The translations under genes and the position numbers were made by a program. Shown one piece after another: positions 1-64,000 of a stretch of DNA of 64,000 bases. Under the pieces are notes generated by a model. The model was not told where the DNA came from, did not search any database, and saw only the letters and a program-made list of their open reading frames with translations. Within the stretch, counting starts at the first letter, position 1. Every line of letters starts with the position of its first letter. Source of the DNA: Macrostomum lignano (taxonomy: Eukaryota); contig NIVC01001298.1 of assembly GCA_002269645.1 (NCBI GenBank), positions 124,001 to 188,000 of the forward strand, in the 5' to 3' direction.

Positions 1-1182
1 GAGCTCTGCAGGAGGAGGAGAGACCGTTGAAGAAGTGAACAGCCTGTCAGTGCGGAAGTACGATAACAGTCCGTTTAACGAGGTTTTCTCTGCAAAATGC
101 ATTGGCCAGTTTACATGGGAAGTTTGCAGTTCTTTTAGCACCTGAGCACCCAATTTCTTACTTTCTGGACTTCTCAAATGCAAATTGAGTAAATAAATAC
201 TCATTCCGTCTGTGGTCGTCACTTTTGAGAGTGCAGGTAAAGTCTCTCAATATCTCAATCAAGAAGACTTGAGTTGAGGAATGAAGTTGGGGAGTAGTGT
301 GCGAGAGTTGGAAGGATTAAAGCTACCCGATCAGTTTTCTCGTATATTTTACTTCAGAGCAGTCCAAGAGAAATTGCTGACTGGCGCATAGAGTGGCGGC
401 TTTTCAATGTTGCTGAGTATATATTGCTGTTGCATTGCTGGAATAAGCAGTATTGCATCAAATTAACTGATGTATTTAAAATTCGTAAGTTTAGGGTTTC
501 AGACATCAGTTACCAATTTCTATTGAAAACTCCAAATTTAGCCCATGCACTTTTCTGGGAAAACCAGCGTCCAATAAAAATCGCACTATCTATTCTTCCA
601 CTTAAGAAGTCAACATGATGAATTGTTTGCCAATCGGTTTTCACGCATAACTAATCCTTGGTAAAAGGTAATTAATGCAATAATTAAGACCCTTTGAATT
701 TATCTTCAAGTTACAATATGGAGTTTGTATTTTTGTCTACGGAGGTTTGAATTCCGTCATTAAAATATGTCAGTCGTTATTGTTAAGTTTGTACATAAAA
801 ATATGGGTCAGATTGTCAACAGAGGTCAGTACAGTACATGCAAAATGTATTTAAAACATGCAGATCAAATCTGATTGTCCAATTATGTCAGTATTTGTCA
901 GAAGGGATACTTTCGTAGTCTGCAAGGTTTGTCTGTCTGTCCTGGCGATGTTGGAATATTTTTTTAACATTTGCAATTTAAATTAAAATAGCATATACCA
1001 GCCTTTTGACTTGCATGTTGGCCAAAATAATTTTTGTGTAAAAATAAATATTGCATCGGCTGCGGATTGTCTCAGAATAAAACAGCAACTTTATCATCAT
1101 TGTGTCATGCTGTACGCTCATTATTCCACGCTTAGGAATCATTATTTTAGGCTTCTAAAAATACATTCATGAGACAATGTGT

Positions 1183-1357
1183 TTGTGTATATGGTTTTGT
1201 CATAGACAATGATAATTTTTTCACGAGTGGCGAAGCCATTGCTTGGCGAAGAATTGCTTGGCTTGGCGAGTGGCGAAGCCATTGCGAAGCCATTGACGAG
1301 TGGCGAAGCCACGAGTGACAAAATTTATCATTGTCTATGACAAAACCATATACACAA
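1183..1357. repeat. Short foldback/MITE-like palindrome
   Basis: ~33-bp inverted arms TTGTGTATATGGTTTTGTCATAGACAATGATAA / TTATCATTGTCTATGACAAAACCATATACACAA enclosing several GAGTGGCGAAGCCA-like repeats. Confidence 0.75.
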
Positions 1358-1756
1358 TCTATCATTATTTAAATGTGCCGCTGAGGCCAGTGCTGAATTA
1401 ATTAACTGAGACCCACTTTGCCGATCAGCACTGGTGAGTTTCAAAACGATCGACATTACAGCAAACGGATAGACGGATATGTTCTATACCAGCGCCCACA
1501 GGCAAAGCTGCCTTGCAATGTTTAGTACTAATCGGAGCATTTACATGTAGCGAATAATTCCATTTCATGACCGAATAGTTGACAAACAGTTGCGCAATCG
1601 CAAGCATTGGTTAGGTTTAGTCCCTTTGGTGGTACTTAGGGGAGTGCGCAGTTGCCAGTTTTATCTACGGAGCAATACGGGGATGGCATTGCATTGCATT
1701 GCAACAAAAACAACAACAAAAACAATTTCGCAAGCAAAGTCACAGAGCAGAGTGCA

Positions 1757-2150
1757 TCAGATGGCGCGCCGCAGAGCCTGAGAGCGGACGAAGTCCGCCC
1801 CGTTGGCAGTGTCGGGCACCCCGGCGTCGCGTAGGAGGCAGTCCACGCATCGACGGGTTTGGGCCTGACACCGCATGAACGGCCCTTGCAACGTAAGCAG
1901 CAGGACATCCTGAACAGGTTGGGGCAGTAGCCCTCGGTCCGGATCACGTGGCCCGCCAGTTAAAGTCGCCGCCGGCGCAGGATGATGGACGGGCGCTGCA
2001 GCTTGGCAATCAAGCAAGTCTAGGTATAGCCTCTCACCCAACCAATCAGAAACTTAACAGCCGGAGACCAGGTAATCCACAGTGCGAATCGGCTTAGGGA
2101 TGATGATGTCACAGTTCTTTGCTGATAGCTATAGCAGGTGATAGTCTCAA
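1757..2150 (-). pseudogene. GC-rich coding-like fragment of unknown identity
   Basis: 94-aa ORF 1757-2041 continues upstream past one stop (DIIIPKPIRTVDYLVSGC*VSDWLGERLY...); no recognisable motif. Confidence 0.2.
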
Positions 2151-2754
2151 ACTCGTCGATCGACGCCGTTGACCGGGGGATTCGTCCTTGATGATGAGGG
2201 GGGGGGGTTGTCGCAATCCGGGGATCAAGAGACGGTCATGACTCCGGAGGTATGAGTCCGGGAGTCCAAAAAGGTTAAGTCAGGACGGGGACGAGGGTTG
2301 AGTCCGAGCGGGCCAAAAACATCGGTTTAAATAGCCGCCAACTGGACCGCAGTTTGTTAAAATGGAACACCTGGACACTGATTGGTTGAGCCGATTTGTT
2401 ATAACTGACGTCGAAGTTTCTTCTAATTGGCTGAGCTTGTTGCGACCCAAACTCACGTGACCAAACGATCCTATTAGTTCCCTCGGAGCTATAAAAATAC
2501 TCCAGGCGCTGTCATAAATCACTCAAAATGGCTACATTGATGATTTTATGACCTTTCGCGTAGGAATTACAAAAATTAATAAAAAATGCATTAGAAAGAT
2601 CTTACTGTATTAAGTAGAAGGTGAAGATGGTGAAGAGAAATTGCTAATACTTTTAGGGGTAAAACGCATAGCTGTCAGAGCTGTCACACGCTTGAGTGAA
2701 CACAAGAAACAGGCCCTGACCTCATAAATCTGATGGCCTGTCAAAAATGATGAG

Positions 2755-2860
2755 AAAAAAGCTACCGCCCGCATCTGCTCAGTCGACCATCTGGCGCCTG
2801 CCTCAGCACTGAGTGAGGCGCAGGTGGCTGTCAAAACAGGCTCACAAGCAATGATTTATG
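2755..2860 (+). repeat. Dispersed repeat, copy 1 (copy 2 at ~48301-48405)
   Basis: Shared AAAAAAGCTACC...GACCATCTGGCGCC...CACTGAGTGAGGCGCAGGTG...GCAATGATTTA. Confidence 0.7.
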
Positions 2861-3361
2861 ACTCCAAAAGTAGGGAAAACCGCACCTATGTTATTATGAC
2901 TACAAGTATGGCAAAATTATGCATTCAAGGAAAATTAAGTAAAGAGGAGAAAAATGCTCATAGCCTGCTGTAATTGTAGGCCAACAAGTTTGGAGCCCAT
3001 GTGCGAACGTGAAATTTGGAAAAAAGTGCGTCCTCATCATAATATTGAATAGAGCTCTTGCTAAGACTATTGGTTAAACTTAATTCCAATGTGAAATGCA
3101 TGATCAATGCGAGCAAACTTCATTTGGCGGATCTTCGGCGGACAATCTTCAGCAGGCAAAATTCATGCTGGCAAACTTTGCTCGGGCAAGCTTCAGTGGG
3201 CAGACTTCGGCAGGCAGACTTTCGGGGCAAAATGCGAAAGATTAAAAAAAGGACCACTGTAAATTAACTGTATACGTACAGTGGTCCTTACACCAAAGAC
3301 CGATTTTTGGCCATCGGAGCTAGTGTTACTAGCTCTATTGATAAGGGGAGATAGGGATCCC

Positions 3362-4228
3362 TGTGACGTTGTCAATTTTAGTAGCCCCGTCAGGGGCCGT
3401 TTTAAAATACGTTACCAATCTGTAATATTGTCAATTTAATGGTCCCGTACTCTCACGTCTGCTTAAAGTAGTGACCAAAGAATTTTAAATAACTTGCGTA
3501 CGTTTGTTAGCCTAATTACAGTAGGCGATCGATAATTTCTGTTTTTCTCGCCGGCCAATCGAAAAGCCGGGCAAAAATTATGTTAGCCTGAAATTAAGTT
3601 CTCCGCGCGCACCCACCCCCAGCCCGCTCTTTATCAGTCCTGTCTGGCTGGGGCGCTCGGGGTGTTCCCCTTTCTCCCCTTTCTTTGCCTCTTGCTTTTT
3701 TCTTGTTTACTCGTTAGCCAGCCTTATGCTCCTTAGACCCTTGCCACACCGGCACTCCGTGTTTGCTTGCCTCCTCTCTCCGCCTCACTCCGCCACGGGT
3801 CTAAACCACGCCTCCGCCAAGCCTCAGTCACGCCACCTCAACTGTCTGTACGAGCTCTCGCTGCGAGCACCGCCACCACACGTTCACCGCCATCACACCG
3901 TCACCACCACCACACGTTCACCGCCATCACACCGTCACCATTGCCTCAGGCTCATCGACTCACTCTATCGCCTATTATCTATCTTATTGTTGTGTAGCCG
4001 CCAGTGCATTCCCTACGGATTCAGCAATCACTCTGCCCTATCTCTGTTGACCGCCCAGACGGAACTGATAATAGCAAGCCTAACTATCCTCTCATATTGT
4101 TACAATAAACAAGACTGCGGCCATTGCCCGCATCAGTTGTACTATCATCAAGTGCAACCGCTACAAATTTTGCCTCTGCCGTGTTGTCTTCGTTAATCAT
4201 TTTCGAGTCTGCCGGATAAATCATCACA
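3362..4228 (+). mobile_element. Solo LTR, diverged relative of the LTR family at 24982/49923/53802
   Basis: TG...CA termini (TGTGACGTTGTCA...TCATCACA), 5-bp TSD ATCCC at 3357-3361 and 4229-4233; shares TGTGACGTTGTCA start, GATCGATAATTT...TCTCGCC.GCCAAT and CAAGTGC..CCGCTACA with the reverse complement of the other family members. Confidence 0.85.
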
Positions 4229-4390
4229 ATCCCACTCGTAAATGTGTATAGTTTTATAGCCCCCATACTCTAGAAAATTTCGATATTTGCATTGAAAAAA
4301 AAATGTCAATCCTTGACCGATTCCGGAATTATTTCGCTCCGTTAAAAACCCTGCTTCCGCCATATTGTAAATTGGATAAATACTCACAAC

Positions 4391-4495
4391 ATGAAAGAGG
4401 CGATTGTCTTGGTGACTTGCTCGGCCCCTACTACTTCAAAGCATCCTCTCAATATGGTTTCTGACGAAGCCGAGGTCAAGCAAGACTTCTATAAG
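4391..4495 (+). other. Candidate first exon of a host transcript
   Basis: Open frame MKEAIVLVTCSAPTTSKHPLNMVSDEAEVKQDFYK ends at a strong donor AAG|GTAAGT (4496); YY1-like CCGCCATATT about 30 bp upstream; no convincing downstream exon. Confidence 0.3.
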
Positions 4496-6377
4496 GTAAG
4501 TTGACAACTAAGCTGTATTTTTTGTCTTTGTGATGAGGCACTTAATCTTATCTATCTTCGTCTACTATTATGGTTACGGCCTATGCTTTAAACGAGTTAA
4601 AATACTAGGCCTAGGGCTTATTTCTAAATAAGTGAATTGCATAGGCCTAGCCTTGCATTGTGTAGGCCTAAGCTTTTAAGTTTTAGGACCCTAGCGCACG
4701 GTCTAAGTCTTAACTTTTGAGTAGGCCTAGGGCTAATATGATAAAAATTCATCAAGCAAAACTAAATAGTAGGCCCTATTTGTTACTGTTAGCATTGTCT
4801 ATTCTTAGTATGGTAGGGGCCTAGGTATCTTGGTATTCTTAGTAGGCCTAGGCCTTATATATCATGAACTAAACTGGCATGTCTCTATGTTAGACATTGC
4901 CATTTTATTTATTTTATTTTATTTTATAAAAAAACAAATTTATGTAACAAGGCCTACATTCATTTATTGACAAATACATCTAGGCCTAGCCGCCTAGCTA
5001 GATCACTAATGTGCTATAACTAGGCATTCTGGTGAGGTTTTTGAAGTTTCAAGATTAGCAAATATTTTGCTTTTCTTTGATTGAGCATACAAGTATGAGT
5101 AAAAAGACACCTCACTTTTGAATTTTGGTCAAGTAATGAAAAAGTTATAGCATTTTTAGTATCACATTTTTGACACTTCCGTAATGCATTTTTCCCATAA
5201 GGTACTGTGATCATTTTTCTTCAAAATGTCTGATTTTCCGAGTTATAGATAATATAGCTTTTGAACTATCCAATGCATTTTTATGCCTAATATGTCATTT
5301 TTTAGCATTTTTCTTGTAGATTTTTTGAATTAATACTTTGCAAAATACAATTGATAGTTTTTCTTCTATTCTCAAAATAATGAGGTGACGTAAATGAAAT
5401 TTTAATCCTCAGACCACAATTATTCCATTTTTATCCTTATATAGATCATCCAAGTGCAATACCCAGCAGATCTAGCTGTCTGGCAAGGGGCCTAGCCAAG
5501 ATAAGTTGCAAAAATGCCCATCTAATTAGTACTTTAAATTAGGAAACAAGTACTAATTAGATGACGAGGTATTTACTCCTGCTGTTTACCCAAAACATTG
5601 GTACTATTATTGGAGTTGTGGTAAGATCTAGCAATGAGATCATTGTTTCCTCGTGTTTGTATGCCATTTTGGATGAATAAAACAGAAGAAAAAAGAAGAA
5701 AAAGAAAGTCCATTTGCTTCTAAAAGGGTAGGCCTAGTCTGAAATGCAACTAGGCTAGGGTTTACTTTGAATCAGTCGCGCGTTGTTGCGCGTTAAGATA
5801 GCTCCAAAATTATTTTTGCATCTTATTCACCATGAAATCCTACGTAAAAAACATCGTGTCACCACCCTGTCACCAGTCTTGTTTCGAGTCAAAAATTTTA
5901 GTTGAAGACTTTGGACTAATATTTATAGAAGAAAAATATCTCAATTTTCTTTGCATTGCAGAAGAAATATATTCCGTAACTATTAATCTTTGTTTTACTG
6001 AAAACCGCTTATCAAAAAAAGCACTCGTTTTGATGCAATTCAAATTTCTGTCGGTCACTTAATTTTCCCGTGTTGTCACAGTTTCCAAAGCATGGTGAAT
6101 TTGTTTGTTTTTCAAATTACCGTAGCTTCACTATTTGACATTGTAGGAACCTCCAAGTAGTCTCAAATTAAAGCTTAAATCTCTCTCTTCAGGACATATA
6201 TTTCCGTTTTTCTTAACTCTCTTGGTTTTCTAGTTTTTTTATCATATGAAGTTGGTATCATTTAGCTCTTTTTAGCAGATTTTGCTCGGCACGCACAGGT
6301 CACGTGACCCTCACCAGAATGCCTACTATAACACTAAAAATCTAGTAAAAGTACTAAAAGTCTAATTAAAACAAAAG

Positions 6378-7376
6378 TGTTACAGGGGTCTTGGGGGAGG
6401 GAAGTTATCCTATTGCTGACACCAATTCTGTTGTAGGGTGAGGTCGAGGGTTATTGGGAATTTTCAGGGTTTTCTTAGAATTTGGGGCGAACTGCGCAAT
6501 TTATACTACTAACAAGAATAAGCCGTAGGTTGCTCCTAGTGGCGTGGTGTGTCCAAGCGGCAAGACACAGTTTCTATTCTCAGTCCGGGAAATATAGATG
6601 GGAGAGGGGAATTAAAGGCTTCGCGATGGATCGGAGTTGCCTGGGAAAGCGTACTAATGGGGAATTTCTAAATACTAATAGGGAATGCTGACAGCATTAG
6701 ATAAGAAGGCAATCTGCCTAATGAATGTGGGAAATTTCGACTAGGAAGGGTTGGGATTGGGAGCGGGGATGCCGGGGGGGGGGGGCAGACTGTACGTCTA
6801 AGAGAATAAGGCTGTACACCTGAGCAGACAGACTGTCCACTAAAAGGGGGGAGGGGCAGAAGCGGCGGGCGCCAGTTCTGCTGGGAGAAGGGAAAGAGAC
6901 AAAACTCGGGGGGGGGGCAGGACTGAACGTCCCTGGGAAAGGGGGAAGAAGTTTTAAACACTTCTAACTGTACAAGCTTCGCAGGGGGAAAGGCGGAACG
7001 CCTTTAAATGACTAAGACGGAGCTATTTTTAGAACAGTGTTCAGTTACAACCGCTAAATAACTAGGCTAGTGGAGGTCTCAGCGAACAAAGCAGTTCAGC
7101 AGAGAGGAAGCGAGCTTTTCTTTTCTCAATTTATTTTCTTGCTTATATAGGATTTGCTAACAAATGGCGGACGCATTTTAACTAATAAAACACTAGATTA
7201 TACGGTAGGCTACTAATTGAAACTAATAATTGCTACTAATGACATAAAAAATATTTATTTATATAGGCACAATAATTTCTTGTAGTTTTTAGAAAAATAG
7301 TCGTATTATACGTGAAATCAGTAGGCAAAATAGACAAAAATAGGCAAAGTAGGCAAAATAATAGGCAACTGTTACA
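6378..7376 (-). repeat. Gypsy 3' LTR
   Basis: Direct repeat of 14882-15875 with scattered substitutions; on the minus strand it is preceded by the purine-biased tract AAGCCAGGAAGGCCAGT (7377-7393, probable PPT). Confidence 0.95.
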
Positions 7377-7538
7377 ACTGGCCTTCCTGGCTTGATAAAT
7401 TTAAATATAGTGAGAATTTTCAAAAATGATACATAGAATAGCAATGATAGAACAAATGGAATAATGTGTATATTTGCAAAAAAACGAGAATAATGGAAGC
7501 TAATAAAATTGCAGAATAAATGTTCATCAGCAATATAA

Positions 7539-8568
7539 CTAATTCAAATTGAGTTTGCTCGGCAGCCGATGCTGATGGGGCCAGCCACATTCTTGGCCTA
7601 GCCAGCAAATCTCGATCAGCAAGCTTTGCTCATTGTAGTGGCGCGGACCGCGGTGGAGATCTGTCAGTGCGTAGTGGGCCGCACGCCACCAGGCAGCAAC
7701 AGCGTGCATTGGCTGCAGACGGCGAAGATTATGCAGCACTGGCCGCAGCGTCTCGCGTTGAGGGAATTCGCGGCCATCTCGGAATCGGCCAGCGTGAATG
7801 AAATACAGCTTGATCGCTATAACCATACGGCGATAATCGGCGCGTTGGGCCTCTGCCAGACTCTCGATAGCCTGCGTAAAGTTTCCGCCAATCTCCCGCA
7901 GGGGTTGGTCCTGTCTCAAATCCAGCCATCAGAGGTGGTATGCTGGAGTCCAACAGTTCCATCTTGATAGGCGGGACTAGGCGGGGACGCGGTTGGTTTA
8001 TCAGTCGAACCCCATAAGTCGATGGCGGGGTGACTAATGGTTGCTCGGGCTGCTGCTTAGGCGGAGACCTGGATCGGGATCGATGCTTCTGCGATGTTGA
8101 CGAAGGGCGAGGCCCAAGTCTCTGGCGGATGGCTGGCCGGGGTGCTTCACTAGTCGTTAACACGATAGCAGATCTGGCATCAGAGGGCTGGCGCTGTATG
8201 GCGGTTGGGGGGATGGTGACAGGGGCATCAGCATGGCGTCGGAGCAATTTAACTCGCTCTTCTGATCGACGGGAGACTGAATCGGCCGGCGATTGGCGAT
8301 TGGTGATCGGCGATTGACGATCAGGGGCGACCAATGGCGGGTGGGCATCTGAGGTAGCTGACGACGAGTGCGCGTCAGAGGTGGACGGCTGCGGCGGGCG
8401 AGTCACAACTGAGGCGATGCGAGGCTTAGGACCTGGCTTGCTTGGCCTTGTGGGCTGGCGCTCAGGGATGGGCAAATCACTGTCTGATTCCTCGTCGAAT
8501 TCACAGTCATTAGAGTCGCTGAGACGAAGGTTGTCCTCCAGCTGCTTAAGACTCTCTTCTGAATACAT
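7539..8568 (-). pseudogene. Extra ORF between integrase and 3' LTR (unknown function, one frameshift near 7920-7990)
   Basis: 279-aa acidic/Pro/Ser-rich ORF 7729-8568 overlaps a helical-looking frame 7539-7919; no signal peptide or TM segment. Confidence 0.6.
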
Positions 8569-8939
8569 TGGGAATCTGATTGCTTAATCAGCGCAGGGTA
8601 TAAAGATCACTTAGATAGTAAAAATTTAAAAGTCGGGCTTGACAGTATTAATTAGCGAGAAGTGGGAATTTTGGAGAGCAGAAGGCTTGGGATCTGATTG
8701 TGCAATGGCCTAAAAATGCTTATATTTACTGACTATTGTTCACAGACAAGGGAGGTCCTCTTTTTTTCGTGACCCACCTCATTTTCTACGCTCTTTGGGC
8801 TCTAGTTTCTTTGTCGATCGATAATTTGAGGGGTTCTTTGTGCATAGCTAGGGTCTGGGCGAGGGCTTCTTGTGTTCAAAATTTGGGTCTGCCGGGCGAA
8901 GGGGGACGGCGAGGGAGGGGTAGAAAGGCGTAGACGGGC

Positions 8940-9630
8940 TTAATATTCTAGATTGCGCAAGAATCTTACTGCTAATAGTAGGCGGTCTAGATGACAGTTG
9001 CAACGCTGTTTATTTTGGGGTGGGGGCCTTAAATTGTAGGGGTGACAACGTGGGGGTTCGGGATCTCGCGGGACAGGAGAGGGGGGTCGGGGCTGAGGGA
9101 TCTCTTCGTTTGGGGCCTCACTCTCTGACTCATCGGTCATTTCATTCTCTTCCTCTGTTTGGGCTTCACTCCATTCTTCTGGCTGGATTTCATTGTCTTC
9201 TTCTTCTAACTCTTCGTTCTCTGCTTCTCTAATTTGGCATCTCCAATTAATTTCTTCCTCATCAGATTCTTCTTCAGATTCAACTGGTTCGGGCAGGATT
9301 AATTTTTGGGAATTTTGGAGGGGTTGGCCTTCCTTAATTACAGGTTGTCTCTTAGGTTTAGTAGAGACGGGAATTGAAGCGGGAGTGGGAACGGGAGCGG
9401 GATTAGAGGCGGAATCAAGGGCATCTCGCTGGTCTTCCTTAGTGATTCGCTCTGCGGTAGAATTTGGGACTGGGGTTAGATTGTCTCGATGCATGAGCAT
9501 TTCTTTTCCTACTAATTCTCCTTCTTCTTCTTTCTGGACTTTGAAAACCACTTCTGATAGTTGGGCTAAAACTCTAAAGGCGGATCTCTTCTTTCGGTGG
9601 AACTTGTGGGATTCTTCGCTATCTAGCTAG
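8940..9630 (-). pseudogene. Gypsy integrase C-terminal region (frameshifted from pol)
   Basis: FRVLAQLSEVVFKVQ...MLMHRDNL resembles the GPF/Y-adjacent IN tail, followed by an acidic/Pro-rich tail. Confidence 0.75.
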
Positions 9631-9655
9631 GGGTTATTAATCAGTGCAAGGCAAC

Positions 9656-12550
9656 CTATAGGGATTCTAGGGGTAGTTTGTTAGTTTCAGCGGCGACTTG
9701 TCTTTTCTCTACTACTTTTTCCAACTTCTTCTTGACTATCTTATGAGCTTCCTCTAATCTTTCGGCATGCTTAGTAATGTAGGCGGGATAGTCAGCGTGT
9801 TCTGCTGTACTTCTGATCTGGGTGTCTAAAGGTAAGGTGGCTTCTCTGCCAAATAACAGGAAGTGAGGGGAAAAACCTATGGTTGAATTGGGGCTGGTGC
9901 GGACTGGTACTAAGGCTGCGGGAATTAATAAATCCCAATCACCATGATCCTTATTGATCAGACAGGTGATGATTGACTTGACTTGCTTATTGAAACGTTC
10001 AATTAGTCCATTAGATTGGGCATGGTAGGGGGTAGTGAAGGTGTGGCAAATATTATAAAGTTCGCAAAAAGCTTTAAATTGTTTACTAACGAAAGTTTTT
10101 CCATTGTCTGTGTGGATCCAGGTGGGCTGTCCATATTCTGCTACTATCCGTTCAAGTAGTATCTTAATAACTGTGTCTGATTTTTGGTTTCTAATGGGAA
10201 AAGCGAAGGGGTATCTAGTTGTACTGTCAACAACTGTCAGGACATATTTATGACCTCGTTTGCTTTCTTTAGAAATTGGACCGATAATATCTATGTGCAG
10301 GCGGCTAAATGCTTCGCCAATGGGGAATGACTGGACTGGGGCCTGGACAAAGTGTCCTTTCTTGCTCTCAAGGCAGGGGATGCACTCAGCAATTAATTGC
10401 TCAACTGAGGTGCTCAGTCCAGGTTGCCAAAATCTTTCTCGGATCCTCTGGAGCGTCTTATCTCTTCCTAGATGTCCTGCGAGGGGGCTGCAGTGAAGGT
10501 CAGTAAAGACTGCTTTATCTAAGGATGGGGGCAAAACAATTTTGGTTTTTTCGTCTTCAGTAATTGTTAATAATTCGTTATTGATTTTCATCAGCGCATA
10601 ATGCTTACTAATCTTTTCTGGCATGTCCGGTGATTTGGGAAATTGGCTCAATTTCTGGGCCTTAGCTTCTAATAAAGCTTTAATGATGGGGTCAGCAACT
10701 TGGGCTTCTATAATCTGTTCCTTCTTTAGGGGACTGGGGAGGTAGTCAGTTAATAGTTTCTCACACTTTCCTGTCTCTTCTTCTCTTTCATCTACTTCTC
10801 TACCTGAGACAATTAGCTTTGTCCTAGAGTTGGGACATTCAGGCTGGGTCTCGCTTTCTGTCAGGGCTTCAGGTGACTGGGACATGGGGTTGTCCTTAGT
10901 TTCAGCAGGAACACTCTCATCTCTCAGGGGAACAGGGGTCAATTTCTCAACTTTCTCAGGGATTGGCTCAGTTCTCTCAAAATTTTCTTCAGATGCTTCA
11001 GGAGGTTCAGGGATCGCTTCAGCAGGCTCATTGGCTGCGTCAGGGACTTCAGAAACTTCAGGTGCTGTTTCAGCAAGTTCAGGGGCTGCTTCAGGGGATA
11101 CTTCAGGGGCTTCAGCTATCTCAGCTGGTCTTCTCGACAATCCGTCAGCATTGGAATGTTTAGCGCCGCTACTGTGTTCAATGTCGAACCTGAATTCGTT
11201 CAGACGCTCTATCCATCTACCTAGGATTCCGGTTGCTTCAGTTTGTCTCATGAGCCAAATTATCGCTTTATGATCAGTTTGGGCTAAGAATTTCTTGCCG
11301 ATCAGATAAAATCTGAAATGCCTCATAGCGTCGACAAGAGCTAACAATTCTTTCCGAGTAATGGGGTATCGTTTCTCTGATTCCTTCATCGCTCTACTAA
11401 AATAGGCTATTGGTTGCTCTATGCCATCACTCTGGATTTGGCCAAGGCATGCGCCAATCCTGTCATCACTGGTATCTGTGTCGAGCACCATCTTCACATT
11501 CTCATCTTTGACATATTCGGGGTAGGCTAATACTTCAGTGGACATCATTCGCTGCTTCAGGGACTCAAAGGCTTCGTCATGCACTTTGCTCCACTTAGAT
11601 TGGAAATTCTGGACTCCTTTTCGAGTTAATTGGAATAGGGGGTGAGCCACTTCAGCATAATTCTTCACAAATCGGCAATAATAATTGCATAGGCCAAGAA
11701 AACTGCGTAATTCTTTTACATCTTTGGGACGGGGCCAAGTTTGGATTGCTTCAATCTTCATCTTGTCTGTTTGAATGCCTTGTCGGCCAATCACATGTCC
11801 AAGATATTTCAACTTGTGATGGAAAAGATTGCACTTTTTGGGTCTCAACTTCAGACCTGCAGCAATTAGTCGCTTAAACACTTCTCTTAGGTGTTCTAAA
11901 TGTTTGGCAAAAGTTTGGGAGTAGGCGATTATGTCATCGATATAGGACATGGCGAACTTATGTTGGATTCCTAATAGGACTAAATTCATTAGGCGTTGGA
12001 AGGTTCTGGGGGCATTGGAAAGTCCTTGGGCCATTACTTGGTATTCAAATTGGCCTCTAGTTAGGGTGGAGAAGGTGGTTCGATGTTTGTCTTCTTCTTT
12101 GATGGGGACTTGCCAGTATCCTGAGTTTAAATCAAGGCTGCTAAAGTATTGGCTACCAGTTAGGTGGGAGAAGGTCTCTTGGATATTGGGGAGGGGGTAG
12201 GGGTAATAATTAACTCTTGAGTTGAGCACGCGGAAATCGCTCACGATTCTAATAGAACCGTCTTTCTTGGGGACAATTACTAGGGGGGTGGAGTAGGTTG
12301 AGTAGCAGGGTCTAATTAGGTTTTTGGCTAACATATCGTCTAATTGGGCGTCAACTTGCTTTTGCAAGTATGGGGGGATGCGTCTAGCTGGGATTCTAAC
12401 TGGGGTAGGGTCTTTGATAGAGATTTGGTGGGTTACTAAGTGTGTCAGGCCCATGTCTAATTCATTCTGGGAAAAGGCTTCACGGTTTTCTTTCATTAAG
12501 TCGATGACTGCTTTTCGCTGTTCATCCGACAGTTCAGGGCCAAGGCTCAC
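9656..12550 (-). CDS. pol: Gypsy pol: reverse transcriptase, RNase H, integrase (964 aa open segment)
   Basis: RT motifs LDLNSGYWQV, MAQGLSNAPRTFQ, YIDDII, YLGH; RNase H DTS...ELLA...TDH...NADGLSR; IN HHCC (LHCSPLAGH...CIPC) and D-D-E (IDIIGP, TDNG, IERFN). Confidence 0.97.
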   Translation of the reverse strand: MSLGPELSDEQRKAVIDLMKENREAFSQNELDMGLTHLVTHQISIKDPTPVRIPARRIPPYLQKQVDAQLDDMLAKNLIRPCYSTYSTPLVIVPKKDGSIRIVSDFRVLNSRVNYYPYPLPNIQETFSHLTGSQYFSSLDLNSGYWQVPIKEEDKHRTTFSTLTRGQFEYQVMAQGLSNAPRTFQRLMNLVLLGIQHKFAMSYIDDIIAYSQTFAKHLEHLREVFKRLIAAGLKLRPKKCNLFHHKLKYLGHVIGRQGIQTDKMKIEAIQTWPRPKDVKELRSFLGLCNYYCRFVKNYAEVAHPLFQLTRKGVQNFQSKWSKVHDEAFESLKQRMMSTEVLAYPEYVKDENVKMVLDTDTSDDRIGACLGQIQSDGIEQPIAYFSRAMKESEKRYPITRKELLALVDAMRHFRFYLIGKKFLAQTDHKAIIWLMRQTEATGILGRWIERLNEFRFDIEHSSGAKHSNADGLSRRPAEIAEAPEVSPEAAPELAETAPEVSEVPDAANEPAEAIPEPPEASEENFERTEPIPEKVEKLTPVPLRDESVPAETKDNPMSQSPEALTESETQPECPNSRTKLIVSGREVDEREEETGKCEKLLTDYLPSPLKKEQIIEAQVADPIIKALLEAKAQKLSQFPKSPDMPEKISKHYALMKINNELLTITEDEKTKIVLPPSLDKAVFTDLHCSPLAGHLGRDKTLQRIRERFWQPGLSTSVEQLIAECIPCLESKKGHFVQAPVQSFPIGEAFSRLHIDIIGPISKESKRGHKYVLTVVDSTTRYPFAFPIRNQKSDTVIKILLERIVAEYGQPTWIHTDNGKTFVSKQFKAFCELYNICHTFTTPYHAQSNGLIERFNKQVKSIITCLINKDHGDWDLLIPAALVPVRTSPNSTIGFSPHFLLFGREATLPLDTQIRSTAEHADYPAYITKHAERLEEAHKIVKKKLEKVVEKRQVAAETNKLPLESL

Positions 12551-12569
12551 TTCATCAATCCAGGAATCT

Positions 12570-13622
12570 TCAGTACATTGAGTCTGGTTGACTTTTGCAG
12601 GGGTTGGGGTTGGGAGTTGGGGTTTGCCAATAGGTCAGGTCTTTAGCTTTCATGGGTCTGGCTAGGCCAATTAGGGAGGTTTTTGTTAAATTCACGTCTA
12701 CTGGGTGACGGTTAATAATTTCAACAATTCCTTTGCCTTCTTTCATGGTTACTAAGGTCGGAACCATTTCTAATGAGAAATCACAGGTTTGGATAGTATC
12801 GTCAATGGCTTCAATGGTCGTGGGAGTGCCATAATTCGATTCACAATTCTTGGCTAGCTTCACGGGTATTCGGAAGGCACTATTAGCTGGGATGATTACT
12901 CTTTCTTGAGTATAAACTCAACAAACTTTCACAGGTAGGCGGGTATACTGCATGGGTATACAGGTACCTTCATTGAGCACTAGCATTCCTTTGGCTAGCT
13001 GAATGCTTTCACATTGGGATAGGAAAAATTCCATACCTAGAATATTGTCACAATCATGTCGGCATAGGAGGAAATCAACTTCGATTTGGATATCGCCAAA
13101 TTTCACTTGGGCGGATACTTCTCCTAATTGAACTGGGGTACCGTCAAATGTACTAATGCTTTTGCTAGTGTCTCGGATTTGATCAGAAAGGATTAGCTTA
13201 GACCAGGTTGAGCGGCTCAGGAAATTATTTCTGGCGCCTGTGTCTAGCAAGAAATCAATCGATTCTTTCTGGATATCGCTGACTATTACAGCTTCATAGC
13301 CTTCTAGCTTGGTTAGGTCGATTTGGGATGGGGAATTGGGTTTTAGCTTTTGTCGCTTCTTTGAGCGGGTTTCAGCACTGAATAAAGCATTATTGGTTTT
13401 AATCGCATGGGATACATGGGGTGCAAGTGCAGTGGGTACACAGGGTGCGGACACATGATGTACAAAAGCTTTGGTCGAATTGGTTACATGAGAGGCGGTC
13501 GCATGGGGGGAATTGTACACATGAGGGTCATGGGGGGCATTTGGCATAACATCGTCGGCATCATCAAAGGCAAGAAGTGAAAAATTATTGGGGGAGACAG
13601 ATATCACATTATTTACAGGCAT
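12570..13622 (-). pseudogene. Gypsy aspartic protease and post-protease linker (broken)
   Basis: FLLDTGARNNF active-site motif and DNILGMEFF; a stop and frame change separate 12918-13622 from 12570-12863. Confidence 0.85.
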
Positions 13623-13699
13623 TGGCTGTACATGGGAGGTTTTGCGAGGATAGCGGAAACCATACTGGGGAGGTTGCCAGTATTTTGGTTGGGGGGCAT

Positions 13700-14791
13700 T
13701 TTTGAATGATGAAGAGGCCGGAGAGTAAGCAGAATTTTGGCCTGAGGGGCGTGGCCTCTTAACTCGACCCTGGCTTCTCAGTTTCCCGACTTCTGGGAGT
13801 CACAGGGGTTGCGGAACTTCAGCGGCTCATATCTTGGGTTAGGGGGCTGATGCTCATTCCTTCTTGGGGGTTCACGTCTTGGCGGCTGGTTCATCAGCTG
13901 AGGCCTGTACTGCTGCTGAGGTTGCGGTCTGTACTGCTGCTAGGGTGGCTGTCTGTACTGCTGCTGGGGAGGCTGTCTGTACAGCTGAAGGTTTGGCTGT
14001 CTGTGCTGCTGAGGAGGTGGCTGCCTATACTGTTGCTGGGGGAACACCTGAGATGGCGGGGCGCATTGCGCTGTTTTGGCCAGTTGTTTCTGCAGGTTCT
14101 GAATAAGCCTTTCTTGGCAGTCAATCTTAGTCTGCTGGTCAATGATCAATTGATCAGTTCTGACCTTATTCTCCTCTTTCTTATCTTTAGTCACTCGGAT
14201 TCCACCTTTGTGGGACATCTGGTAAGCAGCTTCAATTCTGCGCAGCATTCTACGGGCGGCTTGGAGACTAGCAGGTTGGGCAAAAATGAGCTTTTCATGG
14301 GTGTCGGGAGGGGTTCTCACACCTTTGATGAACTGTTCAACCAGTTCTTCCTCTCTTTGCTCAGCATCCATGTTCAGGAATGCGCGGGAGGCTAATTCAA
14401 TCAGGGCATTGGCAAAACTGTCAGTGGATTCATTTCTGCCTTGGCAGTGATTCCTAAACTCTTCACGGAATTCGGCGGAGCTACCCACTTTTCCAAATCT
14501 TTCGATTAGTCTTTCTTTGAACTCTTCATAGGGGAGATTAGCTGGGAAGTTGAGGCGTTAAACTGCTGCAAACGCAGTACTCAGGTCTAAATTGGTAAGC
14601 AGTTCTTGCTTCCGGTTTTCTTCTTCTATGCCTTCATTTTCACATCTCTGGTCAAATGCGGTAAGCCAGATTCTAATATCTTGGCTGGGAAGGTACTTCT
14701 GGATCTTCACATGTCTGAGGGGACCTAATTCTAAGCGGTTGCGGAGCTCTTCAGCTAAGAGTCCTAGGGCTTTGTTAATTCCTGCAGCCAT
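13700..14791 (-). pseudogene. gag: Gypsy gag (interrupted)
   Basis: MAAGINKALG...IRIWLTAF...; EEFRNHCQGRNESTDSFANALIELASRAF...EQFIKG is Gypsy capsid-like; Q/P-rich repeats PPQQQYRQ; stops and frameshifts. Confidence 0.85.
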
Positions 14792-14863
14792 TATACTTCA
14801 GGGATAGGGGATGGAGAATTATACTGGGGTTTGAGTGCGCGTTTCACCAGATTCAAATCCTTT

Positions 14864-14876
14864 ACCGCTGCCACCA
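14864..14876 (-). promoter_or_regulatory. Primer-binding site complementary to tRNA-Leu 3' end
   Basis: Minus strand TGGTGGCAGCGGT, 5 nt after the 5' LTR; matches ...ACCGCTGCCACCA of metazoan tRNA-Leu. Confidence 0.85.
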
Positions 14877-14881
14877 AATTC

Positions 14882-15875
14882 TGTTACAGGGGTCTTGGGG
14901 GAGGGAAGTTATCCTATTGCTGACACCAATTCTGTTGTAGGGTGAGGTCGAGGGTTATTGGGAATTTTCAGGGTTTTCTTAGAATTCAGGGCGAACTGCG
15001 CAATTTATACTACTAACAGGAGTAAGCTGTAGGTTGCTCCTGGTGGCGTGGTGTGTCCGAGCGGCAAGACACAGTTTCTATTCTCAGTCTGGGAAATATA
15101 GATGGGAGAGGGGAATTAAGGGCTTCGCGATGGATCGGAGTTGCCTGGGAAAGTGTACTAATGGGGAATTTCTAAATACTAATAGGGAATGCTGACAGCA
15201 TTAGATAAGAAGGCAATCTGCCTAATGAATGTGGGAAATTTCGACTAGGAAGGGTTGGGATTAGGAGCAGGGATGCCGGGGGGGGGGGCAGACTGTATGT
15301 CTAAGGGAATAAGGCTGTACACCTGAGCAAACAGACTGTCTACTAAAAGGGGGGAGGGGCAGAAGCGGCGGGCGCCAGTTCTGCTGGGAGAAGGGAAAGA
15401 GACAAAACTCGGGGGGGGCAGGACTGAACGTCCCTGGGAAAGGGGGAAGAAGTTTTAAACACTTCTAACTGTACAAGCTTCGCAGGGGGAAAGGTGGAAT
15501 GCCTTTAAATGACTAAGACAGCTATTTTTAGAACAGTGTTCAGTTACAACCGCTGAATAACTAGGCTAGCGGAGGTCTCAGCGAACAAAGCAGTTCAGCA
15601 GGGAGGAAGCGAGCTTTTCTTTTCTCAATTTATTTTCTTGCTTATATAGGATTTGCTAACAAATGGCGGACGCATGTAAACTAATAAAACACTAGATTAT
15701 ATGGTAGGCTACTAATCAAAACTAATAATTGCTACTAATGACATAAAAAATATTTATTTATGTAGGCACAATAATTTCTTGTAGTTTTTAGAAAAATAGT
15801 CGTATTATACGTGAAATCAGTAGGCAAAATAGACAAAAATAGGCAAAGTAGGCAAAATAATAGGCAACTGTTACA
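14882..15875 (-). repeat. Gypsy 5' LTR
   Basis: Direct repeat of 6378-7376; adjoins PBS; followed by TSD AAAG. Confidence 0.95.
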
Positions 15876-15894
15876 AAAGTAAAATAAATGGATA

Positions 15895-17187
15895 TGAGGG
15901 GCACTATTAAAGTTCTGAGCCTTAATATGAAAGAGAGGAGATATGGGCAAAGTGAGATCAGCTTTTCTCAACATAGTCTCCCCCAACCAAGATGCACTTA
16001 TGGCATCTTGATCGCAGCGCCTCAATGCCACTCTGGAAGAATTGCACCGAGCAGCCCTCAAACCAAGCAGTTGCAGCATCCTTCAGCGCATCATCAGTGT
16101 CAAATCGCTGTCCACGGAGTGCCTGCTTGAGATGTGGAAACAGGTGGAAGTCGCTCGGGGCCAGGTCTGGTGAATAGGCTGGGTGCGGCAGCTCTCGAAA
16201 CCCTGCGACACTGACAGCAGCCTTGGCAATCCTGCTAGTGTGGGCCGGTGCATTGTCGTGCAGCAGCACAACACCTCGGCTTAGCATCCCTCGCCTATTT
16301 TCCTTGATTGCCTCGCGCAGACGGGCGATCAGGTCAGCGTAGTAGGCGCCTGTGACTGTCTGCTTGTGCGGTAGAAAGTCCAGCAGCAGCGGGCCCTTGG
16401 CATCCCAGAAGACGGTGAGCATAATCTTGCCCGCACTGCATGCAGTCCGTGCCTTCAGTGGTGCAGGTGAACCAACTGGCAGCCACTGCTTGGACTCCTG
16501 CTTGGACTCGGGATCGTGGTAATGGATCCACGTCTCATCCCCGGTCACGCAGCAGGACAGAAAGTTGGCAGGGTCCGGATCGTAGGAGTCCAGGACAAGC
16601 TTTGAGTACTGCACCCGTGCGGTCTTTTGGTCCCTTGTCAAGATTCGTGGGATCCATCTGGCAGAAACCTTGGACAGATAAAGATGCTGGTGCAGGATCT
16701 CAATGACTTGCGGGTCAGAGAGTCCAGTGTCTGCCGCAAGTTCCCTGACTTTCACCCGCTGGTCACTGTCAACCAGAGCCTGGAGGCGCTGGATGTTGTC
16801 GGCAGTGACAGCAGTCCGGGGTCATCCACATCGGGGGTCATCTTCGAGCGAGTCGCGGCCACGCTTGAACTTGGCTGCCCAGCGCTTTATGGTGGCGTAT
16901 GAGGGGGCAGCGTCAGCGTACACACTAGCCATGCGGCTTTGAATTTCAGCAGGCTTTGAGCCCTCCAGAGTCAGAAATTTAATCACTGCCCTGTGCTCAA
17001 GCTTCAATTCTTGAGAAAATGCCATGGTGTGCTGGAAATAAAATGGTGCAGTGGGACTTAGGGAATGCAGAAAATTCTGAAAAGTTGACAATAGACTATT
17101 AACATGTGGCGCTTTTAGAGCCTAAAGTTTCAACACTTTGCCACTATAAGATCTTGGTCAGGCTCAGAACTTTAATAGTGCCCCTTG
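15895..17187 (-). mobile_element. mariner (DD34D) transposon, 1293 bp
   Basis: ~28-bp TIRs (.)AGGGGCACTATTAAAGTTCTGAGCCT, TA duplications at 15893-94 and 17188-89. Confidence 0.97.
15958..17025 (-). pseudogene. mariner transposase with a single in-frame TGA (16822-16824)
   Basis: MAFSQELKLEHRAVIKF...; TGDETWIHY, LHDNAPAH, YSPDLAPSDFHLF; 34 residues between 2nd and 3rd Asp; both ORF pieces share one frame. Confidence 0.95.
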
Positions 17188-19836
17188 TACATTTTTGTAT
17201 CTTTTATAGGCTTTTTTCAACTCAAAACTTTGTGCTTTATTTTAGCTCACATAGAAAATTGTTAAAAGAATTAGCTTTAACTTTGGTAAAATGCTATTTT
17301 GAATAGTTATAGGTCCAAAAGGTGACAATCAAAAAGGTGATTGTCAAAAGGGCAATAGTCTTTTTATTGCAGGTAATTTGCTTACTTATTTTTAATGTGT
17401 ATGGGGTTACAGTGAATTCAAACTAAGTGAATTTACTTTGCAAAAATAAATAGACATGGCTAAAGAATAATTGGACTTTGCATTTGATATTTCTTTTAGA
17501 AGAGTGCTAGTATTGGTTAGTATGTCATATAATATAAAGAGGGGTAAGATTTGTTTCTTATTGAACACATTTTGTTTGTTTTAGCATTTAGCTCAAACTG
17601 ACAGAGGTGTAATACAATTAGACTATGGATAGAGAACCCATTAATTTTTACATGTAAAAATGGGGTATGTGTGAAATATACTCATACTACTAATTGTTAT
17701 ATAGTTTTACTATGTGATTTTATAAAGCCAAGTATATATGGCGAAATCCAAAAACGTGGGACATATTTTTTCAGATTTCATTTTTTGCAAGTAAAAAACA
17801 AGTAAATGGCTAAGAATTATTGAAAATCTACCAAAGAATCAAGAAAGTATAATAAAAGCACAAATAAACTGTATATAAAGTGTTCTTGAAAGAAAAGATT
17901 TGTTAAAACTTTGAACTAAATAACGATTAAAATAGTGCTGATAAAACAGTTAATAAAGCTTTTTTACTATAGTAAATAACCTTAAATAAGTTATTTGTAT
18001 CCAGTTTTTATTAGCATGGTCACATTTTGCAAATAATTTAGTTGTATTTTGTTAATGTCATTGTTGCTCCTAACAACATTTATAATTTGCGATTAAAAGT
18101 GGTTACTTCTTGGAGTCATTTACTAAATTGAACGCGTCATTTATGTGTTAGGGAAAATTAAATTTACCTATTAATACTTAGTAAACCTCTCTTTTTAGAG
18201 TATCAACTGTAAAGCAAGTTAGAAGAGTGCCATTATAAGTTTAAAGTACAATTTTTACCTGCAATAACTATGAATTTAATTTGCAACATCTTTTTTTAAT
18301 TTAACAATAATTAAAAATTCTCGAGATTTAAATTCAATTATGCTTTTTCCTTTGCAGAGTGCTCCATGATACTGAATGCAATCAGTAATCCAAGTCTCAG
18401 ATTTTAAGTCTTCCAGAACGATTATTTCGGCATATTGATTAACTTTTGATATTAAATATACAATGTAAAAGATTTTTCAGATTTTTCAATGTCAAACATT
18501 TTTAATCAAAGAAAAGGTCTGGCATTAATCTATTTAAATTTAAGCACTTTAACTCATGCATCAAGTTCTGTTAATAAGAAACTACTACTAGTGTTAATTA
18601 TATATTTGAATTGTTATTACAAAACTTAAAAACAGTATTAACATTAAAAAAATACAGAACATGAAAAGTAACACTTAATAAAAATAACATTATATTAATT
18701 AATAATGTGATAATTCTTCTTACAAAATGCAGTAAAAAAGCAAAAAAAATTATTACAAAACTTATTGGTGTAGCATTTAAAAAACATTAAGGTGCCAATT
18801 TGCTGAGTTATTTAAACCTCTTCAAATTTTCCAAAGAAGTTAAATTTGACTTTCATATTTTGTGTTTCTTGATTTTCCTTCATTTATTTTTTATAACTGC
18901 AAATTGGCACTTGTCTCCCTTCTTTCTACATGCCACTAAGTCAGTGACTGCTTCGTCTTCATTTTTTTTCTTTCTTTGGGTGTTTGATTTACTTTCCCCT
19001 TTGGTGGCACTTCCAACATTGGGCACTTCTTTTTGGCAGCAATATAGTCCTGGACTGTGTACGTTTTGTCCATTATCTGAAATGTAAGCACAAGAATGAA
19101 CTGAATTAGTTGGAGGTTGGAACCAAAAAATGAATTGGCTTTAAGCAGAAAAAATGTAAATAAATGCACTATAGTGGCATGGCTTATCTAATGTAGGCCA
19201 GAATGACATTTAATAGACTTTTAAATTTCATAAACTTTTAATAGACATTCTCTACGAGAGGAGTTAAGTCTTGAGCTTCAGAAAAAGTATAAATCATGTA
19301 ATATTTGGCTTATGTAAGTACCATTAAATAAGTGGGTTACACCATGCAACAACAAATAACTAATAAGTATATGTTTTGTAAGTGTCAAAAGGAAATGAAT
19401 AAGACAGAAGACAAAGTCAGCTAAACATTTATTCCTGTCAGCTACACAATGCTGACCCTAAATAATTGACTAAGCTCAACTACTATTGCAGTAATAAGGG
19501 TCCCTAAGTCCCTAGTACTTATAGTCAAATTTTGGGTTGCATAGCCATTAGATGAGCTGATGCACACTTGTAGACGATGCAGCTTTGTACTTTGCCATAG
19601 TGTAGTCCGTGTAGTGCAGCTTGTAATTCACCAGTCGCCATAGTGTAGTCCTTCATCCTGGTGTTATCAGCTGAGTCCATCCTCGTCCTAGGTGTTTAAA
19701 ATATTTTATTAGCATTATTACTGCGTAGCATAATCAATGACTTCATAGACCTATATTTTAATACATGTAGAAGTGTACTAAAAAAGTAAAAAAGAACTAA
19801 AAGTATTAAAGTCAAAAGTCTATACGCAGGCATCCA

Positions 19837-20053
19837 TCAGTCATCCCTCCTACAATCCTCGCAAAAGTACATGTCAGGTAGGTCGTTGTAGTCAAAACCA
19901 ATACAGTAAAGGTGGAACCAGTCATCACATCCATCACAGGCAGTCATTTCTATCTCTTGGCGCTCCGGTGGCAGGCTTGGGATGATGCAGTCTGGCGCCT
20001 TGCACTTGTTCCAGTCGCCGCCATGTCGTCCTTCATCCTGTTGTCGGCGGCCG

Positions 20054-20089
<36 letters not shown>

Positions 20090-22664
20090 GTTGGTGCTGT
20101 CCCGTCGGCCGCTTGCTGGATGGTCCTAGTTTGTGCCGGTGCCAATGGTACCCAGAGTAAAGCACCATGGCAGCTGCAGGTCTCGGTGGGATCAGAGCAG
20201 CAGCAAACTAGCTGCCTGTAGATGATCCCTGCCTGCGTCCGGCTCACGTGGTGCGTGTAGCGAATACCTTTCATGTCGAGCAGATTGGCAGCGCTGATGT
20301 ATTCCATCCATGTGTCGATTTCCGCCGATGTCACTGTGAACAGTTTGGTCTTCAGTTGTTTCTCCGCATTGAGCACTCGCAGCATGTCGTCTAGTGAAGC
20401 AACATCAGTTCCTGCTGCTGCAGCTGCGTCGCATTGTCGCTTGATGTTGCCGCCCACTCCGTCCGCGGCACCTTTGCCATGTCCAGCCTCCGTGTAGATC
20501 CATTGCCAGTCGCTGATGTTTCGCCTGCGCATAAGCTCATCAAAGCCAAAGATATTCTTCTTGTTACGATATTGGCTGCTGGGCGAGTCCGAAATGATGC
20601 TGACTCGCCTGATGCCGGAAGCTGCGAAGTGGTCTAGGACAAGGCTAAGATGTGCTGCTATGGCACCAGCAACCTGGAGATTCAGATAAAGATGCATTCC
20701 GGTTAAAATATTGGAAGTTGGGTCTATTTCTACAAGTTTTCCCTAACACTTCTTTCAGACAAAAATGTCTTACTTTGCGGTTGTCATCAGACAGCGATGC
20801 GAAGGACTTTGCGATCACTTTGGGGTTGCCTGGTACCCTCCAGTAGGCGACGCCTTGGTGGATGGTCACCTCACTGTGGCCACCAAAGTGTGCAGCTGTA
20901 ACTTCAGTTCCGTACTTGAGTCTGTAGTTCTCGGAGAAGTCCACATGCAGGAGCAGGTGACCTGGCTTTAGAGACGCCTTCAGTTGTTCAATTGCTACAT
21001 ATTGATGACGAATTCGCATGTAGTGGCCAGCATAGTCAGAGAGGTCCTTGTCTAGCTTGGCGATGATCTCCTCCTTGGTGGCTGTTTTGTCGATCAGTTT
21101 CGTAGATTGGAACCTGGATTCCTGAACAATTTCCCAGGCCTTGTAGTGCACGGTTTCTAAAGCTGGTCCCTCTGGATTGATGGCAGTCTTGTTTTGGCAG
21201 CTTGTGCACTGTCTTTTAAAGCAAGCATGCTGTTCAGAGTTGGTACAGATGCTTGTTTTCAGCAGCTTATGCTTGTCCTTAGACCTGACAAGCTTGACCG
21301 CATGCATGGCAGCGAGGAGCAGCTACAAACAAAATAGTGCAAATCAATGTGCAAGTGCAATTTGGGCGTCGTGCAGTGTGCAGTGTGCAGTGTGCTATAG
21401 ACTTGTGAAATGGTGTTAGTTATTACAAACTACTAAAATTAGTAAAATTACACAGTATTAGTATTTTACATACATCAAGGTTGGTGCATTGCTTGCAAAG
21501 ACACTGGTCCCGGTCATCCAGCCGTGGCTTGACAATGTACCGCGGTTTCCACTTGTAGAAACTGCTTCTGCTCACTTTGCAATTCGGATGCTCCTTCTTG
21601 AACTTCTTGAAAAGGGCGTTCCGAGTGCGAAGGAGATACCTCTTCTGGTGATGGACTCCCTTGACGCAGATGGTCTCCTTCTTGGAAGCACTGGCGCGTG
21701 TGTTGTCATTTCGCTCGTAGAACTTGATGACCAGGGCTTCTTGTTGGCGCTCGACCCGATGCTTTTGTACCTTCTTCACAACCTTGTGGGTGCATTGGAA
21801 TTTCTTTAGGACCTTCTCTCGAATGTTGGCAGGTGCAGACTTGCAGATCTTGGACACGGTGAGTCGGACGGCAGTCAGCTTCTTGTTGGACACCAGGGCA
21901 TCGATGATGTGGTCGGTCGTTTCGACATCCTCAGCAGATGAAACCTGAAAACCTAAAATGGGGTAGGCGGATGATTTTTGTGCAGATTTAAGCTCCCTAA
22001 TCTTTTTGCGAAGCCTCTCTGATTCAGCTCCAGCAGCCACCATCCGGTTCGTGAGCTTTGCTCGCTCTCTCTGAGTTGCAGCGGCAGACTTCAGGTTGGA
22101 CTTGGTCACAACAGTACTGTCAGCAGTCTGGACGTCGGCCTCGGTCATCACAGTACTGTCAGTCTGGACGTCGGCCTCGGTTGTCACAGTACTGTCAGCA
22201 GTCTGGACGTCGGCCTCGGTTGTCACAGTACTGTCAGCAGTCTGGACGTCGGCCTCGGTCATCACAGTACTTTCAGTCTGGACGTTGGCCTCGGTTGTCA
22301 CAGTACTGTCAGCAGTCTGGACGTCGGCCTCGGTCATCACAGTACTGTCAGTCTGGACGTGGGTCTCAGTTGTCACAGTACTGTTAGCCTTTGAATCCAC
22401 AGTACCTGCGTCCTCAGCGGTGATGGTGGCTGCTGCTGAATCACGGAGTTCCTGCTTCTTCTTGGCTCTTGACTTGGCCATGGCCTTCCGCTTTTGCTCA
22501 CGACGAACACTCAGCTCTTCATCTGTTGCCGTGGCAAGCTGCTTCTGGTAGCGATTGCGGTCAGACTCACGTCGGCGCTCCTTGAAGGTGGGGTCCATGG
22601 CTTTCTGTTCCTGATATTGTTGAACAGAGCTGAGCTTCCTCTTGGAGCACTTGGTCTTCGTCAT
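19837..22664 (-). CDS. Three-exon 858-aa DDD transposase with N-terminal tandem repeats and C-terminal PHD finger (exons 22664-21474, 21322-20774, 20673-19837)
   Basis: Canonical GT-AG phase-0 introns join an uninterrupted frame; motifs LHVDFSENY, SDSPSSQYRNKKN, EAGHGKGAADGVGGNIKR; PHD CKAPDC...CDGCDDWFHLYC...YFCEDC. Confidence 0.85.
22090..22385 (-). repeat. Coding tandem repeat, 7 units of 36/39 bp (T/M-TEADVQT(A)DSTV)
   Basis: Visible in DNA and in translation of 21423-22664. Confidence 0.95.
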
Positions 22665-22994
22665 ATCTGAAACTGTGAATTAGCAAAAATTACAGTAGCA
22701 CATAGTACATAAACTATACTATGTACTACTGTAATTCTTGCTTTTTCTCAACACTTGTACAACATAGAATTGTGAGTAAACTTGAGTGCTTTACTTTTGC
22801 CATGTGCAAGGTGCAAAGTGCAAGGATTTACACTGCTAACAAATCCATTGGAACTTACAAAATTTTTAATAGTTAAATAATAAAATCATTTTGTTTTCAT
22901 TGTGCTATACCTCATCATGCACAATACAATTGTTGCTATAAATTTGCAAGACTCCAAACCAGAATGTTTTTGTCTGCTTCGAAAAATAGAAAAT

Positions 22995-23153
22995 TGAAGG
23001 TTCAAGTATTTCTCTTCTTGAGGTTTCCAGTGCTTTTAGTGATATATTGAAGGTTCAAGTATTTCTCTTCTTGAGGTTTCCAGTGCTTTTAGTGATATAT
23101 TGAAGGTTCAAGTATTTCTCTTCTTGAGGTTTCCAGTGCTTTTAGTGATATAT
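22995..23153 (+). repeat. 53-bp tandem repeat x3
   Basis: TGAAGGTTCAAGTATTTCTCTTCTTGAGGTTTCCAGTGCTTTTAGTGATATAT at 22995, 23048, 23101. Confidence 0.95.
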
Positions 23154-23568
23154 TTGTATGGACCAGTCACTAAAGCAGGGTTGGGGGTTGCTATTATATA
23201 GCATATATACTGTGCTTTCCACTCACCATTGTCTTTATCTTTTATATCTAGTTATGTAACAATTGTTGCCTTATTTTTAACCTGGGTTATTGATCTAATA
23301 AATGAAAAGAAGCTTTGTCAATTATCAGTCACATCTTTTGGGTATATTGCCAGTCTGCAAATAGTGTTTTAATAATTTAATCATTAATCAATTCAACATT
23401 GGTGAATAGAATTGGCCATGATCTGCAAGTGTATCAAGGGATTCAGTTAGCTGTCCTAAGATGCTAAACTAGTTTATAACAAAATGACAAATACCAAAAC
23501 TGCCTTACTAGTTGTTTGAAGTGTATTATACATAGAAATTATAAAAGTACACTTCTTCAACACCTTAT

Positions 23569-24260
23569 TTGGAAGCCGGGTAACACATTAGAATTCCCAT
23601 AAGGATTGGAAAATCGCGTTTTTCTTAGCTTCTACAACACCTATTGAGAAAATTTTTTTCCTGCATACACGCCACGATGATACACATTTAAGTGAAGTTT
23701 CACGATACCTGGTTGCTTAATAAGCTTACAGTAAGCGCTTACTTTGGAAGCCGGGTAACACATTAGAATTCCCATAAGGATTGGAAAATCGCGTTTTTCT
23801 TAGCTTCTACAATACCCTATCAAGAAAATTCTTTTTTTCCTGCATACACGCCACGATGATACACATTTAAGTGAAGTTTCACGATACCTGGTTGCTTAAT
23901 AAGCTTACAGTAAGCGCTTACTTTGGAAGCCGGGTAACACATTAGAATTCCCATAAGGATTGGAAAATCGCGTTTTTCTCAGCTTCTACAATACCTATCA
24001 AGAAAATTCTTTTTTTCCTGCATACACGCCACGATGATACACATTTAAGTGAAGTTTCACGATACCTGGTTGCTTAATAAGCTTACAGTAAGCGCTTACT
24101 TTGGAAGCCGGGTAACACATTAGAATTCCCATAAGGATTGGAAAATCGCGTTTTTCTCAGCTTCTACAACACCTATTGAGAAAATTCTTTTTTTCCTGCA
24201 TGTATGCTGCGATGATGCATATTTAAGTGTAAGTTTATGATATTTCATTGCTTACTTTGT
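23569..24260 (+). repeat. ~178-bp tandem repeat, ~4 copies, inside the Sola-like element
   Basis: TTGGAAGCCGGGTAACAC... starts at 23569, 23744, 23923, 24101. Confidence 0.95.
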
Positions 24261-24981
24261 CTACAGGATGCATTTGATTTGATTTCCGGATTTAAATTTT
24301 GTGGTCCAAAATTTTTCACTGAAATTTTTAAAGCCTGAATATGGCCTATTATGAACAATACCATGATACAAGTCAATACTTAAATCAAAGAAGACATCTT
24401 AAAGATTATTTTGCAACAAGAAATAAGTGGTATACTTACTTCGGGAGAAAAAGGTTTGCTAGCAAAGTTTGCGCTTTGAGTTAGTATCGAGTTTTTGAGA
24501 GTTTAGGTGGTTTTAGAAAAAGTTCAAAATCTTTTGAACTGCTTGTTCTTTTTAAAAAAATAAAAAGTAAAACACAGAATTCTTTCTCCTTTGTAGGCAA
24601 AAGAAAAAAATAGCCTTTTTTGAGACTAAAAAGTCTTATAATTAATTGTTTATTTGCAAAAAAAGTGAAAAAAATAATCGTGAAGGTGTCAATATGCTTT
24701 TTAGTGGTTTTGCTCGTTTATTCAGCAATGCAGTGGTATAAAAATGAATTTTGTGTCCTGAACTTTTTTTTAAAGACTTACCTGTCCTTTAAAATGCTTT
24801 TTCGGATACATTACCTTCCATTCAAAGTCCACAGATTTGTTTTACCGCTTTATCCCACGTTTTTGGATTTCGCCATATGTATTAGTACACCAGTGCATAT
24901 ATTTAGTCTGATTAACAACAAGTTTTTTGCGGGTATAGACCCACTTTATTTTAAAAACACGGGTGATCCCAACAATGTAAG

Positions 24982-25781
24982 TGTCACGTTATTTGATGTT
25001 GGCCGTGACCCTTAAAAGGGCCGTTTTAGTCCCAAAATAAGTTGAAGTCAACTTAGGCGAAGTGGATGGTGTAGCGGAGCACTTGGCAATAAGGGCAGGA
25101 AACTGCCGTAGTCGTTTTTATTATCAATATAAATAGTAAGTTTGGTTGTTACTGGCAAATAACAAACTATTGCTTTCTGGGCACTGGCGGCTGCAACAAT
25201 GGTTTCTTTTAAGATAAATTGGATGTGAGTTCAAGCGAAGACGAGTGATGTAATGGCGACGTAACGGGATGATCAATGGCAATGAGTACAGTGAAGGCAG
25301 TGAGACGTAGTAGGCAGGCAGATGAGCAGTGGCGAGGTTGGCGTCAGCCGTGGCGTGAGGTAAGGAGGCTCGAGGCAGCCAGACAGAGAGAAGGAAAACA
25401 AGGCCGCAAAAACACACACAAGGCCAAGGATAGACGGAGAGAGAGCGAGAGAGAGAGAGGAGAGGAGAGTGCCCGCCGCCAGGCGGGGGGTTTAATAAAG
25501 GAGCGCAGAGGGGGGTAGCGTGAAGCACGAGTGGTTTTCATTGGCTGGCGAGAGAACTTAAAATTATCGATCGTGCCAATTTTATACGGTCGCGAGAGAG
25601 GATAGCAAAATATACAGTGAATAAGAAATTGCCACAAAATCGTTGGGCATTACTACAAGTAAACGTCGCAATAAACAAATGGAAAAGTTTAGTTGAAACG
25701 GTGAAACTGAAGGGTTGAAACTATAGAGAAACAGCAGTCCAACGGCCCTTTTCGGGACCACCTCAAACTGACAACGTCACA
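24982..25781 (-). mobile_element. Solo LTR (same family as 49923/53802)
   Basis: TGTCACG...CGTCACA termini, 5-bp TSD GTAAG on both sides, high similarity to 49923-50745; orientation taken from PBS/PPT of the family. Confidence 0.95.
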
Positions 25782-26429
25782 GTAAGCCAGTTTATTTTAA
25801 CCAATTGTACATTTTAACAAATTAATTTCAACAACAAATGTATACTTTGGCCATTTAAATCTAATACCACTATACTTGTAAACTTGTAATTGTTATTATG
25901 CTGTCCTGTCATCCTTTTGACTGTTGCCTCTTTAACTGTTGCCCTTTTGACTGTTGCCCTTTTGATCTGTCGCCTTTCTGATCAGTTCCCTTTTGAATTT
26001 TATTATTCAATTTACTTACCAAGATTAAAAAACAATTTTTTATTTAATATTGTAACGATCTACCCTTTGCTTCGGTCCTAACGATTTGCCTGAAAATGAA
26101 CCTAAAACGTGCCGTTACTTGGTAGGGTTGCTGCCACCTTGGTGTGCGGACTCGACTTGTCGGCAGAGTTGTCTATCCGTCACCTGAAAGAAAATTAACA
26201 AAGTCGCTCAGAGCAAAGGCAAATCTGAAAAATGTCTCGACAGTCGATCGTCTTAGTTGAATGCTGCTCGAACCTGTAACCTGTAAAACCTGAAATGAGA
26301 GAGGAGAGCTCGGAGGCAGAGGCTTCACGAGTTAGCCACAGTGCTCCGCGAGACGACGCAGTCTACGAACACAGTCTGGAGAAAATTGGCTCGCAGATGC
26401 TCCGTATGTATAGACGAGCGGACCCCCAA

Positions 26430-26770
26430 AAGTCACGTGAGTTTCATGCGGTGAGCGCGTGAAACTTCCTTATTTGGGCATTGGAATCATGCGAACGACG
26501 CGTGATCCAAGGCCAACTTCCAAATAAGGCAAGCCTGTCACGCAGCAGTGGCGTGACTCAATGTCAGTGGCCACGCACAGTGTGCGTGCACAGTCACGTG
26601 CTTAGTCTGTGCTAAAAATAGAACCGTGGGCGGATGAGTCATCCTGTTTACTCCCTCTAGACAGCCCTTACACTCCGCGCAGGTGATGAGTCATCCTGCT
26701 ACGCCTCCTCAGCGCGAGTGGGAAGACATTGAGTGTGGCTGCCCGCGCCCGCTCAGGCGATGAGTCATCG
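26430..26770. promoter_or_regulatory. Candidate enhancer/promoter: CArG, AP-1 and E-box cluster
   Basis: CCTTATTTGG 26468, CCAAATAAGG 26520, TGACTCA 26554, GATGAGTCATC x3 (cores 26635, 26687, 26761), CACGTG 26434 and 26595, GGGCGG ~26628. Confidence 0.55.
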
Positions 26771-27758
26771 GGCAGTAAACACTTAGGCCCAGCACAGGGT
26801 AACTCTCTCTCTAGCTCAGGTGGACTGAGATACTGTGCAGCGGATCACAGCACTCTTAAGGGAAGCTAGTGAATGCTGCTGAATAGCCAGATAGCAGCCA
26901 GTCACTACACTCTCCCCGTCCAAATTAAATTGCAGCAGCGGAACGATGATACAATTTTATTTGAAAAACAAAACGGCTCTAACAAGGCCACTGGATAATG
27001 AGTATTTATTACAAATAAAGCTGACCGTAAAATGAAGCGCCTACAAAGAGATGGTGTACTTGAGTAAGGCAGCGTTGAATTATACCTACTAATGATTGAT
27101 TGCTTATTTTGAAAAGTTAAAGGGAGCAAAATGCGTATTAAAGATGATTATTTTGCATAAAGATTATTTTGATTATTTTTGAAGTGATGAAAAAAAGATT
27201 ATTTTGATTATTTTTGAAGTGATGAAAAATTTTGAAATAGATTGAAAAGTGTTGATGTTGTTGATTGCAATTAATTCGTAAATGTAAAAGTGTTACTATT
27301 GTCAAAAATTTGATGCTGTTAATAACGCAAAATTTGCCAAAAGGGCTCGGCACATCGGCTCGGCTATAAAACACTCTTGACTCCTAATTCTTCAAGAGCA
27401 TCCTAGCTCCTTGCTCCTAGTCAGTTTTTCTGTTCAATAAACACTAAGAGTCCTAGCTAGGAGTAAGGAGACACTTAATCAGCCAAGGAGTCTCCTAAAT
27501 GAACTTAGGAATGTTAATTAAAGTATTCAATAAGTGTTCATAAAGTGTTCAATAAAGTGTTCATAAGTGTTCAAGTGTTCAATAAAGTGTTCAATAAACC
27601 TAGGAGTTTTTGCAAGGAGTAAGGAGTGTTTTTAGAACAGCTAGGAGCCATTTCTAGGCGTGCACGTTCAATAAACAAGTAAGAAATTGTTCCGCCCTCC
27701 TTACTCCTAGTCAAGAGTTCAAGGGCCGAATTTGATGCACAGAGTTCCTAGGAGTATA

Positions 27759-28905
27759 ATGCTTTCTGACTCAGATTCTGACTTCGAACGCAAAGTTCGT
27801 CGACCCAGACGCTTCAAGGAACGAATAAACTTCTTTGAGGGCGATTTGGAAACGCGCAATCTCGCTTTAGGCTAACAGAGAAGCAGCTTTCTCATCTCAC
27901 TGAAAGAATTCGGCATCTTATTGAACATCCTTCTCGTCGGAACCATGCATTGACACCCGAGCAGCAAGTCAGGCTATCAGTTCGTTTCCTAGCTACTGGA
28001 GCGGACTACAAAGTAGTTGGTGATGCTCATGGCGTCTCAAAGAGTACTGTGTTTAATACAGTTCATCGATTTGGCACGGCGGTAAATGACACTATATACT
28101 TTGATGTCGTTCAATTTCCTACCGACTTTCAAGCAGTTGTTGAGGGATTTCAAGCCAGAGGTGAGTGTAAAATGATGTCTATAAATAGGAATACTTTAAA
28201 GTACGCTCATTGTAGTATTTTGTACGGCTATACGTGAGTCTTGATTTATTGTCGTTCTATTCAGTTGTCTGTAACAAAAACTTGACAGCCAACTTCCCGT
28301 GCGTGATCGGCTGTGTGGACGGAACGCACATTGAGATTTTTCGACCAGCGATAAATTAAGAGCAATATGTCAACCGCCATGGTCGCCATTCCATCAACGC
28401 CATGCTTGTCTGTGGCCCTGATTACAAAATCTACTTCGCGACTTCTAGATGGCCGGGTGCGGTAAGCGATGCCAAAGTTTTTCGCAATTCGCACGTCGCC
28501 CAGCGTCTAAGAAGCGGATGGCGTCCTGTTCCTGGCGGCCTTCTTTTGGCAGACTCCGGCTACTGGAACGACGACTACCTCATTACACCGCTGTTGAATC
28601 CACAAAGTGATCAGGAGCGCCGTTTCAATGAGGCCCACAAGGCCACAAGAAGCATCGTAGAATGCACTATCGGCATTCTTAAGCAGCGATTGCGTTGTCT
28701 ACTGCGTCCACTGCAGGTTCAACCAATTTTCGCTGCAAATATTTTTCGGTGCTGTGTCGTGCTGCACAACCTGGCGCTTCAAAATAGGCAGCCGTACCTC
28801 GAACTCGAAGCTCCTGCACAACTGCTGGACACAATGGACGACGACCAGGATGGCATTGTGGTTGACAACAATAACCGACGAAACCAAATCGTGCAACTTT
28901 TCTAG
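27759..28905 (+). pseudogene. Harbinger (HARBI1-like, DDE_Tnp_4) transposase, intron 28161-28288
   Basis: FRLT..., QVRLSVRFLATG, ANFPCVIGCVDGTHI, YVNRHGRHSIN, WPGAVSDA, LLADSGY, RSIVECTIGILKQR; one early frameshift and one TAA in exon 2. Confidence 0.92.
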
Positions 28906-29375
28906 ACGTGTTTGCTGTTTTAGATGTAGAACATTTTCTTATACGAGCGTACTTCAAACTTCAACGATGAAAACTAAATTCCTCTAAATTAGACAAATTT
29001 AGTTCGTTTGACATTAGACAAGCATGCAACAAAGCCTTTCTACAGAAGCATATTCGAATGTATTCATCCCTGAAATATATTTTTGAGCACCAACAAACCT
29101 ATTCCATCTTCATTGACTGCTTGGCCGATGGGCAGGCTAACTCACAGGATAAGGCTATAATTGATTCCATAAACAATTGAAACAATACCATGTATTTACT
29201 CGGTAAAGAGAAAAAAGTATGCAAGGAACACCAGCTAAACGTAAATGTTAAACATGCGTTTGTAGGATGAGATGCGCTTGTATCCTTCGACACACACAGT
29301 ACATATCAAACTGTTCTCAGCAATGCCTGTTTAGATTTTCATTCTGTTTCATTTCATAGTAGACTAAAAAGTCTA

Positions 29376-31319
29376 CTACTTCGATTGCATGTTCCAACTG
29401 TCATATGCAAACAAACTGGCTGCTAGCTGTTCGGGGTCATCGTTGGGAGTCGGCAATTGCACTGCAGATTGCAATTTTCTTCTCAGTTTTTCGTTTTTCA
29501 GCTCCAAGTTCTGGCAGCGCAGCTCCGCTTCACGAATGTCCAAGCGCAGTCTTGTAACTTTTAGCTGGCGAAACTCCTCGTCGTAGTCATCTCGGGAAGT
29601 CTGCTGTCGCTTACAACCAATCCGAGATGTACTCGTAACTGTCTTCGCAGTTGGTCGCTCGGAAATTTCACTTTGCGACGCATTAGCAGTCATTTCCGTT
29701 GAGACGGCCTTACCGCTGAGCTGTTGCTTCTGCCTAGTCTGTTCCTCGACACTCTCCGGCACATCCAGACCTTCAACGGTTGGCGAATCGCGGCCAATAG
29801 TGTCTAGTACAACGGCTTCCAACTCCGTCCACTTGGCTGCTGATGTACCCTCGGCGCCAGTTTGTTGGAATATGTCCCTTTTTGCCTATGTTACAGGGGT
29901 CTTGGGGGAGGGAAGTTATCCTATTGCTGACACCAAATTTGTCAGGGTGCCTTTTGTCTGCGTTCCTATCACAACGCTGCTACCAATTTGTTGTAGGGGT
30001 CGGGGAGTATTAACTTTGTTTTATCAAATTATTGCAGGGAATTTCGAGGGTCTCTTGGGATTTTAAAGAAAACACAATTTCTACTTCTGATAGGAGTAAG
30101 CTCTAGGTTGCTCCTGGCGGCGTGAGTGTGTCCGAGCGGCAAGACACAGTTTCTATTCAGTCCGGGGGATATGGATGGGGGAGGTAAGGGCTTCGCGGTG
30201 GATTAGAGTTGCCTGGCGCGCTAGTGGGGAATTCTAATGATTAATAGGGAATGCTGGCGGGGAGGGCAGGTTGCTTCATTGGGAATTACGTAGCGAAATC
30301 AAGAGTCTAATATTAAGGGGCAATTAGTCTGGGCGGGCTTGGCAATCACTATGTCTGGGGAAGCGCGGGAAGGGCTTCTTGGGACTATTGTACGTCCGGA
30401 AAGAAGGGGGGGGGTTTGCGTGGGCTTGGATCGCTCTGGGGAGCGTTCGAGGGAAAGGGAATGGCTGTACGTTTCTGAGCAAGCCTGAGGGGAAAGGGAA
30501 GGCTGAACGCCTAAATGAGGAACAGTGAGTCAAGCTATTTTTAGAACAAACTGTTCATACTCCAGACTTAGCACGGAGGCAGACAAGGTTAGTTTTCTCT
30601 TGCTGTATATTTCGAGTATATATAGTATTTTCACTAAATATGGCGGACAATTTTTAACAAATGTTACAAAAGAATTATTTAGCAACAGATTTACAGTATA
30701 AAACTAACCATTTACTCACGTATATTTACTTCTAATAAGGCTACGAGTAAGAGTGATAAAGATAGTGAATTTGCGTTAAAAACGTAAAACTAATGTATTG
30801 AGGCCACTAGACTATTAGTAAGGCATACAAAAAATAAGCATACAAGTATTAATGAGTACATATAATAATGAGCCTGCCTCACCTAGAAATGAAAAACAGT
30901 ATTAGTATTTAATTATTCTGAACCACCGTGACGAGTAGGTATGAGGCATGGAGAGCCACGCCAATATTTCCTCCATAGTCTGCGCTTCTAAGTTATTTAA
31001 TTAAATCTACAGTTATGGCTTTAGATAGTGCGTAACTAATTTTCATAACAATTTATATTCGTCAACAATAAGCATTGTGTACTAACAGATTCACCAAGAC
31101 ATTGCTCTTCAGATTTCCCCACACCTTGTCTCGGACATACTTCCAGTCCTTCTTCGGAGGCGTCGGATCAAAGCCGTGTTGCTGTCGGCATGCTTCAATC
31201 GCAGCCTTCCATGCCTCAATTTTCACTTGTTTCGTTAATATGCTTGAAAACGAACCAAACAAGACGTCTTTGCGCGCGAAGACTTCCCTAACAAATAAAA
31301 CTTTCTGTGATGGCTGCAT
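29376..31319 (-). CDS. Harbinger Myb/SANT-like DNA-binding protein (exons ~31319-31095 and 29884-29376)
   Basis: KIEAWKAAIEAC...KVWGNLKSNVL|AKRDIFQQTGAEGTSAAKWTELEAVVLD... followed by a coiled coil; GT donor at 31094; acceptor duplicated by an LTR insertion. Confidence 0.75.
29889..30881 (-). mobile_element. Solo LTR related to the Gypsy at 6378-15875
   Basis: First ~50 nt identical to the Gypsy LTR start; 993 bp; TG...CA; 4-bp TSD CCTA (29885-88, 30882-85). Confidence 0.85.
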
Positions 31320-31699
31320 TGATGGCTAACTACACTGAAGAGCTACTCCTTCGGAGAACTCCTTAAGGTGTGCATTTTTTAGGAGTGTTGTATAGCACAC
31401 TCACACCTAGCACTCCTAGAAAAATTACGTAAAATTCCATTCTCCTTGGACTCCACTCCTAGCTTGCACTCCTAACGCAACTCCTAAATGAACTCTTTGC
31501 TCCTTGTGTTTATTGAACGCAATTCACGATTACTCCTTGACTTAGGACACTCCTCACTCCTTACTCCTTGTTTTATAGCACAGGCCCCTGGTATCCGCTG
31601 TTTGGCAATGCTTTGTCCCTTGATTTATCAGCTATTTCTAGATCAGACTTTGGGTCTTTGCCAATGTTTTGGTTTAGGTAACGCTTGGGGGAGGGGATG

Positions 31700-34010
31700 G
31701 CTTTTGACCCCTATGTGAGATATTTTTCTTTAAGGGGCTCCCATCAGATAAAGCAAGCTGCTGCGCCAGCAATGCTAGTGTCTTTCGGCAGTTCGCGGCT
31801 TCATGCCAAGCTTTATTTGCTGTCTTCGATAAGCCCACATTGCTGAAGCAAGCTGCGACACAGGTGCCTCAGAGTGGTCTGCCGCTGCTTCATCTGTTGC
31901 TTTATTGGCTGGCTGCGACAATAATGCTGGTGCCTCTAGGTGGTCTGAAGTTTCATGCCCAGTTTTATTGGCCACCTCCGATGAGCCTGCATTGCCTAAA
32001 GCAAGCTACAACACTAGTGCCTCATGATAGTCCGCCGCTGTTTTGTATATCACTTTATTGGCTGCCTGCGACAACAAAGGAGCATGGTGTGGCAACAGGC
32101 ACTGAATCCAAAGACAGCCACATTTGTCAATTTCTGCTGCTAAAAGTTGGGCCACGCTCAAACTAAAGTTTTGGTGAAATAAAATTTCAAGTAAAAGTTT
32201 ATTTTAAAGTTAATTTCAAAGTTATTTTATAGTTTATAGCAGTGGAGTGCACATCTTTGAGTCAAATACAATAAGTTGACAATACTACATAATGTCATAA
32301 TGTAAGACTTGTGTAGGTTCAGAAGAGAAGAAGATAAGGTATGCAGTTTATGGGTACTCCACATACATATGTTCTTTAAAGTGAACAATGCATTTACCTG
32401 CATTTGACTGTCAACAGGGAATTTAGGAACTATTAAACTGTCAAGGGGTGGCACAGACAGTGGCATCAAAACAACCTGCGTGGCAACTGTTGTGGCGACT
32501 AGGGTGGCAACCATTGTGGCGGCCCAGGTGGCTAATTCAGAGTTTCTGGGAAGTGACGAAGTTTCGACCTCGTTGCTTGACATACTGTTATCCACAGGCT
32601 GATTCAGCTAGTAGAACAATGTGAAAATGTGAACAATAATATAAGCTTCCAATATCGGGATCTAAAAAATGCATAGTTAATAATACCGATAAATGCCAAC
32701 ATCTTGAAATGCGTTTGCGAATAATTCCTAGGCAAGTGTTCCTAGGGCTGAGCATTCCCAGGCCCAAGCTGTCCCAGGGCCAAAACTTTATTTGACTTTA
32801 CAAAACTTGACTCTCCTAAGTTCACTTCACTGTACTTGACTCTTCTAAGTTCCCTCTACTGTACTTGCTCTATTGAACTTGACTCTACTGAACTATGAAC
32901 TGTAGAGTCTGAACTGTGACTACACACTGTGGCAGTGAGAATGTGTTAATCTGCTTGATCTGCTTGGCGGTTGGCACTAATCTGCTTGCTGGCTGGCACT
33001 AATTATCTCAACTGCATTGTACACTTAACTTTTTGGACTACATTCTCCTAAGTTTACTAATCTAAAACCACCCTAAAAGTCAAAATGGCACTCACCTGAA
33101 GTCATTGGTGCACATGGCTGGCTTTCAGATGTGGTTCATAAATCTAAAACATTTGCCTTCGTCTATTGATATGGAACCGCGCTGGGGATGGTGTTGGCAC
33201 CAAAAATATTGGCGTTACTTCCAGCGTCTGCATATTGGATAACAAGGTCGACTACATTTGCAAAGTGGCCATGTGAGGCACTTGCATAAGTAAACAATAG
33301 GACAAGTAGGTTGTGAATGTCAAGGCTGTTAAGTGCGGCGTGCAAGAGAAAAAAATGGCACTGCCTGGTCAAGCTACCAAAAGTTGCTTTGAAACTTGTG
33401 TAGCTCAAGCAACATTGCATTTTCAGCAAAATGTTATGCATGTCGGCACACTCTTGACTCACATCAGCATACTGCTAATGAAGCATTATCATTGTGTCAC
33501 CCAGGGTGGCCTTAAAATTGTAATGCTTGCTGCTGCCTGAGGCATTACAATGCGGGCTGATTAGAGTATCAAAGTGAAAAGTGCCATGTAGCTATTCACC
33601 AATTAGAAAATAACACTCTTCGGCGCATGGTCGGCCTGCCCTTGTGGGGTCCAGCGGAGACCGTGCAGGGCCAGACACAGACTTAGATTGGCCGGAACTT
33701 GTCGTTAACGCCAGCAATGCTGAGTTGGATTGAATCCTTGGCGTCCATGGCTGTGTGGTTCTCAAAGGCGTAGCAGCAGTTGCTGCAGCTCCTGCAGCTA
33801 CAGTATTTGCTGCTGCCGCAACTGCTGCTGCCATACGAGAGGCATACAAGTTGGGCTCTGCAGATTCTGCAGCCAATGCTAATTTATTTTTTTCCATGCC
33901 ATAGCCTTCGTCTTCTACTTTACTGCTTTCACGTTTTTATTGTCCAATTCCACCTTGTCTTGAAGTCCAAGTTTTAGCAGGGCTTCCCACACCCCAGTTA
34001 TAGGGATAAA
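31700..34010 (-). pseudogene. Decayed multi-exon gene (low-complexity exons, possible ankyrin-like segment)
   Basis: AG/GT-bounded exons 32607-32398 (210 nt, open) and 34010-33600 (411 nt, one stop); 33163-33462 contains ASASHGHFANVVDLVIQYADAGSNAN resembling an ankyrin repeat. Confidence 0.3.
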
Positions 34011-34759
34011 CTACAAGATGGCACCATTCTTGGCTAGCTTTTGGCTAGAATGACTCGGCGGGTTAGAAAATTCAAATCAAAATTTAAAGTTTGGCTGCTT
34101 TGTCAACATGCTGGGTGTGCATTGCCAAATGATGCTCGAAAGTAGGACATTAGCCTTGCGGCTCTCTGCGCCGTGAATAAAGAGCCCATCGCATTTTGAT
34201 AATTTCTTAAACAAATTCAGCTTGACCCGCAGTCATAGTGTATAGTTTTAGCAAGCTCCACATTTTAATGGTGAATTGTTTGTTCGCATACAAGTAAAAA
34301 CACTTGCAAAGGCGCTTCACAATATAACTCTATGAATTGACAAAGACCCAGATGGCGTAGTAGTCTTTTGGGCACTCTAGGGCTACAGTCTGTTAAACAC
34401 AGTCTAGAAAAAGTTAATAGTTTTCGAGTCTTAGCCCCGCAGCCAATACGCTTTTTTATGCCACTTTCTGTCAACTGCTCCCTGATGCAGAAATAGTCGC
34501 GCATGGGTAAACCACATGAACTGATTTAAAAATGCGCACCAAGCAGAGGCAAACTATCAATTCAATAATGCATCCATTTAATAGTCTATGGTCAGACCGC
34601 GCTTTCGTACGTTTATATTGACTGCAGTATTTTGCGTTTCTTGTGCCAGCTAGCTTGGTCATTTCGGTGTTAGTGGAAAAACAAGAATTAGGGTTCGGAT
34701 AAAGCTAGGGTTAGTGTTAACTTATGATTATCGTCGAGTTAGGGTTAGCATTGAATTAT

Positions 34760-37700
34760 GGTTTGTTCTGGAATCGGGCGTGTACCTGCGGTTTAGTCAC
34801 ACTGGTTTTATAGTTTGTATTATGGATTTTTAGTGGATTTACTGGTTTGAGATTGGTAGATTCGCTGCCACGAGGCTTCCTGTTTCCCTAATCCTAGTAG
34901 TTAGAGGTAAAGAAGTGACACAGGAAAACCAGTTATTAACAAAATTTATTACTTCAAAAAAGAGAAAAAAATTAAGCATGCAATGATTACTGTTACTTTA
35001 CTTAGTTAATTGTGCGAGAAATTTAGGCATGGACTACCTTGTGCACTGTCCCGGCATTGACTACCTTAACAGTTTATTTTACTTCCTTAAAATTTCCCTG
35101 CCTCTTACCAATTTCTTGATTAAATGTTCTGAGTTAGCAATTTCACAAATGGGATCACAAACGGATGCTTTACCAAGAGCCCAACTGCTCTGTAGATATA
35201 GAGAATCCCCAAAATTAGCGATTTATCCCAGGCTCTAATTACTTCCCCTAAGTAAAACTACTGACAGTAGTCAAAAAGCAAATCTGTACTGTTACTAATT
35301 CTCCCCCTTAATTAATTCCCTACTACACCCCGACTTTTAAAAGTTTGCAATCCCCATTGCATACTTAGCCTTCTTATTAAATTATATATTTGAATATTAT
35401 TATTTGTTGGCGCATGCAAAATGAAATGTGTAGCTACAACAATCAATTCAGTCAATAGGTACCGATGCAGTGGTGAACAGAGTGATAGCTGAATATATAA
35501 TGGCAAACGCGACAACGAAATAGATAGAAACAGTAATGTCATATTAGTAACAGAATAGTGCAAATTGCTAGAAACAGAAATGTCAGAATAATGAAAGAGC
35601 TAGAAACAGTAATAGTAATATTATTAGCACAATCATGTGAATAAGTATTAAACGATTATACTACAAGTGTAAAAGAAGAAATGTTAATGTGGTAAATATT
35701 TATTAGGCACACAGAAAGGCAATTAGGCTAATATAATTGTACTATTATGCGCCAAATGCAGTAATTATAACTATCTCTTAATATTCCTGCTAACTAATTA
35801 ATTGCACTAAATCCCTGCTAATGTAATTGTGTCATTGCCGTCTCTTTATTCATCCTCTTGGCGTCTGTACCTCAGGGTACCAACAGGTACATAAGTCCGT
35901 TAATCGGGATGTGCGCCGCCCTGAACCTGTGACGAATGTCGTCGAGAGTTTCAAACATGGCTCTTTCCCTCCAGGGAACTCCCGCGCGTCTCTCCGCTTC
36001 TTGTAGGACATAGGTGCTGGCCACCTCATAGTTTGTGGTTGCCTCTTCCTCTGAGGCCAGTTCTAAGAATTCCTGGCAGGCTGCCGGTAGCTGGTGGTCC
36101 CATTGGCCGCTCTTCCGCTGGCCAGGATGGCCCTCTTCAATGCCTTGGCGCTAGCCGTGAACAGCCGCTTGAAGGCTCCTTTGTCCCGTCTTGGTGGTTC
36201 AGGTTCCGGCGGTGTTGCTTTTGGCCATCGTGGTGGGCCGAAAGGGTTTGGCAACAGCTGGAGCTGTCGTGGCTCCGCGCTCGGAACAGCCGCTGCCGGT
36301 TGGCCTTGGCCAGTTTGGTCTTCCGTGCTTTCTTCAGTTGGCTGGGCCAGGTCTGTCAGACTTTTCTCCAGTTCTGGACTTCTGCTCTCAATGGTGTCCT
36401 CCACATGCTGAACTAGATCATGCATGAACAAATCTAATTCACGCCGCAAATTCTCTTCACTTATGGCTCTTTCTAGGGCGGCGAAGTCTATATCGAGCAC
36501 CAGGTCCCTATGCACTGCCCCTTCGTCCGGGTGCTCTGCCAGTTCGCTTAGGTTCCTTGGCGGGGTTGTAGGTTCCTCCTTAATTTGGGATACTTTTGGC
36601 TGCGGCGCCTGATTTCCCTCGTCTTCGCGCGATTGTTTCATGCCATATATTTTCTTTGCGGGATGTGCGCGCAAGGGCGCTTCGGCCATTTTAGTTCAAT
36701 TTGGGCTGCAAGAGGTTAAATGGGTTTAGCAACTCCGTTATCCTCTGCACATAACTTTTCTGGCTCGGCCTGATAGTTAATCTATCTGGAGCATGATGCT
36801 CTCTTGCTGGTTTCTAAATTAATCCCTATGGAATGGGCGTGATACCTGCGGCTTAGGCTACTGGTTTTATAGTTTGAATTTTCTAGTGGATCAACTGGTT
36901 TGAGCTTTGGTAGATTTCGCTGCCACCAGGTTCCTGCTTTCCCTTATTCTAGCACTTAGATTTAAAGAAGTGAGTCAGAACACCAATGAAGTTTTGGTTA
37001 ACACAAATGAATAGAAAATAAAAGAAATTGTTCTGATAATCTTCTGATAACACGGACAATTCATCAAGTCGTGAAAGGAATTATCAGAGACTATTAGACT
37101 ATAAAAATTCTTATCCCACCTACCAGTTGTATTATGTATGCATCAATAAAACGACAAAGGAACCTAAGAATATTTTACTAGACAATGGAATCACTCTTAT
37201 AACAGGAGAATTTGCATTGAAATTTCTTTATGGTGATCAATACAAAAACATTATATCCAATATTAAGCAAGTGCTTGGTGATTGGCGACACCTTCAAGTT
37301 GCGGGAACTCCGTTCGAACGAAGTTCGAGTACCTCTGGTACGTCAACAACAGCCTCAAGTACCACTTCAGTTGAGAAATCTTCTGAAGGAACACAGGTAA
37401 TTCCTGTTCCCAAAACCTCTTCCCAGAATCTCCCTAGAATCAGACGGTTCTTGCCCCCAGAATCGCCGGGGTTCAACACTGTTTTGAAGCCTAAAGTCTC
37501 AACTATAAATTTTATAAAGACATTTGTGCAGATCCCATATCAGTAGTAGTAGTACTTTGAGTAGGTTTTTAAGCTATCTATCTACGCGATTCTACGGACT
37601 CCAATAAATACTTTTTATAAGTTTATAAAACATGAAACTTACGGCTTGACCTCCTTTGTACTTCATTGACTGGGGAATCTCAGTCGATAGGGCTTTTAGC

Positions 37701-38500
37701 CCTTTTTGTGATCGAACCTGCCCGTTGTTCAGGCAGGGGCAGAGGCGAGAGAGCACTCTCCTCTCGTGCCTCTCTAACTCTACCCACATTACTGTTGGGC
37801 GGTCTGGGCAATTTTCCATTTCTTCGTGTGTACGAAGGACGCGATCGCCCGATAGAGGCCCTACAGTCAGGACGTCCTGGTAATTGGGCATTCCTCCGCG
37901 CACCCCTCATTGGGTTCCTTGATTGGCAGAAGATTAGCAAAGGAATTAAATACAAATTAAATACAAAAAGAAACCACCAAATTAGCAATTTACCCCCGCT
38001 CGAATTACTTCCCTTGGTTAAAACTACTGATAGTAGGGTAAAAGCGTATTTGTCCCGTGACTAATTCCTGTTCCTAAAATAATGCCCTACTACACCCCCC
38101 CTCGCTACAAAAATGTGCAAAACCCCCTTTTGTACATTGATAATCGTATTTATTTGAGAACAAGCGAAACAAAAATATAGTTACGTAAGGAGTATTAATG
38201 CGATGTACTGGATATAGAGATTAAGTAAGCAAATTATTTTGAATAAGGAAAATGTTAATGCATGCATATGAAATTCCTGGATATTAGAATATAATGTTGG
38301 AATACGATGTCAGAATATAGAATGAATGGTTGATATTATAGCAAGTCGCATATTAATTGCTAAAATAGTTGATATAAAGTATGAATAATGCAGCACACTA
38401 CAACAACAAAATATGAATATAATAATGGTGTATATTATTGCCAGCGGTTGGTTAAATGTTTAGCACCAATAACTGAAAAGAATAATGTGTAGAAATTTAA
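34760..38500 (-). mobile_element. Old internally deleted Gypsy-related relics (two diverged units)
   Basis: Diverged direct repeats 34765-34930 ~ 36834-36985 and 35200-35360 ~ 37970-38130; CGCTGCCACCA (tRNA-Leu PBS-like) at ~36918-36928 with a leader resembling 14821-14876; ORF 36063-36689. Confidence 0.5.
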
Positions 38501-39145
38501 AAAATTGCACGCAACAGTACAAAGTGAGTAGGTCTTTATGTCAAAAAAGAAAAGACTGTGTATTACTTAAGCAAGGCAGCGATTGATGCTTCGTTCCAAA
38601 AGATGGTAAAATAGTCATAATATATATATAGTGAAATGCCGCTTAACTATTAAGTCATTCTCATTAAATGTCGTGTACAGGCTGTAGGTTGTACGTATTC
38701 TGCGCCGATGCATATAATAGGCAGTTGACACGTACCATTTGGTGCTCCGGATCAAACTTCTCCGCAAAGAATTCCAGCTGACTCATAGTGGCGCTCATGC
38801 TGCGGGGTCCGCGCACGTTGCTCTCTGCGTACTGGAGGCAGTACGTGCATGCTATCTCATAGCTTTTGATTGCCTCCTTTTGTTGCTGTCGCTAGGAAAC
38901 AAGCGTATGCCTCCTGTAACTCGGGTTTGAACAACTCGGTTCTGCCCGTCCTCAGGATATACTTCTTTAGTGCCCGGCGGCATCGTCGAAACTTCTTTTC
39001 CCGTTCACTAGGGTTCGCTTGCGGTTCGAATGGCTCCTCCGCCGGTTGTTGTTCATGTATACATGTATTCATGTATCATGTAAATATCATGTATACACTA
39101 AAAATATAGTCAGTTTAATAGTTATGGAAATAGCACGCAAATTTT

Positions 39146-40029
39146 TTACTTCTTAATCCATTTTCCACCCTCGAACACCTCTCGGACTTCGGCGGCGCTC
39201 TCAGCTCTGTCTTCCACGTCAGGATCTTCGTTGAAAGCTACAATATAAAAGCAAGCTTTAAGAAAAATAAACTTACATTACCACAATAGTAAAGCAATCA
39301 CTTACTGTCTTCATACCACTGGTGAATTTGCTTTTCTTCAGGATGGCCTTCTTTCCAAACCAAGGCTACTCTCTCATGTTGCATCTTGAGAAGTTCCTTA
39401 AACCTAGCATCAATGTTTGCCTTCTTGCAAATCGCAGCACTATAATTCATGACTATGCCCATTGAATACGTAGAAAAAATTAAACCTGGGTATTCAAGGC
39501 AGAGTTGATAGTATTTGTTGTAGTCCTCAACCTTCCGGATGGTGATGTTGAATGCGTCGGCCAGCTCTCGCTCTGGCATTTGATACTTGGCGCTTAAATA
39601 GTAGATAAGTCTCCCTTGCTCGAATTGCATCATTGCCTTAGCAATCGATAGAGCTTCAATAGATGTCTTTAGTTTCCTAAATCTTTCAATCAAATCGTGT
39701 TTGGGCGTACCTTCAAGCTTGAGGCCAACGTGGGATAGGCCTTGTGTAATCGCTTCCACGCACACACTAACTCCTCTATTTTCGTTCTCCTCTAACTTCC
39801 GATAGATCGTCTCTAGCACATTCTCCACATAACTATTCTCTTTCCTCCTTTGGGCGGTCGCCTTCTTTTCACTCACTCCATCCAACTTTTCTAAACTATC
39901 ATGTAAGGCCTCTAATTCCTTCTCCGAGAAGTCTTTAAGGCGGCAACCAATTAGCGACTCATCCTTCCTTGACAAATTCGTAGCAATCTCGACAGTAGAT
40001 GATATCTTTGCTTCTTTCAATGATGCCAT
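39146..40029 (-). CDS. Orphan two-exon gene, 271 aa (exons 40029-39306, 39237-39146)
   Basis: 243-aa ORF ends in a GTAAGT donor; a 68-nt GT-AG intron restores frame to ...FEGGKWIKK*; helical, with HTH-like ERELADAFNITIRKVEDY. Confidence 0.6.
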
Positions 40030-40240
40030 GATACCAGTAATTCGTTTCTTAGTTCTTGTAAAAGACAGATATTAGGAGTTGTGCCTAAATAAGAGACTTT
40101 AATGTGACTTTTTTTAGATTTCGTCGTTCTTATACTCACAATTAGAACTTAGGGTGGAGTGCTGAAAATAATAAAAGCGCTTTTCATGAGTAAGCAACTC
40201 ACCTTCCTGTTGTAGCCAGTTTTAATCTGAGGTTGACGCT

Positions 40241-40680
40241 TTGTTATATGATGCGTATAATAGAAAACCCCGAATTCCCGTGTTAGTCATTAGACTGTCT
40301 GCGACCAACCCTTCGGGGCAATTGAGTGAAGTTTGCCTACTCTGCCAAAGAACAACTCTGAGTCATAATATAAGCAAAGAGGTCATGCAAGTTTCAAACA
40401 ATTTAAAAAAGTTTGTGACTTAAAAATGAAAACTACATGGCTAAAATCTTCCTAGAAAAAAATGGAAGCTAATTAATAACCCAAATGTTCGAAATGCTCT
40501 ACCACAAAAATACTGATACTGTTATATCTTTTTCTAAAATAAAAACACCCACTTAAAAGGCTCGACTAATTAAAGAAATTGATAAAGCTTACGATGAATA
40601 TAAAGCAGAAATATTAAAGCACACCGATTGTAAATGCCCCCCCCATATTTGTATTCATTCAGAGTAGTAGAATGCTGGGA
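40241..40680 (+). pseudogene. Orphan Cys-motif ORF relic, copy 1
   Basis: CLLCQRTTLSHN...KHTDCKCPP; clear inverted homology to 57880-58210. Confidence 0.6.
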
Positions 40681-40689
40681 CAATTTTTT

Positions 40690-40900
40690 AACGTCCTCCA
40701 TTATCCCATTAAATCCATCCATATTATCCCCGACGGAATCAGAAAAAAAGGGGGTCGCACTCGCTCACAAAACGTCCTCCATAATCCCATTAAATCCATC
40801 CATATTATCCCTGAATCAGAAAAAAGGGCCGCACTCGCTCACAAAACATCCGCAATCCACCTAAATCCATCTATATTATCCCTGACAGAATCAGAGCATA
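40690..40900 (+). repeat. ~75-80-bp tandem repeat, ~2.7 copies
   Basis: TCCTCCAT.ATCCCATTAAATCCATCCATATTATCCC...GAATCAGAAAAAA...CGCACTCGCTCACAAAAC. Confidence 0.85.
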
Positions 40901-42478
40901 ACTCACTGACACTGACATAATCCACTGACATCCACCCATAGCATCTTCGAAACAATAAGAAAATAATCTGCATTCTTCCCACATTCAATCCGCAATGTGC
41001 TACCAGATCCCTAAGACCTTAAATCCCCAAACCGAGGGTCCTTACCCTTTAAAAAAATTAAATTCTTAATAAAAAATGTTTCCAGTTGTCTCTCCAGGTT
41101 CTTATTACAAAGCGCACGAGCCTACTTACAAGAGTAAGTACCGATGCAAACTTGAATGCAGCGAGTACATGAGAAAATATTGGCCCAGCGTTGATATCAA
41201 TGCCCTCAATATTAATCAAGCTAATGTGACTTCAAAAGTCAACTGGTTACTGTCCCACTAAATTAATCACTGTATGCATGTCCAAATTATAAATAATTCA
41301 ATAATTCAATAATAAACCTAGGTGCTGTGTCAGCTTTTGCTGAATTATGCGCCAGAAATAATAATTGGGCAGCTATCAAGACTATCCTGGCAAAGTCCCT
41401 CTAAATAACCTTTTAGCGTGGTCGCCAAATATAAGTTTCCTAGTTGGCCGCAAACTAAGAACCTTACATATGATTAATAGTAACTCAAACGAGGTAGAAT
41501 ATGCTTGGATGTTATTTACCGATCAACCATATAATTATATTTACTACTGCATTTTCAACGTTTGTATTAATAAGTAAATAAGCAAATAAGCGAGCTACAA
41601 GCAGGGAGAATAAGTCTGAGACACTACGGTATAACTAAGCTACTCAAATACTCCTATTAATCTATTTTATATATATATAAATTACGCCTATCTACCTGGT
41701 CTGAGACCGATACGCTACTATTCATAAATCTATAGTCATGGCAGTGCTCAGTCTTACCCTCAGGTCACAGGTGTCTGCAGAAGCGGTCGTCGTGATTTGC
41801 AAACTATTAAGCAATCCAAAAGTTAATACAAAGCGTGTAAAAGAGAGTGAAAAGAGAGTGAAAAAGGGTAAAGTTTTTAGCATTTAACCCCTCGCTTATT
41901 TATAGTAAACTTCCCCGATGAAGTCCCTGTGAAACTGTCTGCGTTATCATTTCCCACGTCTTCCAGCCACCGCGCAATTCCGGCCGATTCTCACGGTTCC
42001 CCTTTCTCGTGCGATTTCTGAAATGTCTCTGTTAAAATGTAATTGAACCCCGCCCCACATAAAGGCATACAACCCCTCTAAAGTGGAAGCAGACTTTTAG
42101 GGCGGCCTGCACTCGCCCTTTGCAATGCCGTCATCAAGCACTTGTGGCTTTTTGTAAGAGTGCAGCTGTCCACAACTGCTACACTCCACCACGCTCTAAT
42201 AACAATGCAATTCCCTAATTATTGCCTAATTTACCCCCTAATACTACTTCCTAAAATAGTCCCTAAATAGTCCCTAAGGCCTACATGCATATGAAATTGA
42301 ATCCTTATATTTGGCTGAATTAGCGAGCTACACTTCTGCTCTGATAAGATGCATCCCGGCTTCGATCATGCCTACAGCCCGCCATCGCTTAGCGACTGCA
42401 TGTCATCTGGCGGACTAATCTGAAATACGAGATTAAACGATGCGCGCATGAAATTGCGGAGTTGCAGCTAGCTTTAAT

Positions 42479-43155
42479 CAGTGTTGGGCACAGGTCCGAT
42501 ACTCCGATACTCCGATAGTATCACCGATACCATTTGAGTATCGGAGTATCGGACCTCATTACTTTTTTCTCAGTATCGGACCTTGGTATCGCCGATACAT
42601 TTTCTTAAGTCCGATAATCCAATACATTTAATCAAACTAATAGTAATAAATTTGACTAAAAAGCCTAGAAAGTAGTAAAGAAAGTAAAAGGAAGTAAAGA
42701 AAGGACGTTCTCCGTGCAAAGCGCGCTCCACTGGCCGATTCGACCCTCATGAGGCTGGTACTTCTCCGGGGCAACCAGCATATCCCACTCGAGCCGCTCT
42801 GAATTGAATTCTGAAATGATATTAGCTATGTAGCGAGTTTATATTAGCAAATGCTAATATAAATATAATGAAAATTTATAACACTATTTTGCCCACTTCT
42901 TCTCTGGTCAGCCACGTCTCACTTAGTGTCTAAAAATTTAGTAGCTAAGAACTTTTTCTTCATTTTTGGCTTGAAAGATGCAGAAAAGTGAGAAAACGCA
43001 AAAAATGATGTATCGGACCTAGTATCGGAATAAAGTATCGCGCGATAATCTAATTTTGGTATCGGACCAACAAATATCGCCGATACCTTTTAGAGTATCG
43101 GTATCGGAGTATCGCTTTAAAACGATACTTTTTCAAAGTATCGCGCCCAACACTG
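42479..43155. mobile_element. hAT-type MITE, 677 bp
   Basis: 11-bp TIR CAGTGTTGGGC, 8-bp TSD GCTTTAAT on both sides, many CCGATAC/GTATCGG subterminal repeats. Confidence 0.93.
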
Positions 43156-43548
43156 GCTTTAATTTCCAGTCACTCCCGACTCCTTTTATTACACAGTTTA
43201 AATCAGCTGGTGTAACTCACAATAGTTGCGAAATGATTATCTTACACTCTCTCAAACTCAGGAATTACTCTCAAAGTAATTTTGTTATTTGCCTTGTTTT
43301 GGTCCGTCCTGGTACGCTCGTACTCGTACTGCTGCAATCGTTCTCACATACATGTAGTAGTAGTACAAGTAGATAGTAAATATATTCGAAAGGTTAATTT
43401 ATCATTCTTACACATAAACTTACTTTAATAGTATTAGTCCGAGTTATAAAACGCAACCGCCTTTTGAGTCATAGCGCGTTACGATTCTTATTTTCTATAG
43501 CTTCTGCAGTCGAAGAGCCGAAGACTGCGAAAAGGTGGCCGAAGATCA

Positions 43549-46500
43549 CCCACTGGGAAGCAAGCTGTCGAAACGATGTCAGATTTCCACGTCGATTCGA
43601 CGGATGCAAATGTCGCGGTGCAACGACGTTGTTTCGAGGTGGGTGGTACACCTTAATTTCGACGTGGATGCTGCGTCGTTTTGCCTTCGTTCTGCGACGT
43701 CGATTCGACGTTGCTTTAAATTATTCATTACACGTATATGTACACACATGTACAATCGATTTGAATAGTATCATTGCACCTACAAGGAAAATAACGAATG
43801 CAAGACAGAAAGTCCCAGACAGAGTTCATATGCGTGTGCAACATGCACGGCAACAGTTTAAGGAAATCATTGACCACAAGTATAATTGCTAGGACCGTGA
43901 CGAAACAAATATATGAGCATATGTACATTATATGTACATGTATTTGACACTCACACGATCACGCATTGTATTAATTTGCTCAGGTGACATGTAAAAATCA
44001 ACTAAAATATAGTAATAATACTTTACGAGTATAAAATTGAATAGGCATGTAAAGGATCAGCGAGTCCACAAACACCAACAGACTGCTCACGCAACAAATT
44101 GACAATTTGAAGACAATTACATTGTTTTAAGAAAGTCAGAAAGAAATTAAGAAAGTAAAGAAAATATCATTGCCTTATCAATTTCGGCGCAACTGTGATT
44201 ACACACAACAGGCTATGTACAGAATCTACAGATGTGTTTGCGATTCATTCACTGCCAGATACACGCTATGCTACTGCCCATGCAGCTGACTGACAATAAC
44301 ATGATGAGCGAATTAAACTCGAGATGGAGATTACAAATTATTGCAAAACGGAATTCGCAAATAGAACCACATAGTAATCGCTGGCACCACGAGGTATTAA
44401 TATACACTTTCGCTCAGGCTCAACAGAGCTCACTGTGTGCAATGCAAGTTTGTAGGTACCAATGCCCAAAACACCAGATTTGTATGGGTGCTCATAGAGA
44501 TCTTTGCAGAAGTGTAGAATTTTCCCACAACCAAGGATGAATCCATCAGCAAAAGAAACCGAGCTTATTAAAACAACACGACCGTCCTTCGTCACACAGC
44601 AGTTATCGGGAGACTTTGGGGAGTAAAAAGGAAGCACAGCGATAGAGGAATGACAGAAAACGTCGCGAATGATTGACATGGTATTCAGAGTATGTTGAAA
44701 AACTTTTTGGGTGGAGCGAAGACGACGCTTTAGAATACCATTGTAGTTTACCATTGCAAATGCAGACCATTCATCCAAGGGCCCATGAACTTTGACAAAA
44801 TACGCAATATGCTGCAGAAGATGTGTATTATAGGATTGAAACTTGTTTTCATACAGTACTTCGGCACGCTGAAAAAAAGGTCCAAGCAGCTGGTTGCGTG
44901 GTCAAAGTAAGTAGTACAATAGTCACACGAAGAGTAACAGTAAATGGAAAAGTGCAGTTCCATCAGATGGTCAAAAAACGCATTTGAAAGGCATGTACGA
45001 AATATTATTGGAGAGAGATATACAATCAAGGTACTAAATTCAGAGGCCTTGTAGTTTTCAAATTCGTCCAGTGGGCGAAGCTTACGATGAAATTCGCGAG
45101 GAAGGAACTTCGCTACAGCTTTAATAAGCGATGAGACTTGCATTCGTTGGGCAGGAGGAATATGGCACGGCAAACGTACGCCCTTTACATGCGAAAAGAA
45201 ATATGTACACATACGCTTAACAACGCCAAGACAAACAGAGTGCATGTAATCAGGCGGAATGTCGCATTCAAAGTTGACAAGCCCCAGGAGAGGAGAACGA
45301 GAAACCTGATTGTTTTCTCTACATGCCTTATATGCAATGTCAGTCCGTGGCTCACATCTCTGAAACGGGAAACACATCCTTCCGGATAAAAATCTCGCTT
45401 CAATTTTACAGTACGCACAAGCAAGCTTGGCAGAATGAGAAAGCACTGCACTGCATTTGCACTGCAAAAACGATCTTGCAGGAGCATCGGCAACAATCAC
45501 GCAGCGTGTCACTTTAAAAAAACTTATCGCCTATGGCAACAAAACCGCTTGACAGGTCGCTCAGCTCCTGGACGAAGGAGGATAGAAACGCATCGAGAGA
45601 CGGCTTTCCTGTGCCACAAAATACTGCGATAGGGAGAGGAATTTAGTATTGGCAGCCGGTAATAGTGAGCAAAATGGGCCAAAGTCCAAGCTTAGACGCG
45701 TTAAAAAGTGGAACACCATCAACATTGACAGTTATTTGTAAATTATTATACGAATCCTTCAGGGCCAGCATACCTTGCTGCACACAAAAAAAGATGTTCT
45801 CAAATATACCACAATACGCAAATTGGCCGTTGCTTACAGTCGTACGAGCTAGTATTAAAGACAGCCCTGTGTCTGCAATGTTTCCTCAGTGTCTGGACAG
45901 AACGGGGCACCGCATATCCACGCTTTGCCCACATTGCCAGACAGAACTCCATGGCCCTCTTGTTGATCGAAAAGTGGATCATGAAAAACAGTAACTCGAA
46001 AATTAGTTCCGTAGTATCACTTGATGCGTCGCTTGGGGACACTTCTTCCTCGCTCCCAGAGTCATCGTCACTTTCAGGAGGAGACTCGCTTTGGGAATTT
46101 CCTTGCTCCCAATCACGTTCCTGCCAATCGTCATCAGCATCATCAGAATCTTCTTCAGCTGGCGCCACGTGCTCAATGGACTCCTGCCCTGTGACCTCTT
46201 GCAGGCCTTCAGAATCACGAAGTAGCTGCATCATGGTGCGGCGAGCCATCCGGTTTGTCTTCTGTGCAGACGCCATCGTCACAAGGTCAGTAGCTGTAAT
46301 AAATCAGATAAAACAATCAGATATGAATCACTTTTACAAGACCGTTAAATGAGACTAACTGTTGAAGTACAATAGCAATTATCAATGAATTAATGCCACC
46401 AAAAATGTAGCTAAACTCCTACCCATACACAACTTTAGGTATAACGCTATGGGACTTGGCAAGTGGAGGAAGTTGATTAATAATAAAACTAATTACTTAC

Positions 46501-47601
46501 TGTACTGTATGGTCAAAAAAGAGTGAACACAAGTCAAAAGCTTCCAAATTCCAAGGGTATCACTTGATAGTGAACCACAATGAGGATGCGCTGGAAGACA
46601 CTCATTTTACTAAAGCAGGTCATTTGAGAAACTCAACAAACACAAAAATTGTGTTATTTGCATATTATATTTAGGCCTACAAATGCTAGACCAATTAGTT
46701 ATCTTAACAATAACAAATACAAAGAATACAAAGACAGATACAAAGAATTAAATAATTATGTGAGGCTGCCAGTGTCAGGTCCAATGCAATGAACATGCAC
46801 AACCAATACCATAGCCCATAGGCCCTATTATATAATTGCTATTCTTTCTATCCAGTAAGCAGATTAGCTATTATATTAGGCCTAGCCTATTTATTAAGGT
46901 TATCAGATGTGGTTTTCAATCCAAACTGAGCATGCTTCACTTGACCATGTTTAAAAACCATCAGTATTCTAAGCATTGCTAGTATTCATGGATCTCATAG
47001 AAGTGACTTGATAAGTTGACATACAGTAATGAATCTATCTAGAATATAACACTTTATTATAATATATATACAAATAAACAATTTATTCTATTCTACCTAT
47101 TCTAAGATCAGGAAGTATACAATAACAATACGATTTATCTTCTAGTGGCAATAACAAGGCAATAGAAAAATTAATGAATAGCTCTTTGCCTCTTTAGGAC
47201 TAACAGGGCACCATGTAGCTATCTAGAATGTCGATAAAGGGATAATTTTTTAATTTGTTTTTCCACAGTTTATATTGTTCAGATCTCCCAAAATGATAAA
47301 TGTTAAACTAAACAAATAGTCAAATGACTCGCGCAAACACAATAGCAAACGATATTCAATCCTCATGAACATTTTTCTATTAATTTAACCACATAAATAT
47401 CCTGATACCGAGCTCAAACTACTGCACTTAAAATTACAAAAATGTCTCTAAATTCATTTCTACACCTCCATTGAACACAGGAACCATTTTTATTATGTCT
47501 TTTATCTCTCCTGTCTTAGCAATCTTAGCAATTGCCCACTGGTAAGGTATCCACTGTTTCGACGTCGAATCGACAGTGTCATGGCGAATCCATGTCGTGG
47601 G
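43549..47601 (-). mobile_element. EnSpm/CACTA (CMC)-type transposon, boundaries approximate
   Basis: CCCAC.../...GTGGG ends; inverted GTCGATTCGACGT subterminal motifs (~43590-43715 vs ~47560-47575); transposase inside; TSD not recovered. Confidence 0.65.
44338..46282 (-). pseudogene. EnSpm/CACTA-like transposase with several stops and frameshifts
   Basis: VNVDGVPLF, LWPIL, VADAPARSF, CAYC, DYMHSVCLGVVKR, PREFHRKLR, YKASEF, YNTHLLQHI, GPLDEWSAF. Confidence 0.9.
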
Positions 47602-48300
47602 AGCAAATCGAGTTGTAAGATTGACTGTGCAGTCGTATACAGTATTGTACGTTCCAGGAGCATACGTTTAGTGATAAAAGTATTTATTAGCTACATTACA
47701 TGCACGTAAGACACACATTGGCTCTTACTTTTCAATATGGAGTAGTTCTTATGAAATCACAAGCCACCTTCAGAGTCTGCTCTTGAGTTCTCTCAAGGGT
47801 TGACGGAAATTAGTTACAGCGGTTATCTACATGTACGCTCGTACATACATGGCTTCTGTAGCACTGTCTCAGGAGCCCGCGGGACGCTGTACATTAATTG
47901 CATCGGCTTCGTCAGGCCGAATCCCCCCTTACATGTATGCGCTTCATATGCAATACCCCGCAACTAAATTACATGTACTTGCCGAAGTTGTCATACTGCA
48001 ATTTATGCTTAAAACCCTTCTTCCCTCTATAGTCACCTGACCTGAACAGTCCGACTTCTGTTTCTCACATCTGTGTCCAACTTGGACTAAATTACTTTAC
48101 TAATTAATTGCATGTGCATCGCATTGGCCATGCAGAGACAGAGGGGACTATAGTGCAGGGGGTTCTTACGCTGACGAGCCTATGAGGTAGCTACATGTAC
48201 TGTTACATTGCTAAATAAGATTGTTATTCTCGCCTTCAACATGCTTAACAAGCCTCTCGCAGCGCTGATAATAGACTAAATGTAGAAACTATAGATGGTA

Positions 48301-48405
48301 GAAAAAAGCTACCCACCAGCATTCTCCCAGACCATCTGGCGCCAGCTCTAACACTGAGTGAGGCGCAGGTGACTACCAGAAACGCCTAGGGTTGAGCAAT
48401 GATTT
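48301..48405 (+). repeat. Dispersed repeat, copy 2 (copy 1 at 2755-2860)
   Basis: Direct similarity to 2755-2860. Confidence 0.7.
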
Positions 48406-49922
48406 ACATACGAGCTGTACAGTATGAAACCAAAAGTAGCAAATACTATAATGAATGAATATAATGATAATGTATACTTGTTCAATTTAAAACCTGGTTT
48501 TTGAAAAAAAATTCTCCGCTATTTTTGAAAAGTCATATACATGTACACCGTACTAGGACATAAAGTGCGTAACTGTAGTAAGCCATGTAGTATTCTACAT
48601 GGTGCGACTTTGGTTGCTGTCCGTCAGTCAACGTGTACTATGCATCGACACTTAGTGCAAGCGGCCTGTGCGATAAAAAAGTAACTTTAAAATAACTTTT
48701 TAAATAAGAATCAATATTTTAGGGTGCAGAATAGGGAGGGAGCTAAATATGTGGTAGGGTTTGGTTTGGGGCGGGAGCTGGATATGGGTGGGGTTATTGT
48801 AGTGCTTTGTATTGTAGTGGGAAAATTAAGTGTAGCGATTTAAATAAATGACGCGTAAGGCGGTGGTTCTTTGTGTTCAGTTTTGTTTAAAAGTTTTGTA
48901 TAGAAAAGTCAGGCTTGAAGAAATGCAATGCCGGGTGCTTTTATTTATACCCAATTTCGGGAATATTCGGGAAGCGTGTTCGCAGGAGTTTAAATTGCCT
49001 AATTTAGAATGTTGTTAAATGTTTACGCGCCACAGAAACTTCTAGAAAGGTGGATACGATAAAAGAATAGAAATACAATAGAAAGTTAAATTAGCTTTTT
49101 AAATGCTATTACTTGAATGAATCCAAAGCAAATTAATGAATTTCCTACTTTTTGGGACTTAACGAAAGTCCCAATAACAATATAGTGAGAGCGTACAAAA
49201 ATGCGAAAATGAAATAAAAACAATTGTCCTTCTCGTCTAAGCTAATAAAAGGTGCAAATCAGTCAATTATCAATAAATATACTTCGTGTGCCAGTTTTAC
49301 CAAATCGGCGCCTTGTATACTTTACGTAGATATGGCGCGTTGGTACTTAAGATAGCGTGAACTGTTCATATACAAGCAGAATTCACACGGGAATGCAATA
49401 GAAGTTTTGTAAACGGTTCTCGCGAAAAATATAAAAATCGTGTTTAAGACATCGATCCTTCACAAGGCCCTATTTGAGGGGTTGAGCCAATCAAGGTACG
49501 ATTCCTAAGGAAAATAATCCTAGCAGAAGAGGAATCTGCGGTAAGCTACCTAATACGAGCTACGCTCATTTATTTGAGTCAAGTATGTTAGCCTTCTATT
49601 GTGCTAGGCATGCACTGTTGTTATTGAGCAGACCGGACGCGTTCTTGGGTGTGTATCCTGAGAAGTATTAACAAGGTAGATCTAGTGTTACGGGATTAGA
49701 ATACACTGTAGACTAAGATATTTCACTTGTGCGTTCCGGGGTTCGCGTCCTTTCCTATACGCAGTGCAGTGCCGAAGTAGTCTGTTTCTCCGTATAGATT
49801 TTGACATACCGGTAACATGTTCGTGTCTGGCATATCGATTACCGATCGGAATTGAAAAAGGAACTACAAAATAATAAAACTAGTCAAGGAGCCACTGGCG
49901 AAGCAGCGTCGCTGGTAGGCAG

Positions 49923-50745
49923 TGTCACGTTATTTGATGTTGGCCGTGACCCTTAAAAGGGCCGTTTTAGTCCCAAAATAAGTTGAAGTCAACGTAGGCG
50001 AAGTGGATGGTGTAGCGGAGCACTTGGCGATAAAGGCAGGAACTGCCGTAGTTGTCTTTATTGTTAATATCAGTATTAAGTTTGGTTGTTACTGGCAATA
50101 AACAGACTATAGCTTTCTGGGCACTGGCGGCTGCAACAATGGGTTGAATATAATTTGGATATGAAGTCAAGTGGCAGGCGAATGACACAATGGCGATGTG
50201 ACGTGAGCAGTGGCTATGAGCACCGTGAAGGCAGTGAAACGTAGTGGCGAGTTTGGCGTCGGTCGTGGCGTGAGACAGTCAAGTAAGCGTGTGAGCAGGC
50301 TGGCCCAGGCAGAGGGGCCGTGGTGAGAAATAAGGAGGCTCGAGGCAGCCAGACAAGAACAGAAAAACACACACAAGGCCAAGGACAGGCCGGGAGGAAG
50401 AGAGAAGCACAGATAAGGACGGGAGTGAGGAGTGCCCGCCGCCAGGCGGGGGTTTAATAAAGGAGCGCAGAGGAGGGGTAGCGCGAAGCGCGAGTGGTTT
50501 TCATTGGCTGGCGAGAGAACTTAAAATTATCGATCGTGCCAATTTTATACGGTCGCGAGAGAGGGTAGCAAAATACACAGTGAGTTAGAAATTGCCACAA
50601 AATCGTTGGGCATTACTACAAGTAAACGTCGCAATAAACGAATGGAAAAGTTTAGTTGAAACGGTGAAACTGAAGGGTTGAATGACTATGGAGAACAGCA
50701 GTCCAACGGCCCTTTTCGGGACCACCTTAAACTGACAACGTCACA
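49923..50745 (-). repeat. 3' LTR
   Basis: TGTCACG...CGTCACA; PPT GGAAGGGAGGCGGG (minus) at 50746-50759. Confidence 0.95.
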
Positions 50746-51229
50746 CCCGCCTCCCTTCCGAAAAAGGATAGGGTCGCGCAAAAAGAAAACCAACACGCGG
50801 GGTGACGGCAAGAAAAACACAACGTGACCGCAGCGTATGAAATTATAGCAGAGCGAGCTACAGGGAGCTTGAGTAGTATGTAGGAGTATATGATTACCGG
50901 ACAAAATTACAAAGTTCCAAAGGCTACAGACTATTACGAGAGCAGAATATTACAGGGCAGTAGAACGCGGTGAGCACGAGCAATACAACATGGTGGTGTT
51001 ACAAAAACAGAACAAAATATGACAGTGGTTACGGGAAGTAGTGCACGACGGGGCGCGCGGCGCGCGCGAACACAAAAACGACAAAGGACGCGCAGAAGTG
51101 ATACGATGGATGAGGCAAACACAGAACAATGGTGACAGATGGATGAGGCAAAGGATGCAGAGCAGAGGCACGGCACAGAGACACAGTCCGGACAACTGCG
51201 GGCAACGACGACAAGCGTCAAGGGCGGCG

Positions 51230-51690
51230 GGACACGGCGCGGCGCGCCAAGGCGGGAGGAAACCGGCGCAGGAGCGCCCAAGGCGGAAGACGCGGCGCAG
51301 CGCGCCAAGGCAGGAGACGGCGCAGGAGCGCCCAAGGCAGGAGACGCGGCGCGGCGCGCCAAGGCAGAAAACGGCGCAGCGCGCCAAGGCAAAGACGGCG
51401 CAGCGCGCCCAAGGCGGAGACGGCGCAGCGCGCCAAGGCGGGAGACGGCGCAGCGCGCCAGGCGGAGAACGGCGCAGCGCGCCAGGCGGAGAACGGCGCA
51501 GCGCGCCAAGGCAGAGAACGGCGCGGCGCGCCAGGCAGAAGACGGCGCCACGCGCCAAGGCAGAGGATGGCGCCACGCGCCAAAGGCAGAGGATGGCGCT
51601 ACGCGCCAAAGGCAGAGGATGGCGCTACGCGCCAAAGGCAGAGGATGGCGCCACGCGCCAAAGGCAGAGGATGGCGCTACGCGCCAAAGG
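51230..51690. repeat. GC-rich 20-27-bp degenerate tandem repeat (GGCGCAGCGCGCCAAGGCAGAGA-like)
   Basis: About 20 copies; partial second array at ~55110-55300. Confidence 0.9.
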
Positions 51691-52420
51691 CAGAGAGAGC
51701 GTGCGTGCGGTGTGTGTGTGTGTGTAGTGCTTACTTTTACCCCACAAATATTATCTCTAATAGTTATACCATGAAATTTGCGAAATTTAATGATAAACTG
51801 CAGCTGATTTTTGAAGTAAACGACGCTGACCTGATCAGCCAGCTGCGCAGCGTTACGCTGCACTCGTCAATGGGCTGAGCAGCGAACTAAGCTAGCTATA
51901 TCCCTATATACATTTTTTCCAGTAGTTTTCAATGGTTGTTTTTTCAATTTTTATTTTCTTTTTGAGTTATTTATGAGCTTTATTCGTCGCCAGTAGTTAT
52001 GCTTTAATTACCAACCGTCTATTGTACATTCCATGGCTTTAGGGTATTAACGTCAGAGATGACGCACTTATTCATTTCATCGACTTTGGCAACACCGAAC
52101 GGGTGCCATTGCTATCAATTATTTTAATCATTTTTGTCCTTGCTATGCTATACTATTACTGCTATATCATGCTATTACTATTTACTTAGGCTTACAGGGG
52201 CATACGCGCCCTAGTGTATTGTATAGACTACGGCAATGACGATGCAGGCGGAGAACTACTGCAATATATTTTTGACAACTTTTATATTTATAATATTCAT
52301 GTCATAATTATATTTCGACCATAAAGTGCTTTATGAATTAATTTTTAGTTTACTTTACTTTTGAATTAACTAGTTTGGCTTTTGGCTTGTGTTTGTGGTC
52401 TGTGGCTGGCAAATGCCGCA

Positions 52421-52720
52421 GTGACCTGTGGCCGGCAGGTGCCACAGGAGGTAGTTTTACGCCTTGCCCGGGGCGTGAGCTTGCGGTCTACAGGTGCCGC
52501 GGTGACCTGTGGCCGGCAGGTGCCACAGGAGGTAGTTTTACGCCTTGCCCGGGGCGTGAGCTTGCGGTCTACAGGTGCCGCGGTGACCTGTGGCCGGCAG
52601 GTGCCACAGGAGGTAGTTTTACGCCTTGCCCGGGGCGTGAGCTTGCGGTCTACAGGTGCCGCGGTGACCTGTGGCCGGCAGGTGCCACAGGAGGTAGTTT
52701 TACGCCTTGCCCGGGGCGTG
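52421..52720. repeat. 81-bp tandem repeat x ~3.7
   Basis: Units start at 52421, 52502, 52583, 52664; in frame as TPRARRKTTSCGTCRPQVTAAPVDRKL on the minus strand. Confidence 0.95.
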
Positions 52721-53424
52721 GGCAAACTAATGCTTGCCACCCTACAGCTGGAGCAGGCCGGACACCTGGCACGCCCGGTACCTAACGGGTGGGCAGATGG
52801 GGCGCCCATAGCTGGGTCTGGGTTCAGTGGCTGGGGCTGGTGGATTAACTGCCTGTGCGGCGACTGGGTCCGCCACAGGCTCGGGAGGCGCCATGCCGAA
52901 GTCTTCCCCGTTGCCGGACATTGTGCGAGATGAAGCTCAGGCAGGAGCCCGAGTGAGGCGAACGGGGCAACCACGAGTGAGAGTAAGGTTCCAGAAAGAA
53001 CGAATTGGGGTTGATGACGCGAGAGAGACGAGAGAGATTGCGTCCTACTAACAAAAATACGTGCCTGACAGGGGCAAACCACAAAAAGCCTAGTATAGGG
53101 GAGAGTCCTATCACGCAAACCACCCAGACTAACTGTCAGGCAATAGTCCCTACAAACAATCAGCGCACAGCGTAACCTGGCGTGGCTTGGCACACACATA
53201 CAGCGGAGCTATCTTGGCAGAGCGTAAGCTCGAGCTCAACGCAGTTGACAGCGCGCGTTGCTCAGGGCGACGACCAGCGACGACCCGCGGCGACGAGCAA
53301 AGACCAGCCGGGCAGTCAGGACCCCTGGGCCTGACGTGGCACAGGCTCTTGCAGCCTTGCGGACCGAACCTCAGGCGTGGCACAGGCTCTCGCAGCCTTG
53401 CGGACCGAACCTCAGGCGTGGCAC

Positions 53425-53795
53425 AGGCAGGCAGGTGCTCAGTCACGAGCCGGCAGAGCTGAGCAGAAGTCTCGCTGGTGGCTTGTGCTTGGTTGCAAAC
53501 TGGCAGGACTGAGACGAAGTCTTGATGGCGCTGATTACGAGCTGGCAGGGCTGAGTAGGCGTCTCGGTGGTGCTTAGTTTCGAACGTGTTGATGTTGAGC
53601 AGAATCTCAGTGGCGCTTAGTTGCGAACCGGCAGTGCTGAGCTTAGTCTTGGTGGTGCTTAGTTTCGAACGTGTTGATGTTGAGCAGAATCTCAGTGGCG
53701 CTTAGTTGCGAACCGGCAGTGCTGAGCTTGGTCTCGGTGGCACTGATTTAGTTGCGAGCCGGCAGTGCTGAGCAGGAGTCTCGGTGGGACCTCCA
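53425..53795 (-). repeat. Array of ~43-bp units (85-bp dimers) each carrying TCTC(G/A)GTGG, ending in the true PBS
   Basis: GTCT(C/T)GGTGG at 53561, 53646, 53731, 53778 with ATCTCAGTGG half-way between; more degenerate units upstream. Confidence 0.85.
53779..53795 (-). promoter_or_regulatory. Primer-binding site complementary to tRNA-Gln 3' end
   Basis: Plus strand TCTCGGTGGGACCTCCA equals the 3' 17 nt of metazoan tRNA-Gln including CCA; 6 nt from the LTR. Confidence 0.9.
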
Positions 53796-53801
53796 AAATT
53801 A

Positions 53802-54624
53802 TGTCACGTTATTTGATGTTGGCCGTGACCCTTAAAAGGGCCGTTTTAGTCCCAAAATAAGTTGAAGTCAACGTAGGCGAAGTGGATGGTGTAGCGGAGC
53901 ACTTGGCGATAAAGGCAGGAACTGCCGTAGTTGTCTTTATTGTTAATATCAGTATTAAGTTTGGTTGTTACTGGCAATAAACAGACTATAGCTTTCTGGG
54001 CACTGGCGGCTGCAACAATGGGTTGAATATAATTTGGATATGAAGTCAAGTGGCAGGCGAATGACTCAATGGCGATGTGACGTGAGCAGTGGCTATGAGC
54101 ACCGTGAAGGCAGTGAAACGTAGTGGCGAGTTTGGCGTCGGTCGTGGCGTGAGACAGTCAAGTAAGTGTGTGAGCAGGCTGGCCCAGGCAGAGGGGCCGT
54201 GGTGAGAAATAAGGAGGCTCGAGGCAGCCAGACAAGAACAGAAAAACACACACAAGGCCAAGGACAGGCCGGGAGGAAGAGAGAAGCACAGATAAGGACG
54301 GGAGTGAGGAGTGCCCGCCGCCAGGCGGGGGTTTAATAAAGGAGCGCAGAGGAGGGGTAGCGCGAAGCACGAGTGGTTTTCATTGGCTGGCGAGAGAACT
54401 TAAAATTATCGATCGTGCCAATTTTATACGGTCGCGAGAGAGGGTAGCAAAATACACAGTGAGTTAGAAATTGCCACAAAATCGTTGGGCATTACTACAA
54501 GTAAACGTCGCAATAAACGAATGGAAAAGTTTAGTTGAAACGGTGAAACTGAAGGGTTGAATGACTATGGAGAACAGCAGTCCAACGGCCCTTTTCGGGA
54601 CCACCTTAAACTGACAACGTCACA
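53802..54624 (-). repeat. Shared (5'/3') LTR
   Basis: Has a PBS on one side and a PPT (54625-54638) on the other. Confidence 0.95.
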
Positions 54625-55300
54625 CCCGCCTCCCTTCCGAAAAAAGATAGGGTCGCGCAAAAAGAAAACCAACACGCGGGGTGACGGCAAGAAAAACACA
54701 ACGTGACCGCAGCGTATGAAATTATAGCAGAGCGAGCTACAGGGAGCTTGAGTAGTATGTAGGAGTATATGATTACCGGACAAAATTACAAAGTTCCAAA
54801 GGCTACAGACTATTACGGGAGCAGAATATTACAGGGCAGTAGAACGCGGTGAGCACGAGCAATACAACATGGTGGTGTTACAAAAACAGAACAAAATATG
54901 ACAGTGGTTACGGGAAGTAGTGCACGACGGGGCGCGCGGCGCGCGCGAACACAAAAACGACAAAGGACGCGCAGAAGTGATACGATGGATGAGGCAAACA
55001 CAGAACAATGGTGACAGATGGATGAGGCAAAGGATGCAGAGCAGAGGCACGGCACAGAGACACAGTCCGGACAACTGCGGGCAACGACGACAAGCGTCAA
55101 GGGCGGCGGGACACGGCGCGGCGCGCCAAGGCGGGAGGAAACCGGCGCAGGAGCGCCCAAGGCGGAAGACGCGGCGCAGCGCGCCAAGGCAGGAGACGGC
55201 GCAGGAGCGCCCAAGGCAGGAGACGCGGCGCGGCGCGCCAAGGCAGAAAACGGCGCAGCGCGCCAAGGCAAAGACGGCGCAGCGCGCCCAAGGCGGAGAC

Positions 55301-56990
55301 TTGTGTAGCCATGTTCCTGCAGGAAATCGACAATATCCTTCTTCACAGTAACAGTCATTCTGTGATGTATTAAAAAGCGTTTCTTCAGCCACGTTGCTGC
55401 GAAGAGAACAATCTAGGAGAGTAGGATTAAATTTTTCCTAAAATAATCGTACTTGTCTGGCCCTGGAGTCAGAAGCATTAATTAGTTCCCACTGAAATCC
55501 TAGTTCTAACTTAAATGTATTATCTGCGATAATAAAATAAACTGTCGCTTACAGATTTCAAGTAGCTTCTGGAAGTTTATTGAGTTAGCCATGTGAGACA
55601 AAAACTGGCGACGGTTGTAATGTGTCATCTCTTTGACCTGTGGTCCATACCGTCGAATTATAGACCACAGAGATTCGCACGATTCTCTGTCCGTCAGACC
55701 AGCGCCGTTGGTATAGCGAATTCCCTGCTTTATTTGGCACCGGTAGACATGGCCGTAGGCATGAAAAGCCGGCACGGCAAACTGCAGTCGATCTACGGCG
55801 AAATGACCCTTGAGCTTACAGGCCACATCGTATGACACGATTAGAGGAACCGACGATGGGACATCTTCAAGAGCTTGAGCCACCATAGTGCATGCATAGT
55901 TCAGCCTGTATTTGTTTATATAAAAGACAAAATATTAGTGAACTCGTAATAAACAATTAAAATCATTGTTCTTAACCCTAAGTAGTACCTAAACGGGATA
56001 TGTCAAGTGATTTGGGGTAATACTCAGAACCTTTTCTCGACTAACTTATCTTCCAGAATATTATCAAATCCGTTCATTTGCCCAAAATTCACTATCCTAA
56101 AATCCCTACACATACAAGTACACATTGGATTAAATTTGCATCAACTGAAATACTTCTCTCCTGGCGTCGTCATATCAGCGAGGTATCGAATGCAACCGTG
56201 GCGGCACGAACTACAGAAATAACCGAAGACATCGAGACGCTGGATGTCCGATGAAGAACTGAGCGCCTGGCCTCGACCACCAGCAGTCCAGTTGGAGCAG
56301 TGTTTTTCTGTGGGCTCAGTATTTTTATGAAAATCAACATCTAAAAAGATGTCTGTTTTTGGAGCCGAAGAAAGGTCCTTGCCGCCTGCGGTTTTTCGAT
56401 GAGGAATTCCAAAGCAACCGTCGAGTAGAAGAAAACATGGTTGACTTTCGTTGCAAGCAGGCTGCTACAAAGGGTTTATTAAAAAAGTAAATAAGGGATG
56501 ACTAAGGCAACTGCTCTCGTGTATATGAAATGAAATACGCTTATATAAGTCATTTGGCACATAGCATGCAGGGCAGTCCACCTTTGCTGACCAACGTATG
56601 TCATCGACCAAGTGCTCGAACGCTCTGAATGCACCGAATGTGTTAAGATGTCGGTAAAGTTTGATCTGAAAAGCATTCCAATTTTTACTCAACAAACCCT
56701 AGAATGGAAATTTGACTTCAGGAAAGTAACTTTAACTTGTTGGAACTAGACCCCGGCTACTCTACTTACAGGTCCGAAATTCCACATAGGATTTTTATGC
56801 AGCTCGAGTGCTTTACATATAGAGAACAAAGACGCGCTAGTACATTGTCTTAGCGATTCCATGAGGAGTAAGAGACGAATAGAAGCAGCCTTAGGCACGT
56901 GGGCACGCTCACGGACTGCTTGCAATGGCCAGTAGCCGAGGTGTAACATAGCCTGAGAGATTGTTGTGCATCTGCACATATGTAGCTTGA
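55301..56990 (-). pseudogene. KDZ (Kyakuja-Dileera-Zisupton) transposase relic, intron-containing, 3'-truncated
   Basis: CRC...LHLGYWP (CxC-like), CPAC, DVFGYFCSSCRHG...DMTTPGEKY, YDVACK, VPAFHAYGHVYRCQ...GAGLTDRESCESLWS. Confidence 0.85.
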
Positions 56991-58246
56991 CGTTTAGTTC
57001 TTCAGCTGCAAAAGGAATCGTATAAAAAATAGGTAAATTTTAACTCCGATTTTGCAGAAAAGGCGGCTTTTCCCTTGATTATATTCTTAGGGAGGCTGTC
57101 GTATGTTACATAACTATAACTATATTTACTTGCTAGCATTATTGCAGAGACCTTCTATCAATTTAGAGGCTTTAACCCAATTAGGATTGAAAAATGGAAT
57201 TAAGGATCGCCGTACAGGTTTTACGAGTTACAACTTTTACAGTCAACATTTTACAGTCAATACAATAAATAGCCTAAAAACACAGTGTTCAGGGTAAAAT
57301 AAACTTCACAGTCATATTTTATATTGCTTTCAAAGTAAAACAAGTCAAACAATAGGCTTGTTTATGAGATGTCGATCTTACCGTCTTCAGTAAAGAATAC
57401 AGCATCAATCAAATATGAACCATCGTGTTCCTCAATGTTCCTCAACCATCGTGAACACTCAATGTGACACATCAGAGTATCAGAGGTACGTTGAAAATAT
57501 TTTACCTATAAATAAAATGAAGCATTGCATAGTTTACATTAAATTTTATTTAGCGTTATTTAACCCTTATAAACCTACATTCCATTGCTCGACTACATGC
57601 AGAGGATTGTGCCTGTGCTGGTAGATCATGCAGTTTGTGCAAACCTCTCTTAGGCCACACATGTTGCATCGATGTACGATCACAGGAGAGACACTTGAAT
57701 CGTTTTGATTTTTTTCCATTAGATTAAAAATAAATGTAACAATATAATTTATCGGTTTCAATGTACTTCTGACAGGTTATTGGGAGTTTAAAAATGTTCA
57801 ATTTCAGCATGACGAAAAATTCATCATTCCTTATGTGCTGTCTCGAAATCAATGCCCATTTATCAACATGTGCAAGATATACTCTGAATAAATACAAATA
57901 TGGGGGGCATTTACAATCGGTGTGTTTTAACATTTCTGCTCTATATTCATCGTAAGCTTTATCAATGTCTACAATTACTTTGGACTTTCGAGAATGGGTT
58001 TTATTTTGAGAAACTGATATAATAGAATCATAGTACTTTTGTGGTAGAACATTTCGTACATTTGGGTTATTAGCTTCCAATTTTTCTAAGAAAATTTTGG
58101 CTATGTAGTTTTCATTTTAAGGTCATAAACTTTTTTTAAATTGTTTGAAACTTGCATGACCTTTTTCTTTACATTATGACTCAGAGTTGGTCTTTGGCAG
58201 AGTAGGCAATTTAGTAAAAGATAAGGTGGATCTTCTGAATAAAATA

Positions 58247-59623
58247 CAGGGTGTCCCATAAGTAAATTTACAACTCGTTTCGTGAATAACTTTGTGATTA
58301 ATGCTTGGATCCCCACCAGAGTTTAGCATAAGAAAATATATAGAAAAGGGATTTTTTGACACCAAAAGCATGTTCATACGTTAAAAAATACAGTCCGTTC
58401 AGGGTCCTTCGATGTGGCCACCGCCGTTTGTAAGGCAGGCCTCCAGCCGCCGCGGAAAGTCCAGCAGGGCTTTGGTAAGCGTCATAGGCGAAATCTGGGC
58501 CACTTCGTCTGAGATCCTCTGTCGGAGCTCATCGATTGTGCGCGGCTGCGTTGCGTAGACTCTGCTTCAGATCGCCCCACAACCAGTAATCCAAGGGCGT
58601 TAGGTCAGGAGAACGAGCAGGCCAGCTAATCGGACCACCTCGCCCGATCCATTGGTTGGGAAAGATGAAGTCCAGCCAATGCCGCACGGCCCGCGACCAG
58701 TGAGTGGGAGCACCGTCCTGCTGGAAGAAAATGTTCCCCGTGTTGAATTTCTCGATCCGCTGCAGTTGAGGCAGAAGTCATTGGCGCAACATCTCCAGGT
58801 AACTGTCGCCCGTGACTGTGTCTTCGAAGACGTATGGTCCGATCAGTCCACCGGACCAAACTCCCATCCATACGACAATCTTTGGCGATTGCAGCGGCTT
58901 CGTGGCGGTTTGCGATGGGTTGTCGGTTGACCAGTAGACGCAGTTGTGGCGGTTTACATGACCGCTCAGGTGAAACACAGCTTCGTCTGAGAAGAGGAGC
59001 TGATTGAGAAAGCTGTCGTCGTCTGAGATCACCTCCAGCATCTCCTCTGCGAAGGCACGGCGGGCGGCTAGGTCTTCCTCAAACAGTTCATTCAGGATTT
59101 GAAGGCGGTATGGGTGCATCATTTTGTCTTTAAGAATGCTATGGACTGAGGTCTTTAATAAGTCCAGCACGGCACTGGCTCTTCTAACCGAGTTCCCCGG
59201 TGAAACGTCAAAGGCGGACACCACTGCCTCGACGTTCTCATCTGAACGTGAAGTTCGAGGTCGTCCTGGCCTTTTAATGTCGCCCAAGTCGCCATCGATA
59301 GCGTTAGCATGAATGGCACTGATTGTAGGCCTTGATGGAACCGCCTCATTTTTGCCGAATTCAGCCCGATATCTTCGCAGGACGATGATAGATGACTTCG
59401 TGCATTCGTACCAGGCAGCAATCTTAAATCTTTGTGTGGCTGAGTAGCGAGTTGTCATTGTGTGACAATGAGCTGAAAGTGAAAGTGAAAAAATGAACAT
59501 GCTTTTGGTGTCGAAAAATCCCTTTTCTATATATTTTCCTACGCTAAAATCTGATGGGGATCCAAGCATTAATCACGAAGTTATTCACGAAACAAGTTGT
59601 AAAGTTACTTATGGGACAACCGG
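58247..59623 (-). mobile_element. Tc1/mariner DD41D (rosa/Visitor-type) transposon, 1377 bp
   Basis: ~130-bp TIRs starting CAGGGTGTCCCATAAG; TA duplications at 58245-46 and 59624-25. Confidence 0.95.
58399..59458 (-). pseudogene. DD41D transposase with one TGA (~58778) and one frameshift (~58560)
   Basis: FSDEAVF, QQDGAPTH, WPARSPDLTPLDYWLWG; 41 residues between 2nd and 3rd Asp. Confidence 0.93.
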
Positions 59624-60859
59624 TATATTTCCTTCTGAGCCTAGCAAAAATGCAAAGCCGTCTCCTTGTGCGTATTCATTTTCATATCTATACCCAACTC
59701 TGTCATATTGTTGCTTTGTTATATTCATCTTCAGCTTCTATTTTTATGGGCTAGAAAAAATGAGTAAGCTTAGAATAACGAAAGAGTGTCAGGCACAAAA
59801 GAAGGCTGACTCAGCTGAGCACAATTGAAGCTTTCTGTTATTCAAAGAGAAATCTTATTTTTCTAACTCAATGTAATCCAAAATTGTCGTATAATTTGTT
59901 GAGTTAATCAATAATCGGACTCCATAGGGTGCACCTGGTCGGAGACTTGTGGTTCGTTTTGTGCCGAGTCGAGATTTAGAGTACTCACTCACTGTTTTAG
60001 GTCTATATTGTGGTGGTTCTTCATATGTTTCTTCTGTTACTGTGAGGTCAACTAGGCTAAGGTTCTCGGTCGTCTTGGCTTCAAATGCTCATTGTGTTGC
60101 CATGACTGACTTTTTTTGCAGTAAGATACTGCTTAAGCAAAGCCAGGACGCGTTTTTCTGCGACGAATCCATCGTAGACGTCGAGACTCGGTTTCAGTAG
60201 AATTTTTCGAATTGTTTGCTCCATTTTTACGTTAGAAAATTTAACAAGTCCCAGTGAAAAATTCCCGTCCGGTTCTTGTAGGACAAGCGTTAGCCATCCG
60301 GTGTTCAGTCGGTCAAAAATCTGTGTCCGGATTCGCTGATGGCAGTGTCTGCATGGTATAGGATCAGATCTTGGACATTCGCAATGTGCTCGAAACAATG
60401 TGCTCCAGTGGAGAGGGTTATACAGCGTGCACAGTGGGGCGTATGGCGCTCAACTATAGCCCAAATTCAGAAATCAATTATATTAATTTTTAACTCTGTT
60501 TAATGATAAATTCTTTATTAGCCTAAAATATTTCATTCTGCTTTCACAAAAATGACATCTATACGTCGTGTATCACACTCTACTTTCAGTGTAAATAGCG
60601 ATTCAGTGTAAATTTTTGATTGGAACAGTTTTCTTGCACTTCAGGGTGTAAATGCAACACAACGAACGATACACAATTATTTTTTGTTTACACCAAAATT
60701 TAGGACCTTTTAAGATAACAGCGGGAATGCTTCGTAGGAGACCTTTACAGTCCTACTCTGTCTGCAGAAAGAATCATGTCCCTGTATTTGGAGCTATTGG
60801 AGCTATTTAAGGTGAAACTTTCCGCCCATTATTGTGTATTTAGATAGGAAAAGTTCGAG

Positions 60860-61140
60860 ATCTCCTCTCCTTTCCTCTCCTTTCTCCTCTCTTCTCTCCT
60901 CTCTCCTCTCTTATCCTCTCCCCTCCTCTCATCTCCTCTCCTCTCCCCTCTCGTCTCCTTTCTCCTCACATCTCGGCTCCTCTACTCTACTCTCTAATCT
61001 AATTTCCTCTCCCCTCTCCTTCCTCCTCTCCTCTCTTCTTCTCTCCCCTACCTCTCCTCTCCTTTCTCCTCTTCGCTCTCCTCTTCTCTCCTCTCTTCTC
61101 TCCTCTTATCTCCCTTCTTCTCACTTATCTCTTCTATCAT
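60860..61140 (+). repeat. Polypyrimidine (TCTCC-like) low-complexity tract
   Basis: Almost pure C/T for about 280 bp. Confidence 0.9.
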
Positions 61141-61728
61141 CCACTCCCAAAGGAATTCAAATTTCTGGCTGCGTCAAATGTGTTCCTTTTCGAAGCCATA
61201 GGTGGAAGCAGCTAGAACTAGAACTGAACTACAATCTAGCTTAAAAGTTATATGGTTGTTTACTGTATGGAAGACTAAATTGGAGCAGAAAAAGTAGCAT
61301 TTCAAAGGCCTGATTAATAGTGGCATTGAGACATTTAGAGCAAACAATCGGAAGTATGTTGGTGGGGGACAGAGAGCTCTGGAAATAACAGCTGCTATAT
61401 TTAGAAGTTTCTAATATTTTATAATATTTCGAACCGCATTGTGGGGGATAGAGTGTGGAAAAGCATCTCTCCTCCAAGCCTCTCGAGCCTCTCCTTCCGA
61501 CTTTTATGGCCACAGCTGCCTCCGTATCGTCACACCCCCTCCCGATAAGAAAATGGTTTTTTCGAGCCTCTGTTTGATCCAGGCATGGTCCAGGCCGGGG
61601 TTCACAGACTATGAATAGCCTGCTTAAAAAGGAAGGGGGGGAAGCTTGCTGTAAAGGGGCCAGGGGGGCCAAACCTCTAGAAAATGCTGATTGGGGGGGG
61701 CAGCAATCGTGAGATAGATAGATAGTGC

Positions 61729-61808
61729 TGAGTTAAACTGTTAGTTAAACTCAGCTAGTTTATCTGAGTTAGCTAAACTCAGTTAGTTAAACTCAGTTAG
61801 TTAAACTT
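61729..61808. repeat. Short partly palindromic tandem repeat (AGTTAAACTCAGTT-like)
   Basis: Repeated GTTAAACT(C/G) and CTGAGTT units. Confidence 0.7.
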
Positions 61809-63664
61809 ATTCTTACTTGCTTAATTCGGCGGTTTTTCATGCCGGATGCAAGCTATACATAAGTACACATTATAGAGTTGATAGATACAAAAAGATGCAA
61901 ACTATTAAATATATGATTTAAGGAAGTTATGATTTAAGCAGCATAAAATGGAGAGCATAGAAGTAAAGTAGACTTTCTCATTACAAGATCGATATTTTAG
62001 GAAGTAATAAAGATTATACAATTTACATAGACAATTAGTGGAAACCCAGCGGAAAAAAAGTAGTGCCTGATGGATATCATATTGAACTCTGTGCAAATAG
62101 GGATTTTTCGTTGAAATAGTTAAACGATTAGAAATATTAATTTTTAAAAAATTTCGCCTGACCTACATTCCAATGCTTTTCCAACGATTTCCAACTGTAC
62201 AGCATATGCCTTTGTGTGTAACTTTCCTTTTTTTCTGTTCCACTCTTCAGATCCCGAATCGCGAATGCATATTAAAACTTTACACTTTTCTCTGACAAAT
62301 CCGTTTTTTAGCACGTTTGCTTGGGGACAGGGAGCAGTGTAAGGTGTGTACACGTCAATTTTTCTGTCCCATGGATTTAGTCCACATAAAAAGTAAAACA
62401 AGTTTAACTTAGATTCCAAATTTCTTGCCTGGGTTTGTAGTTACCTGACAGTCTGTTGGCTTGAGTGCCTTCGCCTTTTTGCCAGTAGGAAAAATGGATC
62501 CTGCACCCAGGAAATACTCTGCAGGAAGAGTATCCTAGTTCCTAGTTCTACCCTGGCCCAGCGCCCAAAGCCCAGCACCCACCCTCCACTAAATCGGTTT
62601 TTACAAAGACAGGCAAACAAGTGGTTGAGCAGAAATTTCAATAAACAATGTTCATGATGTTGTACATTGATGTGGAGCATTAGAAATCTAAAGCTCGAGC
62701 TAGGACCATTATATACCAGCTACTAGATCTAAACTTCCTTGTTCCTTGTAAATTTCCCTGGAGCCGAAAATTTTGAATATGGAGAGAAACACCTGTCCGT
62801 AAAAGCCTTCCAAAGCCTCCGTTTTTTATTGCCCCTATGAAGCTCTGATCCCAAAGACAGGCTATGGGAGCCTCTTTGTTTGGTTTTTTGGCAGGGAGCA
62901 GAAGTCGCAGTATGTAAATTGTATATTTATACATATAATAAATATACTACCACATATTAACCCAGCATTGAATCTATTCTATGATTTCTGTTGATTGTAT
63001 CACACGGTTGAATAGGCTATAAATTATTAATTTTGTTAAGATAAGAGCTCTCGTTTTGAAAGTGTCTTTTTTCTGTTTAGCAATAGGAACATTTTTAGCT
63101 GATTTTTTTGTGTAAATACGAAAGAAATGACAAAGAAAAAGAAAAGCAGTTTGTGTAGACTGTAATGTTTTGCATTGACGATAGTCTCCAGTCAGTGTTT
63201 CTGCGTCGGAACCATTGGAGATTAAGCATCGAAAAGAAGTTCCCAGGCAGCCGATTCAGTTTTATCTGGGAAGGAAGAGTTTGATTAAACTATCAGTAAG
63301 CTCTAGAGTATCTCTAAAAAGAATATAATTGACACATTCAGCAGCTTAATATTAGGCCTTGAATGGGCCTAGCCCAAGTCCAACATATGCTTAACAAATA
63401 ACAATTGAATGTTATTTTGTTACCTTTAGTATCCATCAATTCGGACAGCTTCAGAGGCGGCAGTGGTCGAGGTGACAGTCAGGCATGAATCCGACAGGCA
63501 ATAGACAGCAGTAGCTAGCTGCAATGATTAAAAATGATGATATGATATTATTAATGGCGAATTTATTTAAATGAAAACAGTCCTAAACTGAAGCAATGCT
63601 AAATCTCTTAATCTCACCTAATCGCAATCGCCCCCAGCCAATGAAACAACATAGAATATGGTGT

Positions 63665-63840
63665 TCTCCTCAGCTTCTCTTATCTCTTCTCATCTCATCT
63701 TATCTCAGCTTTCTTTTTTCTCTCATCTCTCATCAACTCTCTTTCATCTCCCCTCCTCTCATTCCATCTCTTATCTTTTCTATCAATCTATCGTCTCCTC
63801 TTTCTTCTCTCCCCATTCCCTCTCCTTTCCACTCTCATCT
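63665..63840 (+). repeat. Second pyrimidine-rich low-complexity tract
   Basis: TCTCATC/TCTCC-rich. Confidence 0.75.
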
Positions 63841-64000
63841 GGTCCGCAGCAATGATCTAGATTCTTTTTCTGGCCCTTGAAGTAAAAAGTTTACCGATCA
63901 CTTTGTCTGGACTCTGGGCCTTGAAGCAAAAAATTTTAGGGTAGGGGTGAATCCAGGTGGCTCCACTTTTATAGGAAATTGCTTTTATATTGAAAACTGT

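Follow-up and report, generated by a model that had tools for sequence, protein, structure and literature searches.

Why do a dozen unrelated transposons, gathered in one part of the Macrostomum lignano genome, read almost all on the same strand? The question is raised by a 64,000-nucleotide stretch of DNA, analysed here over its full length (the window), in which a nest of transposable elements (TEs) spans about 55 kb; of its dozen unrelated transposons, nearly all are oriented away from a host first exon at its left edge. A preliminary description counted 10 of 11 orientable elements on the minus strand and proposed a uni-strand piRNA cluster. We find the orientation bias suggestive, not compelling, and the locus to be of an ordinary kind and a modest candidate.

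Composition of the transposon nest

About 70% of the window consists of a nest of no fewer than 12 separate TE insertions, which represent at least six superfamilies. Several of them are marked as separate insertion events by TSDs or TIRs of their own (Gypsy, AAAG; solo LTRs, GTAAG and ATCCC; Sola-like element, GTAT; mariner and DD41D). For every element tested, including the LINE, KDZ and EnSpm elements, and for the exon, the closest relatives come from M. lignano. Queries of public assemblies for exact protein matches recovered nothing from this locus.

Among the LTR retroelements, a full-length Ty3/Gypsy element occupies positions 6378-15875 on the minus strand, with TG..CA ends, the TSD AAAG, 1000-nt LTRs that are 96.8% identical and an intact pol ORF of 964 aa; protease, RT, RNase H and integrase follow in pol order, all on the minus strand. 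The non-autonomous element LTR-B (49923-55300, minus) is bounded by 823-nt LTRs that are 99.6% identical and has a tRNA-Gln PBS left of 53802 and a PPT right of 50745, both reading minus, while an additional partial internal copy at 54625-55300 makes this a pair of tandem units that have one LTR in common. Three solo LTRs were also identified. The one at 24982-25781 (minus, TSD GTAAG) is an LTR-B relative that has 82.7% identity to the LTRs of the tRNA-Gln element and lies in the same orientation as they do. A diverged Gypsy-type solo LTR at 29889 to approximately 30850 (minus), nested within the Myb-like gene of a Harbinger element, is co-oriented with the Gypsy LTRs, its first 48 nt matching the beginning of the intact Gypsy LTR at 100% identity and the remainder at 67-76%. 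The third, a distant LTR-B relative at 3362-4228 with TG..CA ends and the TSD ATCCC, ends 163 bp upstream of the ATG of the exon; it lies on the plus strand as previously described, its ends being inverted relative to those of LTR-B.

Just outside the range covered by the preliminary description, and upstream of the exon, we observed a 5'-truncated LINE (1690-2502, minus) consisting of the 3' end of ORF2 and a (CAATG)n tail. It was found by tblastn with M. lignano P0054, to which it is 41-76% identical, including the motif RRRRL.LAGH.IR.

The cut-and-paste elements are more varied. A DD34D mariner (15897-17185, minus) has perfect 26-nt TIRs, Pfam matches to Transposase_1, DDE_3 and HTH_48, the DD34D spacing by direct residue count, and TG/TG rather than TA flanks. 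It is followed by a 7.1-kb element with 26-nt TIRs and the 4-bp TSD GTAT (17736-24878, minus), in which all three long ORFs, one of them with a PHD finger, read minus and tandem repeats of 39, 53 and 178 nt are present; for this Sola-like candidate the TSD is consistent with Sola2, a 4-bp TSD being a trait of that group (PMC3627910). The PIF/Harbinger element (27430-31570, ends approximate) has subterminal inverted motifs at about 27.4-31.6 kb and is bidirectional, as had been noted when it was left out of the earlier count: the transposase (27839-28902, DDE_Tnp_4 at 7e-29) is on the plus strand, and a Myb-like gene on the minus strand (31325-31065 and 29885-29379; Myb_DNA-bind_5 at 4.6e-4 and 20.5 bits, just below the cut-off of 21.7) is divided in two by the solo LTR nested in it.

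Further to the right, an EnSpm/CACTA-type transposase gene of about 650 aa (46276-44368, minus), with homologues containing DUF4218 and Transposase_21, is interrupted by three frame breaks, and a search around 44368-46276 found no termini, TIRs or TSD. The KDZ (Kyakuja-Dileera-Zisupton) transposon at 55311-58209 (minus) encodes a transposase (57671-55311) matching PF18758 at 2e-33 (116 bits, cut-off 26.6) and 38-68% identical to its M. lignano homologues; it is split into several ORFs, its reading frame is cut at 55300 by the adjoining LTR-B with loss of the C-terminus, and no C-terminus was found left of 49923. An inverted copy of the KDZ 5' end at 40333-40666 (plus), 85% identical to 57880-58209 and devoid of a TSD, forms with it a pair of 334-nt inverted arms enclosing both EnSpm and KDZ; this arm may be a piece of a second, plus-oriented KDZ copy, or else the distant TIR of a composite 17.9 kb long. 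The rightmost element (58241-59629, minus) belongs to the DD41D group of the Tc1/mariner superfamily, with 137-nt TIRs 92% identical, TA flanks and 41 residues, by direct count, between the second and third catalytic D; the Pfam search returned only an HTH (DUF4817), below cut-off.

The Gypsy relic listed earlier was not recovered, as no RT, protease or integrase signal occurs outside 7.5-14.5 kb. What had been so named may be an unclassified repeat unit with an orphan ORF, present at 35850-39100 (minus) in two diverged copies and recognised from direct repeats (34769-34931 with 36829-36985, and 35202-35331 with 37969-38098), for which we found no homologues and no RT, PR or IN signal.

A host-gene exon at the left edge of the nest

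The exon-like sequence at 4391-4495, which had been put forward as the possible start of a plus-strand transcript, is supported as the first coding exon of a host gene. It comprises 35 codons from an ATG, followed by a consensus donor (AAG|GTAAGT), and its translation is 97% identical to residues 1-35 of UniProt A0A1I8GD50, a predicted M. lignano protein that diverges from the genomic reading exactly at this donor. The exon was tested because the preliminary description pointed there, and the sensitive short-exon search covered this site. Residues 36-79 of A0A1I8GD50 are encoded nowhere in the window, no partner exon was found within the next 59.5 kb, the flanks hold no conserved ORFs of at least 77 aa, and among 1.84 billion representatives no other protein shares the N-terminus of the exon. 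The TE nest begins 1.9 kb downstream. Since the exon is on the plus strand, the TE array lies downstream of it and antisense to it by 9:1, and the very case that the preliminary description had named as refuting its proposal, an intron of a plus-strand protein-coding gene, becomes a live one: the array may be an intron, or a downstream part, of such a gene.

Strand bias of the insertions

Nine of the ten earlier minus-strand calls were borne out (Gypsy, mariner, Sola-like, two solo LTRs, EnSpm, the tRNA-Gln LTR element, KDZ and DD41D), the Gypsy relic not being found, so that the bias is real, if weaker than stated. The arithmetic behind the p value of 0.012 for 10 of 11 holds, but other defensible counts raise it to as much as 0.065 (two-sided binomial p: 10/11, 0.012; 10/12, 0.039; 9/11, 0.065; 9/10, 0.021), and these are raw, single-window values for a locus picked out of many scanned windows. 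Over the whole window 10 elements are on the minus and 2 on the plus strand. Downstream of the exon, 9 orientable elements are antisense and 1, the Harbinger transposase, is sense (one-sided p = 0.011); antisense orientation is found there for all four LTR-class insertions and for 5 of the 6 DNA transposons. By summed length, all listed elements of the window, including two upstream of the exon, amount to about 32.6 kb on the minus and 1.9 kb on the plus strand. The sole sense-oriented LTR (3362-4228) is upstream of the exon and outside the putative unit. Lying between the inverted arms, EnSpm and KDZ may not be independent insertions. AATAAA hexamers number 64 on the plus and 57 on the minus strand, that is, with no plus-strand depletion.

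We rate at somewhat under even the probability that these counts reflect chance, i.e. that this is a gene-poor TE nest in a genome with more than 50% repeats, its skew a sampling fluctuation picked post hoc and the exon a bystander, or else part of a duplicated gene that landed beside a TE pile already in place. The range of the two-sided p with the choice of count speaks for this, as do the selection of the locus from an unstated number of windows, the dependence of the best p value on a Gypsy relic that could not be verified, the plus-strand Harbinger transposase, the left KDZ arm, which may be a plus-oriented fragment, and the absence of poly(A)-hexamer asymmetry. Moreover, the old parts of the nest (KDZ arms 85% and DD41D TIRs 92% identical) may predate the arrival of the exon, and duplicated sequence makes up 180-312 Mb of the M. 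lignano genome. Chance accounts less readily for a skew whose direction is the one predicted by an independently supported exon, which is seen in retroelements and DNA transposons alike and which is so pronounced by length.

Transcription as a possible filter of insertions

The explanation that we favour, and to which we give an about even chance with its piRNA-source version included, is that the bias was made by an orientation filter linked to transcription. Plus-strand transcription from a promoter of the exon would run through the TE array; sense insertions, carrying promoters, splice sites and poly(A) or termination signals that face the way of the host transcript, would be removed, and antisense insertions would be tolerated and accumulate, so that selection rather than chance would underlie the bias. 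The transcript might be a pre-mRNA in which TEs have enlarged an intron, might arise as a run-on from a gene copy in decay, or might serve as the precursor of piRNAs. We favour the filter because the direction of the bias matches the prediction from the strand of the exon in 9 of 10 elements, and because the lone sense LTR sits outside the unit. In mammals, intronic LTRs and other TEs are likewise biased towards antisense, which has been ascribed to termination and splicing signals on the sense strand (PMC1794541, PMC3517506, PMC3088655).

Several points count against such a filter. The first intron would have to span at least 59.5 kb, whereas M. lignano introns average 1.1-1.4 kb (PMC5730564), a more than 40-fold difference. 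In the public gene model that contains this exon, the intron crossed was presumably much shorter, in which case the present copy of the exon may be a broken duplicate, giving a transcript without selection. In introns elsewhere, LTR elements show a strong antisense bias and cut-and-paste elements a weak one, whereas here the bias extends to nearly all DNA transposons, and the AATAAA hexamers are undepleted. In addition, the sample is small, EnSpm and KDZ may be one unit, and the exon was tested only where the preliminary description had pointed.

The bias of the DNA transposons, less well explained by an intron filter, would fit better with the special case in which a plus-strand Pol II transcript from or near 4391-4495 passes through the array and yields antisense piRNAs against six or more TE superfamilies, insertions in antisense being kept as they confer silencing. 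We consider this version rather unlikely. In its favour, the array is TE-dense, multi-family and partly nested, and mixes young elements (LTRs 99.6% and 96.8% identical) with old ones. The flamenco locus has a spliced first exon ahead of its TE array, and here an exon with an ATG and a splice donor marks the 5' edge. Most transposon fragments of flamenco-like loci are opposite to cluster transcription, and the antisense majority found here (9:1 after the exon, 10:2 in the whole window, p = 0.01-0.07) resembles theirs (PMC10643416). The Macrostomum lineage has the necessary pathway, with PIWI proteins, piRNAs, of which those bound to Macpiwi1 are biased towards antisense, and both bidirectional and unidirectional clusters, the latter of up to 93.7 kb (PMC4604429).

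On the other side, the clusters of M. lignano add up to 0.63% of its genome and have a median length of 9.7 kb (PMC4604429), a low prior for one of at least 55 kb, and ping-pong in M. lignano piRNAs lessens the need for an antisense-only source. Several elements here are full-length or nearly so, unlike the fragment mosaic of flamenco, and the bias of Drosophila flam-like loci is driven specifically by Gypsy elements, which is not the case here (PMC10643416). Sequence by itself does not distinguish between a piRNA precursor, an ordinary transcribed unit and chance. Still more doubtful, in our view, is the fullest form of the proposal, in which a free-living flatworm would have a uni-strand piRNA trap of the flamenco kind. 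A host gene, either captured or in decay, would supply its promoter and first exon, and antisense piRNAs against retroelements and five cut-and-paste superfamilies would be produced in neoblasts or germline. If true, the flam architecture would have evolved convergently in an animal other than an arthropod and would extend there to DNA transposons.

Comparison with known systems

The orientation filter invites comparison with the TE-laden introns of human and mouse, in which ERVs, LTRs and L1 show an antisense bias (PMC1794541, PMC3517506, PMC3088655): here too the array follows a 5' exon and its donor and the retained elements are overwhelmingly antisense, and the only sense LTR falls outside the unit. 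In such introns the antisense excess is strongest for LTR and LINE elements; here it is complete for the LTR class in the unit and present also in the DNA transposons. Such introns also have exons on both sides, whereas here the 5' exon is present and residues 36-79 of A0A1I8GD50 are absent from the window, with no 3' exon within 59.5 kb. The locus differs further in the length of its would-be intron, which would be extreme for this genome, in the share of cut-and-paste elements in the bias and in its host, a flatworm; we found no surveys of intronic TE orientation in flatworms in the literature.

With flamenco and flam-like loci it shares a long TE-dense stretch, most insertions directed against one inferred direction of transcription, and a candidate promoter-proximal spliced exon at one end (PMC10643416, PMC10495008). 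Those loci, however, span 227 kb to more than 1 Mb, are dominated by Gypsy/ERV elements with a Gypsy-specific bias and have as their defining feature the production of piRNAs from a single strand in somatic follicle cells (PMC10643416, PMC10495008), whereas this one extends over about 55 kb or more, combines six superfamilies and contains many near-complete copies.

Closest in organism are the unidirectional clusters of M. lignano itself. The 436 piRNA clusters of this species were defined by small RNAs mapped on an older draft assembly (Zhou et al. 2015, PMC4604429), in which they differ from a locus read from its DNA; they resemble it in coming from the same or a close organism and in being TE aggregates, of 10-94 kb and some of them one-stranded, with Macpiwi1 piRNAs that are mostly antisense to TEs (PMC4604429).

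Strand of the elements in the array

Transposable elements (TEs) in the window show a strand skew that is real and statistically modest, in a setting that is an ordinary TE nest anchored to a plus-strand host exon. The DNA is TE-dense animal DNA (GC 32-54%), and the closest relatives of all informative homologies were found in the flatworm Macrostomum lignano, suggesting DNA of this species or one near to it: the EnSpm-like transposase (43% identity overall, at most 56% over segments), the KDZ element (38% overall, at most 68% over segments), a LINE fragment (41-76%) and the host exon. Domains were searched using Pfam on stop-to-stop ORFs of at least 70 aa on both strands, save the plus-strand ORFs within 51.1-53.6 kb, one of which is simple-repeat, and those at 54.2-55.4 kb, near-identical copies of scanned sequence; repeats were mapped by self-BLAST and a repeat finder. 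Among the scanned ORFs the sole plus-strand domain was the Harbinger DDE_Tnp_4, and the minus strand carried the Gypsy protease, RT, RNase H and integrase, the mariner Transposase_1 and HTH_48, KDZ, a PHD finger in the 7.1-kb TIR element and an HTH in DD41D. When 45 unannotated ORFs of at least 77 aa, taken from both strands, were run as a composite homology search, the LINE fragment alone was recovered, with no more host exons or TEs, and tRNA and Rfam scans of the whole window yielded no tRNA genes and no Rfam RNAs.

On the minus strand lie a Ty3/Gypsy element (6378-15875; 1000-nt LTRs 96.8% identical, TSD AAAG), a mariner (15897-17185, perfect 26-nt TIRs), a Sola-like TIR element (17736-24878, TSD GTAT, assigned to the Sola class from TSD and TIRs only), a solo LTR (24982-25781, TSD GTAAG), a Gypsy-type solo LTR (29889 to about 30850), an EnSpm transposase with three frame breaks (46276-44368), the young non-autonomous LTR element LTR-B (49923-55300, LTRs 99.6% identical), a KDZ element with the Pfam KDZ domain (57671-55311), DD41D (58241-59629, 137-nt TIRs) and, beyond the range of the preliminary description, a LINE tail (1690-2502). 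The Gypsy-type solo LTR is nested in Harbinger (about 27.4-31.6 kb), whose transposase reads on the plus strand, and splits its minus-strand Myb-like gene. The orientation of LTR-B could be read directly as minus: TGGAGGTCCCACCGAGA, complementary to the 3' end of tRNA-Gln, lies on the minus strand directly left of 53802, and the polypurine tract GGAAGGGAGGCGGG adjoins the other LTR. The LTR-B family aligns in inverted orientation with the solo LTR at 3362-4228 (TSD ATCCC), which places this solo LTR on the plus strand.

Pfam strands, transposase homology, TIR and LTR structure and the reading of primer-binding site and polypurine tract thus bore out nine of the ten minus-strand calls of the preliminary description, as well as its single plus call (the solo LTR at 3362-4228). 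The tenth, a "Gypsy relic", was not recovered: neither Pfam on ORFs of at least 70 aa on both strands, nor tblastn of 30-40 kb with the proteins of the intact Gypsy, nor scans for the motifs YxDD, DSGA and HHCC detected it, and all that 34.7-39.1 kb contains is a pair of diverged copies of an orphan ORF unit on the minus strand.

Structural features of individual elements

Close, non-nested neighbours (Gypsy and mariner, Sola-like element and solo LTR, KDZ and DD41D) are unrelated elements separated by gaps of 21-103 bp (15876-15896, 24879-24981, 58210-58240), a hint that the same short segments were hit by insertions more than once. A 175-bp MITE-like unit at 1183-1357 has 38-nt terminal inverted repeats, 97% complementary. 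In the intact Gypsy element the end of pol and the 3' LTR are about 2.2 kb apart (7377-9656), and in this interval two extra minus-strand ORFs of 203 and 279 aa, acidic, proline-rich and devoid of Pfam domains, may represent an env-like or accessory gene. The start of the Gypsy LTR is 100% identical to the first 48 nt of the nested solo LTR (29889-29936), the remainder of which is 67-76% identical; this could reflect conservation of the end that integrase binds, or gene conversion acting locally. The Sola-like element carries tandem repeats of three kinds at 22104-24236, namely a 39-nt coding repeat within a 413-aa ORF, a perfect 53-nt unit (x3.1) and a 178-nt satellite (x3.8 at 95%).

LTR-B is laid out as partial internal region, LTR, internal region and LTR, a 1499-nt block (the LTR together with 675 nt of the internal region, polypurine tract included) being duplicated at 99.67% identity, which suggests either unequal recombination or a tandem pair with a shared LTR. 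The interior of LTR-B, 2.4 kb long, consists of non-coding GC-rich minisatellites with 24-27-nt units and an 81-nt unit (x3.8 at 99%). Just left of the KDZ arm, the minus strand at 39298-40029 encodes an intact 243-aa ATG-to-stop ORF that lacks Pfam domains and matched none of 5.8 billion proteins; it is either an orphan gene or an accessory ORF of a TE.

Strength of the strand skew

The ten of eleven elements originally counted on the minus strand correspond to a two-sided binomial p of 0.012. Adding the LINE and scoring Harbinger by its transposase gives 10 of 12 (p = 0.039), and by length about 32.6 kb is oriented minus as against 1.9 kb plus. The count depends further on two inverted arms 17.2 kb apart (40333-40666 and 57880-58209; 334 nt, 85% identical), which flank the EnSpm-type and KDZ-type transposase genes, both CMC-related, together with the nested LTR-B. 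Arms and contents could form a single giant composite or belong to two separate elements: no TSD was found around the arms, no convincing pair of CACTA-type termini with a TSD was detected for EnSpm, and a search left of the LTR-B insertion for KDZ C-terminal homology, which would prove a single 17.9-kb unit, was negative. EnSpm and KDZ are possibly non-independent and the left arm is possibly a plus-oriented fragment; merging the two in the count of twelve leaves 9 of 11 (p = 0.065). With p varying by counting choices, the evidence for a skew beyond chance is suggestive, but the skew was picked after the fact; chance, which would make the locus merely a well-resolved TE nest, has a considerable probability, somewhat short of even.

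A host exon ahead of the array

The preliminary description named 4391-4495 as a possible start of a putative plus-strand transcript, and the stretch was examined as a hypothesis-driven test. It encodes MKEAIVLVTCSAPTTSKHPLNMVSDEAEVKQDFYK on the plus strand, followed by GTAAGT. A search of this peptide against 1.84 billion representative proteins yielded one real match, the 79-aa M. lignano gene model A0A1I8GD50 (UniProt), 97% identical over residues 1-35 and diverging from the genomic reading precisely at the splice donor. Match and donor together identify a host exon on the plus strand that has a usable splice donor and lies 1.9 kb ahead of the TE array, and this link of a host exon to the array is new here. 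The source name of the model is "GLOBIN domain-containing", a weakly founded name to be taken cautiously since Pfam detected no globin domain in it. Residues 36-79 were not found in the whole window, thus the next exon lies more than 59.5 kb away or is missing from this copy.

Within the putative unit downstream of the exon, 9 elements are antisense (minus strand) and 1 is sense (one-sided p = 0.011); the sole sense LTR (3362-4228) lies upstream of the exon, outside this unit. That LTR ends 163 bp 5' of the exon ATG, with an AATAAA near its 3' end, and may serve the putative plus-strand transcript as promoter or 5' UTR.

The exon lends support to the proposed transcript start, and just as much to the case the preliminary description had named as its refutation, a plain intron of a plus-strand protein-coding gene. 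Against such an intron stand the M. lignano averages of 1.1-1.4 kb for introns and 7.5-9.4 kb for genes (PMC5730564), the antisense bias shared by the DNA transposons and, the genome being highly duplicated, the possibility that the exon locus is a broken copy.

Possible transcription-linked orientation and known clusters

We give about an even chance to a transcription-linked filter on TE orientation. If plus-strand transcription from the exon exerts such a filter, a regenerating flatworm offers in this locus a concrete case open to testing, which would show a route by which a gene-derived promoter and a TE pile-up could turn into, or already be, a source of piRNAs from one strand; a skew due to chance would leave only a well-resolved TE nest. 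Under either reading, decisive mapping is made simple by the link to the exon and by the map, which gives boundaries, TSDs, nesting and the relative ages of the elements. Explanations of any other kind appear improbable.

Antisense bias of TEs inside transcribed units is well known; signals on the sense strand for poly(A), termination and splicing are held to cause it (PMC1794541, PMC3517506, PMC3088655). A uni-strand piRNA cluster, a special case within the transcription-linked filter, we regard as rather unlikely; the locus is a reasonable but unproven candidate. The exon fits the transcript start proposed for such a cluster; on the other hand, many elements here are near-complete, and AATAAA, taken as a proxy for plus-strand read-through, shows no strand asymmetry and no plus-strand depletion (64 versus 57). 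Moreover, only 0.63% of the M. lignano genome lies in piRNA clusters, whose median length is 9.7 kb and whose longest example measures 93.7 kb (PMC4604429), which also speaks against one here. Clusters of the flamenco type are shaped by the same orientation filter together with selection for silencing (PMC10643416).

What the first reader, a model, noticed from the sequence alone, without database searches (positions are those of the whole stretch)
19837..22664. Apparently intact Sola-like transposase fused to a PHD finger with H3K4me3-reader hallmarks
Seen: three phase-0 exons give an uninterrupted 858-aa protein inside perfect 22-bp TIRs and an ATAT TSD, while every other transposase in the window is broken. 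The C-terminus has a (GR)n stretch followed by a Cys4-His-Cys3 PHD finger, EMTACDGCDDWFH. Established: the Met and the Trp before FH correspond to aromatic-cage residues of H3K4me3-binding PHDs of the ING type. Inference: a recently active element that reads chromatin marks to choose targets or regulate itself.
Basis: partly seen in the sequence, partly recalled or inferred. Interest (0 to 1): 0.75.

Follow-up and report, generated by a model that had tools for sequence, protein, structure and literature searches.

The report
Intact Sola2 transposon with PHD finger
This is a complete, apparently functional 7.1-kb "Sola2" cut-and-paste DNA transposon, probably from a flatworm, whose transposase ends in a small zinc finger of the kind that reads a histone mark of active genes. 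That suggests, but does not prove, that the element uses chromatin marks to choose where or when it jumps.

Summary
On the minus strand, three phase-0 exons (22664-21474, 21322-20774, 20673-19837) encode an uninterrupted 858-aa protein. It lies inside a 7,135-bp element (17740-24874) with perfect 22-bp TIRs and an ATAT duplication.

The core is a Sola2 transposase, not Sola1 or Sola3. It aligns colinearly with Sola2-1_HM and keeps the invariant residues D525, D609 and D651. The model shows an RNase H-like fold, and the AT-rich 4-bp TSD is the one published for Sola2. A 1.5-kb deletion derivative with the same TIR in Macrostomum lignano confirms the element's ends and suggests a flatworm host.

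The C-terminus is (GR)7 plus a real PHD finger, strongly acidic, with an unusual C-x4-C first pair. Its nearest solved relatives by sequence and by fold are almost all H3K4me3/me2 readers (PHF2, MLL5, Spp1, CFP1, KDM5 PHD3, BPTF). Only two of the four classical cage positions (M823, W832) are kept.

The fusion is not unique. A 46%-identical relative has it, and several distant Sola2 genes carry a "basic stretch + PHD" last exon. Most of the rest carry a Tudor-like tail instead.

Histone reading, target choice and recent activity remain inferences. I rate this a new variant of a known kind, of moderate interest.

The parts
17736..17739 (.). Left copy of the ATAT target-site duplication
   Evidence: Sequence read directly. 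It matches the published AT-rich 4-bp TSD of Sola2 (AWWT, including ATAT; PMC3627910).
17740..17761 (+). Left 22-bp terminal inverted repeat GGCGAAATCCAAAAACGTGGGA
   Evidence: Perfect inverted pair, 0 expected by chance. A similar terminus lies at the left end of the M. lignano non-autonomous copy in L005.
17762..19836 (-). AT-rich region (30% GC) downstream of the gene: 3' UTR or subterminal DNA with no convincing ORF
   Evidence: Only the outer ~255 bp is shared, at 66% identity, with the L005 copy.
19837..20673 (-). Exon 3 (aa 581-858 plus stop). Carries D609 (20587-20589), E642, D651 (20461-20463), (GR)7 (20047-20088) and the PHD finger (19852-20004).
19852..20004 (-). PHD finger, spacing C-x4-C-x16-C-x2-C-x4-H-x2-C-x13-C-x2-C. 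Candidate methyl-lysine cage residues are M823 (19945-19947) and W832 (19918-19920). Net charge is -10 over the last 55 aa.
   Evidence: Pfam 28 bits against a cut-off of 24. PDB sequence hits. AF2 model at pLDDT 70 and Foldseek hits. Charge.
20674..20773 (-). Intron 2, 100 nt, GTAAGA...CTCCAG, phase 0
   Evidence: The junction is colinear with P0014 and P0019.
20774..21322 (-). Exon 2 (aa 398-580). Carries the Cys-rich stretch and the first catalytic Asp, D525, in HVDFSENY (20939-20941).
21323..21473 (-). Intron 1, 151 nt, GTATGT...TTTGTAG, phase 0
   Evidence: The same donor position and sequence occur in relative L003.
21474..22664 (-). Exon 1 (aa 1-397): basic helical N-terminus, an in-frame 39/36-nt minisatellite (22104-22388, aa ~94-185) and the conserved KQKRYL / CLCxxC region
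22665..24852 (-). Upstream and subterminal region with a 53-bp x3 perfect tandem repeat (22993-23154) and a 178-bp x3.8 tandem repeat (23564-24236)
   Evidence: The outer 1.3 kb, including the 178-bp repeats, is 78-81% identical to the L005 copy.
24853..24874 (-). Right 22-bp terminal inverted repeat
   Evidence: It is 22/22 identical to the right TIR of the M. lignano copy.
24875..24878 (.). Right copy of the ATAT target-site duplication

Best explanation
Window 17740-24874 is a full-length autonomous DNA transposon of the Sola2 group of the Sola superfamily, probably in a macrostomid flatworm genome.

SHOWN OR STRONGLY SUPPORTED.
- Its single three-exon gene encodes an 858-aa DDD transposase with an RNase H-like core. 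D525 is on beta-1, D609 follows beta-4 and D651 sits at the start of the helix after beta-5.
- By analogy with other DDD/E enzymes, this protein would bind the 22-bp TIRs, excise the element and insert it at AT-rich 4-bp targets, here ATAT.
- The ORF, the catalytic residues, the TIRs and the TSD are all intact, so the copy is potentially active.
- At its C-terminus the enzyme carries a basic (GR)7 stretch and then an acidic PHD finger of the H3K4me3/me2-reader class.

INFERRED.
- The PHD finger binds the methylated H3K4 tail through a two-residue half cage (M823, W832).
- That binding tethers or activates the transposase on promoter-proximal, open chromatin, much as the RAG2 PHD does for RAG1/2 or the chromodomain does for chromoviral integrases.
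Some relatives carry a PHD and most carry a Tudor-like domain.
For: SOLA2 IDENTITY.
- The published Sola2-1_HM core (Majorek 2014 supplement) aligns colinearly with aa 525-646 (E 3e-6).
- It aligns strongly with this protein's own homologues: P0012 at 53% identity and E 4e-47, P0010 at 1e-26, P0005 at 4e-19. Those homologues match our protein at E 1e-57 to 1e-23.
- The Sola1 and Sola3 cores give only marginal hits.
- The family is large: 522 representative clusters at E<1e-30.
- D525, D609, E642 and D651 are invariant.
- In the AF2 model the core has pLDDT 80-90 and the order b1-b2-b3-a1-b4-a2-b5-a3. The Foldseek hits are Argonaute PIWI, RNase H1, the Mos1 transposase and NurA.
- Literature: Sola elements encode a DDD transposase, make 4-bp TSDs, are 2-9 kb long and have TIRs of 11-1124 bp (PMC10741241). 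Sola2 TSDs are AT-rich AWWT, including ATAT (PMC3627910).

ELEMENT ENDS.
- The perfect TIR pair is unique in the window.
- An independent 1.5-kb deletion derivative lies in M. lignano (L005 15611-17134). Its right TIR is 22/22 identical and 1.3 kb of subterminal DNA is 78-81% identical. The similarity stops exactly at the TIR, in an (AT)n flank.

GENE MODEL.
-.
- Ka/Ks is about 0.43 against relative L003 over 214 codons.

PHD FINGER.
- It scores above the Pfam cut-off.
- The best PDB sequence hits are PHF2, MLL5, Spp1, KDM5B, CFP1, PHF13, PHF23, SHL/EBS, PHF8, Pho23, KDM5A-PHD3, BPTF, TAF3 and ING. M823 and W832 align with their Met and Trp.
- The PHD-only model (pLDDT 70) retrieves the same H3K4me3/me2 readers with TM about 0.5 and probability about 1.
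- Net charge is -10, which suits a basic histone tail rather than DNA.

SELECTION ON THE TAIL.
- P0019 (46% identity) has the same (GR)n + C-x4-C PHD. P0014 (48%) keeps a truncated remnant.
- Distant Sola2 genes P0027, L013, L015/L017 and L052/L053 end in a 'basic stretch + PHD' exon.
- Across six such tails seven zinc ligands are invariant. The position 3 residues before Cys3 is Met or Trp in five of the six (the sixth has a gap in the alignment there), and the Trp before x-His is present in 5 of 6.
Against: - Only two of the four classical cage positions are kept. The residues aligned with the two Tyr of PHF2 are not aromatic. The first zinc pair has the unusual spacing C-x4-C. Binding strength and methyl-state preference therefore cannot be read from the sequence.
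- In the full-length model the PHD has pLDDT below 50. The isolated-domain model reaches only 70 from a 3-sequence alignment, and only one of the five models is good.
- There is no evidence of recent movement. The window holds one copy. The TIR is absent from the metagenome collection. The exon products are not in the protein or contig collections. The only other copy found is about 20% diverged.
- No RNA evidence for the splice sites was available.
- Close relatives P0015 and P0016 have the GR tail but no PHD was seen within the 900 nt downstream that I translated. The PHD is therefore dispensable in at least some lineages.
- The ATAT TSD lies in AT-rich DNA.
Confidence: 0.55

Rival explanations
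1. The PHD-like finger is a DNA-binding cysteine-rich domain, like the C-terminal CRD of the piggyBac transposase. On this reading it recognises repeated motifs near the element's ends, such as the 178-bp or 53-bp subterminal repeats, rather than histones.
For: [quoted passage not shown] This element has conserved subterminal tandem repeats. The basic (GR)7 stretch next to the finger could contact nucleic acid.
Against: The finger is strongly acidic, at -10 over 55 aa, which is unfavourable for DNA. By sequence and fold its nearest relatives are histone-tail readers. The Met/Trp cage positions are conserved across the unrelated Sola2 PHD tails even though TIRs differ between families.
Confidence: 0.1
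2. The PHD finger binds chromatin or a partner protein but works mainly as a regulatory switch, not as a targeting device. It might autoinhibit until a mark is bound, as in RAG2, or limit activity to germline or stem cells. Alternatively it reads a different state, such as H3K4me0/me1/me2 or a non-histone N-terminus.
For: Only half of the cage is present, and acidic residues surround it: E822, D827, D830 and D831. Among the hits are PHF2 bound to a non-histone VRK1 peptide, EBS/SHL with dual H3K4me/H3K27me3 binding, and a BPTF Y17E mutant bound to H3K4me2. The RAG2 PHD and acidic hinge are reported to be inhibitory until engaged (PMC12337333).
Against: Nothing in the sequence distinguishes regulation from targeting. 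The conserved Trp before x-His is typical of methyl-lysine readers rather than H3K4me0 readers; this rests on my own knowledge of the BHC80/AIRE class and was not tested here.
Confidence: 0.25
3. The copy is an inert relic or a host-domesticated gene, and the PHD is an incidental captured exon with no role in transposition.
For: The window has a single copy and no identical copies were found anywhere. The coding region holds an expanded minisatellite. Close relatives P0015 and P0016 show no PHD in the 900 nt translated downstream of their genes.
Against: The TIRs are a perfect 22/22 pair, the TSD is intact, the 858 codons are uninterrupted and every invariant family residue is kept. A non-autonomous derivative with the same ends exists, as expected for a mobile family. 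The PHD tail is retained across relatives at 46% identity and recurs in distant lineages with conserved ligands. Ka/Ks is below 1.
Confidence: 0.1

Closest known systems
Sola2 DNA transposons (Sola superfamily; e.g. Sola2-1_HM of Hydra, Sola2 DFa-2 and PPa-1 of dictyostelids)
   Same: The DDD core is homologous and shares the motif series DF(S/A)EN(Y/I) ... SD....QY(R/K)N ... W.(F/Y)....HGK..D. The TSD is 4 bp and AT-rich, including ATAT. TIRs are short and the size falls within 2-9 kb.
   Different: The sub-lineage is divergent: about 21% identity to the Sola2-1_HM core, with the best database relatives at 30-48%. The C-terminal (GR)n + PHD finger is not mentioned for Sola in any paper I could search. 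The Bao et al. 2009 and Yuan & Wessler 2011 texts were not available.
RAG2 PHD finger with the RAG1 (Transib-derived) recombinase
   Same: A PHD finger of the H3K4me3-reader class is coupled to an RNase H-fold DDE/D cut-and-paste enzyme. There it links cleavage to active chromatin (PMC12337333 and PMC8355894).
   Different: Here it is fused in cis to the transposase of a mobile element from an unrelated superfamily, and no binding data exist.
Cross-brace zinc fingers of other transposases: piggyBac CRD, PiggyMac/Tpb2 CRD, Rehavkus PHD
   Same: All are C-terminal or internal PHD-like fingers in cut-and-paste transposases. Tpb2 and Pgm contact H3 tails (PMC8086355). Rehavkus is described as having a PHD finger and a minisatellite near the 3' TIR (PMC6446971).
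   Different: [quoted passage not shown] The Pgm CRD is not a PHD fold. None of these is from the Sola superfamily, and none is reported as an H3K4me3-type reader.
Chromodomain of chromoviral (Gypsy) integrases, and host tethers such as LEDGF/p75
   Same: The concept is shared: a mobile-element integrase is directed by a histone-methylation reader.
   Different: This point rests on my own knowledge and was not tested here.

Membership tests
Sola2 (Sola superfamily of DNA transposons) | Transposase core homologous to reference Sola2 transposases rather than to Sola1 or Sola3 | tested here: met
   The Sola2-1_HM core matches our protein at E 3e-6, colinear over 126 residues. It matches our protein's homologues at E 4e-47 to 1e-12. 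Sola1 and Sola3 cores score E >= 0.2 against our protein.
Sola2 (Sola superfamily of DNA transposons) | DDD catalytic triad on an RNase H-like fold | tested here: met
   D525, D609 and D651 are invariant. The model places them on beta-1, after beta-4 and at the start of the helix after beta-5. Foldseek hits are RNase H-fold proteins. Catalysis itself was not tested.
Sola2 (Sola superfamily of DNA transposons) | 4-bp, AT-rich target-site duplication | tested here: met
   ATAT lies on both sides and cannot be extended. The published Sola2 TSD is AWWT, including ATAT. Caveat: the flank is AT-rich and no empty site was available.
Sola2 (Sola superfamily of DNA transposons) | Terminal inverted repeats that delimit the mobile unit | tested here: met
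   A perfect 22-bp pair, unique in the window. The same termini delimit an independent deletion derivative in M. lignano.
PHD finger (Pfam PF00628) | Cys4-His-Cys3 cross-brace ligand pattern and a profile score above the curated cut-off | tested here: met
   28.0 bits against a cut-off of 24. All eight ligands are present, seven of them invariant across six Sola2 PHD tails. The first pair is C-x4-C rather than the usual C-x1-2-C, and the Pfam alignment starts after it.
H3K4me3/me2-reader subclass of PHD fingers | Aromatic or Met cage around the methyl-ammonium group: classically four positions, two in half-cage readers such as KDM5A PHD3 (own knowledge) | tested here: inconclusive
   M823 and W832 align with the cage Met and Trp of PHF2, MLL5 and Spp1. 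The top 50 fold matches are nearly all H3K4me3/me2 readers. The positions aligned with the two N-terminal Tyr of PHF2 are not aromatic.
H3K4me3/me2-reader subclass of PHD fingers | Measured, methylation-dependent binding to the H3 tail | not testable with these tools
   Needs peptide binding by ITC, NMR or arrays with recombinant aa ~795-858.
Currently active autonomous transposon | Several near-identical copies, insertion polymorphism, or demonstrated excision and integration | not testable with these tools
   The window has one copy. The host genome is not in the searchable collections. The intact ORF, TIRs and TSD are necessary but not sufficient.

The most novel reading that the evidence does not exclude
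Sola2 transposases as a lineage carry an exchangeable C-terminal histone-methylation reader. Most have a Tudor-like barrel; this element and several others have a basic stretch plus an H3K4me-type PHD finger. Sola2 would then be the first cut-and-paste DNA transposon group with a built-in, cis-encoded chromatin-mark reader that sets insertion preference. It would be a mobile counterpart of the RAG1/RAG2-PHD arrangement, and this copy would be an active representative usable for testing.
Probability: 0.3. Interest if true: 0.75.

Novelty: new variant of a known kind. Interest (0 to 1): 0.5.

Why it matters
No Sola element has, to my knowledge, been shown to transpose experimentally. An intact copy with defined ends gives a concrete candidate to test. 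If the host is Macrostomum, which is a transgenesis-capable flatworm, the test could be done in its natural setting.

That turns a general question, how DNA transposons choose chromatin, into a simple experiment: peptide binding, then insertion profiles of wild-type against cage-mutant transposase. It also gives a free-living parallel to the RAG2-PHD/H3K4me3 coupling.

If the finger does not bind histones, the locus is simply a well-preserved new Sola2 family.

Tried and rejected
- The inverted-repeat search near the gene (18500-24500) found no TIRs. Widening it to 10000-34000 found the real pair.
- No empty-site paralogue exists in the window: the joined flanks match nothing else.
- The word-indexed protein search gave only 13 distant hits with the full protein, 10 with the alignment and none with the PHD alone. 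The exhaustive representative search was what found the close relatives.
- An exact-match search for the TIR in metagenome contigs found 0 matches. The two large exon ORF products are not in the contig collection. Copy number and polymorphism therefore could not be assessed.
- The protein-guided metagenome scan returned only distant Sola2 loci at 27-58% identity.
- The Bao et al. 2009 and Yuan & Wessler 2011 papers could not be read. Sola2 reference sequences and TSD rules came from the Majorek 2014 supplement, Bao & Jurka 2013 and a 2023 review.
- The relative L006 has perfect 23-bp TIRs but no clear 4-bp TSD. It was not used as evidence.
I replaced it with a regex and BLAST clustering analysis.
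- The Tudor-like tail has no Pfam hit and only a weak PDB profile hit to the PHF19 Tudor domain, E 0.06. 'Tudor-like' is therefore tentative.
- Rfam and tRNA scans of the window found nothing.
- Rejected as chance: the EBNA2_Core Pfam hit at 20.9 bits against a cut-off of 35. It comes from the low-complexity GR/Pro-rich stretch.
Full report
WHAT IS IN THE SEQUENCE

The gene lies on the minus strand. Joining 22664-21474, 21322-20774 and 20673-19837 gives 2,577 nt, which encode 858 aa without an internal stop. The introns are 151 nt (GTATGT...TTTGTAG) and 100 nt (GTAAGA...CTCCAG). Every exon length is a multiple of three, so both introns are phase 0.

Several results support this exon structure:
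- Composition fits. Exons are 50-55% GC, introns 34-35% and the rest of the element 30-33%.
- Intron-less homologous ORFs from a JGI sample (P0014 and P0019, 48% and 46% identical) run straight through both junctions without indels.
- A Logan contig carrying a 62-69% identical relative (P0017/L003) ends at exactly the same donor...CTNLD|GTATG. It also has the same TTTCAGAT-ATG start context.
- Over 214 aligned codons against that relative, Ka/Ks is about 0.43.
- No transcript data were available.

THE MOBILE UNIT

No inverted repeats flank the gene closely. A wider search finds GGCGAAATCCAAAAACGTGGGA at 17740-17761 and its perfect complement at 24853-24874. These are the only two matches in the window even with 3 mismatches allowed, and none is expected by chance. 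ATAT flanks both ends, and the repeat cannot be extended to 5 or 6 bases.

The element is therefore 7,135 bp, with about 2.1 kb of AT-rich DNA on each side of the gene. That DNA includes a perfect 53-bp x3 repeat and a 178-bp x3.8 repeat on the 5' side of the gene.

Independent confirmation of the ends came by chance. I fetched a Macrostomum lignano locus because it encodes the 39%-identical relative P0016. That locus (L005) also holds a 1.5-kb element at 15611-17134:
- Its right TIR is 22/22 identical to ours.
- Its inner 1.3 kb, 178-bp repeats included, is 78-81% identical to our right arm.
- Its left 255 bp is 66% identical to our left arm.
- The similarity stops exactly at the TIR, in an (AT)n flank.

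That is a non-autonomous deletion derivative of the same or a sister family. It shows that the TIRs and subterminal repeats belong to the transposon, and it suggests a macrostomid flatworm host. The host identification is an inference.

WHAT THE PROTEIN IS

Pfam recognises only the PHD finger. Reference cores of Sola1-1_AP, Sola2-1_HM and Sola3-1_HM are printed in the supplement of Majorek et al. 2014.
- The Sola2 core aligns colinearly with aa 525-646 (E 3e-6).
- It aligns far more strongly with this protein's own homologues: P0012 at 53% identity and 4e-47, P0010 at 1e-26, P0005 at 4e-19.
- The Sola1 and Sola3 cores give only marginal matches.

An exhaustive search finds 5,370 relatives, of which 522 clusters score below 1e-30. 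Every one whose source name I looked up is called 'hypothetical' or 'uncharacterized', apart from two UniRef members of the M. lignano cluster that are labelled 'ATP-dependent DNA helicase'.

In the alignment with the ten closest relatives, D525 (HVDFSENY), D609 (SDSPSSQYRN) and E642/D651 (EAGHGKGAADGVGG) are invariant. The AlphaFold model is confident for aa 450-735. It shows the RNase H order b1-b2-b3-a1-b4-a2-b5-a3, with the three Asp at the expected places. Its PDB fold matches are Argonaute PIWI domains, RNase H1, the Mos1 mariner transposase and NurA. The E-values are weak, but the matches are uniformly RNase H-fold.

Published descriptions fit. Sola elements encode DDD transposases, make 4-bp TSDs, are 2-9 kb long and have TIRs of 11-1124 bp (PMC10741241). 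Sola2 TSDs are AT-rich AWWT, explicitly including ATAT (Bao & Jurka 2013, PMC3627910). I therefore file the element as a new, divergent Sola2 family.

THE C-TERMINAL TAIL

After the core come (GR)7 (aa 776-789) and a finger with ligands C804, C809, C826, C829, H834, C837, C851 and C854. The spacing is C-x4-C-x16-C-x2-C-x4-H-x2-C-x13-C-x2-C. It passes the Pfam PHD cut-off, although the alignment starts after the unusual first pair.

Against all PDB sequences the best matches are PHF2, MLL5, Spp1, KDM5B, CFP1, PHF13, PHF23, SHL/EBS, PHF8, Pho23, KDM5A-PHD3, BPTF, TAF3 and ING. In the printed alignments M823 and W832 sit on the Met and Trp of FMIECDACKDWFH (PHF2), YMICCDKCSVWQH (MLL5) and LMVGCDGCDDWFH (Spp1).

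The finger modelled alone reaches pLDDT 70 with the expected two-stranded sheet. It retrieves the same set of H3K4me3/me2-bound PHD structures at TM about 0.5 and probability about 1.

Two points weaken the match. The residues aligned with the two N-terminal cage tyrosines of PHF2 are not aromatic, so this is at best a half cage. From my own knowledge, KDM5A PHD3 and MLL5 bind H3K4me3 with such reduced cages.

The last 55 residues carry a net charge of -10. That argues against a piggyBac-CRD-like DNA-binding role (PMC8086355) and suits a basic histone tail.

THE FUSION IS NOT UNIQUE

- P0019 ends in (GR)n plus CAAANC...WVQCDGCNGWQHWQC...CSPEC. It shares the odd C-x4-C pair. P0014 keeps GR repeats and a truncated start of the finger.
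- P0015 and the M. lignano protein P0016 have the GR tail, but no finger was seen in the 900 nt translated downstream of each gene.
- Among 150 representatives, P0027 has a canonical PHD-like end and P0142/P0155 have a Cys-rich variant. Fifty-one of the 66 long-tailed members share a different ~90-aa tail, W.V.YDG..YPG....D....V..M...G.N.F.WP.
- That other tail has no Pfam match. Its best PDB profile hit is the PHF19 Tudor domain at a weak E of 0.06.
- Among 70 distant Sola2 loci from metagenomes, probably host DNA of marine worms, about 25 carry the Tudor-like tail. L013, L015/L017 and L052/L053 carry a last exon made of a basic stretch plus a PHD finger. In L013 it is in frame with the 909-aa transposase ORF, after an intron-like gap.
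- Across six Sola2 PHD tails seven ligands are invariant. The residue three positions before Cys3 is Met or Trp in five of the six (the sixth has a gap there), and the Trp before x-His is present in five of six.

So a reader-like C-terminal module is the rule in this lineage. The PHD version is a minority form, but it is conserved and evidently selected.

HOW IT MOST LIKELY WORKS

Shown or strongly supported:
- It is an autonomous Sola2 element with an intact DDD transposase, intact ends and a genuine PHD finger of the methyl-H3K4-reader class.

Inferred:
- The finger binds H3K4me3/me2 through M823 and W832.
- It thereby tethers or activates the transposase on open, promoter-proximal chromatin.
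- The closest functional parallel is the RAG2 PHD with RAG1/2. PHD-type fingers are also known in Rehavkus and piggyBac-family transposases.

My confidence by step:
- About 0.9 that it is an intact Sola2 element with a true PHD.
- About 0.55 that it reads methylated H3K4.
- About 0.35 that this sets insertion-site choice.

'Recently active' rests only on intactness. I could examine one copy, and the only other copy found is about 20% diverged.

NOVELTY

Sola2 and PHD fingers are both well known, and PHD-like fingers occur in other transposase superfamilies. The locus is best called a new family, and a new architectural variant, of a known kind. Its main value is as a testable, intact representative.

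Noticed in passing
window 22104-22388 (minus strand, aa ~94-185): An in-frame minisatellite of 39- and 36-nt units, about 7.5 copies at 85-90% identity, inside exon 1. It encodes TEADVQTADSTVT-type repeats. It is absent from the 62-69% identical relative P0017 and is predicted disordered (pLDDT below 30).
   Followed up: partly
window 22993-23154 and 23564-24236: Subterminal tandem repeats on the 5' side of the gene: 53 bp x3.1 at 100% identity and 178 bp x3.8 at 95%. The 178-bp array is also present, at about 80% identity, in the M. lignano non-autonomous copy (L005 16016-16539). It may be a transposase-binding or promoter array.
   Followed up: partly
L005 15611-17134 (Macrostomum lignano NIVC01000504.1): A 1.5-kb non-autonomous deletion derivative with the same 22-bp TIR, inserted in an (AT)n tract. 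It lies 3.5 kb downstream of an unrelated, 39%-identical Sola2 gene (P0016).
   Followed up: yes
window 22665-22672, and L003 45-52: A conserved TTTCAG lies two bases before the ATG in both this element and relative L003. It could be a cis- or SL trans-splice acceptor for the transposase mRNA.
   Followed up: no
Family-wide: P0020, P0023, P0028-P0035 and others; loci L008, L014, L027, L036, L059 and others: Most Sola2 relatives end in a conserved ~90-aa domain with no Pfam match. It is tentatively Tudor-like, with a best PDB hit to the PHF19 Tudor domain at E 0.06. One relative (P0026) carries an OTU protease domain instead.
   Followed up: partly
window 15897-17185: A 1,289-bp mariner element with perfect 26-bp TIRs. 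Its transposase is split between two frames (ORFs 16822-17091 and 15958-16755), so it is broken.
   Followed up: partly
window 9656-12550 and 12918-13622 (minus strand): A Gypsy-type LTR retrotransposon. It has an open 964-aa pol ORF (RT, RNase H, integrase) and a separate aspartyl-protease ORF. LTRs were not looked for.
   Followed up: no
window 24980-25360, 49921-50274 and 53802-54153: An unidentified ~380-bp dispersed repeat at 82% identity. One copy begins about 100 bp to the right of the Sola2 element.
   Followed up: no
L006 440-5606 (JGI 3300040801): A related Sola2 element (P0015, 41% identity) bounded by perfect 23-bp TIRs (CAGGGTCGTTCGCAAATCTTGGG), 5.2 kb long, with no recognisable 4-bp TSD.
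   Followed up: partly
window 18890-19082 (minus strand): A short 64-codon ORF (MDKTYTVQDYIAAKKKCPMLEV...) in the AT-rich 3' part of the element. Its significance is unknown and it was not searched.
   Followed up: no
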